Shown here: positions 1 through 16,215 of the stretch, piece after piece
Position numbering within the stretch: position 1 is the stretch's first letter
Layout: each line of letters begins with the position of its first letter
Source of the DNA: a virus
Length of the DNA: 16,215 nt
Reading direction: 5' to 3' (one strand)
IMG/VR virus record: IMGVR_UViG_3300032217_000984
Position numbers and translations under genes: made by a program
Notes under the pieces: generated by a model
Told to the model about the DNA's origin: nothing
Database searches by the model: none
What the model saw: the letters and a program-made list of their open reading frames with translations, nothing else

Positions 1-32
1 CCCCCCCGGGGGGGGCCATTCCTGTTGGGCAC
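1..32. repeat. Left copy of a 32-bp direct terminal repeat (C7 G8 CCATTCCTGTTGGGCAC), an assembly-overlap or terminal-redundancy signature
   Basis: Bases 1-32 are identical to 16184-16215 by direct comparison. The repeat runs exactly from window start to window end. Confidence 0.95.
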
Positions 33-38
33 CGCGCT

Positions 39-1799
39 GTGGGTACCACGAAAACGAACGCGCGCCGTAAGCACCGGAAAGCGGTGCCTTTATGCGCACA
101 GCAGGCCGACGCCTACGCCCGGGAGGTGGTGGACGGGTCCATCGTGGCCAACGTGCGGGTGCGCGCAGCGTGCGCGCGCTACCTGCAACACCGGACGGAC
201 CCGGACGCGTGCGGCGTGTGGTGGGACGACGACGCCGCAGAGGCGGCCCGCGCCTTCGCGCTGAGGTGCGGCCAGGGCGCCGAAGCTGGGGCAGGGCAGC
301 CGCTGGTGTGGCTGCCGTTCCAGTGCATGATTGCCATGCTCATGGTGGCAATGCGGCGCGTGGTCGACGGCCGCCGCACCGACACGCCAGCCGTCAAGGT
401 GCTGCTGACGACGATGGCGCGCGGCAACGGCAAGACCGAGTTCGCTGCCAGCCTGATTGCGGCGGCCATGCGCGACCCCACTGGCCGGCTGGAGTTCGCC
501 AGCGTCGCGCCCGACGGCCGGCTGGCGCAGAAGACGTTCGAGCGCTTGGCGGTGATGACGCAGACGCTTGGCGGGGCGGAAGCCGAATGGACGGCCACCG
601 GCGGCAGCAGCCCGGCGCACCCCGGCAAGGTGCGGCACGGCGGCCACCGCTACACCAGCCTGCCGTGTACGGACAAAGCGCTGGACGGTCTGACGGTCCG
701 CCTGGTGGTGGCCGACGAAGTCGCGCGCATGGAACGGGCGTTCGGTCGCTTGCTCACAGGCTTGGCGAAGTTTGCCACTAGCCAAGCGCTGCTGATCACC
801 ACGCCCGATCCCGAGCAGCGAACGCGCCCCATTGCAGGGTATTTGGATGCCTGCGAACGCGCCTTGGACAGCGGCGAAGCCTTCCCGGCGGGGTGGTGGG
901 CGCTGCTTTACGGCTTGGACCGGGACGATCAGGCAGCAGACCCGTCCACCTGGCAGAAGGCGCACCCGGCGCTAGGCGTCCTGATCGACCGGACGCAGCT
1001 CGAATTGGCCGCCCGAACCATGCTGGAAAGCGGCGACCCGGCCCAAATTGCCGAGTTCGAAACGCAGTTGGCGTGCCGTTACCACGAAGTAGCGACAACC
1101 GATATCGACCTATCCGTCCTGGAAAGGCAGATGGTCGATACCGATTGGGGGCGGTTGAGAGGCGCGCCAGCCGTCATTGGGCTGGACCTGTCCAGGGGCG
1201 GCTACGGCGCGCAACTGGACTTTACTGCTCTTTGCATCATGGTGGTGGACGGTAATGTCATCCGGGCGCGGAACATCTGCTGGTGGGCAGGGATGGACAT
1301 GGCCCTGGACGAACGCCGGAGCAAGTGCCCTATTGGCGCATGGGTGGAGCAGGGCTACCTGCGCAAGATGCCGGGCGAATGGCACTGCATGGAAACCATT
1401 GCTGCAGCCATCGAAGACGCCATGCAGACCTACGACGTCCGCAAGATCGGGGTTGATCCGCACCCAGCGCAGGCGAAAGACATCCGCAAATGGCAGGACC
1501 GTGGCTGGCCGGTGATCCCCATCGACCAATCCATCCGCACGATGGCACCGGCATGGAACCTGTGGGGCACGCTGCTGAAGTCGAAGCAACTGTTCTACCA
1601 ACCCGATCCGGTGCTGCGTTCCGCCTTGAATTCCGTGCGGCTGATCCGCGACAACGTGGGGAACACGCGCCCGGTGAAGGGGCGCAGCGCAGGAAACACC
1701 GACGCGGTGGTGGCGGGGAACATGGCCGCCTTCCTGATGGAAAACCACCAGGTGCGCGAAGCTACCGGGCTAGTGCGTAGCAGGTGCCCAATTGGATAG
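39..1799 (+). CDS. terL: Terminase large subunit (HK97/Terminase_1-like)
   Basis: 586-aa ORF directly upstream of the portal gene. It has a Walker A-like MARGNGKT (nt 414-437) and a Walker B-like LVVADE (nt 702-719), and the N-terminal AYAREVVDG...AC.RYL layout is typical of this terminase family. GTG 39 is the first in-window start, but the frame is open to base 3 and, across the circular junction, back to ATG 16159. Confidence 0.9.
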   Translation: MGTTKTNARRKHRKAVPLCAQQADAYAREVVDGSIVANVRVRAACARYLQHRTDPDACGVWWDDDAAEAARAFALRCGQGAEAGAGQPLVWLPFQCMIAMLMVAMRRVVDGRRTDTPAVKVLLTTMARGNGKTEFAASLIAAAMRDPTGRLEFASVAPDGRLAQKTFERLAVMTQTLGGAEAEWTATGGSSPAHPGKVRHGGHRYTSLPCTDKALDGLTVRLVVADEVARMERAFGRLLTGLAKFATSQALLITTPDPEQRTRPIAGYLDACERALDSGEAFPAGWWALLYGLDRDDQAADPSTWQKAHPALGVLIDRTQLELAARTMLESGDPAQIAEFETQLACRYHEVATTDIDLSVLERQMVDTDWGRLRGAPAVIGLDLSRGGYGAQLDFTALCIMVVDGNVIRARNICWWAGMDMALDERRSKCPIGAWVEQGYLRKMPGEWHCMETIAAAIEDAMQTYDVRKIGVDPHPAQAKDIRKWQDRGWPVIPIDQSIRTMAPAWNLWGTLLKSKQLFYQPDPVLRSALNSVRLIRDNVGNTRPVKGRSAGNTDAVVAGNMAAFLMENHQVREATGLVRSRCPIG

Positions 1800-1845
1800 T
1801 GCAAGTACGAAATAAACGCTTGACGACGCGGGGCAGAATTGTTCC

Positions 1846-2997
1846 ATGCCGCGCGTGGGATTCCTCTCGCGCATTTTCGGCTACTCGAACGCCGTGGTGG
1901 TCTACAACACCCCACCCGCGTCGGCACCTGTTGCCATCACGCAGATCCCTGCGGTGGTGCGCGCTATCCAGCTGATTTCCGCCGACATTGCGCGCCTGCC
2001 GATCAACATCGAACGCGAAGACGGCACCCTGGTGGATTCCCCTGTGGCGTCGCTCCTGAACCGGGAAGCCAGCCGCTGGCAGTCTTCCTTTGAGTTCCGA
2101 CGATACCTCACGTCCTGCGCGCTGAATGACGGTAACGGCATCGCCGTCATCCGCCGCGACAACAACGGAATGGTGGTCGAACTGCAGCCCGTGCCCATCG
2201 GCTCCGTGGTGGCCGAGCTGACCGAAGAGGGCGTTCAGTACCGAATCAACAACGTGGTGCTGACGCAGGATCAGGTGCTGCACGTTGGTGCGTTCCCCGA
2301 CCCGATGAACCCGGCGTGGTTCGTGTCGCCGCTGGATGCGTCGGCGTTCGCCATGCGCCTGGCAGCGGACCAAGAGGCAGCACATCGCGCACTGGTTGCC
2401 ACGGGAAGTACGGGCAAGATTGCAATCCGACACCCGGGCGCGCTGGCCGACGAATCCGTCGAAGCCATCCGCAACGCCTGGCAGTCGATGCACGCCACCG
2501 CTGACGGTGCCAGCCGCCCGCTGATCCTGCGGGAAGGCATGACTGCGGAACGCATCAGCCAGGAAACCAGCACCAGCAGCATCGATTCCCGGCGTTTCAG
2601 CGTGCAGGAAATCGGGCGCGCGTTCGGCGTGCCGCCCGAAATGCTGTTCCAGCAGGGCGGCGGCGCGCTGTCCAGCCAGGCGGAAACGGCGCGCGCCTAC
2701 GCCGACGGCGCCATCAGCGCCTGGGCAACGGCATGGGAAGCAGAACTTACGCGCAAGTTGTGCGCGCCTGGCGAGTACGTGACCATTGACACGCGCCCCA
2801 TCACGCGCGGCAGCCTGAAGGATCAGGGCACGGCATGGAGCAAGTTGGTGTTGGCTGGCATCGCCAGCCCGAACGACGCGCGCCTGGCCATCGGCCTGCC
2901 GCCGCTGGTTGGTTACGACACGCCGACGGTGTCCATGCCTGGCGGCGCAGCCGCTGCCGCGTTTGCACCCGACACGGAGGGCACGGGCAATGATTGA
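1846..2997 (+). CDS. Portal protein (HK97-family)
   Basis: 383-aa ORF between terminase and protease. The N-terminal AVVRAIQLISADIARLP, NDGNGIAVI and C-terminal SVQEIGRAFGVPPEML segments resemble conserved HK97-type portal blocks. Confidence 0.88.
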   Translation: MPRVGFLSRIFGYSNAVVVYNTPPASAPVAITQIPAVVRAIQLISADIARLPINIEREDGTLVDSPVASLLNREASRWQSSFEFRRYLTSCALNDGNGIAVIRRDNNGMVVELQPVPIGSVVAELTEEGVQYRINNVVLTQDQVLHVGAFPDPMNPAWFVSPLDASAFAMRLAADQEAAHRALVATGSTGKIAIRHPGALADESVEAIRNAWQSMHATADGASRPLILREGMTAERISQETSTSSIDSRRFSVQEIGRAFGVPPEMLFQQGGGALSSQAETARAYADGAISAWATAWEAELTRKLCAPGEYVTIDTRPITRGSLKDQGTAWSKLVLAGIASPNDARLAIGLPPLVGYDTPTVSMPGGAAAAAFAPDTEGTGND

Positions 2998-3514
2998 AAT
3001 TCGCACCGGGACGCTGCGCGCAGACGCTGGCAAGTTGGGCGGCTATGCCGCCATCTACAACGCGCCGAGCAAGCCGCTGACCATCCGTGGCCTGAACGGC
3101 GGCAAACCGTTCGTGGAACGCATCGCGCCCGGTGCATTCGATGGCATCGAAGGGCGCAACGTGTCGCTGCTCATTGGGCACGACCGCAGCCAGCTGCTGG
3201 CGAACAGTGCCTCCGGCTTGCTGTCGCTCCGTTCCGATGGCACTGGCCTGGCCTACGAAGTGACCCTGCCGGACACCCAGCGCGCCCGCGACGTGCGCGC
3301 GTTGGTGGAAGCAGGCGTCATGACGGAGATGTCTTTCGGTTTCTACGTGAAGTCTGACGCCTGGAATGGATCGGAACGCACCCTGCATTCCGTCGATCTC
3401 CGGGAGATTTCGATTATCGAAGCGGACGGCGCTGCATATCCGCAGACGAGTGCCGAAGCGCGAAACACCAACGCCGGAATCAACCGGCTCAAACTGCGGC
3501 TAAGGAGCGTTTGA
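2990..3514 (+). CDS. Prohead maturation protease (HK97 / peptidase S78-like)
   Basis: The internal ATG at 2990 overlaps the portal stop by 8 nt. Motifs FVERIAPGAF, LLIGHD and SFGF...LREISII match the HK97 prohead protease pattern. Position between portal and capsid also fits. Confidence 0.85.
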   Translation: MIEIRTGTLRADAGKLGGYAAIYNAPSKPLTIRGLNGGKPFVERIAPGAFDGIEGRNVSLLIGHDRSQLLANSASGLLSLRSDGTGLAYEVTLPDTQRARDVRALVEAGVMTEMSFGFYVKSDAWNGSERTLHSVDLREISIIEADGAAYPQTSAEARNTNAGINRLKLRLRSV

Positions 3515-3515
3515 A

Positions 3516-4742
3516 ATGAAGATTTCCGAGATGCATGAGAAGCGCAAGGCGCTTACCGCCGAGCGGGACACGATTCTGACCGCGTCCGAAATGACTGTCG
3601 AGCAGGAAGCGCGCGGCCACGAAGTCGCCAACGAACTGCAGAAGCTCGATGGCGAGATCCGCGCCGCGCAGATGCGCGAGCGTTTCGCGTCCTACAGCGC
3701 GATGGAGAAGGCCGTCGAAGACGGCAACAAGCGCAACACCGATTGGACCGCAACGACCGAGTACCGCGACCAGTGGATCAACTGGTGCCGTGGTGGCCGT
3801 GCGCCGGAAACCCGCGCCATCGACACGTCGTCGTCCAGCGGCGTGCTGGTCCCGAAGATCTACGAAGCCGGGATCCTGAAGTACCTGGAGCGGAACACCG
3901 TGGTCCGCAACCTGGCCGACCTGCGTACGGGCGTCAAGGGCAGCGTGACCATGCGCGTCAACACCCTGGAAACCGACGCGGCTACGTCGTCGTTCTGGAC
4001 CACCGAGTCCAGCAAGACGGCGACGGCCATTGACGGCGCGTGGGCCGAAGTCAACATGAACCCCGTCGGCGGTCTGCCGAAGTCGGAACTGACGCAGTGG
4101 GTTGTGCGGCAGTCGGATTTCGACGTTGAAACCGAAGTCATGGACAATTTGCAGCGGCAGATTGCCCGTGGTTTGGAGTACGGCTACACCATCGGCACCG
4201 GCAGCGATCAGCCCACCGGCCTGTTCCTGCAGAACGCTAATTTCAAGGGCCTGAGCACCGCCTACAGCGCGGCGCACGCCAGCGGTGCAGGTTGGGATGC
4301 TGCATTCACCGTGGCGCGCCTCACCGAGCTGCGCTACAAGACGCTGCCCGCTGAGTACTGGTCGTCCGCTGCGTGGATCATGTCGCAGGACGCGTACTAC
4401 GCCATCGCGCAGCTGGTCTCTGCGTCCGGTTCCAATGTGCCGCTGTTCGTGCCGTCGTCCGACGCTGGCATCACCAATGCGGCGCCGTTCACGCTGATGG
4501 GACGGCCGGTGTACATCGCACCGTACGCCCCGGGCCGTCAGACGGCAGCCGTGTCGAACAGCATCCCGCTCATGTTCGCCAACGTGTCCGAAGCGTTCGC
4601 CATCCGCGAGTGGGGCGGTGTGAATATGTTCCGCGACGATGTGACCACCCCAGGACTGGTCAAGTTCCAGGGCATGGTGTTCACCAACAGCAAGGTGATC
4701 CGGCCGAAGGCCGTCGCCGCGCTGCGCATCACCCTCACCTGA
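3516..4742 (+). CDS. Major capsid protein (HK97 fold) with N-terminal coiled-coil delta-like region
   Basis: 408-aa ORF with an AAGGAG RBS at 3502-3507. It has a charged helical N-terminus (EKRKALTAERD...) followed by a capsid-like core, and lies immediately after the protease. Confidence 0.9.
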   Translation: MKISEMHEKRKALTAERDTILTASEMTVEQEARGHEVANELQKLDGEIRAAQMRERFASYSAMEKAVEDGNKRNTDWTATTEYRDQWINWCRGGRAPETRAIDTSSSSGVLVPKIYEAGILKYLERNTVVRNLADLRTGVKGSVTMRVNTLETDAATSSFWTTESSKTATAIDGAWAEVNMNPVGGLPKSELTQWVVRQSDFDVETEVMDNLQRQIARGLEYGYTIGTGSDQPTGLFLQNANFKGLSTAYSAAHASGAGWDAAFTVARLTELRYKTLPAEYWSSAAWIMSQDAYYAIAQLVSASGSNVPLFVPSSDAGITNAAPFTLMGRPVYIAPYAPGRQTAAVSNSIPLMFANVSEAFAIREWGGVNMFRDDVTTPGLVKFQGMVFTNSKVIRPKAVAALRITLT

Positions 4743-4760
4743 TAGATCCTTTCATCCGGC

Positions 4761-4790
4761 CGGGGTGGGTGGGTTCGCCCACCCACCCCG
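4761..4790 (+). other. Perfect 13-bp stem with TTCG loop just downstream of the major capsid gene (RNA stabiliser/attenuator candidate)
   Basis: Sequence is C GGGGTGGGTGGG TTCG CCCACCCACCCC G. No T-tract follows, so it is not a canonical intrinsic terminator. Confidence 0.6.
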
Positions 4791-4805
4791 CGCTAGGGGA
4801 TCACA

Positions 4806-5285
4806 ATGCCCATCGACCAAACCAAGGTGCGGAACTGGTCCCGAAAGGGACATACCGAAGACGATACCGCGCTGGGCATCGCGTGGGAAGCCGCGAAGCG
4901 CGAGCTTGAGATGCGCACCGGCTGGTGCGTCGATCCCGTCACGCGCACGCAGTACGTCGCTGCGGAACCGAACAGCGACGAACTGCTGGTACGCCTGGAA
5001 CGCCAACCGGTGACGGCCGTGACGTATTCGGATGCCGATGGCACGGCGGGAACGGCAACCTTGGTCACTATCAACGGCATTCAGTACGCCACGATGTTGG
5101 ACGGGCTGTCATATCCGGTGGTGCTGACGGTGTCCGCTGGCACCAACACGCTAAACCCACTGCTCGAAATGGCCCTGCTGCAGCGCACGATTCAGCTGGA
5201 AGCAAGCCGTGGCGACGACACGATGACGCTGCCGGGCGACTACTGGGACCGCATTTGCCGAATGCTCGGCAAGGGCATCGGGTAA
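4806..5285 (+). CDS. Head-tail connector protein (gp6-like)
   Basis: 159-aa ORF, first after the capsid gene. The N-terminal pattern (VRNW.R....DD..L......AAKRELE..TGW) resembles gp6-like head-tail connector proteins. Confidence 0.68.
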   Translation: MPIDQTKVRNWSRKGHTEDDTALGIAWEAAKRELEMRTGWCVDPVTRTQYVAAEPNSDELLVRLERQPVTAVTYSDADGTAGTATLVTINGIQYATMLDGLSYPVVLTVSAGTNTLNPLLEMALLQRTIQLEASRGDDTMTLPGDYWDRICRMLGKGIG

Positions 5286-5288
5286 GCC

Positions 5289-5633
5289 GTGCCCGGACAC
5301 GTTCCAACCGGGATGCTCCGCATCCCCATGACGGTGCAGAACCCGGTGCGAACCGTGGACGCGTTCGGCCAGGCGAACGAAGCGTGGATCAGCATCGGCA
5401 CCGTGTGGTGCCACGTCGAAGTCGCCAACACGATGGAAGTGGTCGATGACATGGGTCCAGCGGTTCGCACCGATTGGCGGATGCTTGCTACCTGGCACCC
5501 GTCGATCACGACACGCAGCCGCTTGCAGTGGACCGACAGTGGCAGCACGCGGACGTTTAACGTGCGCGCCTGCTGGGACCGCGACCAGCGGCGCAGGCGG
5601 CTCGAAATCGAAGCAACGGAGGTGCTGCCGTGA
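5289..5633 (+). CDS. Head closure / head-tail joining protein (SPP1 gp16-like)
   Basis: 114-aa ORF with a GTG start 3 nt after the upstream stop. The pattern LRIPMTVQ...D.FGQ....W..IGTVWCHVE is typical of this family, and the synteny fits. Confidence 0.62.
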   Translation: MPGHVPTGMLRIPMTVQNPVRTVDAFGQANEAWISIGTVWCHVEVANTMEVVDDMGPAVRTDWRMLATWHPSITTRSRLQWTDSGSTRTFNVRACWDRDQRRRRLEIEATEVLP

Positions 5634-6112
5634 TTAAGTTCACCGCTGATTCTTCCTCTGCCCAGGCTGTCCTGAATGGCCTTCCCCGTGCGCTGTCGGA
5701 GTCGATACGGAAAAAGGCCATTCGGGCAGCCCTGCAGCCGTATGTGAAGACCCTACGGCAGAAATGGCAAGCGTCGTCATACCGTGGCAAGGCACCGCAC
5801 CGCAAGGCAATTGCAGCTGCCACGCAGTTGTCTTCCCCCAAGCGCATTGGAAACGGTGATACGGCCACGATCCGCGCGGAGCTGGGCGTTCAGTACGGGC
5901 GCAAAGGCGGTGCAAAGGCCCGCGGACGCCAACGCGTGTACCACTTGCTCGAGCAGGGATTCAGGCACGTTGCATCCGGCAAGTCGGTTCCTGGTGCAAA
6001 CCGCAGTCTGGCATGGTCGCACGCGAATGTGGCGCGCGCCATGCAGGACGTAGCGGACCAAATCATCATCCAGGCACGCAAAGCGTTGGGGGATAAGAAT
6101 GTCCGTAACTAA
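5630..6112 (+). CDS. HK97 gp10-like tail completion / neck protein
   Basis: 160-aa ORF with a GTGA overlap on the upstream gene. It has the gp10-like layout (N-terminal L..LP.AL segment, later HLLEQGFRH resembling the vEfGt block). Assigned partly by position. Confidence 0.5.
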   Translation: MIKFTADSSSAQAVLNGLPRALSESIRKKAIRAALQPYVKTLRQKWQASSYRGKAPHRKAIAAATQLSSPKRIGNGDTATIRAELGVQYGRKGGAKARGRQRVYHLLEQGFRHVASGKSVPGANRSLAWSHANVARAMQDVADQIIIQARKALGDKNVRN

Positions 6113-6503
6113 CATCCATAAGGCGATATTTGACGTGTTGGACGGCACAGGGAACCCAGTCTGCAGCGGTTTGCGCACCGCCGCGACGCCCACCCCGTGC
6201 TACGTCTACGAAGTCACCAGCATGGAAATGGCCGTGCAGATGCGCGGCGCGGGTGCGCTGAACCACTGGACCGTCGGCGTCGAAGTGAACTGCGTTGCCG
6301 ATACGGTGGCTGACGTCTGCACGCTGATTGACGACGTAATCGCGGAACTGGACAACGGCCCGCTAAACTACACGGCATTTAAATGCAGCATCGCGCTGGC
6401 ATCGTTCGCCATCGCGTTTAGCACCGCTACGCCCGACGACGGGCAGCAGGACGCCGAACGCGTCGGCACCATCACATTGACCCTACTGGTCCAGGAGGAC
6501 TAA
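6099..6503 (+). CDS. Tail terminator-like protein (possible DUF3168-type), assigned by position
   Basis: 134-aa ORF overlapping the upstream gene by 14 nt, lying immediately before the tail tube gene. Confidence 0.4.
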   Translation: MSVTNIHKAIFDVLDGTGNPVCSGLRTAATPTPCYVYEVTSMEMAVQMRGAGALNHWTVGVEVNCVADTVADVCTLIDDVIAELDNGPLNYTAFKCSIALASFAIAFSTATPDDGQQDAERVGTITLTLLVQED

Positions 6504-6505
6504 CT

Positions 6506-6889
6506 ATGGCACTTATCACAGGCTACGGTGGCACGGTTTCGTTCAGCGGGCAGTCTTCCACGAAGGCGAAGTCGATCACCATCAACATGGAACGCGACTC
6601 TTTGGACATTACTGCGCTTGGAGATTTCATTACCAAGCGCGCCCCAGGCCGCGTCCGTCGTTCTGGAACTTTGTCGCTCTATCGCGATTCGTCAACGGAT
6701 ACCGCGTTGAAGTCGCACATGTTCCCGACGACGTTGGTTCTTGCTACTGGCGCAACGCTGACGTTGTCCTACACCGATCAGGGAGGAGTCGCGTATTCAT
6801 CAATGAATGTGCAAATCACTAGCGCGTCGATTTCCGATGATGGCACCGGTGCAGCAATGTGGGAGCTCACCTGGGAGGAGCAGGGTTGA
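6506..6889 (+). CDS. Major tail (tube) protein, small type
   Basis: 127-aa, beta-rich sequence in the position between terminator and chaperone. Its size resembles short tube proteins of GTA-like or small siphoviral tails. Confidence 0.55.
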   Translation: MALITGYGGTVSFSGQSSTKAKSITINMERDSLDITALGDFITKRAPGRVRRSGTLSLYRDSSTDTALKSHMFPTTLVLATGATLTLSYTDQGGVAYSSMNVQITSASISDDGTGAAMWELTWEEQG

Positions 6890-7167
6890 GCATCGACCCG
6901 GCCAAGATCGCACCAGCCGCGCCGCGTACCGTCGAAATCAACGGTATTGGTCCTGTGCTAATTCGACGCCCGCGCCTGGCTGACTTGCTGACGGCAAACG
7001 CGAACCCGTACTGGTGGGCAGCCTGTTGCACCTGCCCGGACGGATCGCCGCTGTTTGCGCCCGGCACCGACATTGGATCCATTGACGCGGAAATCGCCGG
7101 GGCACTGATTGCTGAGGTAAATGCCACCCGCCCTACACAGCCGCCGAAAGGCGGCACTGGCGCATAG
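6886..7167 (+). CDS. Tail assembly chaperone (gpG-like)
   Basis: TTG 6886 overlaps the tube gene stop (TTGA) and sits 6 nt after a strong GGAGGAG (6873-6879). GTG 6859 is an alternative start. The sequence (V.INGIG.V.IRR....D......C.C.PDGSPLF) and the position before the tape measure fit a tail chaperone. Confidence 0.55.
   Translation: MSIDPAKIAPAAPRTVEINGIGPVLIRRPRLADLLTANANPYWWAACCTCPDGSPLFAPGTDIGSIDAEIAGALIAEVNATRPTQPPKGGTGA
7141..7154 (+). other. CCGCC-GAAA-GGCGG hairpin (GNRA-type tetraloop) at the 3' end of the chaperone gene
   Basis: Read directly: a 5-bp perfect stem with a GAAA loop, 11 nt before the TAG stop at 7165-7167. Confidence 0.5.
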
Positions 7168-7190
7168 CCAGCCCGGAGCAGCGACTACAG

Positions 7191-7334
7191 ATGGATGCAG
7201 CACTATCCAACCACCTGACCAGTGAGGAACGCAGAGAACACCTGCTAGGCGTTATTGCCTGCGCGCTGACAGGGCAGCGGCCGCATCAACTGTTCCCATG
7301 GCTACGCACGGATCCGGGGGTTTTCAATGGCTGA
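7191..7334 (+). CDS. Possible gpT-like extension ORF of the tail chaperone (47 aa from ATG 7191; frame open from 7116)
   Basis: Hand translation gives MDAALSNHLTSEERREHLLGVIACALTGQRPHQLFPWLRTDPGVFNG*. It lies in the -1 frame relative to the chaperone, fills the otherwise empty 7168-7326 gap, and ends overlapping the tape-measure ATG (ATGGCTGA). It has no obvious RBS of its own. Confidence 0.3.
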   Translation: MDAALSNHLTSEERREHLLGVIACALTGQRPHQLFPWLRTDPGVFNG

Positions 7335-8031
7335 CAGGTCCATGAAGGCAGTGATTCGCGCAGAGGTTGACCCGCGTGGTGTTGTCAGCGGCGTAGCAGC
7401 AACCAACAAAGAACTGCAGAAGCTCAACAAAACTGCAGCCAGCGCGTCTACGTCGGCGGCTATCTCCGCTGGCATCAGCATGGCGCAGATGGGTATGTCT
7501 GCGCTGCAGCAGGTATTTGCGGCTGTTGAACGTCGTTTTGGCGAGCTGAACAACATCGCCAACAAATATTCCGCAGCAGCAGCCGGTGCGCGCATGGCCG
7601 CCGACGTGGCGATCATCCAGGACAATGTGCGTATTGCGAACGCATTGGCACCAGGCGCGATTCAGGCTTCTCAAGCGGAAGTTGATATCAAGGCAGGCGA
7701 AGCGGCGCGTATGCAACGCAACGCTGGTGCAGTCAACTCCGGCATGGGAGCTTTTGCGCGTACGAAGGGGAACCTTGGCGCCATCACGGACATGGGAACC
7801 GAGATCGCAGGTACAGCGTTGGCTGGAATCGAACAGTTGCTCGGCGGAGATCTATCCGGTTTCATGAAGACCAACGAAGCCGGTCGCGCCCAAATAGGAG
7901 AACTGTTTAACGCGCAGAACTACGCTTACGCCAATGAAACGCCAGGGCGGGGCATGGCTGGCGATACGCAGATGGCCGAGCAAACCGAACTGTTAAGGCA
8001 AATCCGAGACGGTCTGAGGGGTGGACGCTAA
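7327..8031 (+). CDS. Tape measure protein, unusually short (234 aa)
   Basis: Ala/Gly/Gln-rich and predicted helical, with small hydrophobic stretches. It sits directly after the chaperone pair and before the tail-tip genes. Confidence 0.6.
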   Translation: MADRSMKAVIRAEVDPRGVVSGVAATNKELQKLNKTAASASTSAAISAGISMAQMGMSALQQVFAAVERRFGELNNIANKYSAAAAGARMAADVAIIQDNVRIANALAPGAIQASQAEVDIKAGEAARMQRNAGAVNSGMGAFARTKGNLGAITDMGTEIAGTALAGIEQLLGGDLSGFMKTNEAGRAQIGELFNAQNYAYANETPGRGMAGDTQMAEQTELLRQIRDGLRGGR

Positions 8032-8948
8032 TGGGCATTGTGCAAGTCATCGAACGGGTAAACAGCCGAACATGGAATCTCCAGCAGAAAGGCACGGAAT
8101 GCAGTGTCACGTGCACATATTTGGCGAGCTGGCTTCCAAGCAGTGCCGGCGATCCATACCCAGGCGAAGGCACCATCTTTGTCGATTCAAACTTTCCGAA
8201 GCCAACCACTAGGGCTCCGGCAAGTCTGCACGCAAACGATGCTTACGTGAAACAGATGATTTGCCGAACGGTGACCATGGCGCCGGAAACATCAAGGCCA
8301 TACACCTGGCAAGTTCAGGCCACCTACACTAGTAATTTCAACCCGTATTCCACTGGTGTATATGCGCGAATAACGAAATCAGCCAGCGAACGCACGCTCG
8401 GCCAATACCGCGAATTTACCTCCATTCCAACCAACGGCACGGTTGCCTTCCCACCGGCCGACATGGGCGGCAACAAACTCGACCTCCACGGCACGCCAAG
8501 GCCGCTGTCGGTGTCACAAGAGACGATCACGCTGGAATATCTCCATGACCGTACGACCTCAGCGACCAATACTGTGGCCGATCCGGATTGGTACACCTTT
8601 GGCTTGGCGCAAGGAACGCGCAATTCGGTAAACATGTTTAATGGCGTTTACGCGCCTGGCTCATTGCTTTACAAGGGTTGCCAGGCAACGCTTGAACAGG
8701 AGTCGTGGAGACTGGTACACGTTTGGCTATTCGATAACTACCAGCACCTTGAGCAAATCACTTGCCCAAACCCAACCGGCCAACCAGCGCTTGCTGCCAC
8801 TGGTACGTTCGATGGCGTCACCGGATTCATGCAGGCGACAAAAGTCGGCTGGTATCAACGCTATCCAACGCTCAGAAATCACTTGTCGATGCTTCCTGCA
8901 AACATCCAGACTGAACTGACCAGCGCGTACCCGGCGGTAGCACCATGA
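8031..8948 (+). CDS. Tail-tip protein (distal tail / hub candidate), no recognised family
   Basis: 305-aa ORF with a TAATG overlap on the tape measure gene. Function is assigned by position only. GC content is lower than in the head module. Confidence 0.45.
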   Translation: MGIVQVIERVNSRTWNLQQKGTECSVTCTYLASWLPSSAGDPYPGEGTIFVDSNFPKPTTRAPASLHANDAYVKQMICRTVTMAPETSRPYTWQVQATYTSNFNPYSTGVYARITKSASERTLGQYREFTSIPTNGTVAFPPADMGGNKLDLHGTPRPLSVSQETITLEYLHDRTTSATNTVADPDWYTFGLAQGTRNSVNMFNGVYAPGSLLYKGCQATLEQESWRLVHVWLFDNYQHLEQITCPNPTGQPALAATGTFDGVTGFMQATKVGWYQRYPTLRNHLSMLPANIQTELTSAYPAVAP

Positions 8949-9469
8949 CATACATGGACCCAATATTTAGCCAGGGATTGATGGGTAAGGCCAACAGCCA
9001 CGTTTGCAATGCCTGGACAAACGCTGCTCGGTTTGCGCAGAGCAGTGCTGAAGCTGTTGATTGGGCGCAGCAGCAGGCAAGACGTCCGCTGGTGATGGCG
9101 CGCGCACTTTGTCAGATTACCAATGCAAGCGTCATTCCAGGAAAGGTGAACCAGTGGAATTACACCATCAGCCTCTGGCACGTTCCTCCTCCGTCAGGAA
9201 CCGGCGGATACTTCCCACCTGCCGATACGTGGTTCACCACAACGAAGTGCAAGAACCTGCGCGAGTACTGGAACGACATAACAAACGTGGACGGCATGAG
9301 CTTGAGCTCGCCACCTGCGTCAATTGGACCGGTCGGAAGCTTTTGGACTGGGACACATTGGACTACGTCAGAGCTTCGTGCTCATGCTGAAGTTTCCATT
9401 GTCTACGACACTTCCGGAGAAGCCTACTTTTACTTCGATCGTCCAAACCCCATGAGGTGTACCGAGTAA
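8945..9469 (+). CDS. Tail-tip protein, no recognised family
   Basis: 174-aa ORF with an ATGA overlap on the upstream gene. Trp/Thr-rich. Function is assigned by position only. Confidence 0.4.
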   Translation: MTYMDPIFSQGLMGKANSHVCNAWTNAARFAQSSAEAVDWAQQQARRPLVMARALCQITNASVIPGKVNQWNYTISLWHVPPPSGTGGYFPPADTWFTTTKCKNLREYWNDITNVDGMSLSSPPASIGPVGSFWTGTHWTTSELRAHAEVSIVYDTSGEAYFYFDRPNPMRCTE

Positions 9470-9515
9470 TGCCGAACCTTCAGCTTGCTACCTACATTGG
9501 AACGGAGGTGCTCCA

Positions 9516-10865
9516 GTGATCCAAAACATGATGCGCAAAGCGATGTTTGGTGAACCGTCGCTCAACGGCCCCAAACTGTACGGCAGCACTCGGGCATCCA
9601 CGTTTGTCAAGGACCTTGCTTCCGGCGCTGACAGCCTGGACGTCGTATTCATCGGCGATAGTAACACCATGTCGGCGGTCGCCGGTTCTTGGGGCTACCA
9701 CAACGGAATAAGCGCAGCAATGAACGCCAGGGGATGGGCTTGCTATGGAACGGCTGTCTACCCAACAATGACAGGATGGACGCCCGCCGGTGGTGCGTAT
9801 TCGCTCGGCGGATGGCAGAGCAATTGTTACCTGATGCAACCAACCGGCAACCTTGCCAGCGGAAACGCGTCGGGTGGAGGTACGGCATACCAAACGTGGA
9901 CGCCTGGATCAAATTGGACGCGATACGGATCGTACACAGCGTCCCCGCCAGCAAAGGATGATTGGGCTTACATCGCTTCCGGAACGTACTCGGACAACTA
10001 CAACGCGGTCGAACTGTTTGCAGCGCATCCGCTCAACTCCAATTCGCTCACGCTGCACCACCGAATCATCTACGGCACGTTCACCTTTGGTACTGGATCG
10101 TTTCGGGGCCGCACCCGTGCGTACAACGACGGTACGGTGTACGCAACCGGGGCTTCGCAATCGACGCTTGGCGGTTCGTACTCCGTCAATGCGTACGAAT
10201 ACTCGTTCACGCCGCAGGGCGTGTATCTGAATTCCTCATGGAGCGGACCGACAGCTACTGGACCGTGCGCCATCCTGTCTCACAGCATCTACTGCAAGCG
10301 CAAGGGGTGGTCTGTCACCAGCCACGGCTACATTACTGGCGGCGACAGCACCACGATTGCCAGCGTGATTACGGGGATTGGGAATACCCCTTTGCAGAAT
10401 CAACTGCAAGAGCTACGCGCCAGGCAGATTTCCGCGGGGGGAACGGGGCGAGTGTTGATCGTGGCACACTCCGGAATCAACGGTGCGGACACATCGACCA
10501 CCTGGACGACTGCCCATCAGAACATTTGGGACACCTACAAGGCTGCATGGTCTGCGCTCGGATTTCCTGCCAATGATCTTGCAATGGTTTCGTTTGTTGG
10601 TGTTCAGAGGAACTCCGCGGACACAAGCAACAATTCGGCAAGCCTTGCTGCTGTTCGTGACGGAGCGAAGACGTTTGGATTGCAGGCAAATGGGCTCACC
10701 GTTGCCCACATGCCGTCGATCATCACGTACTCCGAGCTGATCGGTCCACCGTATCTCTATCAGACGGGAACTACTGGCGACGCCCATCTGTCGGGCGGTT
10801 CCGGCAGCACGACCGACGGCTACCGGGAAGTGTCCGACCGTCTACTTACGGCGTTGCTGGCATGA
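9516..10865 (+). CDS. GDSL/SGNH-type esterase-like protein (candidate receptor-modifying tail fibre, or alternatively a lytic enzyme)
   Basis: GTG start 7 nt after GGAGG (9504-9508). Block I-like VVFIGDSNT (GDS at nt 9654-9662), block III-like VAHSGINGAD and a C-terminal GDAHL. The D-x-H spacing is not the canonical DxxH. Confidence 0.5.
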   Translation: MIQNMMRKAMFGEPSLNGPKLYGSTRASTFVKDLASGADSLDVVFIGDSNTMSAVAGSWGYHNGISAAMNARGWACYGTAVYPTMTGWTPAGGAYSLGGWQSNCYLMQPTGNLASGNASGGGTAYQTWTPGSNWTRYGSYTASPPAKDDWAYIASGTYSDNYNAVELFAAHPLNSNSLTLHHRIIYGTFTFGTGSFRGRTRAYNDGTVYATGASQSTLGGSYSVNAYEYSFTPQGVYLNSSWSGPTATGPCAILSHSIYCKRKGWSVTSHGYITGGDSTTIASVITGIGNTPLQNQLQELRARQISAGGTGRVLIVAHSGINGADTSTTWTTAHQNIWDTYKAAWSALGFPANDLAMVSFVGVQRNSADTSNNSASLAAVRDGAKTFGLQANGLTVAHMPSIITYSELIGPPYLYQTGTTGDAHLSGGSGSTTDGYREVSDRLLTALLA

Positions 10866-11167
10866 AGCTTGCTGCGGCCATCATCGCGCTGTCGCTCGCC
10901 GGTTGCACCAACCACACCGCGGCTATTGCCCATTCGGCCATTGACGCCCGCCAGGCGTTGGGGTCCGCCATCGTCCACGTAGACGCCGCGCGCCGCGACC
11001 TGGACACGCTGCAGGCGTCCGTGGACGAAGTATCAATGCACGTTGCTTTTGTTTCGGACGACGAGAACCAGATTTATGCCACGCTGCAGTACGTTTCCGT
11101 GGCGGCAATTGTCATCGGCGGCGCAGCCGCCCTATACACCATTCGGAATTGGATACCAATCCCATGA
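10862..11167 (+). CDS. Lipoprotein with C-terminal transmembrane helix (u-spanin-like topology; alternatively Llp/Cor-like exclusion lipoprotein)
   Basis: Signal peptide plus lipobox MKLAAAIIALSLAG|C. Helical middle region. C-terminal hydrophobic LQYVSVAAIVIGGAAALYTI followed by RNWIPIP. ATGA overlaps at both ends. Confidence 0.6.
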   Translation: MKLAAAIIALSLAGCTNHTAAIAHSAIDARQALGSAIVHVDAARRDLDTLQASVDEVSMHVAFVSDDENQIYATLQYVSVAAIVIGGAAALYTIRNWIPIP

Positions 11168-11298
11168 ACCTGGCACCATGGCAATACACGATATGGATGG
11201 CGTCCCTGCTGCTCGTCACCTTCGCGTCGGGGTGCAGCATCGGGTTGACGGCAGGCCGTAAGCAGAAAGTGAAGGCATCGAATGCTCGCAAGCGCTGA
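11164..11298 (+). CDS. 44-aa single-pass membrane (or small lipo-) protein, not in the supplied ORF track
   Basis: Hand translation gives MNLAPWQYTIWMASLLLVTFASGCSIGLTAGRKQKVKASNARKR*. Its ATG overlaps the upstream stop (ATGA). It has a hydrophobic core, then a basic tail, and ASGC is a weak lipobox. Confidence 0.45.
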   Translation: MNLAPWQYTIWMASLLLVTFASGCSIGLTAGRKQKVKASNARKR

Positions 11299-11395
11299 AA
11301 GTCTCCTGGGCAGTCTCGCATTCGCGGCTGCGATGGCCCTGTCCGGCCTGATCGCCGGATACCTGGTCTGCCGGCGGAGCAAGGAAACGAAGTGA
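11282..11395 (+). CDS. 37-aa single-pass membrane protein, not in the supplied ORF track
   Basis: Hand translation gives MLASAESLLGSLAFAAAMALSGLIAGYLVCRRSKETK*. It overlaps the upstream micro-ORF by 17 nt, and its stop overlaps the GTG of the next gene (GTGA). One TM helix plus a basic tail. Confidence 0.4.
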   Translation: MLASAESLLGSLAFAAAMALSGLIAGYLVCRRSKETK

Positions 11396-12219
11396 GCAGA
11401 AAACGCTGCTGCTGCGGAGGATCTCCACCACCGGCTTATCCGTGCCAGCCGTGCCCGTCTGGCGAAGGGCACGAATGGATCGTGCAAGTCATCACTGATG
11501 GCATCATTGGTGACAGCGCAGGCTATGGCGTTGTAAATGACATCGACTATTACCAATCATGTCTGGCCGGTGACTGCGGTCGCCGGATGTTTGTCAGGCG
11601 TGGCGGATCAAATACGGATCTATCGTTTTGCGATGAAGTGTGCGATTCCATCGTGGATAGTCCTGGTGCATCTGACGCTGGTGACCACACGATCAGATGG
11701 TCATTCTGTAGCGTGGTAAACCCTACGGACTTACCAGGTAGTCCGTACCTACCAGACATCCTCAACGACCAGGAGGGAGCCGTGACAATTGAAGCTGTGC
11801 TTCCAAACCGGCAGTGGGATTTCACCAATTGTGTACCTTTTGGTGGCGGCATCCCTGGAGAGGATTGCGCGACCATTATCAAAGTGTCTTTTACGTATTC
11901 CGATACGTTCACTTATCCGCAATGGGATGACGTAGGCGACGGTTGTTTCAGCACGACTCGCACCATCACCATGCCGACGCAAGTTTGGACTTGTTGGTAC
12001 GCACGCCGCGTCGCAGCTGGGCAGTTTTTTGCAGAGGGCACGTACTACCTGCTGCGTTGCGAATATCCAGCCGCGTACGACACAGTGGGCGGAAACCCGC
12101 CGTTCTACAAGTGCCGGATCGGCAACGGCGTGGTTTGTTCGTCCCAGCACGGCGTTTCAATATCACCACCGACCATATGGAAACCACCCGCCAACATCAA
12201 CCTGGTGCGCCTCTCCTGA
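11392..12219 (+). CDS. Cysteine-rich protein of unknown function (17 Cys in 275 aa; N-terminal RKRCCCGG)
   Basis: Long ORF coupled to the upstream membrane micro-ORFs. I recognise no family. Paired Cys spacings are CQPC, C..DC and C...C. Confidence 0.55.
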   Translation: MSRKRCCCGGSPPPAYPCQPCPSGEGHEWIVQVITDGIIGDSAGYGVVNDIDYYQSCLAGDCGRRMFVRRGGSNTDLSFCDEVCDSIVDSPGASDAGDHTIRWSFCSVVNPTDLPGSPYLPDILNDQEGAVTIEAVLPNRQWDFTNCVPFGGGIPGEDCATIIKVSFTYSDTFTYPQWDDVGDGCFSTTRTITMPTQVWTCWYARRVAAGQFFAEGTYYLLRCEYPAAYDTVGGNPPFYKCRIGNGVVCSSQHGVSISPPTIWKPPANINLVRLS

Positions 12220-12254
12220 CCCGCCTCCGCTACCGGTGGAAGGGCGAAGAGCAG

Positions 12255-12458
12255 ATGCGGTGCTTTCACATCGTGGAAGGCGAACCCGTGGCTGCCGATT
12301 GTCCGCCAAAGTTCACCGGCCTGGGCGACGTGATCGCCGACGGCACAAAGGCGCTCGGGGTACACCCGTGCGGCAAGTGCAAGAAACGCCAGGCGTGGCT
12401 GAACCGCTGGACGCCCGCCTGGCTGGCAGGTCTGATATCGCGGATTCGTTCCCGTTGA
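12255..12458 (+). CDS. 67-aa CxxC mini-protein with amphipathic/hydrophobic C-terminus
   Basis: Internal ATG 12255 of the 11943..12458 frame, preceded by GGAAGGGCGAAGAG. Sequence MRCFHIVEGEP...GLGDVIADGTKALGVHPCGKCKKRQAWLNRW. The upstream part of that frame overlaps the Cys-rich gene and looks non-coding. Confidence 0.45.
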   Translation: MRCFHIVEGEPVAADCPPKFTGLGDVIADGTKALGVHPCGKCKKRQAWLNRWTPAWLAGLISRIRSR

Positions 12459-12459
12459 A

Positions 12460-12858
12460 TTGTGGTGGATTGTGGTGCAGATTGACTACAATCCTGGAAT
12501 GAATCCAAGCATCCGGACGGCTATGGAAAGACGCGACGCCACCAGGGGCGAATGGTGGCTGGCGCGCATGGATACAGACCCGCCAGGCCAATGGACGCTG
12601 ACGGCAGACCCGGCTGGCCCGTGGGATTGGCGTTTCAAGGTGGGGTCTTGCAAGTCGCGCGCGGTGCAACGCCTGCGCGCAGCTGCAGATAGGGAAGCGA
12701 ATAACAGGCGCAGGTTACTGGCCACGCCTGAACACGCAAAAAAGTGTGTTACGGGGCAGGGAAATCTACTTGCAATTCCGGGACTGACCGATACTATCTC
12801 CGCCAAGCGCGGATTGCACCAGTTTGCGGTGGATGCTGATAACGTTGTCCCTGTTTAA
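12460..12858 (+). CDS. Hypothetical protein (start uncertain: TTG 12460, GTG 12472/12475 or ATG 12499)
   Basis: 132-aa ORF, Trp/Arg-rich. Last gene before the AT-richer intergenic gap. No family recognised. Confidence 0.4.
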   Translation: MWWIVVQIDYNPGMNPSIRTAMERRDATRGEWWLARMDTDPPGQWTLTADPAGPWDWRFKVGSCKSRAVQRLRAAADREANNRRRLLATPEHAKKCVTGQGNLLAIPGLTDTISAKRGLHQFAVDADNVVPV

Positions 12859-12932
12859 CAGATTGCAATTTATCATAACACGCATCCCACCACTTTAGCG
12901 AACCTTTCCGCGCTCCAGCCATTGGAGCGAAG
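12859..12932 (+). promoter_or_regulatory. Largest intergenic gap; candidate early promoter/operator region
   Basis: It is the AT-richest stretch of the window. It contains the ATTGCAAT palindrome (12862-12869), a TATCAT -10-like hexamer (12871-12876) with no well-spaced -35, and a GCTCCA-GCCAT-TGGAGC hairpin (12912-12928) covering the GGAG RBS of the RHH gene. Confidence 0.3.
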
Positions 12933-13148
12933 ATGAACGGACACGATGAAAGGAAGACGCGGAAGCGCCGACGGGCCGCAGTTCTTGCGGCAGAACCAGC
13001 GAAGCAGATCAGGATTGGGGAATCGGTCTATCAGTCGCTGATTGCCGAAGCGGTGGTTGCCAAGCGCAGCGTGCGTGGCCAGGCTGAATACCTGATCACG
13101 ATGGGCATCCAGCGCGCGCTAGAACTGGAAACGCGGGGTGCCGCGTGA
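12933..13148 (+). CDS. Ribbon-helix-helix (Arc/MetJ/CopG-like) DNA-binding protein
   Basis: 71 aa with a basic N-terminal arm (RKTRKRRR), then IRIGESVYQSLIAEAVVAKRSVRGQAEYLITMGI, which fits a strand-helix-helix pattern. First gene of the replication block. Confidence 0.55.
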   Translation: MNGHDERKTRKRRRAAVLAAEPAKQIRIGESVYQSLIAEAVVAKRSVRGQAEYLITMGIQRALELETRGAA

Positions 13149-13918
13149 GTGCCATCCAGTTGCACAGCCCGATGGAACTGCACACCCGCAACCAGCAGGC
13201 AATCACTGCCGTGCGGGAGGTGGTGCAGACCCACTACATGAACCGCATCCAGGGGCGCGCCTACCTCATGGTGGCAGGGGCGCAGGCTATTGCCACCGCC
13301 CTGGGCTACACGACGGGCATCGAATCGGTGCGGCATATTCCGGCCACCGATGACCTGCCGGGCTACTGGGAAGCCACCGCCACCGTCATGCAGTCGGGGC
13401 AGGTGGTCGGGCGTGGCGTCGCAGCTGTGTTCGACGACGAACGCCCGTGGAACACCCGCCCACACTTCGCACGCCAGGCGATGGCGCAGACCCGCGCAAC
13501 CGGCCGAGCGTTGAAGGGCGTCATGGGCTGGGCGTGCGCCATGATCGGCGCAGAAACGTCACTGGCTGAGGAGATGCCGCAGGAAGGCGCTACGGTGCCC
13601 CAGGATGGCACGGAAGGCGTCAAGCGCATTCCGGCCCGTCCGGCTGCTCTGAAAGTGTCTAAAGGCAATGCTGGGGCGACACGCGAGATTCGCGGAATTT
13701 GTGCGGGAGTCAAGGAACTGACCAGCAAGGCCGGGAAGCCGTACTGGCGAATTGCCTTGGAGGGGGAACCCGGCAAGCCGGACCCCGAGTGGACTTCCTT
13801 TAAGCCGGTGCCGGACATGGCTGGCCGCATGGTCAAGGTGGTGCTGGAATCGAAGGTCAACGCGAAAGGGGAGTCTGGCGACATTGCCCTGGACGTGATT
13901 GATTTGGAGGTTGACTGA
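13145..13918 (+). CDS. Possible single-strand annealing / recombination protein (RecT/ERF-like motif) with C-terminal OB-like domain
   Basis: The FARQAMAQTRATGRALKGV segment resembles the conserved helix of phage annealases (compare the RecT AMAKKTAIRRLFK-type motif). A nuclease gene follows. This is a weak, motif-level call. Confidence 0.3.
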   Translation: MSAIQLHSPMELHTRNQQAITAVREVVQTHYMNRIQGRAYLMVAGAQAIATALGYTTGIESVRHIPATDDLPGYWEATATVMQSGQVVGRGVAAVFDDERPWNTRPHFARQAMAQTRATGRALKGVMGWACAMIGAETSLAEEMPQEGATVPQDGTEGVKRIPARPAALKVSKGNAGATREIRGICAGVKELTSKAGKPYWRIALEGEPGKPDPEWTSFKPVPDMAGRMVKVVLESKVNAKGESGDIALDVIDLEVD

Positions 13919-14496
13919 TGCGGTGGACGCCTGAATACGTGCTAGACGGCGCGGATCAGGTGTATTGCCGCACCACGGCGACGAATCGCCACGCGGTGCG
14001 TCGGGCTTCCTACTTGGCTGATCGCGGAGTGACGCGTCAGTGGAAGACGGAAGGCGAGCAGCTGCGCGTTGATTTCGTCGGCGTCGGCGGTGAATTGTGC
14101 GTCCGAAAGTGCTTGGAAATGCCACAGCAGTGGGATGACCGGGAAACCGAAGGGCGACACGACCTGATCTACCAGGGCCACCGCATCGACGTGAAGACAA
14201 CCACCAATTCCGATCCTTGGCTGATCGTGCGGAAGACGGCGTTGCACGTGGACGCCTATGTGCTGGTGAATTACTGCGATGGACGGTTTAGGGTCTGCGG
14301 TTGGCAGACTGAAAGAATGGTCAAAAGTGAAGAGAACACCTGGAAGTGGGAACACGCCTACACCCTCAAAGAGCAGGCGCTTCGATGCATCACAGAATTG
14401 CGAGAGTGGGCAGGGGCGGATCCACCCAGGGCAGATATTTGCCCTGGGGGCTGCCTTGACGCCTACCGAAAGGTACGTGGCGATTGCGCTGGCTGA
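13918..14496 (+). CDS. PD-(D/E)xK superfamily nuclease
   Basis: GVGGELCV ... HDLIY ... IDVKT gives the E / D / (D/E)xK arrangement of restriction-endonuclease-fold nucleases. TGATG overlap with the upstream gene. Confidence 0.5.
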   Translation: MRWTPEYVLDGADQVYCRTTATNRHAVRRASYLADRGVTRQWKTEGEQLRVDFVGVGGELCVRKCLEMPQQWDDRETEGRHDLIYQGHRIDVKTTTNSDPWLIVRKTALHVDAYVLVNYCDGRFRVCGWQTERMVKSEENTWKWEHAYTLKEQALRCITELREWAGADPPRADICPGGCLDAYRKVRGDCAG

Positions 14497-15064
14497 CTAT
14501 GGGCAGCGAATCCACCCGAGCTTGGCGCACCTTTGCGCAAAGACGGGGCTGCACCGCAACACACTCAGCCGTGCAATTTGCTCCATGAGGGCGAAAGGCA
14601 TAATCAGGACTTACGGCACCGGCAAGGCGCTAACGTACACCCTTGATATGCACTTTAAAGGTGACGGTACCGTCACCTTAAAGGGTACGCACCATCACCT
14701 TAAAGGTGACGCACCGTCACCTTTAAAGGTACGGGATCCTAACTACCAAAGAACTACTAAAGAACCACCCGCGGCTGACGCCGCAAATGGGGGGCGGGAA
14801 GGGTTCGATGAATTGGTCCAAAGGATCCGAGTCCGTGACCCGAGAGCCGACATTGACGCGCAGCGCCGCGTGTGTTCGCGGGTGATGGAGCAGCATGGAC
14901 TTGCCAAGGAAGACATTCCGCCAGCGTGGCGGCTGTTGTGCCTGAACTGGGCGCGCACTGGCAACGCGCCGTACGACACTTTGCAACGCATCGTGACCAG
15001 CCTGGAGGGCGCGCGCGACGTTCGTGCCGTCGTCCTGCACAAGATCAAGGGGGTGGCAGCATGA
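14456..15064 (+). CDS. Replication initiator, lambda-O-like (N-terminal winged-HTH, iteron-containing linker, C-terminal domain)
   Basis: LTPTERYVAIALADYG....PSLAHLCAKTGLHRNTLSRAICSMRAKGII is HTH-like. The start is uncertain: TTG 14456 after GGGGG, or GTG 14477 after GAAAGG. ATG 14279 would overlap the nuclease gene by 218 nt and encodes an R/S/G-rich junk-like peptide. Confidence 0.55.
   Translation: MTPTERYVAIALADYGQRIHPSLAHLCAKTGLHRNTLSRAICSMRAKGIIRTYGTGKALTYTLDMHFKGDGTVTLKGTHHHLKGDAPSPLKVRDPNYQRTTKEPPAADAANGGREGFDELVQRIRVRDPRADIDAQRRVCSRVMEQHGLAKEDIPPAWRLLCLNWARTGNAPYDTLQRIVTSLEGARDVRAVVLHKIKGVAA
14651..14732. repeat. Candidate origin of replication: four dyad-symmetric iterons (consensus about TCACCTT(T)AAAGGTGAC) spaced 22-23 bp apart
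   Basis: Copies lie at 14651-14665, 14672-14688, 14694-14710 and 14716-14732. A perfect 18-bp palindrome GGTGACGGTACCGTCACC lies at 14660-14677. All are inside the initiator ORF. Confidence 0.7.
14741..14765. repeat. Tandem 11-mer AACTAC(C/T)AAAG x2.3, AT-richer; candidate DNA-unwinding element next to the iterons
   Basis: AACTACCAAAG (14741-14751), AACTACTAAAG (14752-14762), then AAC. It begins 9 bp after the last iteron. Confidence 0.45.
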
Positions 15065-15357
15065 CCGAGATACCGAATGACATGTGTGGACCTTGGGAGC
15101 GCAAGCTCAAGCGCGCCCAGCGCAGCATTTCGACCGGGTCAATTCCCGTGGACGTGGTCGAAGATCTGATTGCAATGATTGTATTTCAGCATGAGGATCT
15201 GCGCGAGCAAGACCGCAAGTGGCGCGAGCGCGAGCGGTTCCTGGAGCGGCAAATCGTGATGTGCGGCGGCGGGTTCGATAAGCGCGGCCTTGAGGGCGAA
15301 CGCGCAGGAGTCATCGTGAAACACGGCATCCATGAAGTGATTGAGGATGCACCATGA
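15061..15357 (+). CDS. Hypothetical protein, 98 aa (charged/coiled segment EDLREQDRKWRERERFLERQ)
   Basis: Internal ATG 15061 overlaps the initiator stop (ATGA). The upstream part of the 14872 frame overlaps the initiator gene. Confidence 0.5.
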   Translation: MTEIPNDMCGPWERKLKRAQRSISTGSIPVDVVEDLIAMIVFQHEDLREQDRKWRERERFLERQIVMCGGGFDKRGLEGERAGVIVKHGIHEVIEDAP

Positions 15358-15884
15358 ACGACGATGTGAGTGGCGTCGGCGTTGGTCCCGGTGCGCGTCG
15401 CACCGGGGCCTACAGCCGCCGCAAGGGAAAGAACGGCGAGCTTGAAGCCTGCGTTGTCATGGAGGCCGTGCTGGGCTTCCCCTGGCGCCGCACCGCTCAA
15501 CGGCGTGGCGATGGCACCGCCGACATTGAACCCGTGGACGGCGGGCGCATTGCCATCCACGTCGAAGTGAAGCGATACCAGGGGGGGTTGAAGTGGTGGA
15601 CCAACCGGCTGGCGGGATCGGATCGCGTGCACCTGGTCGATGCAAGTGGGTTGCTCATTGCCCGAGTCGAAGCAATTCGTAACGCCATGTTGCAAGACGG
15701 CGACCTTGCAACTGCGCCAAGGCAGGGTTGCGCCGAGAAATGGATGAAGCAAGCCGTTCGGGATGCGGAAGACGGATTGATCCCGGTGGTGCTGTGTCGC
15801 CAGGACAGGGGGCCGTGGATCCTGGCATGGCGATACGCGGACGACGATGCCCTAATGGCCATTCTGCGGAGGGCAATGGCGTGA
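15354..15884 (+). CDS. Hjc-like PD-(D/E)xK nuclease (candidate Holliday-junction resolvase)
   Basis: RKGKNGELEACVVMEAVLGFPWRRT...GDGTADIEP...IAIHVEVKR matches the kG..gE....L..G....R...G....D....-EvK pattern of Hjc-type resolvases. ATGA overlap upstream. Confidence 0.5.
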   Translation: MNDDVSGVGVGPGARRTGAYSRRKGKNGELEACVVMEAVLGFPWRRTAQRRGDGTADIEPVDGGRIAIHVEVKRYQGGLKWWTNRLAGSDRVHLVDASGLLIARVEAIRNAMLQDGDLATAPRQGCAEKWMKQAVRDAEDGLIPVVLCRQDRGPWILAWRYADDDALMAILRRAMA

Positions 15885-16159
15885 AGCGCCTCCGATTCAA
15901 CGGAGGCCTAGGAGAGGCGGCTAAGGCCGTTGCTGTGCCACGCAGTAGAGGCGGCACATGGACCAGGCTGGCCAAGTTGCACAAGGCGTGTCATCCCCAG
16001 TGCGTCGATTGCGGCAGCATCGTCGGCATTGAGACCGATCACGTAATACCGTTGCACCTTGGCGGCACCAACGCGTGGGGCAACCTTGCCAGTAGGTGCC
16101 ATGAGTGCCACTCGCGCAAGTCTGCAATCGAACAGCAGAAGAGGCAAGGGCTTACGTAA
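15881..16159 (+). CDS. HNH endonuclease (terminase-associated position)
   Basis: GTG 15881 overlaps the upstream stop (GTGA). Motifs CVDCG...ETDHVIPLHLGGTNAWGNLASRCHECHSRK supply the zinc-ligand pairs and the H-N-H residues. It is the last gene before the terminase, as in HK97-like cos phages. Confidence 0.8.
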   Translation: MKRLRFNGGLGEAAKAVAVPRSRGGTWTRLAKLHKACHPQCVDCGSIVGIETDHVIPLHLGGTNAWGNLASRCHECHSRKSAIEQQKRQGLT

Positions 16160-16173
16160 TGCCACGAAAGCAG

Positions 16174-16198
16174 CCCCCCCCCGCCCCCCCGGGGGGGG
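16174..16198. other. C9-G-C7-G8 homopolymer block at the genome junction; C7G7 is self-complementary. Candidate packaging/cos-related element, or part of the TerL N-terminal coding sequence.
   Basis: Read directly. The C7G8 part is duplicated at 1-15. Confidence 0.5.
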
Positions 16199-16215
16199 CC
16201 ATTCCTGTTGGGCAC
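16184..16215. repeat. Right copy of the 32-bp direct terminal repeat
   Basis: Identical to bases 1-32. Confidence 0.95.

Follow-up and report, generated by a model that had tools for sequence, protein, structure and literature searches.

A complete 16,183-bp genome of a probable HK97-lineage tailed phage from a widespread family of unusually small freshwater phages

Siphoviruses with genomes near 15 kb have been cultured from actinobacterial hosts. Rhodococcus phage RRH1 has a genome of 14,270 bp, the phages of Arthrobacter cluster AN have genomes of about 15.5 kb, and those of Corynebacterium cluster ER, including CyranoPS, have genomes of 14.8-15.5 kb with 14-nt 3' cos overhangs (PMC5513430; 10.64898/2026.10.29.762952). 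In freshwater, Kavagutti et al. (2019; Microbiome 7:135, PMC6802176) described "miniphages" with a size peak at about 15 kb and reported 155 genomes below 15 kb, the smallest being 13.5 kb. Here we analyzed a viral sequence of 16,215 nucleotides (IMG/VR record IMGVR_UViG_3300032217_000984), hereafter called the window. An initial annotation of the sequence had regarded genomes below about 20 kb as rare among siphovirus-type phages. This was overstated in view of the cultured siphoviruses of 14.3-15.5 kb and the published freshwater peak at about 15 kb (PMC6802176), and the window genome is a well-documented further example of small phages already reported. It resembles RRH1 and clusters AN and ER in size class, in its mostly forward-strand structural operon, and in having cos ends of similar length, but its genes have no detectable sequence relationship to theirs. 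The protease-capsid fusion of cluster AN is also seen in a sister clade of the window (L027), while CyranoPS has a small terminase, an endolysin, and lysogeny genes, none of which was found in the window genome. In comparisons with phages, the tube protein matched no cultured phage, the major capsid protein (MCP) and large terminase (TerL) matched varied phages at 27% identity or less, and the best portal matches were to phages of Brucella and Burkholderia. The likeness to the freshwater miniphages is that of circularly assembled small phage genomes abundant in lakes; that work defined a size class without anatomy (PMC6802176), and the ends, gene modules, and family size limits are now worked out for one such small freshwater phage of 16.2 kb.

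Positions 1-32 of the window recur exactly at 16184-16215, so that the unit measures 16,183 bp; its GC content is 61%. The gene map contains 28 ORFs, all on the + strand, to which all coordinates below refer unless marked, and about 98% of the unit is coding. With the corrected start of the initiator gene, only five gaps exceed 20 nt. Substitution-phase analysis against relatives of ~85% identity backed + strand coding in the sole ambiguous region (10.9-12.5 kb) and gave no support for - strand genes there. The exact 32-bp overlap, the unit length, and the layout of about 30 genes on one strand given in the initial annotation were all recovered. Of the 27 ORF junctions, 18 overlap or have a gap of 3 nt or less. 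From the full head, neck, tail, and replication set that it listed, the head and neck genes (by Pfam and PHROGs) and the tube gene stood, whereas the other tail genes are placed by position and the replication set is partial. About half of the ORFs have no family. CheckV rated a 15,888-bp relative as 98% complete.

The junction is read through by an IMG/VR contig independent of the window (L010), spanned at 100% identity by a permuted 16,238-bp ENA scaffold (L020; the unit plus 55), and bridged from 16184 to 2 by a contig from a different sample (X2). The possibility that the overlap was chimeric, which would have undermined the earlier reading, is answered by these independent contigs; the genome is complete and its junction is not chimeric. 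Physical ends were read from contig termini and from one adapter fusion. Linear contigs of relatives have their right end at the position matching base 32, the 3' boundary of the terminal overlap, and their left end at base 46. The left-end motif forms the contig start in L004, L005, L007, L009, L019, L023, L026, L029, and L030, the right-end motif forms the contig end in G002, L022, and a virome contig (X7), and in L019 the sequence of an Illumina adapter runs straight into base 46. A 13-nt stretch at 33-45 (CGCGCTGTGGGTA) is present only in the junction-spanning contigs (the window, L010, and L020) and is missing between the ends of the linear contigs; a 13-nt gap between the ends is kept in a distant clade too. 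From the contig ends at 32 and 46 and the adapter at base 46, we infer that 33-45 is a cohesive end (cos overhang), and therefore that the virion DNA would be linear with 13-nt cohesive ends, neither circular nor terminally redundant. Because the overhang is lost at both ends, its polarity is probably 3'. The 32-bp overlap is the product of assembly across the cos junction. After injection, the ends of the linear 16,183-nt dsDNA would join, which may be why some assemblies cross the junction. Just upstream of the putative cut lies a C9-G-C7-G8 tract with a GC palindrome (16174-16198), flagged as a hairpin. C-run/G-run inverted repeats are conserved in the corresponding position of the L021 and L027 clades, and the tract is a candidate recognition element for the terminase or the HNH endonuclease.

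The packaging genes flank this site. An HNH endonuclease (15881-16159; PF14279, 1e-9; PF01844, 1.5e-8; phrog_589, 5e-15) is encoded directly upstream of cos and TerL, and TerL (39-1799; PF20441, 1e-16; phrog_9, 2e-62) has 586 aa from GTG 39 or, in the joined form, 607 aa from ATG 16159, its initiation region spanning the cos site. L010 retains the 607-aa ORF, and the gene call on L020 has the same length. From base 46 to the conserved basic motif of TerL there is no start codon, and the three nucleotide differences found in 46-83 are all synonymous. In the clade of the window, translation of TerL probably starts at or upstream of cos, so that the full gene would exist only on joined DNA. Concatemers would be cut at cos by the HNH endonuclease and TerL, whose genes flank it. 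Family searches over all ORFs identified no small terminase. ARAGORN called a tRNA-Gly at 573-660(-), which is probably false because it lies inside TerL and lacks Rfam support.

Judged by their profile matches, the head genes are clearly of the HK97 type. They encode a portal protein (1846-2997; PF04860, 5e-61; solved-structure matches including the RcGTA portal, 2e-11), an S78 prohead serine protease (2990-3514; PF04586, 3e-30; start taken from the L019 and L020 gene calls), and an HK97-type MCP (3516-4742; PF05065, 1.5e-34), for which the RcGTA capsid protein is the top solved-structure match (1e-9). From these genes a small head of the HK97 type is predicted, with the dimensions expected of a T=4 capsid. 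In the neck, a head closure or head completion protein (5289-5633) is recognized by PF05521 (1e-11) and phrog_25, and the preceding ORF (4806-5285) is tentatively a head-tail adaptor on the basis of its position, phrog_442 (2e-4), and a TIGR02215 match below the cut-off (0.01). The next two ORFs, of 160 aa (5630-6112) and 134 aa (6099-6503), occupy the tail-completion and tail-terminator places; neither they nor their sister-clade orthologs gave a family or solved-structure match.

Among the tail genes, the ORF at 6506-6889 is assigned as the 127-aa tail-tube (major tail) protein by family transfer and predicted fold. PF18906 (Phage_tube_2) was matched by 15 of its 31 family members, and its AF2 model (pLDDT 81) gave the tube proteins of monocin, RcGTA, R4C, lambda (gpV), and SPP1 as top Foldseek matches (E 2e-5 to 3e-4). 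The tape measure, distal tail, terminator, and tail-completion proteins are assigned from gene order. A pair of small G-like (6886-7167) and T-like (7191-7334) ORFs holds the tail-chaperone position; the T-like peptide is conserved in three clades and its frame is open from 7116, but no canonical slippery heptamer was found for the pair, and the frameshift is only putative. The tape-measure-like protein (7327-8031; 234 aa) contains 21% Ala and 12% Gly and has no family match; its ends are conserved and its middle varies in length (orthologs of 218, 185, and 184 aa). The following 305-aa protein (8031-8948) is tentatively placed, from its position, as a distal-tail (Dit or hub)-like protein. 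In its AF2 model (pLDDT 78), the N-terminal domain (1-108) reaches no more than Z ~5 against the tube-like domains found in VgrG, Dit, and hub proteins, and there are weak BFVD hints to Dit. Its BFVD relatives are "uncultured Caudovirales phage" entries, which, we assume, may stem from the Kavagutti et al. study of 2019. The 174-aa protein in the tail-tip region (8945-9469; 172 and 183 aa in sister clades) has no family match. The last gene of the run (9516-10865) encodes a distal tail protein of 449 aa in which an SGNH/GDSL-esterase-like domain is suggested by an Atlas lead (score 0.95 to a cluster that is 84% PF13472) and by visible GDS and GxND-like motifs. This appears to be a swappable receptor-binding slot: sister clades have a phrog_5939 "tail protein" here (5e-74), and the nucleotide alignment to close relatives breaks at 9510-10860, their contigs covering almost none of the region. 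The virion would carry a short non-contractile tail of the 127-aa tube protein, its length set by the ~234-aa tape-measure-like protein and its tip formed by an exchangeable receptor-binding or esterase protein. The earlier description of a minimal long-tail-type virus is accordingly kept in part: the siphovirus type fits because a tube gene is present and a sheath is absent, but within the tail set the tube alone is demonstrated.

A membrane-protein block follows at 10862-11395, delineated by hydropathy and lipobox analysis. Its 101-aa protein has a lipobox (LAG|C) and a C-terminal TM, its ORF shows strongly third-position-biased substitutions (24/3/3, 30/4/3, and 33/5/4), and it is followed by peptides of 44 and 37 aa with one TM each. 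The former is u-spanin-like in topology and the latter are holin-like, which would suit a role in lysis; family searches over all ORFs recognized no endolysin. Next come three ORFs for a 275-aa Cys-rich, a 93-aa, and a 132-aa protein (11392-12858), all without family matches. Phase analysis favours coding in the 275-aa and 93-aa ORFs, and the 132-aa ORF (12460-12858) is near-uniform and weakly constrained.

The only AT-richer gap (74 nt, 12859-12932) may hold an early promoter or operator. Immediately after it, the early block opens with a putative 71-aa RHH (ParD/Arc-like) regulator (12933-13148), which matches PF11903 below the cut-off (0.0017), as weakly as its orthologs do. The region 13145-14496 encodes a 257-aa (phrog_19042) and a 192-aa (phrog_18407) protein. 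The former is a candidate ssDNA-binding or annealing protein. It is related to 2,884 other proteins and lacks a Pfam or PDB family, and an SSB-like [DE][DE]xPF tip closes the sequence in about 20 of 35 relatives. The protein is not ERF, although it sits in the slot that ERF holds in the L027 clade. The 192-aa protein, with a D...IDVK motif, is possibly a PD-(D/E)XK nuclease. A wHTH replication-initiator-like protein of ~195-202 aa (14456-15064; HTH_36, 7e-5; weak matches to phrog_270 and phrog_678, replication initiator O-like) starts at TTG 14456 or GTG 14477, as set by phase analysis. Inside its gene, a search for repeats and inverted pairs found four palindromic iterons with ~22-bp spacing (14651-14734) and a tandem 11-mer (14741-14762), which, by analogy with lambda O/ori, form a putative origin (14651-14762). 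A 98-aa protein without a family match (15061-15357) shares ATGA overlaps with both neighbours, and a RusA-like/PDDEXK_15, Holliday-junction resolvase-like endonuclease (15354-15884; PF24608, 2e-8; phrog_244, 1e-12) precedes the HNH gene. Pfam, PHROG, and further family searches detected no integrase, helicase, primase, or polymerase family in any ORF, in line with the initial annotation. The replication set that it named is borne out for the initiator-like wHTH protein with its iterons, the resolvase, and the HNH endonuclease, but includes two further proteins without a family. Replication would start at the iterons, with helicase, primase, and polymerase supplied by the host.

Among the 242 related contigs in IMG/VR, none of the best 80 is longer than 18.3 kb, and the maxima lie at 15.6-18.3 kb. 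Relatives of the tube protein form 90 clusters at 90% identity, on contigs of 16.9 kb or less except for one over-assembled 18.5-kb circle. Genome size is held close to 16 kb throughout this large family. No integrated copy was found, the matches among genome contigs being MAG contigs of 15.7 kb or less without host flanks, and no close MCP turned up in ~1,100 sampled genomes. Because the relatives are size-limited and none was found integrated, the window is unlikely to be a prophage, a GTA, or a cf-PICI satellite without a tail. With a probability of about 0.8, we consider the window to be the complete genome of a tailed freshwater phage that is autonomous and belongs to the HK97 lineage, with cos-packaged linear DNA as its probable packaged form.

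One rival reading takes the window for a GTA-like or defective element derived from a prophage, or for a piece of a larger prophage, with an artefactual overlap. It is favoured by the RcGTA proteins among the best solved-structure matches of MCP and portal. For MCP, RcGTA (1e-9) is followed by roseophage R4C; the tube fold matches the tube proteins of both, and both share the compact head-to-tail module and a very short tape-measure-like gene; the gene order, too, is taken to resemble the RcGTA cluster. This similarity is remote and unspecific, however, no stronger than to many phages. The junction occurs in independent assemblies, the ends are defined and conserved across clades, contigs reach at most ~18 kb with none carrying host flanks, and, unlike RcGTA, the element appears autonomous: it carries an origin, an initiator, and recombination genes and would package its own DNA by way of cos. 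The GTA-like alternative raised in the initial annotation is therefore very improbable, given no chromosomal copy, defined cos ends, and an own origin and initiator. A phage satellite like the capsid-forming PICIs, with its own small capsid and HNH/TerL/cos self-packaging but a helper for some virion or lysis function, is quite unlikely. The record named Pasteurella phage Pmp8 (OR544139.1; 15.3 kb) has a like block of HNH, TerL, portal, S78 protease, HK97 MCP, and connector genes (10.1101/2022.09.08.507074), the size would fit a satellite-sized capsid, and neither small terminase nor endolysin was found. Yet cf-PICIs such as Pmp8 have an integrase, primase, repressor, and excisionase and no tube, tape-measure, or tail-tip genes, and the window is the reverse, with a tail-tube protein, a full-length run of tail-position genes including the swappable tail-tip protein, a membrane-protein block of its own at the lysis position, and no chromosomal copy found.

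A temperate phage kept as a phage-plasmid-like episome, rather than a strictly lytic one, is also unlikely. The iteron and initiator origin is plasmid-like, the early block begins with a ParD/Arc-like RHH gene, an integrase is absent, and relatives are binned into MAGs. However, ORF family searches found no ParA/ParB, protelomerase, toxin partner, or CI-type repressor; the MAG bins conflict in phylum, as is typical of mis-binned free phage contigs; and one relative occurs in a viral-fraction metagenome. For the autonomous phage, a lytic lifestyle is most likely because no integrase or partition genes were found. The source waters are lake and river, and this family of unusually small phages is widespread. 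The host is probably not an actinobacterium, and there are hints of a Gram-negative bacterium.

The two copies of the terminal repeat (1-32 = 16184-16215, exact identity) leave a unit of 16,183 bp with 61% GC, and the junction of its two ends was read through in three independent assemblies, which answers the concern of the initial annotation that the overlap might be a chimeric artefact. In L010, an IMG/VR contig of 87-95% identity, the sequence of window 15051-16215 continues directly into 3-3722; L020, an ENA scaffold of 16,238 bp (16,183 + 55) that is 100% identical to the window, is circularly permuted; and a 393-nt contig of another sample spans 16184 to 2. The physical ends could be located as well. 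The left-end motif at base 46, CCACGAAAACG, is the start of four relatives' contigs (L004, L005, L007, and L009), and the MAG contigs L029 and L030 also begin there. At the other side, the full 15,888-bp contig of L009 (G002), for which CheckV estimates 98% completeness, terminates at the equivalent of base 32 (...GGGCAC), and the last base of a contig from a 2015 viral-fraction metagenome is exactly 16215, the equivalent of 32. Overall, the left-end motif opens nine contigs and the right-end motif closes three. Furthermore, in L019, a Logan contig of 99.99% identity from ERR2848489, the run holding the window genome, an Illumina adapter tail (...CGCTCTTCCGATCT) is joined directly to base 46. 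The 13 nt at 33-45, CGCGCTGTGGGTA, were seen only in junction-spanning contigs. The contig termini and the one adapter fusion lead us to a linear packaged DNA whose 13-nt cohesive ends lie at 33-45. End-repair trims off 3' overhangs, and since the 13 nt are missing from both ends, as end-repair of a 3' overhang would give, the overhangs are probably 3'. The 32-bp 'DTR' arose as an assembly overlap across the cos junction, and the right physical end is at its last base.

The same end architecture was found in a distant clade, which has 66% GC and is 68% identical in the nucleotide sequence of its head genes, with a right end of ...TTGGGCCAC at the end of L022, a 13-nt gap of CGCACGGTTGGGA, and a left end of CCTCGAAAACC at the starts of L023 and L026. 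At its other end, L022 carries an unrelated 48 nt (L022:1-48) ahead of the conserved left-end motif, which may be a ligation or assembly artefact at a physical end. In the window, a C9-G-C7-G8 tract at 16174-16198 (repeat copy 1-15) can form a perfect GC hairpin that ends 17 nt upstream of the inferred cut, and comparable C-run/G-run inverted repeats occupy the same place in two distant clades. This hairpin is a candidate recognition element for the terminase or the HNH endonuclease.

The ORF map was based on a GC3 frame plot, an ORF listing, the gene calls on identical contigs, and our own map, together with a substitution-phase analysis of the window against relatives of about 85% identity. 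The unit holds 28 ORFs, all on the + strand and covering approximately 98% of its length, and 18 of the 27 ORF junctions overlap or leave a gap of at most 3 nt, in good agreement with the approximately 30 coupled + strand genes proposed initially. By substitution phase, the changes in the 101-aa, 275-aa, and 93-aa ORFs are biased to third positions of the + frames, the 132-aa ORF (12460-12858, +) is only weakly constrained, and no - strand gene is supported. The same analysis relocated the initiator start from 14585 to TTG 14456 or GTG 14477, by which an apparent 88-nt gap disappeared. Two - strand ORFs, 11074-11556 and 12313-12669, were discarded because both family scans and substitution phase were against them. 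An 88-nt tRNA-Gly(GCC) predicted by ARAGORN at 573-660 (-) within TerL is probably a false positive; Rfam gave no tRNA there and nothing at the gathering threshold in the whole window. A sigma-70 promoter and terminator scan of the window returned fewer sites than in shuffled sequence and so gave no basis for drawing transcription units.

The head and packaging genes comprise TerL (PF20441 at 1e-16; phrog_9 at 2e-62), portal (PF04860 at 5e-61), S78 prohead protease (PF04586 at 3e-30), HK97 MCP (PF05065 at 1.5e-34), head closure (PF05521 at 1e-11), and an adaptor with a weak match; the genome therefore carries the capsid, portal, protease, and TerL set of the HK97 lineage. Directly upstream of cos, and beside the terminase gene of a genome with defined cohesive ends, lies an HNH endonuclease gene (15881-16159, +; PF14279 and PF01844 at 1e-9 and 1.5e-8; phrog_589 at 5e-15). 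No ORF matches a small terminase family in Pfam, PHROGs, or NCBIfam, and a divergent one may be among the unassigned small ORFs. When the ends are joined, the TerL frame extends upstream to an ATG at 16159, a start that shares TAATG with the HNH stop and yields a protein of 607 aa; TerL of L010 is of equal length (607 aa), and the gene call on L020 is likewise. Because there is no start codon from base 46 to the conserved basic motif of TerL, and all three nucleotide differences in this stretch are synonymous, TerL should initiate at GTG 39, which is within the overhang, or further upstream. Judged from the sequence, the complete TerL gene of the window would be present only on joined DNA. The cos-spanning start is clade-specific, because TerL of the L021 clade and of L029 starts at an ATG just past the left end, while that of the L027 clade and of L030 behaves like that of the window.

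A tail-tube protein, as expected of a siphovirus-type virion, is encoded by a 127-aa ORF (6506-6889, +). Its relatives fall into 90 clusters, 15 of 31 aligned members match Pfam Phage_tube_2 (PF18906), and its AF2 model (pLDDT 81) matches the tube proteins of monocin, RcGTA, roseophage R4C, lambda (gpV), and SPP1 with E values of 2e-5 to 3e-4. No ORF has a family match to a sheath protein and no sheath-sized ORF lies between the neck and tape-measure positions; the genome shows neither the sheath nor the baseplate wedge that would speak against the siphovirus type. Upstream of the tube gene, the 160-aa and 134-aa ORFs were placed, with less certainty, as tail-completion and terminator genes by position; neither they nor their sister-clade orthologs had matches in Pfam, PHROGs, NCBIfam, or PDB sequences. 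A small G-like and T-like ORF pair directly follows the tube gene, and the T-like peptide is kept across clades; a -1 frameshift between the two is unsupported, since no slippery heptamer was found. The 234-aa ORF has no family match; it is rich in Ala and Gly, and its ends are conserved around a middle that differs in length between orthologs (184-218 aa). Its position, composition, and length variation would fit a very short tape measure. The model of the 305-aa ORF (pLDDT 78) aligned with tube-like domains of hub, Dit, and VgrG proteins at a VIA-align Z of only about 5; Foldseek against the PDB gave nothing clear, and its BFVD relatives were unnamed, with weak Dit hints.

The 449-aa ORF (9516-10865, +) has an SGNH/GDSL lead with matching motifs, whereas the tail-tip slot of the sister clades holds a 390-425-aa phrog_5939 'tail protein' (5e-74). 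The nucleotide alignment among close relatives breaks exactly over this gene, and the stretch 9739-10820 is hardly covered by contigs of other samples. This wholesale exchange indicates that the slot behaves as a swappable receptor-binding module. The 449-aa and tube proteins had no tblastn match among cultured phages, and PDB sequence searches with the tube, 305-aa, and 257-aa profiles and with the 449-aa, 134-aa, and 160-aa proteins were empty or at chance level. Pfam, PHROGs, and NCBIfam were likewise mostly empty for the tail-position, lysis-position, and replication proteins and their sister-clade orthologs.

The lysis position (10862-12858) includes a 101-aa protein whose lipobox and C-terminal TM segment give it a u-spanin-like topology, and next to it two single-TM peptides and three family-less ORFs (275-aa, 93-aa, and 132-aa), of which the conserved 275-aa protein contains 17 cysteines. 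No endolysin was recognised there or elsewhere in the genome.

The replication and recombination block opens with a weak RHH (ParD/Arc-like) ORF behind the only AT-richer gap of the genome. The 257-aa protein (13145-13918, +; phrog_19042) belongs to a large unannotated family of 2,884 relatives, about 20 of 35 sampled members of which end in an SSB-like [DE][DE]xPF acidic C-terminal tip; the window's own copy ends in ...DLEVD, without PF. This family may consist of unrecognised ssDNA-binding or annealing proteins. Although ERF fills the same slot in a sister clade, the window protein is not ERF. The adjoining 192-aa protein (13918-14496, +; phrog_18407) may be a PD-(D/E)XK nuclease, to judge from its D...IDVK motif, and the two may form an exonuclease/annealase pair. 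They are followed by a wHTH initiator-like protein (HTH_36 at 7e-5; weak O-like PHROG matches), inside whose gene lie four palindromic iterons, spaced 22 bp apart, and a tandem 11-mer, and the block closes with a 98-aa ORF and a RusA/PDDEXK-like resolvase. Family scans with Pfam, PHROGs, and NCBIfam detected no helicase, primase, polymerase, integrase, or partition family in any ORF, in line with the earlier view that the first four are missing. While the structural module is kept in the sister clades, the replication genes are swapped; in the L027 type, ERF and a 428-440-aa DUF5906 protein replace the initiator module.

No match to the whole window was found by megablast among 50,697 phage records. 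Among relatives of the tube protein (48-100% identity), the contig maxima cluster at 15.7-16.9 kb, and the sole 18.5-kb contig is an over-assembled circle, since both of its ends carry TerL. Of 242 related contigs in IMG/VR, the best 80 top out at 15.6-18.3 kb. In a species-representative genome collection, relatives occurred only on MAG contigs of at most 15.7 kb, and approximately 1,100 sampled genomes of three classes contained no close MCP besides those contigs, the other matches being remote. None of the MAG contigs, tube relatives, or best 80 of the 242 IMG/VR contigs had host flanks. The sequence was present in lake, river, freshwater, and viral metagenomes of 13 studies. We consider, with a probability of roughly 80%, that the window represents a complete genome, that of a small siphovirus-like phage of the cos type, and the lineage is one of widespread, size-bounded free phages rather than prophages, GTAs, or tail-less capsid-forming PICIs.

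The initial annotation had also allowed for a fragment of a larger prophage or a GTA-like derived element. The former finds no host flanks on any of these contigs and no integrated copy in the genomes searched. An RcGTA-type gene transfer agent would be chromosomal and replication-less, whereas the window assembles as a cos-ended circle with its own initiator, iterons, and recombination genes, and no chromosomal copy was present in the genomes searched; the random packaging of host DNA by such agents is argued against by the defined ends and by a relative in a viral-fraction metagenome. A capsid-forming PICI, a phage satellite, would integrate and would be without tail genes, but the window has no integrase family, no relative on a host-flanked contig, and both a tube protein and a tail-position block. 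A contrasting layout is seen in the 15.3-kb Pasteurella phage Pmp8 (OR544139.1), which has an integrase remnant, primase, repressor, excisionase, HNH, TerS, TerL, portal, protease, MCP, and connectors but no tube, tape-measure, or tail-tip genes. The Pmp8 record was deposited as a complete phage, and its layout is that of a capsid-forming PICI rather than a phage.

Several hints point to a Gram-negative host of the free phage proposed here. Among cultured phages, those of Brucella and Burkholderia give the best portal matches; all relatives of the tail-tip protein of the sister clades come from phages that infect Gram-negative bacteria; RcGTA and R4C lead the solved-structure matches of the MCP; and the lipobox-TM topology of the 101-aa protein agrees with these. 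Against this, two of the six MAG bins of relatives are actinobacterial. The bins themselves (Hyphomicrobiaceae, Pseudomonadota, Gammaproteobacteria, Actinomycetota, Rhodoglobus, and Bradymonadia) conflict at the phylum level and were dropped as a source of host assignment. A more far-reaching reading, which we offer tentatively and think rather unlikely to hold as a whole, is that of a global lineage of family rank, made up of minimal autonomous siphoviruses that infect Gram-negative, probably proteobacterial, bacteria of freshwater, with a GTA-like compact head-tail module, a tail of approximately 30-35 nm, neither a separate small terminase nor a recognisable endolysin, and a TerL gene rebuilt only when the cohesive ends join. 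If so, the family would mark how small a self-sufficient phage of the long-tail type can be in diderm hosts and provide a free-living comparator for GTA origin. If the Gram-negative hints hold, small siphoviruses would reach past Actinobacteria, and the family would be suited to asking the minimum size of a self-sufficient tailed virus and to finding new lysis and packaging proteins.

While the proposal of a complete tailed phage of approximately 16 kb stood, on the junction, the ends, and the family's size limits, the rarity claimed for it was overstated. Cultured siphoviruses of 14.3-15.5 kb are known (RRH1, cluster AN, and cluster ER; PMC5513430 for cluster AN), CyranoPS of cluster ER has 14-nt 3' overhangs, and a pronounced freshwater peak near 15 kb was reported along with 155 'miniphages' of <15 kb, without their anatomy (Kavagutti et al., 2019; PMC6802176). 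The window genome is from freshwater and circularly assembled, yet at 16,183 bp it belongs within the reported ~15-kb peak and outside the <15-kb miniphage class. Because a mean of about 18 kb was predicted for T=4 capsids (Luque et al.), a T=4 capsid would be expected, and the predicted head measures about 50 nm (PMC7762592). Thus, a 16-kb complete tailed phage as such is not new in kind; the present analysis contributes the proof that the genome is complete, its cos ends and the TerL start that spans cos, its modular anatomy, and the functions that it lacks or in which they are unrecognised. The window provides a reference genome, fully delimited to its ends, for a widespread uncultured ~16-kb freshwater phage family, in which a near-minimal tailed phage retains head, tube, tip, an initiator with a putative origin, and recombination genes, with small terminase, endolysin, helicase, primase, and polymerase missing or unrecognisable. 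In L027 and L028, contigs of a sister clade, the S78 protease and the capsid protein are fused in one 568-aa ORF (L027:3162-4868 and L028:3245-4951), and a protease-capsid fusion of this kind has been reported in Arthrobacter cluster AN phages.

What the first reader, a model, noticed from the sequence alone, without database searches (positions are those of the whole stretch)
10862..12858. Tightly coupled block of membrane, lipo- and Cys-rich proteins with no recognisable family, sitting where a lysis cassette should be
Seen in sequence: six consecutive ORFs are chained by ATGA/GTGA or short overlaps. They are a lipoprotein with a C-terminal TM helix, 44-aa and 37-aa single-TM peptides with basic tails, a 275-aa protein with 17 cysteines, a 67-aa CxxC peptide and a 132-aa Trp/Arg-rich protein. 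Nowhere in the 16.2-kb genome can I see a canonical endolysin (lysozyme, transglycosylase, amidase or peptidase motifs), and no other gene set could plausibly effect host lysis. Inference: this block is one of three things. It may be a non-canonical lysis system, with small holin-like TM peptides, a u-spanin-like lipoprotein and an unrecognised muralytic or membrane-active factor that could be the Cys-rich protein or the upstream SGNH esterase. It may be a superinfection-exclusion / host-takeover module. Or it may be something undescribed. It also has lower and patchier GC than the head and replication modules, which suggests accessory or mosaic origin.
Basis: partly seen in the sequence, partly recalled or inferred. 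Interest (0 to 1): 0.85.

Follow-up and report, generated by a model that had tools for sequence, protein, structure and literature searches.

The report
Membrane trio plus swappable cysteine-rich cassette
At the end of the tail genes of a small uncultured phage sit three conserved membrane proteins that look like the membrane half of a lysis system, followed by a cysteine-rich protein and a small partner that are swapped between close relatives the way host-recognition genes are, and no cell-wall-cutting enzyme can be found in about 100 related genomes.

Summary
The ORFs are real and conserved, but the block is two separate things. Part 1 is a conserved backbone trio: a lipoprotein with a C-terminal TM helix (10862-11167) and two tiny single-pass membrane peptides (11164-11298, 11282-11395). 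They are the only membrane proteins in the genome and are present in every related locus that covers the region. Their topology fits a unimolecular spanin plus holin/antiholin-type peptides. Part 2 is a swappable cassette. The 275-aa Cys-rich protein keeps only an N-terminal M-x4-CCC tag. Its body occurs in at least 9 mutually unalignable types (260-620 aa, 11-44 Cys), none with a Pfam match. The window's type gives a confident all-beta model with no structural match. The next gene is 93 aa, not 67. Its N-terminal half co-varies with the Cys-rich type, and its C-terminal GLGD-CxxC domain follows the phage backbone. This pattern fits a second host-specificity protein with its adaptor or chaperone better than an endolysin, although no virion evidence exists. 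The upstream SGNH protein occupies the classical receptor-binding slot. The '132-aa' ORF is probably a 119-aa accessory gene. No peptidoglycan hydrolase was found in the window or among the group's accessory genes, and that remains unexplained. All function calls are inferred.

The parts
9516..10865 (+). Context, cassette 1. A 449-aa SGNH-type esterase in the tail-fibre / receptor-binding slot. Only its first ~11 residues (MIQNMMRKAMF) are shared with the different fibre bodies found in relatives.
   Evidence: S49, G60/64, N322 and H424 are invariant in 30 homologues, and 3 of 30 hit Lipase_GDSL_2. DNA homology to L028 and L003 stops at 9548 and resumes at about 10860. A 269-aa Gly-rich protein in L003 carries the same N-terminus. 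Among the non-window cluster representatives, three of them fibre-slot families, Pfam finds Mtd_N, pectate-lyase beta-helix, Gly_rich_2, Laminin_G_3 and End_N_terminal.
10862..11167 (+). A 101-aa lipoprotein with a C-terminal TM helix (u-spanin-like). It has a signal peptide with lipobox LAGC (Cys15 at 10904-10906), Thr at +2, a periplasmic part of about 60 aa that is Ala-rich and probably helical with a conserved YVSDDE motif, a TM helix at about residues 73-91, and a short basic tail.
   Evidence: Sequence and hydropathy. The single Cys is the lipobox Cys. The alignment of 11 diverse homologues keeps G14 and C15 invariant, and every member retains a C-terminal hydrophobic stretch. Homologues were found in 97 IMG/VR loci and in every locus that covers the region.
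11164..11298 (+). tm1: a 44-aa single-pass peptide, inferred N-out/C-in, with a conserved GC near the cytoplasmic end of the helix and a tail ending ARKR.
   Evidence: The ATGA overlap with the lipoprotein gene is shown.
11282..11395 (+). tm2: a 37-aa single-pass peptide, inferred N-out/C-in, with small-xxx-small (glycine-zipper-like) spacing and a conserved Cys followed by R/K at the membrane boundary.
   Evidence: It overlaps tm1 by 17 nt. Its stop overlaps the start of the next gene by 4 nt in 75 of 75 loci.
11392..12219 (+). A 275-aa Cys-rich all-beta protein. Residues 1-9 (11392-11417, MSRKRCCCG) form the conserved N-terminal tag. The body belongs to the 'WKPP' type.
   Evidence: 17 Cys. 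Ten body Cys are conserved (nine invariant, one near-invariant), and no Glu, His or Ser is invariant. The AF2 model has pLDDT 83.6 and pTM 0.83. Foldseek against PDB and BFVD finds nothing below E about 0.09. The profile finds nothing among PDB sequences. tblastn finds nothing in GenBank phages. CCC lies at residues 6-8 in 72 of 75 loci.
11418..12397 (+). Cassette 2, the swappable segment: the body of the Cys-rich gene plus the 5' half of the partner gene.
   Evidence: Window versus L028: homology runs 10863-11417, breaks, and resumes at 12398-12587. There are at least 9 body types with no cross-similarity by BLAST. For the two other types tested by hhalign, only the first 16-34 residues align. 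The window's GC minimum of 0.518 lies here.
12177..12458 (+). A 93-aa partner protein. Its type-specific N-terminal part is predicted as beta strands (residues 14-40, low confidence). It carries a conserved GLGD...PCxxC...R..LN domain (about 12318-12410) and a C-terminal amphipathic basic helix (about 12411-12455).
   Evidence: The revised start rests. PHROG phrog_32048 matches at E=1.2e-9. The profile finds 1115 representative clusters. The N-terminal half co-varies with the Cys-rich type and the C-terminal half with the backbone. The hydrophobic moment is 0.27 for the window's own C-terminal helix and 0.48-0.63 for the six variants from relatives. The AF2 model has low confidence at pLDDT 62.
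12499..12858 (+). It is not part of the conserved module.
   Evidence: Homologues start at the Met that corresponds to 12499. The family was detected in roughly half of the loci that cover the region, 38 loci in the clustering. It has no family match.

Best explanation
The block is two adjacent modules, not one system.

Module A (10862-11395) is a conserved backbone set of envelope proteins, most likely the membrane part of the phage's lysis apparatus. The lipoprotein is lipid-anchored at its N-terminus, with outer-membrane sorting inferred from the residue at +2. Its C-terminal TM helix holds it in the inner membrane, so it bridges the periplasm like a unimolecular spanin. It would fuse or rupture the two membranes at the end of infection. 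The two 37-44-aa N-out/C-in peptides would accumulate in the inner membrane and permeabilise it, acting as a holin/antiholin-type pair.

Module B (11392-12458) is a host-specificity cassette. The Cys-rich beta protein is proposed to be a second receptor-binding or tail-tip protein. It would dock through its invariant N-terminal polybasic-CCC tag, possibly to the conserved C-terminal Cys of the 174-aa hub-like tail protein. The 93-aa partner would be its dedicated adaptor or chaperone: its variable N-half recognises the particular Cys-rich body, and its conserved GLGD-CxxC domain and amphipathic helix contact a constant phage or membrane component. The SGNH fibre upstream would be the independent first specificity determinant, a polysaccharide-modifying fibre.

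Shown: gene structure, conservation, predicted topology, cassette breakpoints, co-variation, independent assortment, and the absence of known families. Inferred: every function, the orientation of the peptides in the membrane, and presence of the Cys-rich protein in the virion.
For: Module A. The lipobox and C-terminal TMD are kept throughout an 11-sequence alignment down to 20% identity, and homologues occur in 97 IMG/VR loci. There is no periplasmic Cys, and residue +2 is Thr, Ala or Ser. These match the published definition of u-spanins (PMC6139136). The three proteins are the only TM proteins in the genome, are tightly coupled, and are present in every locus that covers the region. The lipoprotein does not co-vary with either variable protein, which argues against a receptor-blocking role.

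Module B. There are at least 9 unalignable Cys-rich body types behind one tag. Recombination breakpoints lie exactly after the tag and in the middle of the partner gene. The partner's N-half co-varies with the body type and its C-half with the backbone. Fibre types and Cys-rich types assort independently, which parallels the two-receptor arrangement of phage T5: lateral fibres plus pb5 (PMC12750041). In the unrelated phage L015 the Cys-rich and partner genes directly follow a homologue of the 174-aa hub-like tail protein (hhalign E=0.0046, full length). The lipoprotein and tm2 homologues lie 7 kb away, next to that phage's fibre gene. The hub-like protein ends in a conserved Cys in 49 of 50 loci. 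No Glu, His or Ser is invariant in the Cys-rich family, and ten types give no Pfam hit.
Against: There is no experimental or proteomic evidence of any kind. No endolysin was found, so a spanin/holin reading of module A leaves the lysis system incomplete. The periplasmic part of the lipoprotein is only about 60 aa and looks helical, whereas T1 gp11 is predicted to be beta. There is no sequence similarity to any annotated spanin or holin family. Three membrane-protein genes separating a supposed tail-tip protein from the tail genes is unusual. The Cys-rich start overlaps the tm2 stop in 75 of 75 genomes, which could equally mean that the two act together. A Cys content of 6-9% is unusual for a protein that assembles in the reducing cytoplasm. 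The conserved docking tag is very short. The fold matches no known receptor-binding protein. The L015 argument rests on a single contig and a weak profile match.
Confidence: 0.4

Rival explanations
1. The whole block is one non-canonical lysis system. tm1 and tm2 open the inner membrane. The Cys-rich protein is released into the oxidising periplasm, folds with disulfides, and attacks a variable, host-specific envelope layer such as a protein layer, an unusual wall or the outer membrane, rather than conserved peptidoglycan. The lipoprotein finishes the job as a spanin. The partner protein holds the Cys-rich effector at the cytoplasmic face of the membrane until the holin fires.
For: By elimination, the Cys-rich protein is the only sizeable protein that is not assigned to the head, tail or replication modules. 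No peptidoglycan hydrolase was found in the window or in the accessory-gene representatives. The Cys-rich start is coupled to the tm2 stop in 75 of 75 loci. tm1 and tm2 each carry a conserved Cys near the cytoplasmic face, the tag is polybasic-CCC, and the partner ends in an amphipathic helix. All of this is compatible with assembly at the inner face of the membrane. High Cys content suits a protein that works outside the cytoplasm. All four families co-occur again in the unrelated phage L015.
Against: None of the at least 9 body types resembles any hydrolase. No catalytic-type residue (Glu, His, Ser) is invariant. In L015 the gene sits beside a tail-type gene, far from the membrane genes. Extreme diversification with a co-varying partner is typical of recognition proteins, not of enzymes acting on a conserved substrate. 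No envelope-degrading protein of this kind is known.
Confidence: 0.2
2. These phages lyse without any wall-degrading enzyme. One or both tiny TM peptides act as a 'protein antibiotic' (amurin) that blocks a membrane step of cell-wall synthesis, as protein E of phiX174 does, or they trigger host autolysins. The lipoprotein deals with the outer membrane. The Cys-rich cassette is unrelated to lysis.
For: The pan-genome search found no hydrolase. tm1 and tm2 have an N-terminal TM helix followed by a basic cytoplasmic tail. From my own knowledge, this is the same layout as the essential part of phiX174 E. The genome is only 16 kb.
Against: To my knowledge no tailed dsDNA phage is known to use single-gene lysis. 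A spanin-like protein implies that the wall is removed first. Family searches can miss a very divergent hydrolase, because only two proteins were modelled. There is no sequence similarity to known amurins.
Confidence: 0.12
3. The five proteins form an export or surface-display pathway. The membrane trio moves or anchors the CCC-tagged Cys-rich protein to the envelope of the infected cell. There it acts in superinfection exclusion, receptor masking or protection of progeny.
For: The coupling is strict. All four families co-occur in two unrelated phage backbones. Conserved Cys residues and an amphipathic helix lie at the membrane face. Hypervariability is expected of proteins in an arms race.
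Against: The Cys-rich protein has no signal peptide and no TM segment. The trio does not co-vary with the cargo type. Nothing matches PADLOC. The genes lie at the end of the structural gene block rather than among the early genes. No such export route is known.
Confidence: 0.1

Closest known systems
Unimolecular spanin (phage T1 gp11 type; Kongari et al. 2018, PMC6139136)
   Same: It has an N-terminal lipoprotein signal with a lipobox (LAGC here, LSGC in T1). Residue +2 is not Asp. It has a C-terminal TM helix and no periplasmic Cys. It is small and lies next to small membrane-protein genes at the end of the late genes.
   Different: It has no sequence similarity to any spanin family. Its periplasmic part is about 60 aa and looks helical, whereas that of gp11 is predicted to be beta. 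No endolysin gene is adjacent or found anywhere. The L015 homologue carries an extra cytoplasmic tail of about 60 aa.
Single-TMD holins and holin/antiholin pairs
   Same: Both are very small proteins with one TM helix, a basic C-terminal tail and small-xxx-small packing motifs. There are two consecutive overlapping genes next to a spanin-like gene.
   Different: At 37 and 44 aa they seem to me shorter than typical described holins (from memory, not checked here). The inferred orientation is N-out/C-in. They match no holin family. There is no endolysin to release.
Receptor-binding protein plus chaperone/adaptor cassettes (lambda Stf/Tfa, Mu S/U, T4 gp37/gp38, T5 pb5)
   Same: The N-terminus is conserved and the body is exchangeable. 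Recombination breakpoints lie at the module borders. A small gene immediately downstream co-varies with the variable body. There is a second, independently assorting specificity gene in the same genome.
   Different: The conserved N-terminus is only about 8 residues and is a Cys triplet. The bodies are 6-9% Cys and match no known RBP fold. The partner is a two-part protein with a widespread GLGD-CxxC domain and matches no tail-fibre assembly protein family in Pfam, PHROGs or NCBIfam. Three membrane-protein genes separate the cassette from the tail genes.
Lambda gpL-type tail-tip proteins that bind an iron-sulfur cluster through four Cys (from my own knowledge)
   Same: A Cys cluster in a tail-tip component would give a precedent for metal-mediated assembly at the tip. 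That might involve the CCC tag and the C-terminal Cys of the hub-like protein.
   Different: There is no homology. The metal-binding idea is untested here.
phrog_32048 / Nonlabens phage P12024L gp37
   Same: They share the GLGD..PCxxCKKRQ..LN core: 62% identity over 37 residues and PHROG E=1.2e-9.
   Different: In that phage the domain is N-terminal in a 119-aa protein located just upstream of the terminase, with no Cys-rich neighbour. Its function is unknown there as well.

Membership tests
Unimolecular spanin | N-terminal lipoprotein signal sequence with lipobox Cys | tested here: met
   MKLAAAIIALSLAGC. G14 and C15 are invariant in 11 diverse homologues. Every homologue sequence examined carries a lipobox.
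Unimolecular spanin | Outer-membrane sorting (no Asp at +2) | tested here: met
   Residue +2 is Thr, Ala or Ser in all homologues. The sorting rule is that of E. coli and the host is unknown.
Unimolecular spanin | C-terminal transmembrane domain | tested here: met
   The KD19 peak is 1.73 at residues 73-91, followed by a basic tail. It is conserved in all homologues.
Unimolecular spanin | No periplasmic cysteine (true of all 58 catalogued u-spanins) | tested here: met
   The only Cys is the lipobox Cys. The criterion comes from PMC6139136.
Unimolecular spanin | Part of a lysis cassette with a holin and an endolysin | tested here: inconclusive
   It is adjacent to two holin-like peptides, but no endolysin was found in the window or among the relatives' accessory genes.
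Unimolecular spanin | Sequence membership in a known spanin family | tested here: not met
   No spanin family turns up in PHROGs, Pfam or NCBIfam. tblastn finds nothing in 50,697 GenBank phages.
Unimolecular spanin | Complements an Rz/Rz1 defect and disrupts the outer membrane | not testable with these tools
   This needs an experiment.
Holin | Small protein with at least one TMD and a charged C-terminal tail | tested here: met
   tm1 scores KD19 1.81 with the tail RKQKVKASNARKR. tm2 scores KD19 2.05 with the tail CRRSKETK.
Holin | Membership in a described holin family | tested here: not met
   Only sub-threshold noise was found.
Holin | Timed lethal permeabilisation of the membrane | not testable with these tools
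   This needs an experiment.
Endolysin (for the 275-aa protein) | Recognisable muralytic domain or fold | tested here: not met
   There is no Pfam, PHROG or NCBIfam hit. Foldseek against PDB and BFVD gives a best E of about 0.09-0.11. The profile finds nothing among PDB sequences. Ten types have no Pfam hit.
Endolysin (for the 275-aa protein) | Conserved catalytic residues | tested here: not met
   The invariant columns are Cys, Gly, Trp, Tyr, Pro, Arg, Asp, Thr and a few aliphatic residues. No Glu, His or Ser is invariant.
Receptor-binding protein / chaperone cassette | Conserved N-terminus with an exchangeable body, and breakpoints at the module borders | tested here: met
Receptor-binding protein / chaperone cassette | A downstream small protein co-varies with the variable body | tested here: met
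   The N-terminal half of the partner differs with each Cys-rich type, and its C-terminal half follows the backbone.
Receptor-binding protein / chaperone cassette | Homology or fold similarity to known RBPs | tested here: not met
Receptor-binding protein / chaperone cassette | Present in the virion and determines host range | not testable with these tools
   There is no cultured member and no proteome.
SGNH/GDSL hydrolase (449-aa protein) | Invariant Ser (GDS), Gly, Asn and His blocks | tested here: met
   D48-S49-N50, G60/G64, G320-x-N322 and H424 are invariant in 30 homologues of 26-72% identity. Three of the 30 match Lipase_GDSL_2, best E 1.6e-8. The window protein itself does not reach any Pfam threshold.
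Receptor-blocking lipoprotein (T5 Llp / Cor type) | Co-variation with the phage's receptor-binding protein | tested here: not met
   Lipoproteins 91-96% identical to the window's accompany different fibre types and different Cys-rich types.

The most novel reading that the evidence does not exclude
A widespread lineage of small tailed dsDNA phages carries no peptidoglycan hydrolase at all. It leaves its host by an undescribed route. One possibility is amurin-like tiny membrane peptides plus a spanin-like tether. Another is a new class of hypervariable, disulfide-rich effectors. These would be brought to the membrane by an N-terminal polybasic-CCC tag and a GLGD-CxxC adaptor and released through the small membrane peptides.
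Probability: 0.2. Interest if true: 0.85.

Novelty: new variant of a known kind. Interest (0 to 1): 0.62.

Why it matters
If module B is a receptor-binding cassette, it defines a new family of phage host-recognition proteins. The family has a new fold, a very high Cys content and an 8-residue CCC docking tag. It also suggests a first possible role for the GLGD-CxxC domain, which occurs in more than 1000 clusters of small proteins, mostly 50-140 aa, and has no known function. If the block is instead the lysis system, this would be a lineage of tailed phages with about 100 sampled genomes that lyses without a recognisable endolysin. That would bear on the long-held view that tailed phages always use one. 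In either case the lineage is widespread in metagenomes and has no cultured relative: its major capsid protein is at most 27% identical to that of any GenBank phage. That makes it a compact 16-kb model with two independently swappable specificity loci.

Tried and rejected
1. A megablast of the whole window against GenBank phages found nothing.
2. Pfam, PHROGs, NCBIfam and PADLOC on every block protein gave only sub-threshold noise, apart from phrog_32048 for the partner protein.
3. Foldseek of the confident Cys-rich model against PDB and BFVD gave no match. PDB sequence searches with profiles of the Cys-rich, 174-aa and 305-aa families, and with the single 449-aa sequence, gave no meaningful match.
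4. Host identification failed. The Cys-rich profile found nothing in 185,579 reference genomes. The capsid profile found three short MAG contigs assigned to three different phyla, which is most likely mis-binning.
5. The AF2 model of the partner protein had too little confidence to search with (pLDDT 62), so the last fold search was not used.
6. The promoter and terminator scan was uninformative, with fewer sigma-70-like sites than in shuffled sequence.
7. I considered reading tm1 as a lipoprotein because of its conserved xxGC, and rejected it. It has no positive N-region, and its strongly basic tail should stay in the cytoplasm.
8. I considered Tat export of the Cys-rich protein because of its RRR, and rejected it because no hydrophobic region follows.
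9. I considered a toxin/immunity reading of the Cys-rich/partner pair and set it aside. No toxin-like domain is present and the partner has a conserved half.
11. Literature searches for Cys-rich phage receptor-binding proteins found nothing relevant.

Full report
**What the window is.** All genes lie on the + strand. TerL (39-1799), portal, S78 protease, HK97-type capsid, head-completion protein and connector proteins are followed by a short tail module. That module has a tube-like protein at 6506-6889, two small chaperone-like ORFs, a 234-aa tape-measure-like protein, and proteins of 305 aa and 174 aa. Next come the 449-aa protein, the block under study, and a replication module. The replication module contains an RHH/ParD-like protein, a 257-aa protein (phrog_19042) at the position where relatives carry ERF recombinases, a nuclease-like protein, an O-like initiator, a PDDEXK protein and an HNH protein. 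It looks like a complete small siphovirus-type genome of about 16 kb. There is no nucleotide match in GenBank phages, and the capsid protein is at most 27% identical to any of them.

**Checking the observation.** The ORFs and most junctions are as described: ATGA, ATGA, a 17-nt overlap, and GTGA. The lipoprotein has lipobox LAGC and a C-terminal hydrophobic helix. The 44-aa and 37-aa peptides each have one helix and a basic tail. These three are the only membrane proteins in the genome, and the 275-aa protein has 17 Cys.

Two gene models need correction. The 'CxxC peptide' starts at ATG 12177, giving 93 aa and a 43-nt overlap with the previous gene. The Met at 12255 is absent in many relatives, whereas the residues upstream of it are conserved as protein. 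Database gene calls for its close homologues are mostly 93 aa. The '132-aa' ORF most likely starts at ATG 12499, giving 119 aa, and it was detected in roughly half of the relatives that cover the region. The GC dip (0.518) lies within the Cys-rich body only. The tail genes are equally low in GC.

**Relatives.** The Cys-rich protein recovered 22 protein clusters, all metagenomic, and 15 IMG/VR loci. The lipoprotein recovered 97 IMG/VR loci, most on contigs of 15-17 kb. Further contigs came from exact-protein look-ups. In every locus that covers the region the gene order is the same. The hub-like gene comes first, then the fibre, then the lipoprotein, tm1 and tm2. A Cys-rich gene and the GLGD-CxxC gene follow. 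tm2 fell below BLAST detection in a few divergent loci.

**The membrane trio is backbone.** Lipoprotein homologues keep the lipobox, a +2 residue of Thr, Ala or Ser, a YVSDDE motif, a C-terminal TM helix and a basic tail, and none has a periplasmic Cys. This meets each topological criterion of unimolecular spanins as defined by Kongari et al.: an outer-membrane lipoprotein signal plus a C-terminal TMD, with no periplasmic Cys in any of the 58 known examples. The combined periplasmic length of two-component spanins can be as short as 62 residues (PMC6139136). tm1 and tm2 are conserved single-helix peptides, each with a conserved Cys near the cytoplasmic end of the helix. None of the three matches any family in Pfam, PHROGs, NCBIfam or PADLOC, and the lipoprotein also has no tblastn match in GenBank phages. 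The trio does not co-vary with either variable protein. That argues against a receptor-blocking role of the Llp/Cor type.

**The Cys-rich gene is a swappable cassette.** In 75 of 75 loci the gene after tm2 starts 4 nt before the tm2 stop. It encodes M-x4-CCC in 72 of them and CC in the other three. After this tag the proteins fall into at least 9 types that share no BLAST similarity. They are 260-620 aa long and carry 11-44 Cys, which is 6-9% of residues. For the two other types tested, profile-profile comparison aligns only the first 16-34 residues. Ten representatives give no Pfam hit.

The window's type (36 loci) has ten conserved body Cys, nine invariant and one near-invariant, but no invariant Glu, His or Ser. 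Its AlphaFold model is confident (pLDDT 83.6, pTM 0.83) and all-beta. It has no match in PDB or BFVD.

DNA comparison with a close relative (L028) shows two breaks:
- Homology runs from 2951 to 9548.
- It breaks over the fibre body.
- It resumes at 10863-11417, covering the trio and the first 26 nt of the Cys-rich gene.
- It breaks again over the Cys-rich body and the 5' half of the partner gene.
- It resumes at 12398.

The genome therefore has two exchangeable cassettes, and their types assort independently.

**The partner protein.** Its N-terminal half is specific to each Cys-rich type. Its C-terminal half follows the phage backbone: GLGD..PCxxC..R..LN..TPxW plus an amphipathic basic helix. 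The hydrophobic moment is 0.27 for the window's own helix and 0.48-0.63 for six variants in relatives. A profile of the family finds 1115 representative clusters. Nearly all of the 150 best hits listed are proteins of 50-140 aa with very diverse N-termini. One of these is gp37 of Nonlabens phage P12024L, of unknown function. The AF2 model predicts three strands and two helices, with low confidence.

**The 449-aa protein.** Ser49 (in GDSN), Gly60/64, Asn322 and His424 are invariant in 30 homologues, and three homologues hit Lipase_GDSL_2. The protein shares only its first 11 residues with the Gly-rich protein that occupies the same slot in L003. Pfam scanning of the non-window cluster representatives, which include three fibre-slot families, found Mtd_N, pectate-lyase beta-helix, Gly_rich_2, Laminin_G_3 and endosialidase N-terminal domains. 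The tool's summary does not say which member matched which family. The 449-aa protein is therefore a receptor-binding, receptor-modifying fibre rather than a lysin.

**A second genomic context.** L015 is a 43.5-kb contig with a different capsid type and visibly lower GC. It carries the Cys-rich and partner genes directly after a protein that aligns over its full length with the 174-aa hub-like family, including the C-terminal ...PNP...C (hhalign E=0.0046). Its lipoprotein and tm2 homologues lie 7 kb upstream, next to its fibre gene. The two modules are therefore separable. One reading is that a 'fibre + trio' unit is inserted between the hub gene and the Cys-rich gene in the 16-kb phages. The hub-like protein ends in a conserved Cys in 49 of 50 loci, which suggests, but does not show, a Cys-mediated joint with the CCC tag.

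**No endolysin.** Pfam scanning of 95 representatives of the relatives' gene clusters that have no member in the window found only structural, replication and receptor-binding domains. Family searches can miss very divergent enzymes, and only two proteins could be modelled. Absence is therefore established at family level, not at fold level. A survey of phage lytic proteins also reports a minority of dsDNA phages with no recognisable lytic genes (PMC12596118).

**Interpretation.** The best-supported reading (about 0.4) has two parts. Module A is the membrane part of the lysis apparatus: a u-spanin-like tether and two holin/antiholin-like peptides. Module B is a second host-specificity cassette: a tail-tip or receptor-binding protein with a dedicated adaptor or chaperone. 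This parallels the T5 arrangement of polysaccharide-binding lateral fibres plus a separate tip receptor-binding protein (PMC12750041).

There are three rivals:
- The block is a single non-canonical lysis system with the Cys-rich protein as a host-specific envelope-breaching effector (about 0.2).
- Lysis occurs without a hydrolase, through amurin-like peptides (about 0.12).
- The block is an export or display pathway for exclusion (about 0.1).

The invariant tm2/Cys-rich coupling, the conserved membrane-face Cys residues and the missing endolysin keep these rivals alive. Every functional statement is inference, and no member of the lineage is cultured.

**Novelty.** The trio is a new family with known topology. 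The cassette behaves like known receptor-binding cassettes, but its parts are new: an 8-residue CCC tag, unmatched Cys-rich folds and a GLGD-CxxC adaptor. I rate it a new variant of a known kind, with a real chance of something more unusual if the lineage truly lacks an endolysin.

Noticed in passing
window 12318-12410; proteins P0032-P0180: The GLGD..PCxxCKKRQ..LN domain of the partner protein defines a very large family of small proteins. A profile finds 1115 representative clusters at E<=1e-3. The 150 best hits are mostly 50-140 aa, with highly diverse N-termini that are often zinc-ribbon-like. It has no Pfam model and no known function.
   Followed up: partly
window 8945-9469 (C-terminus at 9458-9466): The 174-aa hub-like tail protein ends in ...FDRPNPxRC(T/S). 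The Cys is conserved in 49 of 50 relatives and also in the distant L015 homologue. It might pair with the CCC tag of the Cys-rich protein, but this is untested.
   Followed up: partly
L015 2305-3170 and 9399-13760: A different, larger phage (43.5-kb contig) carries homologues of the lipoprotein, here with an extra cytoplasmic tail of about 60 aa, and of tm2, the fibre, the Cys-rich protein and the partner. They lie in two separate places. Next to the lipoprotein gene there is also an unrelated 96-aa TM protein, and an 891-aa protein follows the partner gene.
   Followed up: partly
L054 and L067 (both from IMGVR_UViG_3300042293_000483, 33,237 bp); L073 and L089 (both from the 19,783-bp contig IMGVR_UViG_3300042349_000308): Two contigs each contain two copies of the lipoprotein module. 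In the 33-kb contig the two copies carry different Cys-rich types (439 aa and 609 aa). This could be a chimeric assembly of two co-occurring phages or a genuine tandem arrangement.
   Followed up: no
L102-L104: Close relatives of the capsid gene sit on short contigs binned into MAGs of Actinomycetota, Bradymonadia and Hyphomicrobiaceae, two of them from 'Deming' bins. The inconsistent taxonomy suggests that phage contigs were mis-binned, so these records should not be used to assign a host.
   Followed up: partly
window 6859-7167 and 7191-7334: Two small ORFs lie between the tube-like gene and the tape-measure-like gene, in the position of the tail assembly chaperone pair. I did not look for a programmed frameshift.
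   Followed up: no
window 15728-16159 and 39-1799: An HNH endonuclease gene lies at the end of the window, next to the large terminase gene at its start. From my own knowledge, HNH-TerL adjacency is typical of cos-type packaging. It suggests that the window is a complete genome. A GC-only hairpin (GCCCCCCCGGGGGGGGC) lies at 16183-16199.
   Followed up: no
window 9516-10865; proteins P0181-P0279: The SGNH fibre family is broad. It comprises 99 clusters, some on contigs of up to 58 kb, so it also occurs in other phage types. Some members carry added endosialidase beta-barrel, TIG or dockerin domains.
   Followed up: partly
L024/L025 compared with the window: The lipoprotein and tm1 are 70-74% identical to the window's, while the capsid protein is only 27-28% identical. 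The membrane trio itself has therefore moved between distant backbones of the lineage.
   Followed up: no

Follow-up and report, generated by a model that had tools for sequence, protein, structure and literature searches.

A conserved lipoprotein of an uncultured 16-kb lake phage and its relatives, with a predicted Lpp-like coiled coil and unimolecular-spanin topology

To our knowledge, T1 gp11 is almost the only unimolecular spanin (u-spanin) that has been tested. Thirteen u-spanin families have been described, and the periplasmic domains of the 58 published u-spanins are 60 to 149 amino acids (aa) long and contain no cysteine, with short examples in SIO1 (60 aa) and P12053L (61 aa) and a helical content of about 40% in the PB1 family (PMC6139136). 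For the periplasmic domain of T1 gp11, the prediction is mainly beta structure. In lambda Rz/Rz1, which consists of two chains, a coiled coil in the periplasm is attached to both membranes. Escherichia coli Lpp is a small lipoprotein; a coiled coil of about 50 residues, whose a/d core is rich in alanine, makes up essentially all of its mature part, and the C-terminus of Lpp is a lysine cross-linked to peptidoglycan. The lipid end of Lpp is destined for the outer membrane (PMC8824477). T5 Llp and the Cor proteins of phi80, N15, and T1 are small phage lipoproteins that are encoded beside receptor-binding genes and are without a transmembrane (TM) anchor.

The window (the whole stretch of DNA analyzed here, 16,215 nucleotides from an uncultured 16-kb lake phage) contains an open reading frame (ORF) at positions 10862 to 11167 on the plus strand that encodes a protein of 101 aa. 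By its sequence, this protein has three parts, namely, a 14-residue signal peptide with a lipobox, a coiled coil, and a C-terminal TM helix with a basic tail. These parts and the flanking genes are as follows.

9516 to 10865, plus strand: upstream variable gene, 449 aa, GDSL/SGNH-like motif, receptor-binding-type cassette (context, outside the module)
10862 to 10903, plus strand: signal peptide, residues 1 to 14 (M-K, 11-residue hydrophobic core, and A-G of the lipobox)
10904 to 10906, plus strand: Cys15, predicted lipidation site and mature residue 1 by a PS51257-type rule, invariant in alignments A1 and A3
10916 to 11053, plus strand: predicted periplasmic coiled coil, residues 19 to 64 (heptad pattern, periodicity test)
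11054 to 11089, plus strand: juxtamembrane linker, residues 65 to 76 (conserved S-D-D-E/Q-N-P-I-Y motif; break in the AF2 helix at 65 to 70)
11090 to 11143, plus strand: C-terminal TM helix, residues 77 to 94 (hydropathy; bounded by near-invariant Y77 and Y92)
11144 to 11167, plus strand: short predicted cytoplasmic tail (R/K-N-W...) and stop codon, which overlaps the next start (ATGA at 11164)
11164 to 11298, plus strand: s44, a 44-aa single-TM peptide, predicted N-out/C-in, with an invariant helix motif F-x-x-G-C-x-x-G and a tail of about +7
11282 to 11395, plus strand: s37, a 37-aa single-TM peptide, predicted N-out/C-in, with small-xxx-small motifs and a conserved Cys just before the basic tail
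11392 to 12219, plus strand: downstream variable Cys-led protein, 275 aa, starting M-S-R-K-R-C-C-C (context, outside the module)

The N-terminus of the lipoprotein fits PROSITE pattern PS51257 (K2, an uncharged h-region, and A-G-C with the cysteine at position 15). With every start codon on either strand considered, a pattern of this type was matched by only three ORFs of the window, and only the lipoprotein has a truly hydrophobic h-region; the lipoprotein-signal call is pattern-based only. An earlier note on this DNA had placed the lipobox at residues 11 to 15; the lipobox itself was found, but L-S-L-A-G-C spans residues 10 to 15. The hydrophobic C-terminal segment described in that note was borne out as an uncharged stretch at residues 69 to 94 with an 18-residue core at 77 to 94 (mean Kyte-Doolittle value, 1.9 to 2.1), followed by R/K-N-W, and its hydrophobicity is conserved between Y77 and Y92.

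Uncultured 16-kb phages were the source of all relatives found, which number approximately 45 (35 close and about 10 distant homologues). Over the whole range of identity, from 96% to 31%, the lipobox, the invariant cysteine, and the C-terminal TM helix with its flanking tyrosines are retained. The G-C pair is invariant across close and distant homologues, and variation in the rest of the lipobox is confined to allowed residues (L/M/V/F at −3 and A/S/T/G/C at −2). The start codon lies exactly 14 codons ahead of the cysteine in every related locus read, and the signal-peptide sequence varies among relatives with its hydrophobicity kept. Conservation of the lipobox and the C-terminal segment appears to be more than would arise by chance. 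The residue at +2 after Cys15 is Thr, with Thr, Ala, Val, or Ser and never Asp in relatives. Cys15 is the only Cys of the mature window protein, and close and distant relatives have no conserved second Cys; the one extra Cys of the close homologue P0002 is within the predicted membrane helix and outside the periplasmic part. In the linker, S65 and D66 are invariant in alignment A1, and D66 is near-invariant in A3. The lipoprotein gene is under purifying selection (pN/pS, 0.30 overall and 0.13 for residues 15 to 44; pS, 0.41), and the N-terminal half of the coiled coil (residues 15 to 44) is almost invariant. The topology proposed in the earlier note, an outer-membrane-type lipoprotein signal with a C-terminal TM helix as predicted from sequence, is real, conserved, and selected for.

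Similarity outside this group was sought in several collections. The lipoprotein showed no tblastn similarity in 50,697 cultured-phage records (only chance matches, with E of 2 or more), and blastn of positions 7300 to 12300 against phages produced no match. The lipoprotein and both small peptides gave nothing significant in Pfam, PHROGs (none below E 0.01), or PADLOC. The lipoprotein was absent from 185,579 species genomes scanned, with no prophage copies, and an ESM Atlas search returned unnamed viral clusters only. Assignment to the T1 gp11 sequence family was rejected on the PHROG and tblastn results and on the predicted helical domain of the window protein.

Residues 19 to 64 (46 residues) form one unbroken 6.5-heptad repeat, with I22, A29, A36, A43, L50, V57, and V64 at a positions and A26, L33, V40, L47, V54, and V61 at d positions. 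A periodicity test gave peaks at 3.45 to 3.5 and 2.3 to 2.35 residues, and the power at 3.5 was matched by 0.3% (A3) and 2.7% (A1) of shuffles. The AF2 monomer model is a single helix at residues 2 to 64, of low confidence (pLDDT 58). A three-copy complex prediction (residues 16 to 101, alignment A1) scored 0.01 and carries no weight either way. Matches to paramyxovirus F heptad repeats (PDB profile, E of 0.004 to 0.01) were rejected as homologues and read as coiled-coil composition. Because the heptad pattern is unbroken from 19 to 64, the lipid anchor and the TM helix would sit at opposite ends of a rod, an arrangement that appears to suit two membranes better than one.

The window protein resembles Lpp in being a small lipoprotein whose mature part is approximately one coiled coil with an alanine-rich a/d core, and its lipid end is likewise predicted to be destined for the outer membrane. 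It differs from Lpp in being phage encoded and in ending in a TM helix where Lpp ends in its cross-linked lysine. Membership in the Lpp family was rejected (no Pfam LPP match, Lpp absent from the PDB profile matches, and a TM helix at the C-terminus). The periplasmic coiled coil linked to both membranes is shared with lambda Rz/Rz1, whereas the window lipoprotein is one chain, a single short helix without a linker or hairpin and without cysteines for intermolecular disulfides.

The sequence features used to recognize u-spanins (Kongari et al. 2018) were found in the window lipoprotein, namely, a lipoprotein signal together with a TM helix at the C-terminus in a single small protein, no periplasmic Cys, and a periplasmic domain of about 62 aa, inside the published range but at its very bottom. 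As with described u-spanins, the gene is a putatively late phage gene beside small holin-like membrane proteins. The periplasmic domain differs from that of T1 gp11 in being a single continuous coiled coil, and the structure predicted for it is entirely helical. The lipoprotein is tentatively read here as the founder of a new Lpp-like coiled-coil family that bridges the envelope with u-spanin topology and belongs to a three-gene membrane (lysis) module, a reading that is possible rather than probable. We infer lipidation, sorting to the outer membrane, the oligomeric state, late timing, and a role in lysis as its components, and the membrane-approach mechanism is borrowed from the Rz/Rz1 model (PMC6139136). 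The lipoprotein would be made late, coupled to the tail genes; the 14-residue signal peptide would be cut, and Cys15 would be lipidated. The lipid end, with no Asp at +2, would be passed to the outer membrane, with helix 77 to 94 staying in the inner membrane. Only in the unfolded state, at about 21 nm, would the roughly 62 residues between the anchors reach from one membrane to the other, and folding and oligomerizing into the Lpp-like coiled coil (about 7 nm) would draw the membranes together, with tension disrupting or fusing the outer membrane once the wall gives way. The two N-out/C-in peptides with basic tails, s44 and s37, would be the likely holin-type partners.

The lipoprotein gene is the first of three translationally coupled genes, a trio completed by s44 and s37, and the order is the same in every related locus, distant ones included. 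The gene for s44 directly follows the lipoprotein gene wherever a contig reaches past it, also in distant relatives. An assignment of s44 as a second lipoprotein or o-spanin was ruled out (no N-terminal charge, and the +7 tail should stay cytoplasmic), and its motif reads as G-x-x-x-G helix packing. A weak, subthreshold match to the DUF883_C glycine zipper was found for s37. The trio contains the best-conserved genes of the group, at about 70 to 76% identity compared with 24 to 34% for capsid, portal, and terminase. This behavior of essential genes (fixed order, high identity, and low pN/pS) may be counted in favor of the spanin or lysis-module reading. The three trio products are the only proteins of the 16-kb genome with membrane-grade hydrophobic segments, so any holin-type function must lie in the trio; no SAR or signal-peptide enzyme and no two-component spanin pair were found in the genome.

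No muralytic enzyme or endolysin was recognizable in the genome or in complete relatives. Pfam searches for an endolysin found none in all window ORFs, 10 upstream cassettes, 10 small or tail-tip genes, and 10 Cys-led proteins, and PDB profile searches with the conserved 174-aa and 305-aa tail-tip proteins returned nothing. The 174-aa protein was rejected as a lysin, as its AF2 model shows an OB-like barrel, for which the PDB gave no match. With no recognizable endolysin, the block is without the hallmark of a canonical lysis cassette.

Other observations count against a spanin. The folded rod with its linkers would span at most about 12 nm, compared with about 30 nm between the inner and outer membranes of E. 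coli (PMC8824477). The gene lies between two variable adhesin-like cassettes and ahead of the holin-like genes, not at the end of the cassette after them. Spanin genes usually rank with the most diverse of phage sequences, and the near-invariant residues 15 to 44 look more like a specific binding surface. The lack of sequence similarity to any known spanin, the lack of a recognizable endolysin in the cassette or genome, and the binning of relatives to both Pseudomonadota and Actinomycetota also weigh against it.

The near-invariant segment at 15 to 44 and the S-D-D motif suggest specific protein contacts, which would suit a subunit of a non-spanin inner-membrane complex with s44 and s37, an alternative that we regard as rather doubtful. 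Such a complex might be a holin with a regulator or antiholin, in which the coiled coil would sense or time triggering, or a platform for the Cys-led protein, and the lipid anchor would stay in or return to the same membrane or merely tether the complex. Consistent with this alternative, the three overlapping genes are co-conserved in fixed order at all divergence levels, and all three helices are predicted N-out/C-in with short basic tails. The conserved cysteines of s44 and s37 also lie at the predicted cytoplasmic membrane face, and the next protein begins R-K-R-C-C-C after M-S. However, an unbroken 46-residue heptad repeat with anchors at opposite ends would be awkward in one membrane, no family member has a +2 Asp or other known retention signal, and no known holin or antiholin family matches the trio proteins.

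The genes on both sides of the trio are swapped cassettes. In most relatives, the upstream genes are unrelated and encode Gly_rich_2, CBM_4_9, or Laminin_G_3 domains or have a weak GDSL match. The Cys-led gene is always the fourth of the block, its body is swapped between phages, and its product may be a tail or adhesin protein. The ATGA overlap of the lipoprotein gene with the upstream gene, as reported in the earlier note, was found at 10862 to 10865, but that gene is not clearly the last tail gene, as the note had held, because the variable and possibly tail- or adhesin-type Cys-led protein comes after the trio. The start/stop overlap is kept across loci with whichever gene lies upstream, and this may point to late expression; the lipoprotein gene is translationally coupled into the late structural operon. 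A promoter and terminator scan of positions 9000 to 14500 found fewer sites than in shuffles.

A position directly 3′ of a receptor-binding-type gene, together with a small lipoprotein product, is also what a superinfection-exclusion or progeny-protecting lipoprotein in the style of T5 Llp or phi80/N15/T1 Cor would show. Such a lipoprotein would act by blocking a conserved component of the envelope on which related phages depend for adsorption or DNA entry. In analogy to the binding of FhuA by Llp (PMC9586334; bioRxiv 10.64898/2026.03.26.714494), the near-invariant lipid-proximal segment would be suited to contact with a conserved outer-membrane protein at its periplasmic face. This explanation is unlikely. 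In phages that have unrelated cassettes in place of the upstream receptor-binding gene, identity of the lipoprotein is 91 to 96%, and it is 72% where no tape measure can be recognized as related; this lack of co-variation weakens the case for a blocker and may be counted in favor of a spanin. Llp is synthesized soon after infection, whereas the window gene is coupled to structural genes of the late class, and the product of the window gene has a TM anchor and a coiled coil where Llp and Cor have no anchor. No similarity to T5, T1, phi80, or N15 proteins was found in the cultured-phage collection, and accessory exclusion genes are rarely the most conserved, universal genes of a 16-kb genome. 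The earlier note had held that the sequence alone does not discriminate between a spanin and a receptor blocker; the comparative data shift the balance against Cor or Llp, and spanin function itself is putative.

A spanin would be ruled out by a monoderm host, for example, a freshwater actinobacterium, in which the coiled coil would be pinned to a single membrane by its lipid and its helix and would have a role unrelated to the outer membrane, such as that of a holin accessory or interference with cell-wall synthesis. All portal relatives were on contigs of phage size, and their bins belonged to mixed phyla. Of the five closest phage-sized relatives, two were in Actinomycetota bins (one Rhodoglobus), and the Gly_rich_2 and lectin-type fiber cassettes of relatives are compatible with such hosts, in which a spanin would be needless; no endolysin family typical of either host type was seen. 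A monoderm host is nevertheless improbable, since the other three of the five were in Pseudomonadota bins and the assignment of free phage contigs to bins is unreliable. Among cultured phages, the nearest capsids and portals are only 23 to 29% identical and from mixed hosts, and the nearest portals, with no more than 26 to 29% identity, come from Brucella and Burkholderia phages. Signal peptides of Gram-positive lipoproteins are typically longer than the 14 residues found here, and opposite-end anchors on a straight rod would fit two membranes better. A DNA search of 600 genomes of two candidate host families produced only chance-level short matches, none spacer grade.

If the u-spanin reading is true, the lipoprotein would be a minimal, all-helical u-spanin of about 85 mature residues with one coiled coil and very strong conservation, and an unusually tractable model for the coupling of two membranes by a single chain. 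The group is widespread and consists of the smallest HK97-type tailed phages known; its only lysis-gene candidates are those of the trio, and with no recognizable cell-wall enzyme in this 16-kb group, host exit becomes a testable question. It is very unlikely that these tailed phages are without any endolysin and that the trio is a complete endolysin-independent lysis system, in which breaching of the inner membrane or poisoning of wall synthesis would fall to the small peptides and the coiled coil would zip both membranes; if true, such a system would be without precedent among tailed double-stranded DNA phages. The single-gene lysis proteins of microviruses and leviviruses are a parallel for such small peptides.

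The ORF on the plus strand at 10862-11167 translated to a protein of 101 aa that lies within a block of genes on the same strand:

9516-10865, plus strand, upstream gene, a receptor-binding-type cassette
10862-11167, plus strand, lipoprotein gene
11164-11298, plus strand, s44, a single-TM peptide gene
11282-11395, plus strand, s37, a single-TM peptide gene
11392-12219, plus strand, Cys-led gene, 275 aa

Features of the 101-aa lipoprotein
Signal peptide: M-K followed by a hydrophobic core of 11 residues and L-A-G-C (Cys at position 15)
Helical stretch: ~50 residues, after the signal peptide
Acidic motif: conserved S-D-D-E-N
Hydrophobic core: residues 77-94 (18 residues)
C-terminal tail: short, R-N-W

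The lipobox and C-terminal hydrophobic segment described in the earlier note were present in the translation, with its residue numbering off by one, and the ATGA overlap that it reported between the upstream stop and the lipoprotein start was found in the window sequence, as was a second ATGA between the lipoprotein stop and the next start. The N terminus matched the PROSITE lipoprotein rule, as in only three window ORFs (all start codons, both strands), among which the lipoprotein alone had a real hydrophobic core.

A word-indexed search produced 35 homologues, and a full profile search, which covered 1.84 billion representatives, produced only ~10 further distant homologues at 31 to 46% identity. 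G-C was invariant across all homologues found, the lipobox -3 and -2 positions showed substitutions only within allowed residues, and the Cys was always 14 codons after the start codon. Two near-invariant tyrosines, 15 residues apart, bounded a persistently hydrophobic C-terminal segment, the pattern expected of a membrane-spanning helix. Pairwise pN/pS was 0.30 for the whole gene and 0.13 for residues 15 to 44, with a pS of 0.41, and the conservation is thus protein level and not merely a product of recent transfer. On these sequence comparisons, the lipoprotein represents a real gene family under selection. No homologue was found among curated families or cultured phages, and the family is restricted to one group of very small phages that are uncultured.

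The window spans a whole phage genome (~16.2 kb), with HK97-type packaging and head genes (terminase, portal, protease, and capsid) followed by a short tail module and then a replication module, all on one strand; related contigs clustered at 15.3 to 16.7 kb. Protease and capsid were separate ORFs in the window (2909-4742), and a fused S78 protease-HK97 capsid of 528 aa was found in one relative lineage (L001:14098-15684, L002:2383-3969). The stretch strongly matched one unspecified metagenome, with weak-share matches in freshwater, lake-water, and viral metagenomes, and a freshwater or lake habitat is tentatively assigned.

Sequence comparison was most informative in the identity matrix, in which the trio (lipoprotein, s44, and s37) was ~70 to 76% identical between phages with capsid, portal, and terminase at 24 to 34% and an unrecognizable tape measure. 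The upstream gene was replaced in most relatives, and the replacements look like receptor-binding cassettes because they carry Gly_rich_2, CBM_4_9, or Laminin_G_3 domains or a weak GDSL match; the downstream Cys-led gene was likewise swapped. In the related locus L004, the heads were 91 to 100% identical and the lipoprotein was 96% identical, and the upstream gene was without any similarity. Interchangeable cassettes preceded the lipoprotein gene in L004, L005, L008, L010, L017, L027, and L034, a small gene (70 to 116 aa) often lay behind the upstream cassette, and the recombination joint was exactly the lipoprotein start.

The two micro-genes always directly followed the lipoprotein gene, and even the most distant relatives kept the order of variable tail gene, lipoprotein, ~44-aa gene, ~37-aa gene, and a protein starting S-R-K/R-R-C-C-C. 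Among window proteins, only the trio had membrane-grade hydrophobic segments. s44 contained an invariant F-x-x-G-C-x-x-G motif within its helix and a tail charge of ~+7, and s37 contained small-xxx-small motifs and a Cys immediately ahead of its basic tail; both should be N-out/C-in, as is predicted for the lipoprotein's C-terminal helix. Conserved Cys residues occurred at or near the predicted cytoplasmic membrane face in three successive proteins (window 11164-11420), namely, in the s44 G-C inside the helix, before the s37 basic tail, and in the opening R-K-R-C-C-C of the Cys-led protein, a pattern that persisted in relatives at 31 to 46% identity. These could constitute a shared metal site or tethering point. 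The s37 frame of three close relatives (L004:~9647, L007:~9259, and L011:~10373) carried a short N-terminal duplication, L-A-S-V-E-L-A-S-A-E-S.

Averaged over alignments of the lipoprotein family, hydrophobicity periods peaked at 3.45 to 3.5 and 2.3 to 2.35, the 7/2 and 7/3 harmonics of a heptad, with the power at period 3.5 equalled by 0.3% (alignment A3) and 2.7% (alignment A1) of shuffles. The heptad register was unbroken (a positions I22, A29, A36, A43, L50, V57, and V64; d positions A26, L33, V40, L47, V54, and V61). An AF2 model, with a pLDDT of only 58, placed a helix at residues 2 to 64, a break at 65 to 70, and a second helix at 71 to 97, and a three-copy complex prediction returned no verdict. 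The middle part is predicted to be a rod of ~46 residues (~7 nm) with lipid and membrane helix at opposite ends. Braun's lipoprotein (Lpp) is alike in rod and lipid, but the phage protein has a TM helix where Lpp has its peptidoglycan-linked lysine, and no homology between the two was detectable. In a profile search of PDB sequences, the only matches were weak and of coiled-coil type (paramyxovirus F heptad repeats, reovirus sigma-1, and trimeric autotransporters), and they are read as shared composition and not homology.

The unimolecular spanin (u-spanin) topology proposed earlier agreed with all of the Kongari et al. criteria at the sequence level: the protein carries a lipoprotein signal and, at its C terminus, a TM domain, it has no periplasmic Cys, its periplasmic length is at the low end of the 60- to 149-aa u-spanin range, and PB1-family u-spanins are helical precedents (PMC6139136). 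The lipoprotein is tentatively predicted to be a u-spanin with a lysis role. Such a role is favored by the straight rod, since anchors at opposite ends make geometric sense between two membranes and not one. Tailed phages lysing the host by the known route need at least one membrane lysis protein, a genome of 16 kb can spare little space for dispensable genes, and only the trio could supply such a protein, which also favors lysis. The folded protein would reach ~7 to 12 nm, versus an intermembrane distance of ~30 nm in Escherichia coli (PMC8824477); bridging would occur only if the protein were exported unfolded (~21 nm) and then contracted, an attractive but purely conjectural mechanism.

The window contained no recognizable endolysin, and none was found in complete relatives that had precomputed Pfam matches or among 10 upstream cassettes, 10 Cys-led proteins, and the conserved tail-tip proteins; no SAR endolysin or two-component spanin was recognizable in the window genome or complete relatives (L001 and L002). 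The 174-aa tail-tip protein (window 8945-9469) was modeled with a C-terminal OB-like beta barrel (pLDDT 75 to 89) and a low-confidence first 50 residues, and no PDB structure matched this model. No lipoprotein copy was found in 185,579 species genomes, and DNA searches of 600 genomes of two candidate host families gave only chance-level matches. Portal relatives lay on phage-sized contigs in bins of Hyphomicrobiaceae, Pseudomonadota, Gammaproteobacteria, Actinomycetota, and Rhodoglobus. Phage-sized contigs of this group (2.6 to 15.7 kb; L036 to L040) were deposited in MAG bins belonging to three or more phyla; such deposits look like misbinned free phage genomes, and bin taxonomy is therefore not to be taken as host. 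Confidence in the u-spanin reading was held short of even because no endolysin was recognizable, the host searches yielded no assignment, the folded reach was short, and residues 15 to 44 were near-invariant. If true, this would add to the unimolecular spanins a new, minimal variant that is all coiled coil.

Spanins evolve fast, and the near-invariance of residues 15 to 44, unlike spanins, may point to a specific partner; on that ground, a trio forming one complex with a role other than spanin is a live though unlikely alternative. A Cor/Llp-type receptor blocker, the other option of the earlier note, is quite improbable: it would be expected to track the receptor-binding protein, to be without a TM helix, and, by the precedent of Llp, made early after infection (PMC9586334; bioRxiv 10.64898/2026.03.26.714494), to be synthesized early, none of which holds for the lipoprotein, and no similarity was found to any cultured-phage protein, including those of T5, T1, phi80, and N15. 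That option would survive only if the protein blocked a conserved secondary receptor of some kind, for which the prospects are likewise poor. Very unlikely is a trio that by itself makes up the whole lysis system, with no endolysin; if true, this would be unprecedented for tailed phages.

A 66-aa CxxC protein (window 12258-12458), for which a close homologue was found in L004 only, has an amphipathic C terminus that is strongly cationic and rich in Trp (K-K-R-Q-A-W-L-N-R-W...R-I-R-S-R), reminiscent of phage phiKT gp28, a cationic outer-membrane-disrupting peptide.

Follow-up and report, generated by a model that had tools for sequence, protein, structure and literature searches.

A cysteine-triplet leader and a co-varying partner gene in uncultured phages: a candidate exchangeable adhesin cassette

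A cysteine-rich protein late in a small siphovirus genome

What is the function of a phage protein that is unusually rich in cysteine, opens with three cysteines in a row, and resembles no described family? The question is posed by the gene at positions 11392 to 12219 (+ strand) of a 16,215-nt virus sequence, the whole of which is here called the window. An earlier note, made from the letters alone, had described its product as a beta-rich, 275-aa protein with 17 cysteines (about 6%), an RKRCCCGG start, a CCC triplet at residues 6 to 8, and a CQPC motif. These features are all present, CQPC at residues 18 to 21, and the gene is delineated by its open reading frame (ORF), its homologs, and an AF2 model of its product.

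The same 32 nt occur at both ends of the window, which is therefore a complete, circularly assembled genome of ~16,183 bp. It is that of an HK97-like siphovirus (~16.2 kb) belonging to an uncultured lineage. All of its genes lie on the + strand. Profile searches placed the large terminase, portal, S78 protease, and HK97-type capsid protein genes at the start, followed by those for an adaptor, a head-closure protein, and a tail-tube-like protein, and then by two small chaperone-like ORFs and a 234-aa tape-measure-like protein. Next come genes for two conserved proteins of 305 and 174 aa and a 449-aa protein, three small membrane-protein genes, the target gene, and a 93-aa gene; recombination and replication genes and an HNH nuclease gene close the genome. 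Megablast against GenBank phages returned no cultured relative, and the capsid protein is <24% identical to that of any GenBank phage. Among 185,579 species genomes, a search with the major capsid protein (MCP) profile revealed a single relative, a 15.7-kb contig in a riverine Pseudomonadota metagenome-assembled genome (MAG), which has the same cassette of Cys-rich gene and partner; this one binned contig is a weak hint that the lineage infects Pseudomonadota. No prophage copy of the target was found in the same 185,579 genomes, and a promoter and terminator scan of positions 9000 to 13400 yielded nothing exceeding chance.

The target gene starts with GTG, 6 nt downstream of AAGGA, and this codon overlaps the stop of an upstream 37-aa ORF (as GTGA); homologs have ATG at the same residue. 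The protein is made up of a Cys-triplet leader of 10 residues, a body in which there are 12 more cysteines, and a conserved C-terminal strand PPTIWKPPANINLVRLS. Its cysteines are residues 6, 7, 8, 18, 21, 57, 62, 80, 84, 106, 147, 159, 185, 201, 223, 241, and 249, and they amount to 6.2% of the protein, compared with 1.5% in the other 27 proteins of the genome (binomial P = 1.7e-6). The several C(x3)C pairs reported earlier come down to one C-x3-C (residues 80 to 84), with one C-x4-C (57 to 62), among otherwise scattered cysteines. Likewise, the description as Asp/Gly/Thr-rich is right for Asp and Gly but not for Thr (6.9% versus 7.7% in the other proteins). Pro, Tyr, and Cys are also enriched, and Lys, Glu, and Leu are low, a composition that would suit a surface-binding beta protein. 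AF2 confidently predicted an all-beta structure (pLDDT 83, pTM 0.83), in agreement with the beta-rich character noted before. The model is a compact monomer rather than a fiber, in which residues 1 to 11 are disordered (pLDDT <50).

Homologs of the target were rare: 22 were detected in a set of 5.8 billion clusters and 39 representatives in one of 1.84 billion, and every one was metagenomic and 240 to 350 aa long. In an alignment of 38 family members, with identities down to 23%, C57, C62, C80, C84, C185, and C241 are invariant, and C6 to C8, C18, C147, and C249 are kept in at least 90%. Cys, Trp, Tyr, and Gly make up most of the invariant residues. The family is thus rare, real, and under constraint. 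The target had no Pfam, PHROGs, or NCBIfam match at an E value of ≤1, so that neither a tail-fiber nor a baseplate family was matched; a profile search against PDB sequences and a tblastn search of 50,697 GenBank phage records were both empty. Foldseek searches of PDB and BFVD with the AF2 model gave best E values of 0.06 to 0.4 and TM scores below 0.2. The absence of a recognizable family, in sequence and in fold, was therefore borne out by all of these searches. The protein is not, as had been supposed, the largest unassignable one in the genome; the 449-aa and 305-aa products also lack Pfam, PHROGs, and NCBIfam matches.

The genes immediately upstream include the three small membrane-protein genes, which proved to be real. 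The product of the first (10862 to 11167, +; 101 aa) has a predicted lipoprotein signal (LAGC) at its N terminus and a transmembrane helix at its C terminus, the architecture of a unimolecular spanin; no family match was found in Pfam, PHROGs, or NCBIfam. The second (11164 to 11298, +; 44 aa), with a lipobox-like FASGC and a basic tail, probably encodes a small lipoprotein or single-pass membrane protein. The third (11282 to 11395, +; 37 aa) is holin-like, a single-pass membrane protein with a basic C terminus, and its stop overlaps the target start. The 101-aa, 44-aa, 37-aa, Cys-rich, and 93-aa genes are syntenic in the ~16-kb relatives. Farther upstream, the 449-aa product (9516 to 10865, +) occupies a second variable slot. 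Relatives have glycine-rich-domain and endosialidase-barrel proteins there, which identifies it as a classical receptor-binding or tail-fiber slot. The 174-aa product (8945 to 9469, +) is a conserved tail-tip protein, for which the AF2 model was poor (pLDDT 65) and a Foldseek search with that model uninformative. Its family ends in FDRPNPxRC, invariant in about 50 distinct homologs, and this invariant end would make it a further docking candidate. The conserved 305-aa protein is encoded at 8031 to 8948 (+).

The leader and its sister families

The leader, M-S-R-K-R-C-C-C-G-G, is encoded at positions 11392 to 11421 (+), with the triplet (codons 6 to 8) at 11407 to 11415. A DNA pattern for the leader alone, run against IMG/VR, gave 21 matches, every one of which opens a Cys-rich ORF; the complete ORFs range from 155 to 2372 aa, and the GC contents of the contigs range from 35% to 72%. 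In a larger metagenome collection, about half of 31 leader matches were real long ORFs, and the rest were chance ORFs of 9 to 41 aa. The leader M-S-[RK]3-C-C-C-G is common to at least 16 mutually unrelated Cys-rich families, including that of the target, and beyond the leader the target has nothing in common with at least 15 otherwise unrelated ones. BLAST grouped the leader proteins found through the partner gene (described below) into 17 clusters. Profile-profile comparison linked two other clusters to the target family (probability, 97 to 99%) and aligned the remaining clusters with it over the first 10 to 35 residues only.

Variants of the leader include MSGILNAS-CCC in larger phages, MRFF-CCC in others, and also MKLGL. 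The residues before the triplet, 4 to 9 in all, are either polybasic or hydrophobic, and the segment after it is rich in Pro and Gly. Across the leader types, only the Cys triplet is constant. The basic cluster, which is not universal, had led to a comparison with palmitoylation motifs in the earlier note, and nothing tested gave support to that analogy. The triplet is encoded by seven TGC/TGT combinations, with the same TGC:TGT ratio as other Cys codons; selection therefore acts on the protein and not on the DNA, and a DNA-level explanation of the TGCTGCTGC run was ruled out by the same variety of codons. A lipoprotein signal was rejected, the leader having neither a hydrophobic core nor a lipobox and only 4 to 9 residues before the triplet. 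A Tat signal (S-R-R-x-F-L-K) was rejected as well, there being no hydrophobic region and no RR in the MSGILNAS, MRFF, and MKLGL variants. That the leader is kept across very different base compositions suggests that it engages either a particular chemistry or an equally conserved element of a partner. A metal-thiolate cluster, a disulfide knot, or an element such as the CxxC of the partner protein described below is the suggested counterpart.

The sister proteins are as difficult to place as the target. None of ten cluster representatives had a Pfam match. A Pfam search of 19 leader proteins (the target and 18 sisters) produced nothing significant, with two weak matches below the Pfam thresholds, to an RCC1-like propeller and an Ig-like domain, in the giant protein of locus L109 and the protein of L117. 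Weak as these matches are, they would indicate binding-type domains rather than enzymes. Searches of GenBank phages with four sister proteins (tblastn) were empty, and those of the PDB with two giant ones (phmmer) gave nothing meaningful. Full-text literature searches for a Cys-triplet leader or a Cys-rich phage receptor-binding protein returned no description of either. As far as these searches reach, the leader, the Cys-rich bodies, and the partner protein are undescribed.

The partner gene and exchange of the cassette

The 93-aa gene downstream of the target (g94; 12177 to 12458, +) overlaps its 3' end by 43 nt and encodes four conserved cysteines. The product has no Pfam or NCBIfam match, and its homolog in the 43.5-kb contig L009 matches phrog_32048, a family of unknown function. 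Near its C terminus lies a constant module, GLGDxxAxxTKAxGVxPCGxCxxRQxxLN, followed by an extreme tail (TPAWL... in the window) that is specific to the phage backbone. The GLGD module also occurs in gp37 of Nonlabens phage P12024L, which is encoded close to the terminase gene and has no accompanying leader protein, and is thus a more general small module.

Searching IMG/VR with this 93-aa protein, rather than with the target, identified at least 137 loci, and 80 of them were retrieved. At 55 of the 62 loci that could be evaluated, the product of the gene ending at the partner start is a Cys-rich protein, 150 to 640 aa long and with 13 to 47 cysteines, that opens with the same leader (mostly M-S-[RK]3-C-C-C-G-G). 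Conversely, several loci found by the leader pattern lacked a partner by regular expression; at L109 the partner module is present in a divergent form that the expression missed.

The partner is bipartite. Its N-terminal 25 to 75 residues differ among the body clusters and track them: LGTITI.GVSLPI.DC.SW goes with 600-aa bodies in two small phages (L056 and L089) and a larger one (L095), and R.RY.W.GE..RCF.I..GEPV..C goes with the target family in the window and in L009. The tail instead tracks the leader. Basic leaders pair with the tail TPGWL (PGW type) by 34 to 1, and the tail LVPF..ENPPP goes with a nonbasic leader in 10 of 11 cases, MSG-type leaders among them. The body and the N-terminal half of the partner thus move together. 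The types of leader and tail go with the backbone and not with the body in the two pairs taken as examples (the window with L009, and L056 with L095), which indicates that these two parts stay with the backbone.

Exchange was observed both between near-identical and between unrelated backbones. In L013 and L068, the 305-aa, 174-aa, and 37-aa genes are 94%, 99%, and 100% identical, respectively, and the bodies are unrelated (280 versus 595 aa), which represents a recent swap. At the other extreme, the body and partner are the only parts that L009 has in common with the window, and BLASTP detected no similarity between the genes adjoining the pair in L009 and the tail genes of the window.

The pair lies at the distal end of tail modules. 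It is found one to three genes downstream of recognized tail-fiber genes in L091, L097, and L098; a 168-aa leader protein is encoded two genes after a recognized tape measure protein in L124; and in L009 the pair sits amid structural genes, apart from the spanin-like gene of that phage. In the larger phages L087, L091, and L124, it does not adjoin membrane-protein genes.

Candidate functions and relation to known systems

A constant virion-side part, an exchangeable body, and a helper of which one half matches that body together rank a tail-distal adhesin first among the explanations we weighed. We tentatively favor, with somewhat less than even confidence, an exchangeable adhesin with a cognate chaperone or adaptor, docked by a cysteine-based (metal or disulfide) junction. 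The target and its downstream neighbor would together be an exchangeable cassette of two genes for interaction with the host, placed at the far end of the tail/late operon, with the 275-aa product as a compact, all-beta adhesin stabilized by its cysteines. Its body would be recognized specifically by the N-terminal half of the partner, acting as a folding chaperone or a permanent adaptor. The leader, the GLGD...CxxC module, and the backbone-specific tail would constitute a constant junction by which the adhesin is attached to the tail tip, probably through a metal-thiolate site that they share or a disulfide knot between chains. The body would bind a host-surface structure, and its extreme diversity would reflect host-range selection. 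We infer the virion location, the binding between target and partner, the cysteine chemistry, and the binding of a receptor from this genomic evidence. The suggestion in the earlier note of an alternative receptor-binding or virion protein points in the same direction, one favored by the hypervariable slot amid near-identical tail genes, the exchange as a unit, the tail-distal position, and the possible adhesin-type domains of the sisters; the location in the virion and the receptor binding that it presupposed belong to the inferred part.

Several observations keep our confidence from being higher. A separate, classical receptor-binding slot (that of the 449-aa product) lies upstream, lysis-like membrane-protein genes stand between the tail genes and the target in the small phages, and the predicted fold is compact and not fibrous, with no structural similarity to a known fiber, spike, or receptor-binding protein in Foldseek searches of PDB and BFVD. 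In addition, Cys-rich proteins are unusual in virions, which are built in a reducing cytoplasm, and a constant anchor of ~10 residues is far shorter than known fiber anchors. A broader form of the adhesin reading, which we consider doubtful, is that the leader is an undescribed, near-universal docking tag with which phages of 35 to 72% GC and 16 to >60 kb plug adhesins of 155 to 2372 aa onto their tails via a metal-thiolate or disulfide junction with the GLGD/CxxC adaptor.

The membrane-protein genes directly preceding the target, to which it is translationally coupled, could also point to an envelope-acting, nonvirion late protein, released or membrane associated at the end of infection. Such a protein would bind a component of the host envelope, for example in receptor masking, superinfection exclusion, or the protection of progeny from debris, and its leader, lipid modified or with an affinity for membranes, would serve as an anchor in cooperation with the small membrane proteins encoded alongside. 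Both the polybasic and the hydrophobic types of residues found before the triplet have such an affinity, and hypervariability would also suit a factor matched to receptors. However, the target has no signal peptide, lipobox, or hydrophobic segment and hence no known route to the periplasm or outer membrane, and we know of no system for S-acylation in the bacterial cytoplasm. The separation of the pair from membrane-protein genes in L087, L091, and L124 likewise argues against this explanation, and sisters of 1000 to 2372 aa are implausible as exclusion factors. We regard it as improbable.

A role in lysis, in which the target would be the missing muralytic or envelope-breaching effector of the lineage and the partner would regulate it, is unlikely, and we give it less credence than the envelope-acting protein. 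The place of the gene in the small phages, after the spanin-like and holin-like genes, is one where an endolysin would be expected, and Pfam, PHROGs, and NCBIfam searches recognized no endolysin family in the window, nor was one recognizable among 108 non-head proteins of eight related genomes. Nevertheless, a conserved essential enzyme cannot be the product of a slot in which at least 16 unrelated bodies (155 to 2372 aa) occur with no common core or catalytic motif. An endolysin or other conserved enzyme was rejected as a candidate for the target, which has no muralytic domain in Pfam, PHROGs, or NCBIfam and whose place is taken by unrelated bodies in relatives. The largely Cys, Trp, Tyr, and Gly nature of the invariant residues is structural in character, and in L009 and other larger phages the pair is apart from the spanin-like gene.

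Equally poor prospects attach to a cytoplasmic, metal-binding effector with its partner (anti-defense, host-takeover, or toxin-immunity-like): the high and conserved cysteine content, the absence of an export signal, and the order of a variable protein followed by a co-varying small one, like an effector-immunity layout, would suit it, but the target lies at the end of the late structural operon, away from the early genes, few of its cysteines form CxxC pairs of the typical zinc-site kind, the constant module and backbone-specific tail of the partner are unlike those of immunity proteins, and Pfam revealed no toxin- or defense-related domain.

The adhesin reading can be set beside several known systems. 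In fiber-plus-chaperone pairs (lambda Stf/Tfa, Mu S/U, and P2 H/G), as at our locus, the genes are distal in the tail module, the body is exchanged and the virion-side end kept with the backbone, and a small downstream gene has one constant half and one that matches the variable part; chaperones for tail fibers reportedly have a modular architecture. The tail-distal place, the division into constant and exchangeable parts, and the co-varying downstream protein were all found here at the level of sequence. Nevertheless, the target is without sequence or fold similarity to these proteins. Its constant part is ~10 residues with a Cys triplet, its body is a compact, Cys-rich beta protein rather than an elongated trimeric fiber, and the constant module of its partner is C-terminal and contains cysteines, unlike that of fiber chaperones.

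The receptor-binding proteins of lactococcal phages p2 and TP901-1 have exchangeable head domains. They likewise swap a compact, beta-sandwich-type module between otherwise similar baseplates, but their shoulder/neck anchors comprise tens to hundreds of residues, and they are neither Cys-rich nor accompanied by a co-varying downstream partner. The receptor-binding proteins of lactococcal siphophages are covered in a review (PMC3893620).

Polymorphic toxin/immunity pairs also combine a short, conserved N terminus with a variable remainder and a small, cognate downstream protein. In those pairs, however, only the C-terminal tip varies, whereas the whole body does so here, and our pair differs further in the constant module of its partner, the absence of toxin domains in our searches, and its late structural-operon context.

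There are possible precedents for the chemistry of the junction. Lambda tail-tip protein gpL and its relatives reportedly contain an iron-sulfur cluster, which would be a precedent for structural, Cys-ligated metal centers in siphophage tail tips. gpL is a conserved hub protein that uses four cysteines in its C-terminal domain; in the target, the triplet is at the extreme N terminus of a hypervariable protein, metal binding is putative, the Cys pattern is different, and Pfam and PHROGs searches detected no Phage_tail_L/gpL-like homology. For disulfides, inter-chain cystine knots beside Gly occur in collagen III (GPCCG) and in the N-terminal Cys segments of collectins. Adjacent cysteines followed by Gly at a chain end staple oligomers there, and CCCGG may be compared with them chemically; collagen III and the collectins are secretory proteins of eukaryotes, and the resemblance is by analogy alone. 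The iron-sulfur cluster of gpL is mentioned in PMC13243795.

In function, the closest analogs of the target would be fiber-plus-chaperone cassettes and the exchangeable heads of lactococcal phage receptor-binding proteins; all sequence and fold tests having failed, it is a member of none of these known systems. Even if the adhesin reading is wrong, current phage biology does not explain the conservation of a ten-residue leader, at the amino acid level and across differing base compositions, on bodies that are mostly not detectably related. If it is right, the Cys-triplet leader and the GLGD/CxxC partner would be a new and easily recognized signature. With it, genes for host recognition would become locatable in uncultured phages of freshwater and other environments, whose tail genes otherwise defy annotation. 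The known repertoire of receptor-binding proteins would grow by at least 16 new families, among them that of the target, the one modeled, with a fold that has no match in PDB or BFVD. Attachment by cysteine or metal, and not by a large protein-protein anchor, would be exploitable for retargeting phages. Should the docking-tag reading also hold, phages would have in this cassette a new and general plug-and-play system for host range, and its bodies would make up a new class of receptor-binding proteins whose folds are new as well.

Genome ends, possible packaging region, and candidate replication origin

The first 32 nt of the window (1-32) recur exactly, and in direct orientation, as its last 32 nt (16184-16215). 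The genome was therefore circularly assembled, with a length of ~16,183 bp. The long C-run/G-run tract (CCCCCCCCCGCCCCCCCGGGGGGGG; 16160-16198) flanked by the HNH and terminase genes may serve as the cos/packaging region, and no small terminase gene was recognizable in the window. Three tandem 22-nt repeats (ACCGTCACCTTAAAGGGTACGC-like; 14669-14734), which lie within the HTH_36 replication-initiator-like gene (14279-15064), constitute a candidate origin of replication of the iteron type. An 88-nt tRNA-Gly(GCC) called by ARAGORN at 573-660 of the minus strand, within the terminase gene, is probably a false positive, because Rfam gave no tRNA match at the gathering score.

Tail and putative lysis genes of the lineage

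Two small ORFs (6859-7167 and 7191-7334) between the tail-tube-like and tape-measure-like genes are located where tail assembly chaperones would be encoded, and a programmed frameshift usually links the ORFs of such chaperones. The 174-aa tail-tip protein (8945-9469) belongs to a family of ~50 distinct homologues with the invariant ending FDRPNPxRC (C terminus at 9440-9466 in the window); in many of them, no residue follows the motif. On L009, the unrelated 43.5-kb phage contig, the protein encoded beside the leader protein has PNPIDGTC as its ending. The 449-aa product (9516-10865) had no profile match; a GDS motif (VFIGDSNT) close to the N terminus is reminiscent of SGNH esterases, and its slot in relatives is filled by Gly_rich_2 or endosialidase beta-barrel proteins.

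No endolysin, muramidase, amidase, or peptidase family was recognizable anywhere in the window or in eight related genomes (L001, L004, L014, L016, L019, L027, L043, and L103), for which 108 non-head proteins were covered. The 101-aa protein (10862-11167) carries a lipoprotein signal at its N terminus (MKLAAAIIALSLAGC) and a transmembrane helix at its C terminus, the rare architecture of a unimolecular spanin. This protein is kept across the lineage (28-96% identity), and in two larger phages (L009 and L098) genes resembling its gene are located close to those of leader proteins.

Leader and partner module beyond the cassette

The longest Cys-triplet protein (2,372 aa, with 82 Cys; L109, 1848-8966) starts with MSRKRCCCG and weakly matches an RCC1-like propeller. 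The phage contigs concerned are AT-rich (35-38% GC; L109, along with L106, L120, and L121), and the 202-aa gene downstream of the giant has a divergent GSGD...CGC..RR module. A 1,006-aa protein starting with MSRKRCCCGC (L142, 382-3399) contains a total of only 10 Cys; the leader is therefore not confined to Cys-rich bodies. The partner's GLGD..T..G..PC..C..R...LN module was also detected at the N terminus of gp37 of Nonlabens phage P12024L, a cultured Bacteroidota phage (NC_018272, 6977-7336), where the large terminase lies two genes downstream of gp37. Because no Cys-triplet protein is encoded near gp37, the module is more general than the cassette formed by a Cys-triplet protein and its partner.

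Follow-up and report, generated by a model that had tools for sequence, protein, structure and literature searches.

In lambdoid phages the replication origin is found midway along gene O and combines iterons with an AT-rich tract (PMC7466680). The GenBank record of lambda places four ori iterons at 39034-39118, inside the 900-nt gene O (38686-39585). With the same repeat tool as used below for the phage under study, lambda ori yields four 18-20-nt dyads at 20/24/23 bp; these iterons are followed by a tract of ~40 nt with an A-rich coding strand, and this in turn by an inverted repeat whose 12-nt arms flank a 4-nt spacer. A further set of described systems comprises the iteron plasmids (pPS10 RepA, F RepE and R6K pi), which combine phased iterons of ~22 bp with winged-helix initiators and an adjacent unwinding element. 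Plasmid iterons are direct repeats located outside the rep gene, and they are bound by monomers with two winged-helix domains.

We analyzed a 16,215-nt stretch of viral DNA (IMG/VR record IMGVR_UViG_3300032217_000984; hereafter the window), for which an initial annotation had proposed an origin of replication embedded in the initiator gene. The first and last 32 bases of the window are identical, and the stretch constitutes a complete phage genome unit of 16,183 bp with 61% GC. Our comparison leads us to regard the iteron array described below as very probably the vegetative replication origin of this ~16.2 kb phage, lambda-ori-like in its layout and located in the linker of its own initiator gene. 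The recognized genes of the genome are all on the + strand, and the following are relevant here.

39-1799, + strand: TerL
1846-2997, + strand: portal
+ strand: prohead protease
3516-4742, + strand: HK97-type capsid protein
+ strand: connector and tail genes
~12,900 to 16,159: early or replication block, with several proteins of unknown function, the initiator gene, a 98-aa ORF, the nuclease and HNH
15061-15357: 98-aa ORF directly downstream of the initiator gene
15354-15884: PDDEXK_15 / RusA-like nuclease (resolvase) gene
15728-16159: HNH endonuclease gene

Neither a tblastn search with the initiator nor a megablast search with positions 12500-16215 returned a match among 50,697 phage records. 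As no cultured or deposited phage has a TerL more than 26% identical to that of the window, knowledge cannot be transferred from a cultured relative. We found ~150 related loci in IMG/VR and JGI metagenome contigs; since many of these come from contigs of 16-18 kb, the group appears to be a real and widespread one of very small tailed phages (about 16-18 kb) that are uncultivated. Some relatives carry an integrase. Among the ORFs scanned, a subset of those in the genome, no helicase, primase or polymerase family was recognized, and these tiny phages apparently depend wholly on host replication enzymes. The 98-aa ORF downstream of the initiator gene matches no family. It is variable among the relatives, differs in length, and correlates only weakly with the C-terminal domain of the initiator (r = 0.33); with so weak a correlation and a varying length, no P-like partner of that domain could be named.

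Anatomy of the array, spacer, and hairpin

A repeat search returned one family of four 21-nt copies (14646-14666, 14669-14689, 14691-14711 and 14713-14733) spaced 23, 22 and 22 bp, the dyads of which span 14651-14732. The four repeats that had been reported to start at 14651, 14672, 14694 and 14716, roughly two helical turns apart, are thus present. Tandem Repeats Finder delimited the array at 14651-14730 (period 22, 3.5 copies, score 107) and ranked it as by far the strongest tandem repeat of the genome. Searching for the 17-nt dyad consensus with up to three mismatches gave four matches, all within the array (two of them being both strands of iteron 4), as compared to a mean of 0.03 in shuffled sequences, none of which (0/200) reached four. 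Of nine matches to the half-site across the window, seven also fall in the array. The parts of the locus are listed here in order.

14456..15064, + strand: initiator gene, 202 aa from TTG 14456, from the ORF list
14456..14644, + strand: N-terminal winged-helix coding region (residues 1-63), with the recognition helix at ~residues 34-46 and the wing at ~residues 50-63
14651..14665, unstranded: iteron 1, CACTTTAAAGGTGAC, left arm degenerate
14672..14688, unstranded: iteron 2, GTCACCTTAAAGGGTAC, right arm degenerate
14694..14710, unstranded: iteron 3, ATCACCTTAAAGGTGAC, the best dyad
14716..14732, unstranded: iteron 4, GTCACCTTTAAAGGTAC, right arm degenerate
14734..14739, unstranded: GGATCC junction that closes the iteron array, from the register of 73 distinct linkers
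14740..14770, + strand: A/C-rich, G-poor spacer, proposed unwinding element, with 2.6 copies of the 11-mer AACTACCAAAG
14771-14784, unstranded: conserved 5-bp GC hairpin/palindrome, GCGGC-TGAC-GCCGC
14789-14794: G-run after the hairpin
14804..15061, + strand: C-terminal five-helix domain coding region (residues 117-202)

The array effectively consists of eight alternating half-sites (GTCACC / GGTGAC), approximately one helical turn apart; degeneracy is seen in the outermost half-sites and in the right arm of iteron 2. The initial annotation had described each iteron as palindromic. The dyads are indeed real, and that of iteron 3 is the best, but the left arm of iteron 1 and the right arms of iterons 2 and 4 depart from the symmetry. 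The perfect 18-bp palindrome that it had also pointed out, GGTGACGGTACCGTCACC, lies at 14660-14677. The GGATCC junction that follows the array is found in most of the half-site classes described below.

The tandem 11-mers reported beyond the iterons, AACTACCAAAG/AACTACTAAAG, occupy 14741-14762, and a third, degenerate copy reaches 14769 (2.6 copies over 14741-14769 by Tandem Repeats Finder). Across the family, the spacer after GGATCC is 31-37 nt long and its coding strand contains A 40%, C 37%, T 14% and G 9%. Family spacers carry phased (T)AAC motifs every 11-12 nt, of which the 11-mer of the window is the local version. The GC content is ~35% over 40 bp in the window and 45% in the family mean, relative to 61% in the genome. 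The spacer holds the window of 30-40 bp that ranks second lowest in stability in the genome (14722-14765 at 40 bp), and the array and spacer together (14643-14765) make up its least stable 100-120 bp. Of the earlier description of this tract as AT-richer, the low stability and the GC content below that of the genome hold; its composition is really A/C-rich and G-poor, and only moderately AT-rich.

The hairpin immediately beyond the spacer had been missed in the initial annotation. We aligned 32 distinct sequences and scored five pairs in each. All 160 of the 160 cells proved complementary; two-sided changes occur at four of the five pairs (19 cells) and one-sided changes at none, values that were reached by none of 500 shuffles. 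When the hairpin was slid by one to three columns, only 21-67% of cells paired. Since a peptide of the form Ala-Ala-x-Ala-Ala (GCN GCN ... GCN GCN) yields much of the palindrome by itself, the informative cases are those of the wobble pair and of variants that depart from Ala. The wobble pair occurs as G-C, C-G, T-A and A-T, and pairing is kept where the peptide changes from AADAA to PADAG, APDGA, TADAV or ASQRW; two relatives (L139 and L144) encode unrelated peptides and have 6-bp stems. Entropy at third codon positions of the hairpin is 0.64, below that of the folded domains. The fold of the hairpin region of the window alone was not significant in ViennaRNA (z = -1.5 and -2.2); with so unremarkable a fold energy, the claim of a hairpin rests on covariation. 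There is no G-T intermediate among the variants, a hint that the element may be a DNA palindrome rather than an RNA hairpin. A terminator scan matched the hairpin on the minus strand, and we rejected this assignment, as the number of such matches equals that expected by chance and the relatives have no T-run there.

No DnaA boxes were found near the iteron array, and GATC has no local enrichment. Rfam returned only matches to miRNA precursors, far below threshold, which arise because the array is palindromic. The analysis of GC skew, which had been put forward as a check on the origin, showed a monotonic cumulative rise without inflection; as all genes are on one strand, this result is uninformative.

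The host gene and the level at which its linker is constrained

The frame of the initiator is open back to an ATG at 14279, so the start of the protein is uncertain. Its 62 homologues are 200-235 aa long. AlphaFold2, run with a 33-sequence alignment, predicted a winged helix at residues 1-63 (pLDDT 70-84), a disordered linker at residues 67-115 (pLDDT below 50), and a helical C-domain of five helices at residues 117-201 (pLDDT 80-87). The array encodes residues 66-93 of the 202, within or at the edge of the low-confidence segment. The peptide encoded at the repeats (...HFKGDGTVTLKGTHHHLKGDAPSPLKV...) is the one given in the initial annotation and, as stated there, joins an N-terminal HTH region to the C-terminal part of the protein. 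Because the iterons, spacer and hairpin all fall in or at the edge of this segment, the DNA elements sit where the protein tolerates almost any sequence.

Family-wide profile searches support the earlier view that the array-bearing gene encodes a replication initiator. Thirty-two of 33 family members matched phrog_270 (replication initiation; best E 3e-11) and 31 of 33 matched phrog_678 ('O-like'; best E 8e-7). All informative PHROG matches across the 33 members were to 'replication initiation' or 'O-like' families, and none was to a terminase small subunit or repressor PHROG. All 33 relatives matched HTH_36 (PF13730) at E up to 0.1 (best E 6.6e-10), whereas the window protein scored 21.8-23.1 bits, under the Pfam gathering cutoff of 25. 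Pfam scans of the window protein and the 33 relatives gave no match to Phage_rep_O, and those of the window protein and relatives gave none to Rep_3.

Structural searches were less specific. Foldseek against the PDB matched the N-domain only to generic winged-helix DNA binders (rmsd 2-3 Å), as did a profile search of PDB sequences, and the closest solved structures are winged-helix repressors of the ArsR, MarR and Fur types. Among predicted viral structures, the best matches were two-domain phage proteins labeled HTH, 'GpO N-terminal', 'replication initiator' or 'replisome organizer'; their TM-scores are as low as 0.26-0.33, since the two domains have no defined placement with respect to each other. 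A search with the C-domain against 1.8 billion representative proteins returned only 18 clusters. In the longer proteins among them the C-domain is at the C-terminal end, as in the initiator, and domain fusions in the 18 clusters gave no clue to function. The C-domain is confined to this phage group.

Comparison of codon positions separates constraint on the DNA from constraint on the peptide. The repeat core CACYTT starts in codon phases 0, 2, 0 and 1, which puts one and the same DNA unit into each of the three reading frames. In a set of 70 distinct full-length genes, the N-domain has entropies of 0.76, 0.53 and 0.97 at first, second and third codon positions, and the C-domain 0.66, 0.52 and 1.02; both folded domains therefore have the third-position bias that is usual for protein-coding sequence. 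In the iteron segment, entropy is flat across codon positions (1.48/1.49/1.61) and amino-acid entropy is high. Relatives whose arrays have an equal 22-bp period encode unrelated peptides. The reading of the core in all phases, together with the flat codon-position entropy, places the constraint on the DNA of the array rather than on the peptide.

Half-site classes and exchange of the cassette

Linker DNA taken from 149 loci yielded 73 distinct sequences. The best autocorrelation lag upstream of GGGATCC, among lags of 12 to 33, was 22 nt in 72 of the 73 and 23 nt in the remaining one. The initial annotation had named, as evidence against an origin, close relatives with an intact protein that have lost the repeats. 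None of the 73 distinct relatives is such a case: all keep a 22-23 bp period. In unrelated classes where four perfect dyads can be called, the dyad centers are 23, 22 and 22 bp apart. The conserved GGGATCC that closes the array is replaced in some classes by GGGATTC, GGGATTA or AGAGCYAC.

The sequence of the half-site, by contrast to its spacing, differs among relatives. We distinguish at least 10 classes of half-site, and the recognition helix carries a distinct signature in each of them, as follows.

TCACC: the window, helix signature NTLSRAI
CTCCGG-N7-CCGGAG: L026, helix signature DTVSATI
TGT(C/A)GC-N5-GC(G/T)ACA: L031, helix signature TVN(K/R)AL
GACACC: L068, helix signature ATVKRVM
TCGCTC: L073, helix signature STVKRTL
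CTACGCC: L117
GCGTCAG: L029
TGCGGCA: L048
GGCAC: L144
CTCTGC: L087

Within a class, variation falls mostly in the dyad centers, and the arms and inter-iteron spacers are nearly invariant. N-domain identity has a minimum of 0.74 and a median of 0.90 within iteron classes, and a median of 0.52 and a maximum of 0.82 between them. C-domains that are at least 95% identical occur in 90 pairs of different iteron class, and C-domains at most 50% identical in 153 pairs of the same class. Judged from these comparisons, N-domain identity tracks iteron class, and the C-domain assorts independently.

The exchange is plainest in the comparison of the window with L026. Their flanks are 94-100% identical and their C-domains are identical, and between them a block of ~255 bp (~14500 to ~14755), running from helix 2 through the wing and the four iterons, has been replaced. 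The block contains both synonymous and nonsynonymous differences, and the half-site changes from GTCACC to CTCCGG. A cassette that holds the reading head and its presumed sites and is exchanged as a block is the pattern that would be expected if the protein binds those sites. The N-domain and iterons are adjacent, and linkage contributes to their co-variation and could account for part of it. The pairing of half-site with helix signature in at least 10 classes, along with the exchange of the cassette, lends indirect support to binding by the initiator of its own coding sequence, and we infer that the N-domain binds the iterons encoded within its gene.

Function of the array and comparison with known origins

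Several other roles would place a phased repeat array within the gene of a winged-helix protein. The most serious alternative is a packaging recognition site (pac or cosB-like) within a small-terminase gene, as in P22, SPP1 and P1, because no terS is recognizable between the HNH gene and TerL, and the array-bearing gene is only three genes upstream of TerL. An HTH at the N-terminus is also a feature of small terminases, and in some phages pac lies within terS. We nonetheless consider this reading very improbable: Pfam and PHROG scans of the family gave no terS match, in contrast to the replication-initiator PHROG matches of 32 of the 33 members, and the gene lies beside the PDDEXK_15 / RusA-like resolvase gene, as gene O does in the lambdoid gene order. 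Many contigs from different samples, moreover, end at ...TGGG(G)(C)AC, 1.0-1.16 kb downstream of the gene. This shared motif is next to a C-run/G-run palindrome between HNH and TerL, where the 32-bp terminal repeat of the window is also located, and the genome termini there make a better packaging-site candidate, distinct from the array. A partition site akin to a centromere, at which a winged-helix centromere-binding protein would act in plasmid-like maintenance, is just as hard to credit. Partition sites are likewise arrays of phased repeats, and the Foldseek matches include the centromere binders AspA (pNOB8) and TubR; these matches, however, span the generic winged helix only (E ~0.02-0.07), an NTPase of the ParA, ParM or TubZ type was recognized neither in the window nor among the tabulated genes of relatives, and those relatives with an integrase would be maintained by integration.

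An operator or roadblock, through which a winged-helix regulator would control its own or downstream genes from a site inside its own gene and without any origin function, is somewhat less implausible, though still unlikely. The repressor-like character of the nearest solved structures would fit it, as would the label 'biotin operon repressor' that JGI attaches to many homologues; many initiators also autoregulate, so that such control could coexist with origin function. Against it stand the informative PHROG matches of the family, all to replication initiators, the absence of any promoter-like site in a scan of 12400-16215 and of any further copy of the site elsewhere in the genome, and an anatomy (phased dyads, a low-stability spacer and a covarying hairpin at fixed distance) that is that of an origin and not of an operator. 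That the array has no DNA function, its repeats having arisen from a duplicated or low-complexity peptide linker or by chance, merits almost no credence. The encoded peptides are superficially repetitive (xLKGx) and the linker is disordered in the model, but the occurrence of the core in three codon phases, the equal entropy at all codon positions, the unrelated peptides encoded with the same 22-bp period in relatives, the drift of dyad centers between nearly invariant arms, and four dyad matches where 0.03 are expected effectively refute this explanation.

For the array as an origin, we propose the following mechanism. Dimers of the initiator, through their N-terminal winged helices, would bind the four dyad iterons. 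As these are two helical turns apart, the dimers would sit on one face of the DNA and could assemble into a higher-order complex resembling an 'O-some'. Strain from this complex would open the adjacent low-stability A/C-rich spacer (14740-14770), and the GC hairpin (14771-14784) would mark the far edge of the opened region; it may also extrude as single-stranded DNA, which would stabilize the opening or act as a signal for loading or priming. Recruitment of host replication proteins would then fall to the C-terminal helical domain, a role we assign to it because no helicase, primase or polymerase was recognized in the genome. Origin activity itself is what this arrangement of parts suggests.

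A more tentative, two-part reading goes further, and we put it forward as a possibility less probable than the origin assignment itself. The hairpin would be a functional single-stranded-DNA structure, acting either as a signal for helicase loading or priming or as a clamp that keeps the bubble from spreading, its pairing being preserved even at a cost to the peptide. The ~255 bp cassette would be an exchangeable module of replication specificity, with at least 10 mutually non-cognate types in one phage group, perhaps because selection disfavors cross-initiation or exclusion between co-infecting relatives. If this reading is true, the family amounts to a natural recognition-code table in which winged-helix variants are paired with their DNA sites.

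The assignment would provide an origin annotation for widespread, uncultivated, very small tailed phages that lack a recognizable helicase, primase or polymerase. The lambda solution, with the origin in the linker of the initiator, would recur here in an initiator for which no homology to O can be demonstrated beyond the winged helix. The family supplies at least 10 natural combinations of a recognition helix with a half-site, all built on one fixed scaffold, as a data set for decoding winged-helix specificity and for testing the exchange of origin specificity by cassette recombination. The covarying hairpin offers a mutable handle on a poorly understood palindrome that also flanks lambda ori.

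Among described initiators, those with HTH_36 or DnaD_N domains and the replisome organizers (PHROGs 270, 678, 1032 and 391) share with this protein an N-terminal winged helix of the HTH_36 type and two domains joined by a flexible linker; the matches to them cover the N-domain only, and the window protein is just below the HTH_36 cutoff. The origins of iteron plasmids resemble the locus in having phased iterons with a period of ~22 bp beside a proposed unwinding element. They differ in that the iterons here are dyads inside the gene and the protein has a single winged helix in the model and no Rep_3 match. Dyad iterons imply dimers with one winged helix each.

Relative to lambda, the arms of the palindrome are 5-6 bp instead of 12 bp, the spacer is A/C-rich and not truly AT-rich, and the initiator is 202 aa with a C-domain unrelated to that of O (299 aa); no P-like helicase loader was identified in the genome, which is ~16 kb with 61% GC. 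The initiator was also rejected as a detectable homologue of lambda O, as it has no Phage_rep_O match and hhalign gave E 0.014 and a probability of 3%, with a topologically sensible alignment of the winged helix only. Given the family-wide 'O-like' PHROG matches, a remote relationship of the N-domain to O is possible.

The likenesses concern the arrangement of the locus. As in lambda, lambdoid and Stx origins, the array is in the middle of the initiator gene, in the inter-domain linker, which here is the segment with pLDDT <50. Both lambda ori and this array have four dyad iterons of 17-19 bp, approximately two helical turns apart (20/24/23 bp in lambda and 23/22/22 bp here), followed by a 30-40 bp tract that is A-rich on the coding strand and then by a palindrome with a 4-nt spacer. 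As in lambdoid and Stx origins, too, the N-terminal winged helix would act together with the iterons as a specificity module, from which exchange of the C-terminal domain is uncoupled. Comparison therefore bears out the lambda-type architecture that had been proposed for this gene: the parts come in the same order as in lambda ori, and their scale and strand asymmetry match as well. The lambda-type solution is already known; what would be new is its host group of tiny uncultivated phages, an initiator with a private C-domain and no demonstrable O homology beyond the winged helix, a natural series of at least 10 cassettes of reading head and iterons, and a covarying hairpin at the edge of the proposed unwinding tract.

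Genome ends and the terminase region

A conserved motif, ...TGGG(G)(C)AC, forms the common end point of many independent related-phage contigs. It follows the initiator gene at a distance of 1.0-1.16 kb and falls between the genes for the HNH endonuclease and the large terminase (TerL). In the window, a C9-G-C7-G8 homopolymer palindrome adjoins a 32-bp direct terminal repeat. The terminal features are as follows:

Window 1-32 and 16184-16215: direct terminal repeat, 32 bp
Window 16168-16199: GC-rich stretch
Related contigs with ends at the terminal motif: L040, L045, L048, L050, L054, L057, L062, L075

The ends between HNH and TerL have the look of true virion DNA termini, either cos or a short terminal repeat, and not of random breakpoints in a circular assembly. 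Between the end of the HNH ORF (16159) and the start of the TerL ORF (39, next unit) there is nothing but the GC-rich terminal region, and direct HNH-TerL adjacency also occurs in relatives, e.g., the related locus L027. No small-terminase gene was recognised in the window across the whole genome, including 16160-16215 and 1-38. As listed, the PDDEXK_15/RusA-like nuclease ORF (15354-15884) and the HNH ORF (15728-16159) overlap by 157 nt. Because the HNH domain is confined to residues 92-132 of the latter, and the HNH gene called in L027 is 62 aa long, the true HNH start probably lies well downstream of 15728.

The initiator gene: start codon and iteron array

The start codon of the initiator gene in the window is uncertain; the region in question is 14279-14496. 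Gene callers place the start of same-class relatives at the TTG equivalent to window 14456. The in-frame codons just 5′ of this TTG (14402-14455, …IHPGQIFALGAA) are still similar to the N terminus of longer homologues, such as P0023 (first residues MSKHHPGEIFALGAALTPTEKY), and no ATG, GTG, or TTG is present between 14327 and 14456. This stretch also runs into the 3′ end of gene 13918-14496, which precedes the initiator gene.

As single-stranded DNA, window 14646-14735 is predicted to form one long hairpin that takes in the whole iteron array (−29.9 kcal/mol, z = −8.3), since iterons 1 and 4 pair, as do iterons 2 and 3. The fold accounts for the sub-threshold matches to Rfam miRNA precursors. 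It also gives the array cruciform potential.

Lifestyle, host, and upstream genes

In some relatives, a gene for a tyrosine integrase (Phage_integrase) precedes the initiator gene by a few genes:

L027 (related locus), 8061-8870: tyrosine integrase
L028 (related locus), 1952-2761: tyrosine integrase

Because the integrase is present in these relatives and no member of the integrase family was seen among the scanned window ORFs, the phage group may include both temperate and non-integrating members. A 2.1-kb contig (L001, JBMOHS010000352.1), binned into a Blastocatellia MAG, was the sole match when 185,579 species-representative genomes were searched; this binning weakly suggests Blastocatellia as the host.

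The pair of genes upstream of the initiator might together represent a putative recombination module:

13145-13918, plus strand: first gene of the pair; PHROG match phrog_19042, unknown function only
13918-14496, plus strand: second gene, directly upstream of the initiator; PHROG match phrog_18407, unknown function only

Inspection by eye of gene 13918-14496 picked out a D...IDVK motif that recalls those of PD-(D/E)XK nucleases.

Follow-up and report, generated by a model that had tools for sequence, protein, structure and literature searches.

A 13-nt 3' cohesive-end site inferred in a 16-kb HK97-like phage genome, with a conserved poly-C/GC flank and a large terminase frame that probably reads through both

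In the window (the whole 16,215-nt stretch of DNA analysed, IMG/VR record IMGVR_UViG_3300032217_000984; positions are counted from its first letter), a block composed of C and G runs lies between the HNH endonuclease gene at the right end and, once the two ends of the contig are joined, the large terminase gene (TerL) at the left end. The question is what this block is for. The initial annotation offered two alternatives, the coding 5' end of TerL or a non-coding cos/pac-type element, and added a library or assembly artefact as a third option. The comparison with relatives described below supports both of the first two readings, which appear to hold at once. The junction is quite probably the 13-nt 3' cos of an HK97-like phage, the tract is its conserved flank, and TerL most likely reads through both.

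The window begins and ends with the same 32 nt (positions 1–32 match 16184–16215 exactly), and after subtraction of this overlap the unit genome is 16,183 nt long, with 61% GC. The tract consists of C9 (16174–16182), a single G (16183), C7 (16184–16190, equal to 1–7) and G8 (16191–16198, equal to 8–15). Three C/G runs of at least 7 nt are therefore packed within 25 nt, and only one such run is found in the rest of the genome, compared with about 5.5 expected from shuffles; such clustering is far from random. The HNH gene stops with TAA at 16157–16159 and an ATG (16159–16161) overlaps this stop as TAATG, just as had been described. With the ends joined, 21 codons (MPRKQPPPAPPGGAIPVGHRA) are in frame between this ATG and GTG 39 of TerL, and the earlier claim of a frame that is open back to position 16159 is borne out. 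The nearest in-frame stop lies further upstream, at 16102–16104. The N-terminal peptide of a TerL read through from ATG 16159 would be (M)PRKQPPPAPPGG.

Table 1. Features at and around the HNH-TerL junction (window coordinates; nt unless stated).
Feature	Position	Strand	Remarks
HNH endonuclease gene, 92 aa	15881..16159	+	final gene; directly 5' of cos and TerL
Proposed TerL ORF 5' end, ATG 16159, MPRKQPPPAPPGGAIPVGH...	16159..16215	+	resumes at window 33 after circularisation
Poly-C run C9	16174..16182	+	most conserved upstream cos element; ends 33 nt before the bottom-strand nick
G-C7-G8 GC-only block	16183..16198	+	counterpart of the relatives' S4-CCGAG-S5; 16184-16198 = window 1-15
Spacer ending GGGCAC	16199..16215	+	last duplex bases of the virion right end; = window 16-32
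Assembly overlap	1..32	.	identical to 16184-16215; not a biological repeat
cosN, 13-nt cohesive end CGCGCTGTGGGTA	33..45	.	contains GTG 39; probable 3' overhang, nicks at 45/46 (top) and 32/33 (bottom)
TerL body, HK97-type large terminase	39..1799	+	as listed from GTG 39
Left-end motif CCACGAAAACGAAC	46..59	+	family consensus CC-N-C-N-AAAAC-N-GAC; first duplex bases of the virion left end

The HNH protein is identified by matches to Pfam HNH/HNH_5, to PHROG HNH families and to the PDB HNH entries 4H9D and 5H0M. Its gene adjoins TerL, the order is identical in every relative examined, and HNH is conserved across the family. TerL matches Pfam TerL_nuclease (PF20441, E = 1e-16); its sole PDB sequence match is the HK97 TerL 6Z6D (E = 1e-8, query residues 123–571), and the N-terminal 303 aa match nothing in the PDB. 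An HK97-like head module is present (portal PF04860, 5e-61; S78 prohead protease, 3e-30; PF05065 capsid, 2e-34), along with head-tail adaptors, tail-like genes, a replication-initiator-like protein and a RusA/PDDEXK-like nuclease. ORF 9516–10865 carries a GDS(N) SGNH-like motif, and ORF 10862–11167 starts with a lipoprotein-like signal. Pfam and PHROGs searches of the window found neither an integrase nor recognisable lysis genes, and gave no small terminase (TerS) match for any window ORF or for two ORFs of the L011 relative; a very divergent TerS may still be encoded elsewhere in the genome. No ORF lies between HNH and TerL, hence there is no TerS gene at the HK97-like position. A +2-frame ORF beginning at the invariant TTATGCGC (window 92–781) was considered as a hidden TerS and rejected, its length varying from 13 to 283 aa among relatives. 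Apart from the missing TerS, integrase and lysis genes, the genome has the appearance of a small tailed phage that is complete. Comparison of the whole window by megablast with 50,697 phage records produced no match; in a tblastn search of phage records with TerL no hit exceeds 25% identity, and no cultured phage is close. No Rfam family matches the window. ARAGORN predicts an 88-nt tRNA-Gly(GCC) on the minus strand at 573–660, within the TerL coding region, which is probably a false positive.

Protein- and pattern-based scans retrieved a large family of relatives, with contigs of ~15–18 kb (206 TerL and 236 HNH in IMG/VR, 36 in JGI metagenomes, and 3 MAG contigs) and 54–99% identity to the window at the TerL N-terminus. 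Across more than 50 independent assemblies of ~16-kb phage contigs, the tract keeps one and the same position. Every HNH-to-TerL crossing shows the same layout: the HNH stop, C5–C9, 3–4 nt, a GC-only block (usually S4-CCGAG-S5), a spacer of about 12 nt, and then GGGCAC/CGCG.T.TGGG.A/CC.C.AAAAC.GAC (slashes mark the nicks), followed by TerL. In a MAFFT alignment of representative junctions from 31 lineages, the C5–C9 run falls at one alignment column in 31/31 (column entropy about 0), and the distance from CCGAG to the nick is exactly 27 nt in all 47 junctions that have the motif. Because the layout is the same everywhere and this distance is fixed, the tract is real and under selection, not an artefact. 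What the alignments show as conserved is the poly-C run together with the GC-only block, in most cases with CCGAG at its centre, at an unchanging distance from the nick. The self-complementary C7G7 core emphasised in the initial annotation is real in the window but not conserved in the relatives, and is specific to the window's lineage.

On the other side of the cleavage site, the left-end motif is kept even in lineages where it is non-coding. In about five lineages (L012, L022, L079, L082, L094), referred to as type II, stops are followed by an ATG 11–85 nt downstream of cos, and both the cos core and the left-end motif are retained as non-coding DNA; this persistence means that the two are cis elements themselves. 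Further inside, within window 88–98 (CTTTATGCGCA), ATGCGC shows no variation among 39 distinct relatives, even at the synonymous positions of a rare Leu codon (TTA) and of a Cys codon (TGC). The +2-frame ORF from its ATG is not conserved, and this DNA-level constraint may mark a second terminase-binding site 43–53 nt inside the left end.

Several contigs deserve a separate description. Mosaicism exactly at cos is observed in the set L013, L016, L018 and L017: L013 and L018 have an identical HNH-plus-tract arm and different TerL 5' ends, and for L016 and L013 the reverse is found. It may reflect recombination between phages whose cohesive ends are compatible, or joins made by the assembler via the shared core. 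The 23,003-nt contig Ga0255180_1000225 (L031/L032) contains two copies of TerL at a distance of 17,717 nt and was thus assembled through cos to more than one unit length, which is consistent with concatemer or circle reads. Among the GTDB species genomes, the only matches (L216, L217, L218) are MAG contigs binned as Hyphomicrobiaceae, Pseudomonadota and Rhodoglobus, and the source of P0001 is an alphaproteobacterial MAG. A freshwater alphaproteobacterium is a possible host, and the MAG bins may simply have captured phage contigs; no integration or prophage context was seen in the three MAG contigs found.

The positions at which contigs start and stop locate the physical ends of the genome. For the left end, the set comprised 47 distinct, de-duplicated contigs from more than 30 samples, starting ≤300 nt upstream of the ADAYA motif of TerL (the class counts were corrected manually: seven full-flank loci were taken out, and inspection led to the reassignment of L036, L146, L048 and L141). 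As many as 35 of the 47 contigs, including two NCBI MAG contigs, start at the base homologous to window 46 (CCACGAAAAC...). Another 5/47 start with AG-rich junk, followed by exactly the 12–13-nt stretch from window 33; of the remainder, six read through cos and one starts elsewhere. In L147 an Illumina adapter end (GCTCTTCCGATCT) is fused directly to the base equivalent to window 46. At the right end, 13 of the 22 contigs ending ≤400 nt past HNH have as their last base the one homologous to window 32 (GG(G)CAC or GGGTAC); the window itself and contig 3300023174_000969 stop exactly at this base, while L131 ends with the overhang plus CT-rich junk (CTCCC). Four contigs (3300023174_000969, 3300032291_002352, 3300042453_002297 and 3300043772_001395) are bounded by cos on both sides and lack only the 13 nt. 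In respect of headful packaging, both termini are fixed to the base, rather than one being fixed and the other distributed.

In standard end repair, 5' overhangs are filled in and 3' overhangs are trimmed off; for a phage with 3' cos ends, HK97 among them, this places the left terminus to the right of the right one, and the cohesive sequence is lost (PMC5557969). The 3' polarity is suggested here because the left terminus lies to the right of the right terminus, with 13 nt missing, which is this published signature. Cohesive ends of the lambda type, i.e. 5' overhangs that leave a shared end sequence after fill-in, were rejected, the cos-bounded contigs being without the 13 nt instead. Contig ends and library artefacts together place the putative cosN, with its 13-nt 3' overhang, 17 nt downstream of G8. 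The earlier proposal that the tract is the packaging site stands as far as a conserved cos flank is concerned, but not for the cut itself, which would fall at window 33–45, beyond the coordinates given in the initial annotation. Low-complexity adaptase tails are produced in the single-strand libraries used by JGI for low-input viromes (PMC6511391), and the C/T-rich tails on the predicted 3' ends (on the top strand, AG-rich before 33 and CT-rich after 45) would fit such tails. Library artefacts of this kind are kept in public IMG/VR and JGI contigs (the adapter at L147:1–13, and tails at the starts of L020, L022, L048, L159 and L164 and at the end of L131); the adapter fragment and the low-complexity tails mark the termini by chance but are contaminating sequence. 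The 32-bp repeat of the initial annotation is exact, but it is not a biological repeat: the overlap is an assembly read through cos from the left arm, broken in the homopolymers, and the other end of the window is the natural right end.

Whether TerL reads through cos was assessed by column entropies in 39 distinct junctions and by a start-codon survey of 57 distinct junctions, referred to as type I. Codon periodicity is clear in TerL from ADAYA onward (entropy 0.52/0.39/1.18 at positions 1/2/3) and is also present in the basic stretch RRKH..PPLC that precedes ADAYA (0.63/0.67/1.13, from about +17 after the left end); in the window TerL it is evident from about position 63. Codon periodicity is absent from the stretch comprising the tract, the overhang and the left-end motif (0.98/0.68/0.92 from tract to nick). 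Constraint at the DNA level seems to dominate in the tract, the overhang and the left-end motif, and selection on the encoded peptide is not indicated by these entropies. The two other frames are also stop-free, in 50/57 and 29/57 junctions. Stop-freeness and frame conservation carry little weight as arguments because of the GC richness and the fixed cos geometry; the latter is fixed even where the region is non-coding, and frame conservation was discarded as proof of coding.

An in-frame start is present somewhere in 56/57 type I junctions. In 46 of the 57, the interval from the left end to ADAYA contains no ATG, GTG or TTG in frame; an in-frame start is found inside the overhang in 22, and in 26 the only in-frame starts lie upstream of the cleavage site. 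Since the downstream basic stretch is coding and the only starts are located upstream of the cut, TerL must be translated across cos in these 26/57 lineages. The upstream starts are typically found immediately 5' of the poly-C run and share bases with the HNH stop: the overlap reads TTGA in lineages L039, L046 and L047, GTGA in L045 and L027, and TAATG in L052 and in the window itself. The JGI gene call for P0002 independently begins at the equivalent upstream TTG. TerL need not read through cos, as about five lineages (type II) start it downstream of the site. L059 is without a canonical in-frame TerL start upstream of the conserved region, which is either an assembly error in homopolymer length or a genuine frameshifted variant.

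In the window's own clade, the ATG is found at one column in four members while the HNH stop shifts relative to it (TAATG, TAAATG, TAAAAATG, ATGA). The N-terminal peptides of the clade are all basic (MPRKQ, MAKKS, MAKIR, MTKKR) and resemble the VAKKSP and VPRKSP starts in other lineages. The Shine-Dalgarno pairing energy is −6.8 kcal/mol for ATG 16159, −2.4 kcal/mol for GTG 39, −3.5 kcal/mol for GTG 84 and −4.7 kcal/mol for GTG 16105 (the mean for the genes of this genome is −7.8 kcal/mol, and for random sites −2.95 kcal/mol). The in-frame GTG 39 and GTG 84 are alternative starts available in this clade. On balance, the sequence comparison favours ATG 16159 as the TerL start in the window; a start at GTG 39 is judged unlikely, and one at GTG 84 somewhat more so. 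If TerL starts at ATG 16159 or at GTG 39, the body of the gene is separated by cos cleavage from the start codon or from the ribosome-binding site. The comparison supports translation from ATG 16159 but stops short of proof.

The junction could be cos while the tract is non-coding in the window, with TerL translated from GTG 39 or GTG 84 and the upstream frame open by coincidence. We regard this as rather improbable, though it keeps some weight: the segment from tract to nick has no codon periodicity, the other frames are mostly open too, both GTG codons are in frame in the window's clade, some of the overhang starts in 22/57 relatives follow a strong G-rich Shine-Dalgarno-like run, and the element works as non-coding DNA in the type II lineages. 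However, the pairing of GTG 39 and GTG 84 is at the random level, as opposed to that of ATG 16159, whose column stays constant in four clade members despite the moving HNH stop, and 26/57 relatives are without any alternative start. Moreover, GTG 39 lies in the overhang, with its ribosome-binding site on the other genome end, and cos would still split the gene. A slippage-prone contingency switch, in which the C/G runs turn the upstream TerL start on and off, is very unlikely, since changes of run length are always compensated between relatives, with the total spacing constant, and all junctions but one have an in-frame start; this is despite C9 and G8 being long enough to slip, the range from C5 to C9 among lineages, and the missing in-frame start of L059, as a 1-nt slip would give.

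Slightly less credible still is that the self-complementary C7G7, or C9 paired with G8, acts by folding the DNA or the TerL mRNA into a hairpin or cruciform. The window region does fold at −32 kcal/mol with a C9:G8 stem, but RNAalifold finds no consensus structure for 31 lineages (−1.2 kcal/mol, 2 pairs), the single-sequence z-scores are about −1, and in many relatives the G run is replaced by a C run (e.g. GACCCCGAGCCCCCC), abolishing the pairing. The option that both the homopolymer block and the 32-bp repeat arose at a contig end as artefacts of library preparation or assembly can practically be dismissed. Homopolymers break assemblies, the left end of the window is within the tract, and some contigs end in G-rich junk (e.g. 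L090); the tract is, however, interior to many contigs from various samples and assemblers, and it shows lineage-specific variation within a fixed geometry. There is likewise next to no room for headful (pac) packaging or for T7-like direct terminal repeats, with the 32-bp direct terminal repeat carried by the contig as true terminal redundancy: the ends are base-exact on both sides, the bounded contigs miss 13 nt and share no sequence, and the size of the overlap varies by contig, with 3300037502_001585 (L164/L102) showing junk on the overhang and no overlap.

The preferred reading remains the 13-nt 3' cos crossed by the TerL frame. TerL, presumably aided by HNH as in HK97, would introduce staggered nicks between positions 45 and 46 (top strand) and between 32 and 33 (bottom strand), leaving 13-nt 3' cohesive ends, 5'-CGCGCTGTGGGTA-3'. 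The C9-G-C7-G8 tract would be the right-end flank of cos, not the cut site, with CC-N-C-N-AAAAC-N-GAC as its left-end partner. TerL would start upstream of the tract, likely at ATG 16159 and translationally coupled to HNH, and its frame would pass through the tract (PPPAPPGG) and cosN. The terminase gene would then be split in virion DNA and whole again only once the cohesive ends anneal. The cos-encoded peptide is probably free of constraint and likely a disordered N-terminal tail. Ribosomes translating PPPAPPGG would have to get past strong polyproline stall motifs. A candidate recognition site is the A-tract motif at the left end, like the HK97 TerS site (PMC9410871, PMC11331095), and the poly-C/GC block, on the last-packaged side, may have a cosQ-like positioning or termination role, on the precedent of HK97. 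In this scheme we infer the 3' polarity, the identity of the cutting and binding proteins, and the translation from ATG 16159. More speculatively, poly(dC)·poly(dG) could be a motor brake, the basic TerL tail could replace TerS, and PPP/PPG stalling could restrict TerL output. A broader proposal, which we put forward tentatively, is that this widespread family of ~16-kb phages packages without a recognisable TerS and has its cos site within the 5' coding region of TerL, that ~75 bp serve both as the cos signal and as codons for a Pro/Gly-rich basic tail, that the cosQ-like or motor-arrest block is read by TerL and HNH, and that TerL is made only from circular or concatemeric DNA and is thereby self-limiting.

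The closest known system is HK97, which has 10-nt 3' overhangs and in which the HNH protein gp74 stimulates cos cleavage (PMC9410871); its TerS reads an A-tract 15–29 bp from the cut (PMC9410871; PMC11331095). As in HK97 (gp74 with TerL gp2 and TerS gp1), in the window HNH is the last gene before cos and an HK97-type TerL follows, the portal, S78 protease and HK97-fold capsid are present, the ends are fixed with a short 3' overhang (probably 13 nt, compared with 10 nt), and a motif containing an A-tract is found just inside the left end. Unlike HK97, the window is without a recognisable small terminase gene, with none between cos and TerL; it appears to be cut inside the TerL frame, or at least inside its translation-initiation region, not in an intergenic spacer; it has a poly-C/GC block at a fixed distance from the right end, and its genome is only 16 kb.

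In lambda, the cosQ-cosN-cosB site gives 12-nt 5' overhangs, there is no HNH, and TerS (Nu1) binds cosB with IHF. Late expression of lambda crosses cos after circularisation, and to our knowledge no lambda gene spans cos. The window resembles lambda in that late expression would have to cross cos after circularisation, and in having the nick site between conserved flanks, one at the cosQ position (last-packaged) and one at the cosB position (first-packaged, on the side of the terminase gene), but there is no sequence similarity, and the overhang of the window is probably a 3' one. Pac sites are located inside terminase genes in P22 (gene 3), P1 (pacA) and SPP1 (gene 1); in such headful phages the cuts are imprecise and, with terminal redundancy, each virion has an intact copy of the gene. 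The window would share with them a packaging signal within the terminase coding sequence, the DNA doubling as codons and cis site, but here a precise cos cut would divide the TerL gene in every virion. In cluster C1 mycobacteriophages, 'wrap-around' genes run from the deposited end into the beginning of circularly permuted genomes (PMC6256495, PMC7441234), the end being a reporting convention, whereas the ORF of the window would cross a physical, sequence-specific terminus. A literature search for a gene, or TerL, spanning cos turned up only these wrap-around genes of circularly permuted phages, an absence that does not prove that there is no precedent. A 3'-end cos and an HNH-assisted HK97-type terminase are already known; in the literature searched, precedents were not found for cos in the TerL frame, the conserved poly-C/GC flank and the missing recognisable TerS, the nearest analogues being the pac sites inside terminase genes and the wrap-around genes.

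For this large family of uncultured, very small tailed phages, public contigs alone were enough to give base-precise genome ends and to define the architecture of cos. The 'direct terminal repeats' of virus contigs in catalogues can be cos read-throughs, and gene callers may mis-start or miss TerL at cos junctions. If TerL truly reads through cos, this would be a case of compact dual-use DNA, in which the packaging signal constrains the N-terminus of a protein and a gene is cut in every virion and rebuilt by annealing of the cohesive ends. Together with the missing recognisable TerS, the family would then offer a minimal system for how an HK97-type TerL-HNH pair finds and cuts its site.
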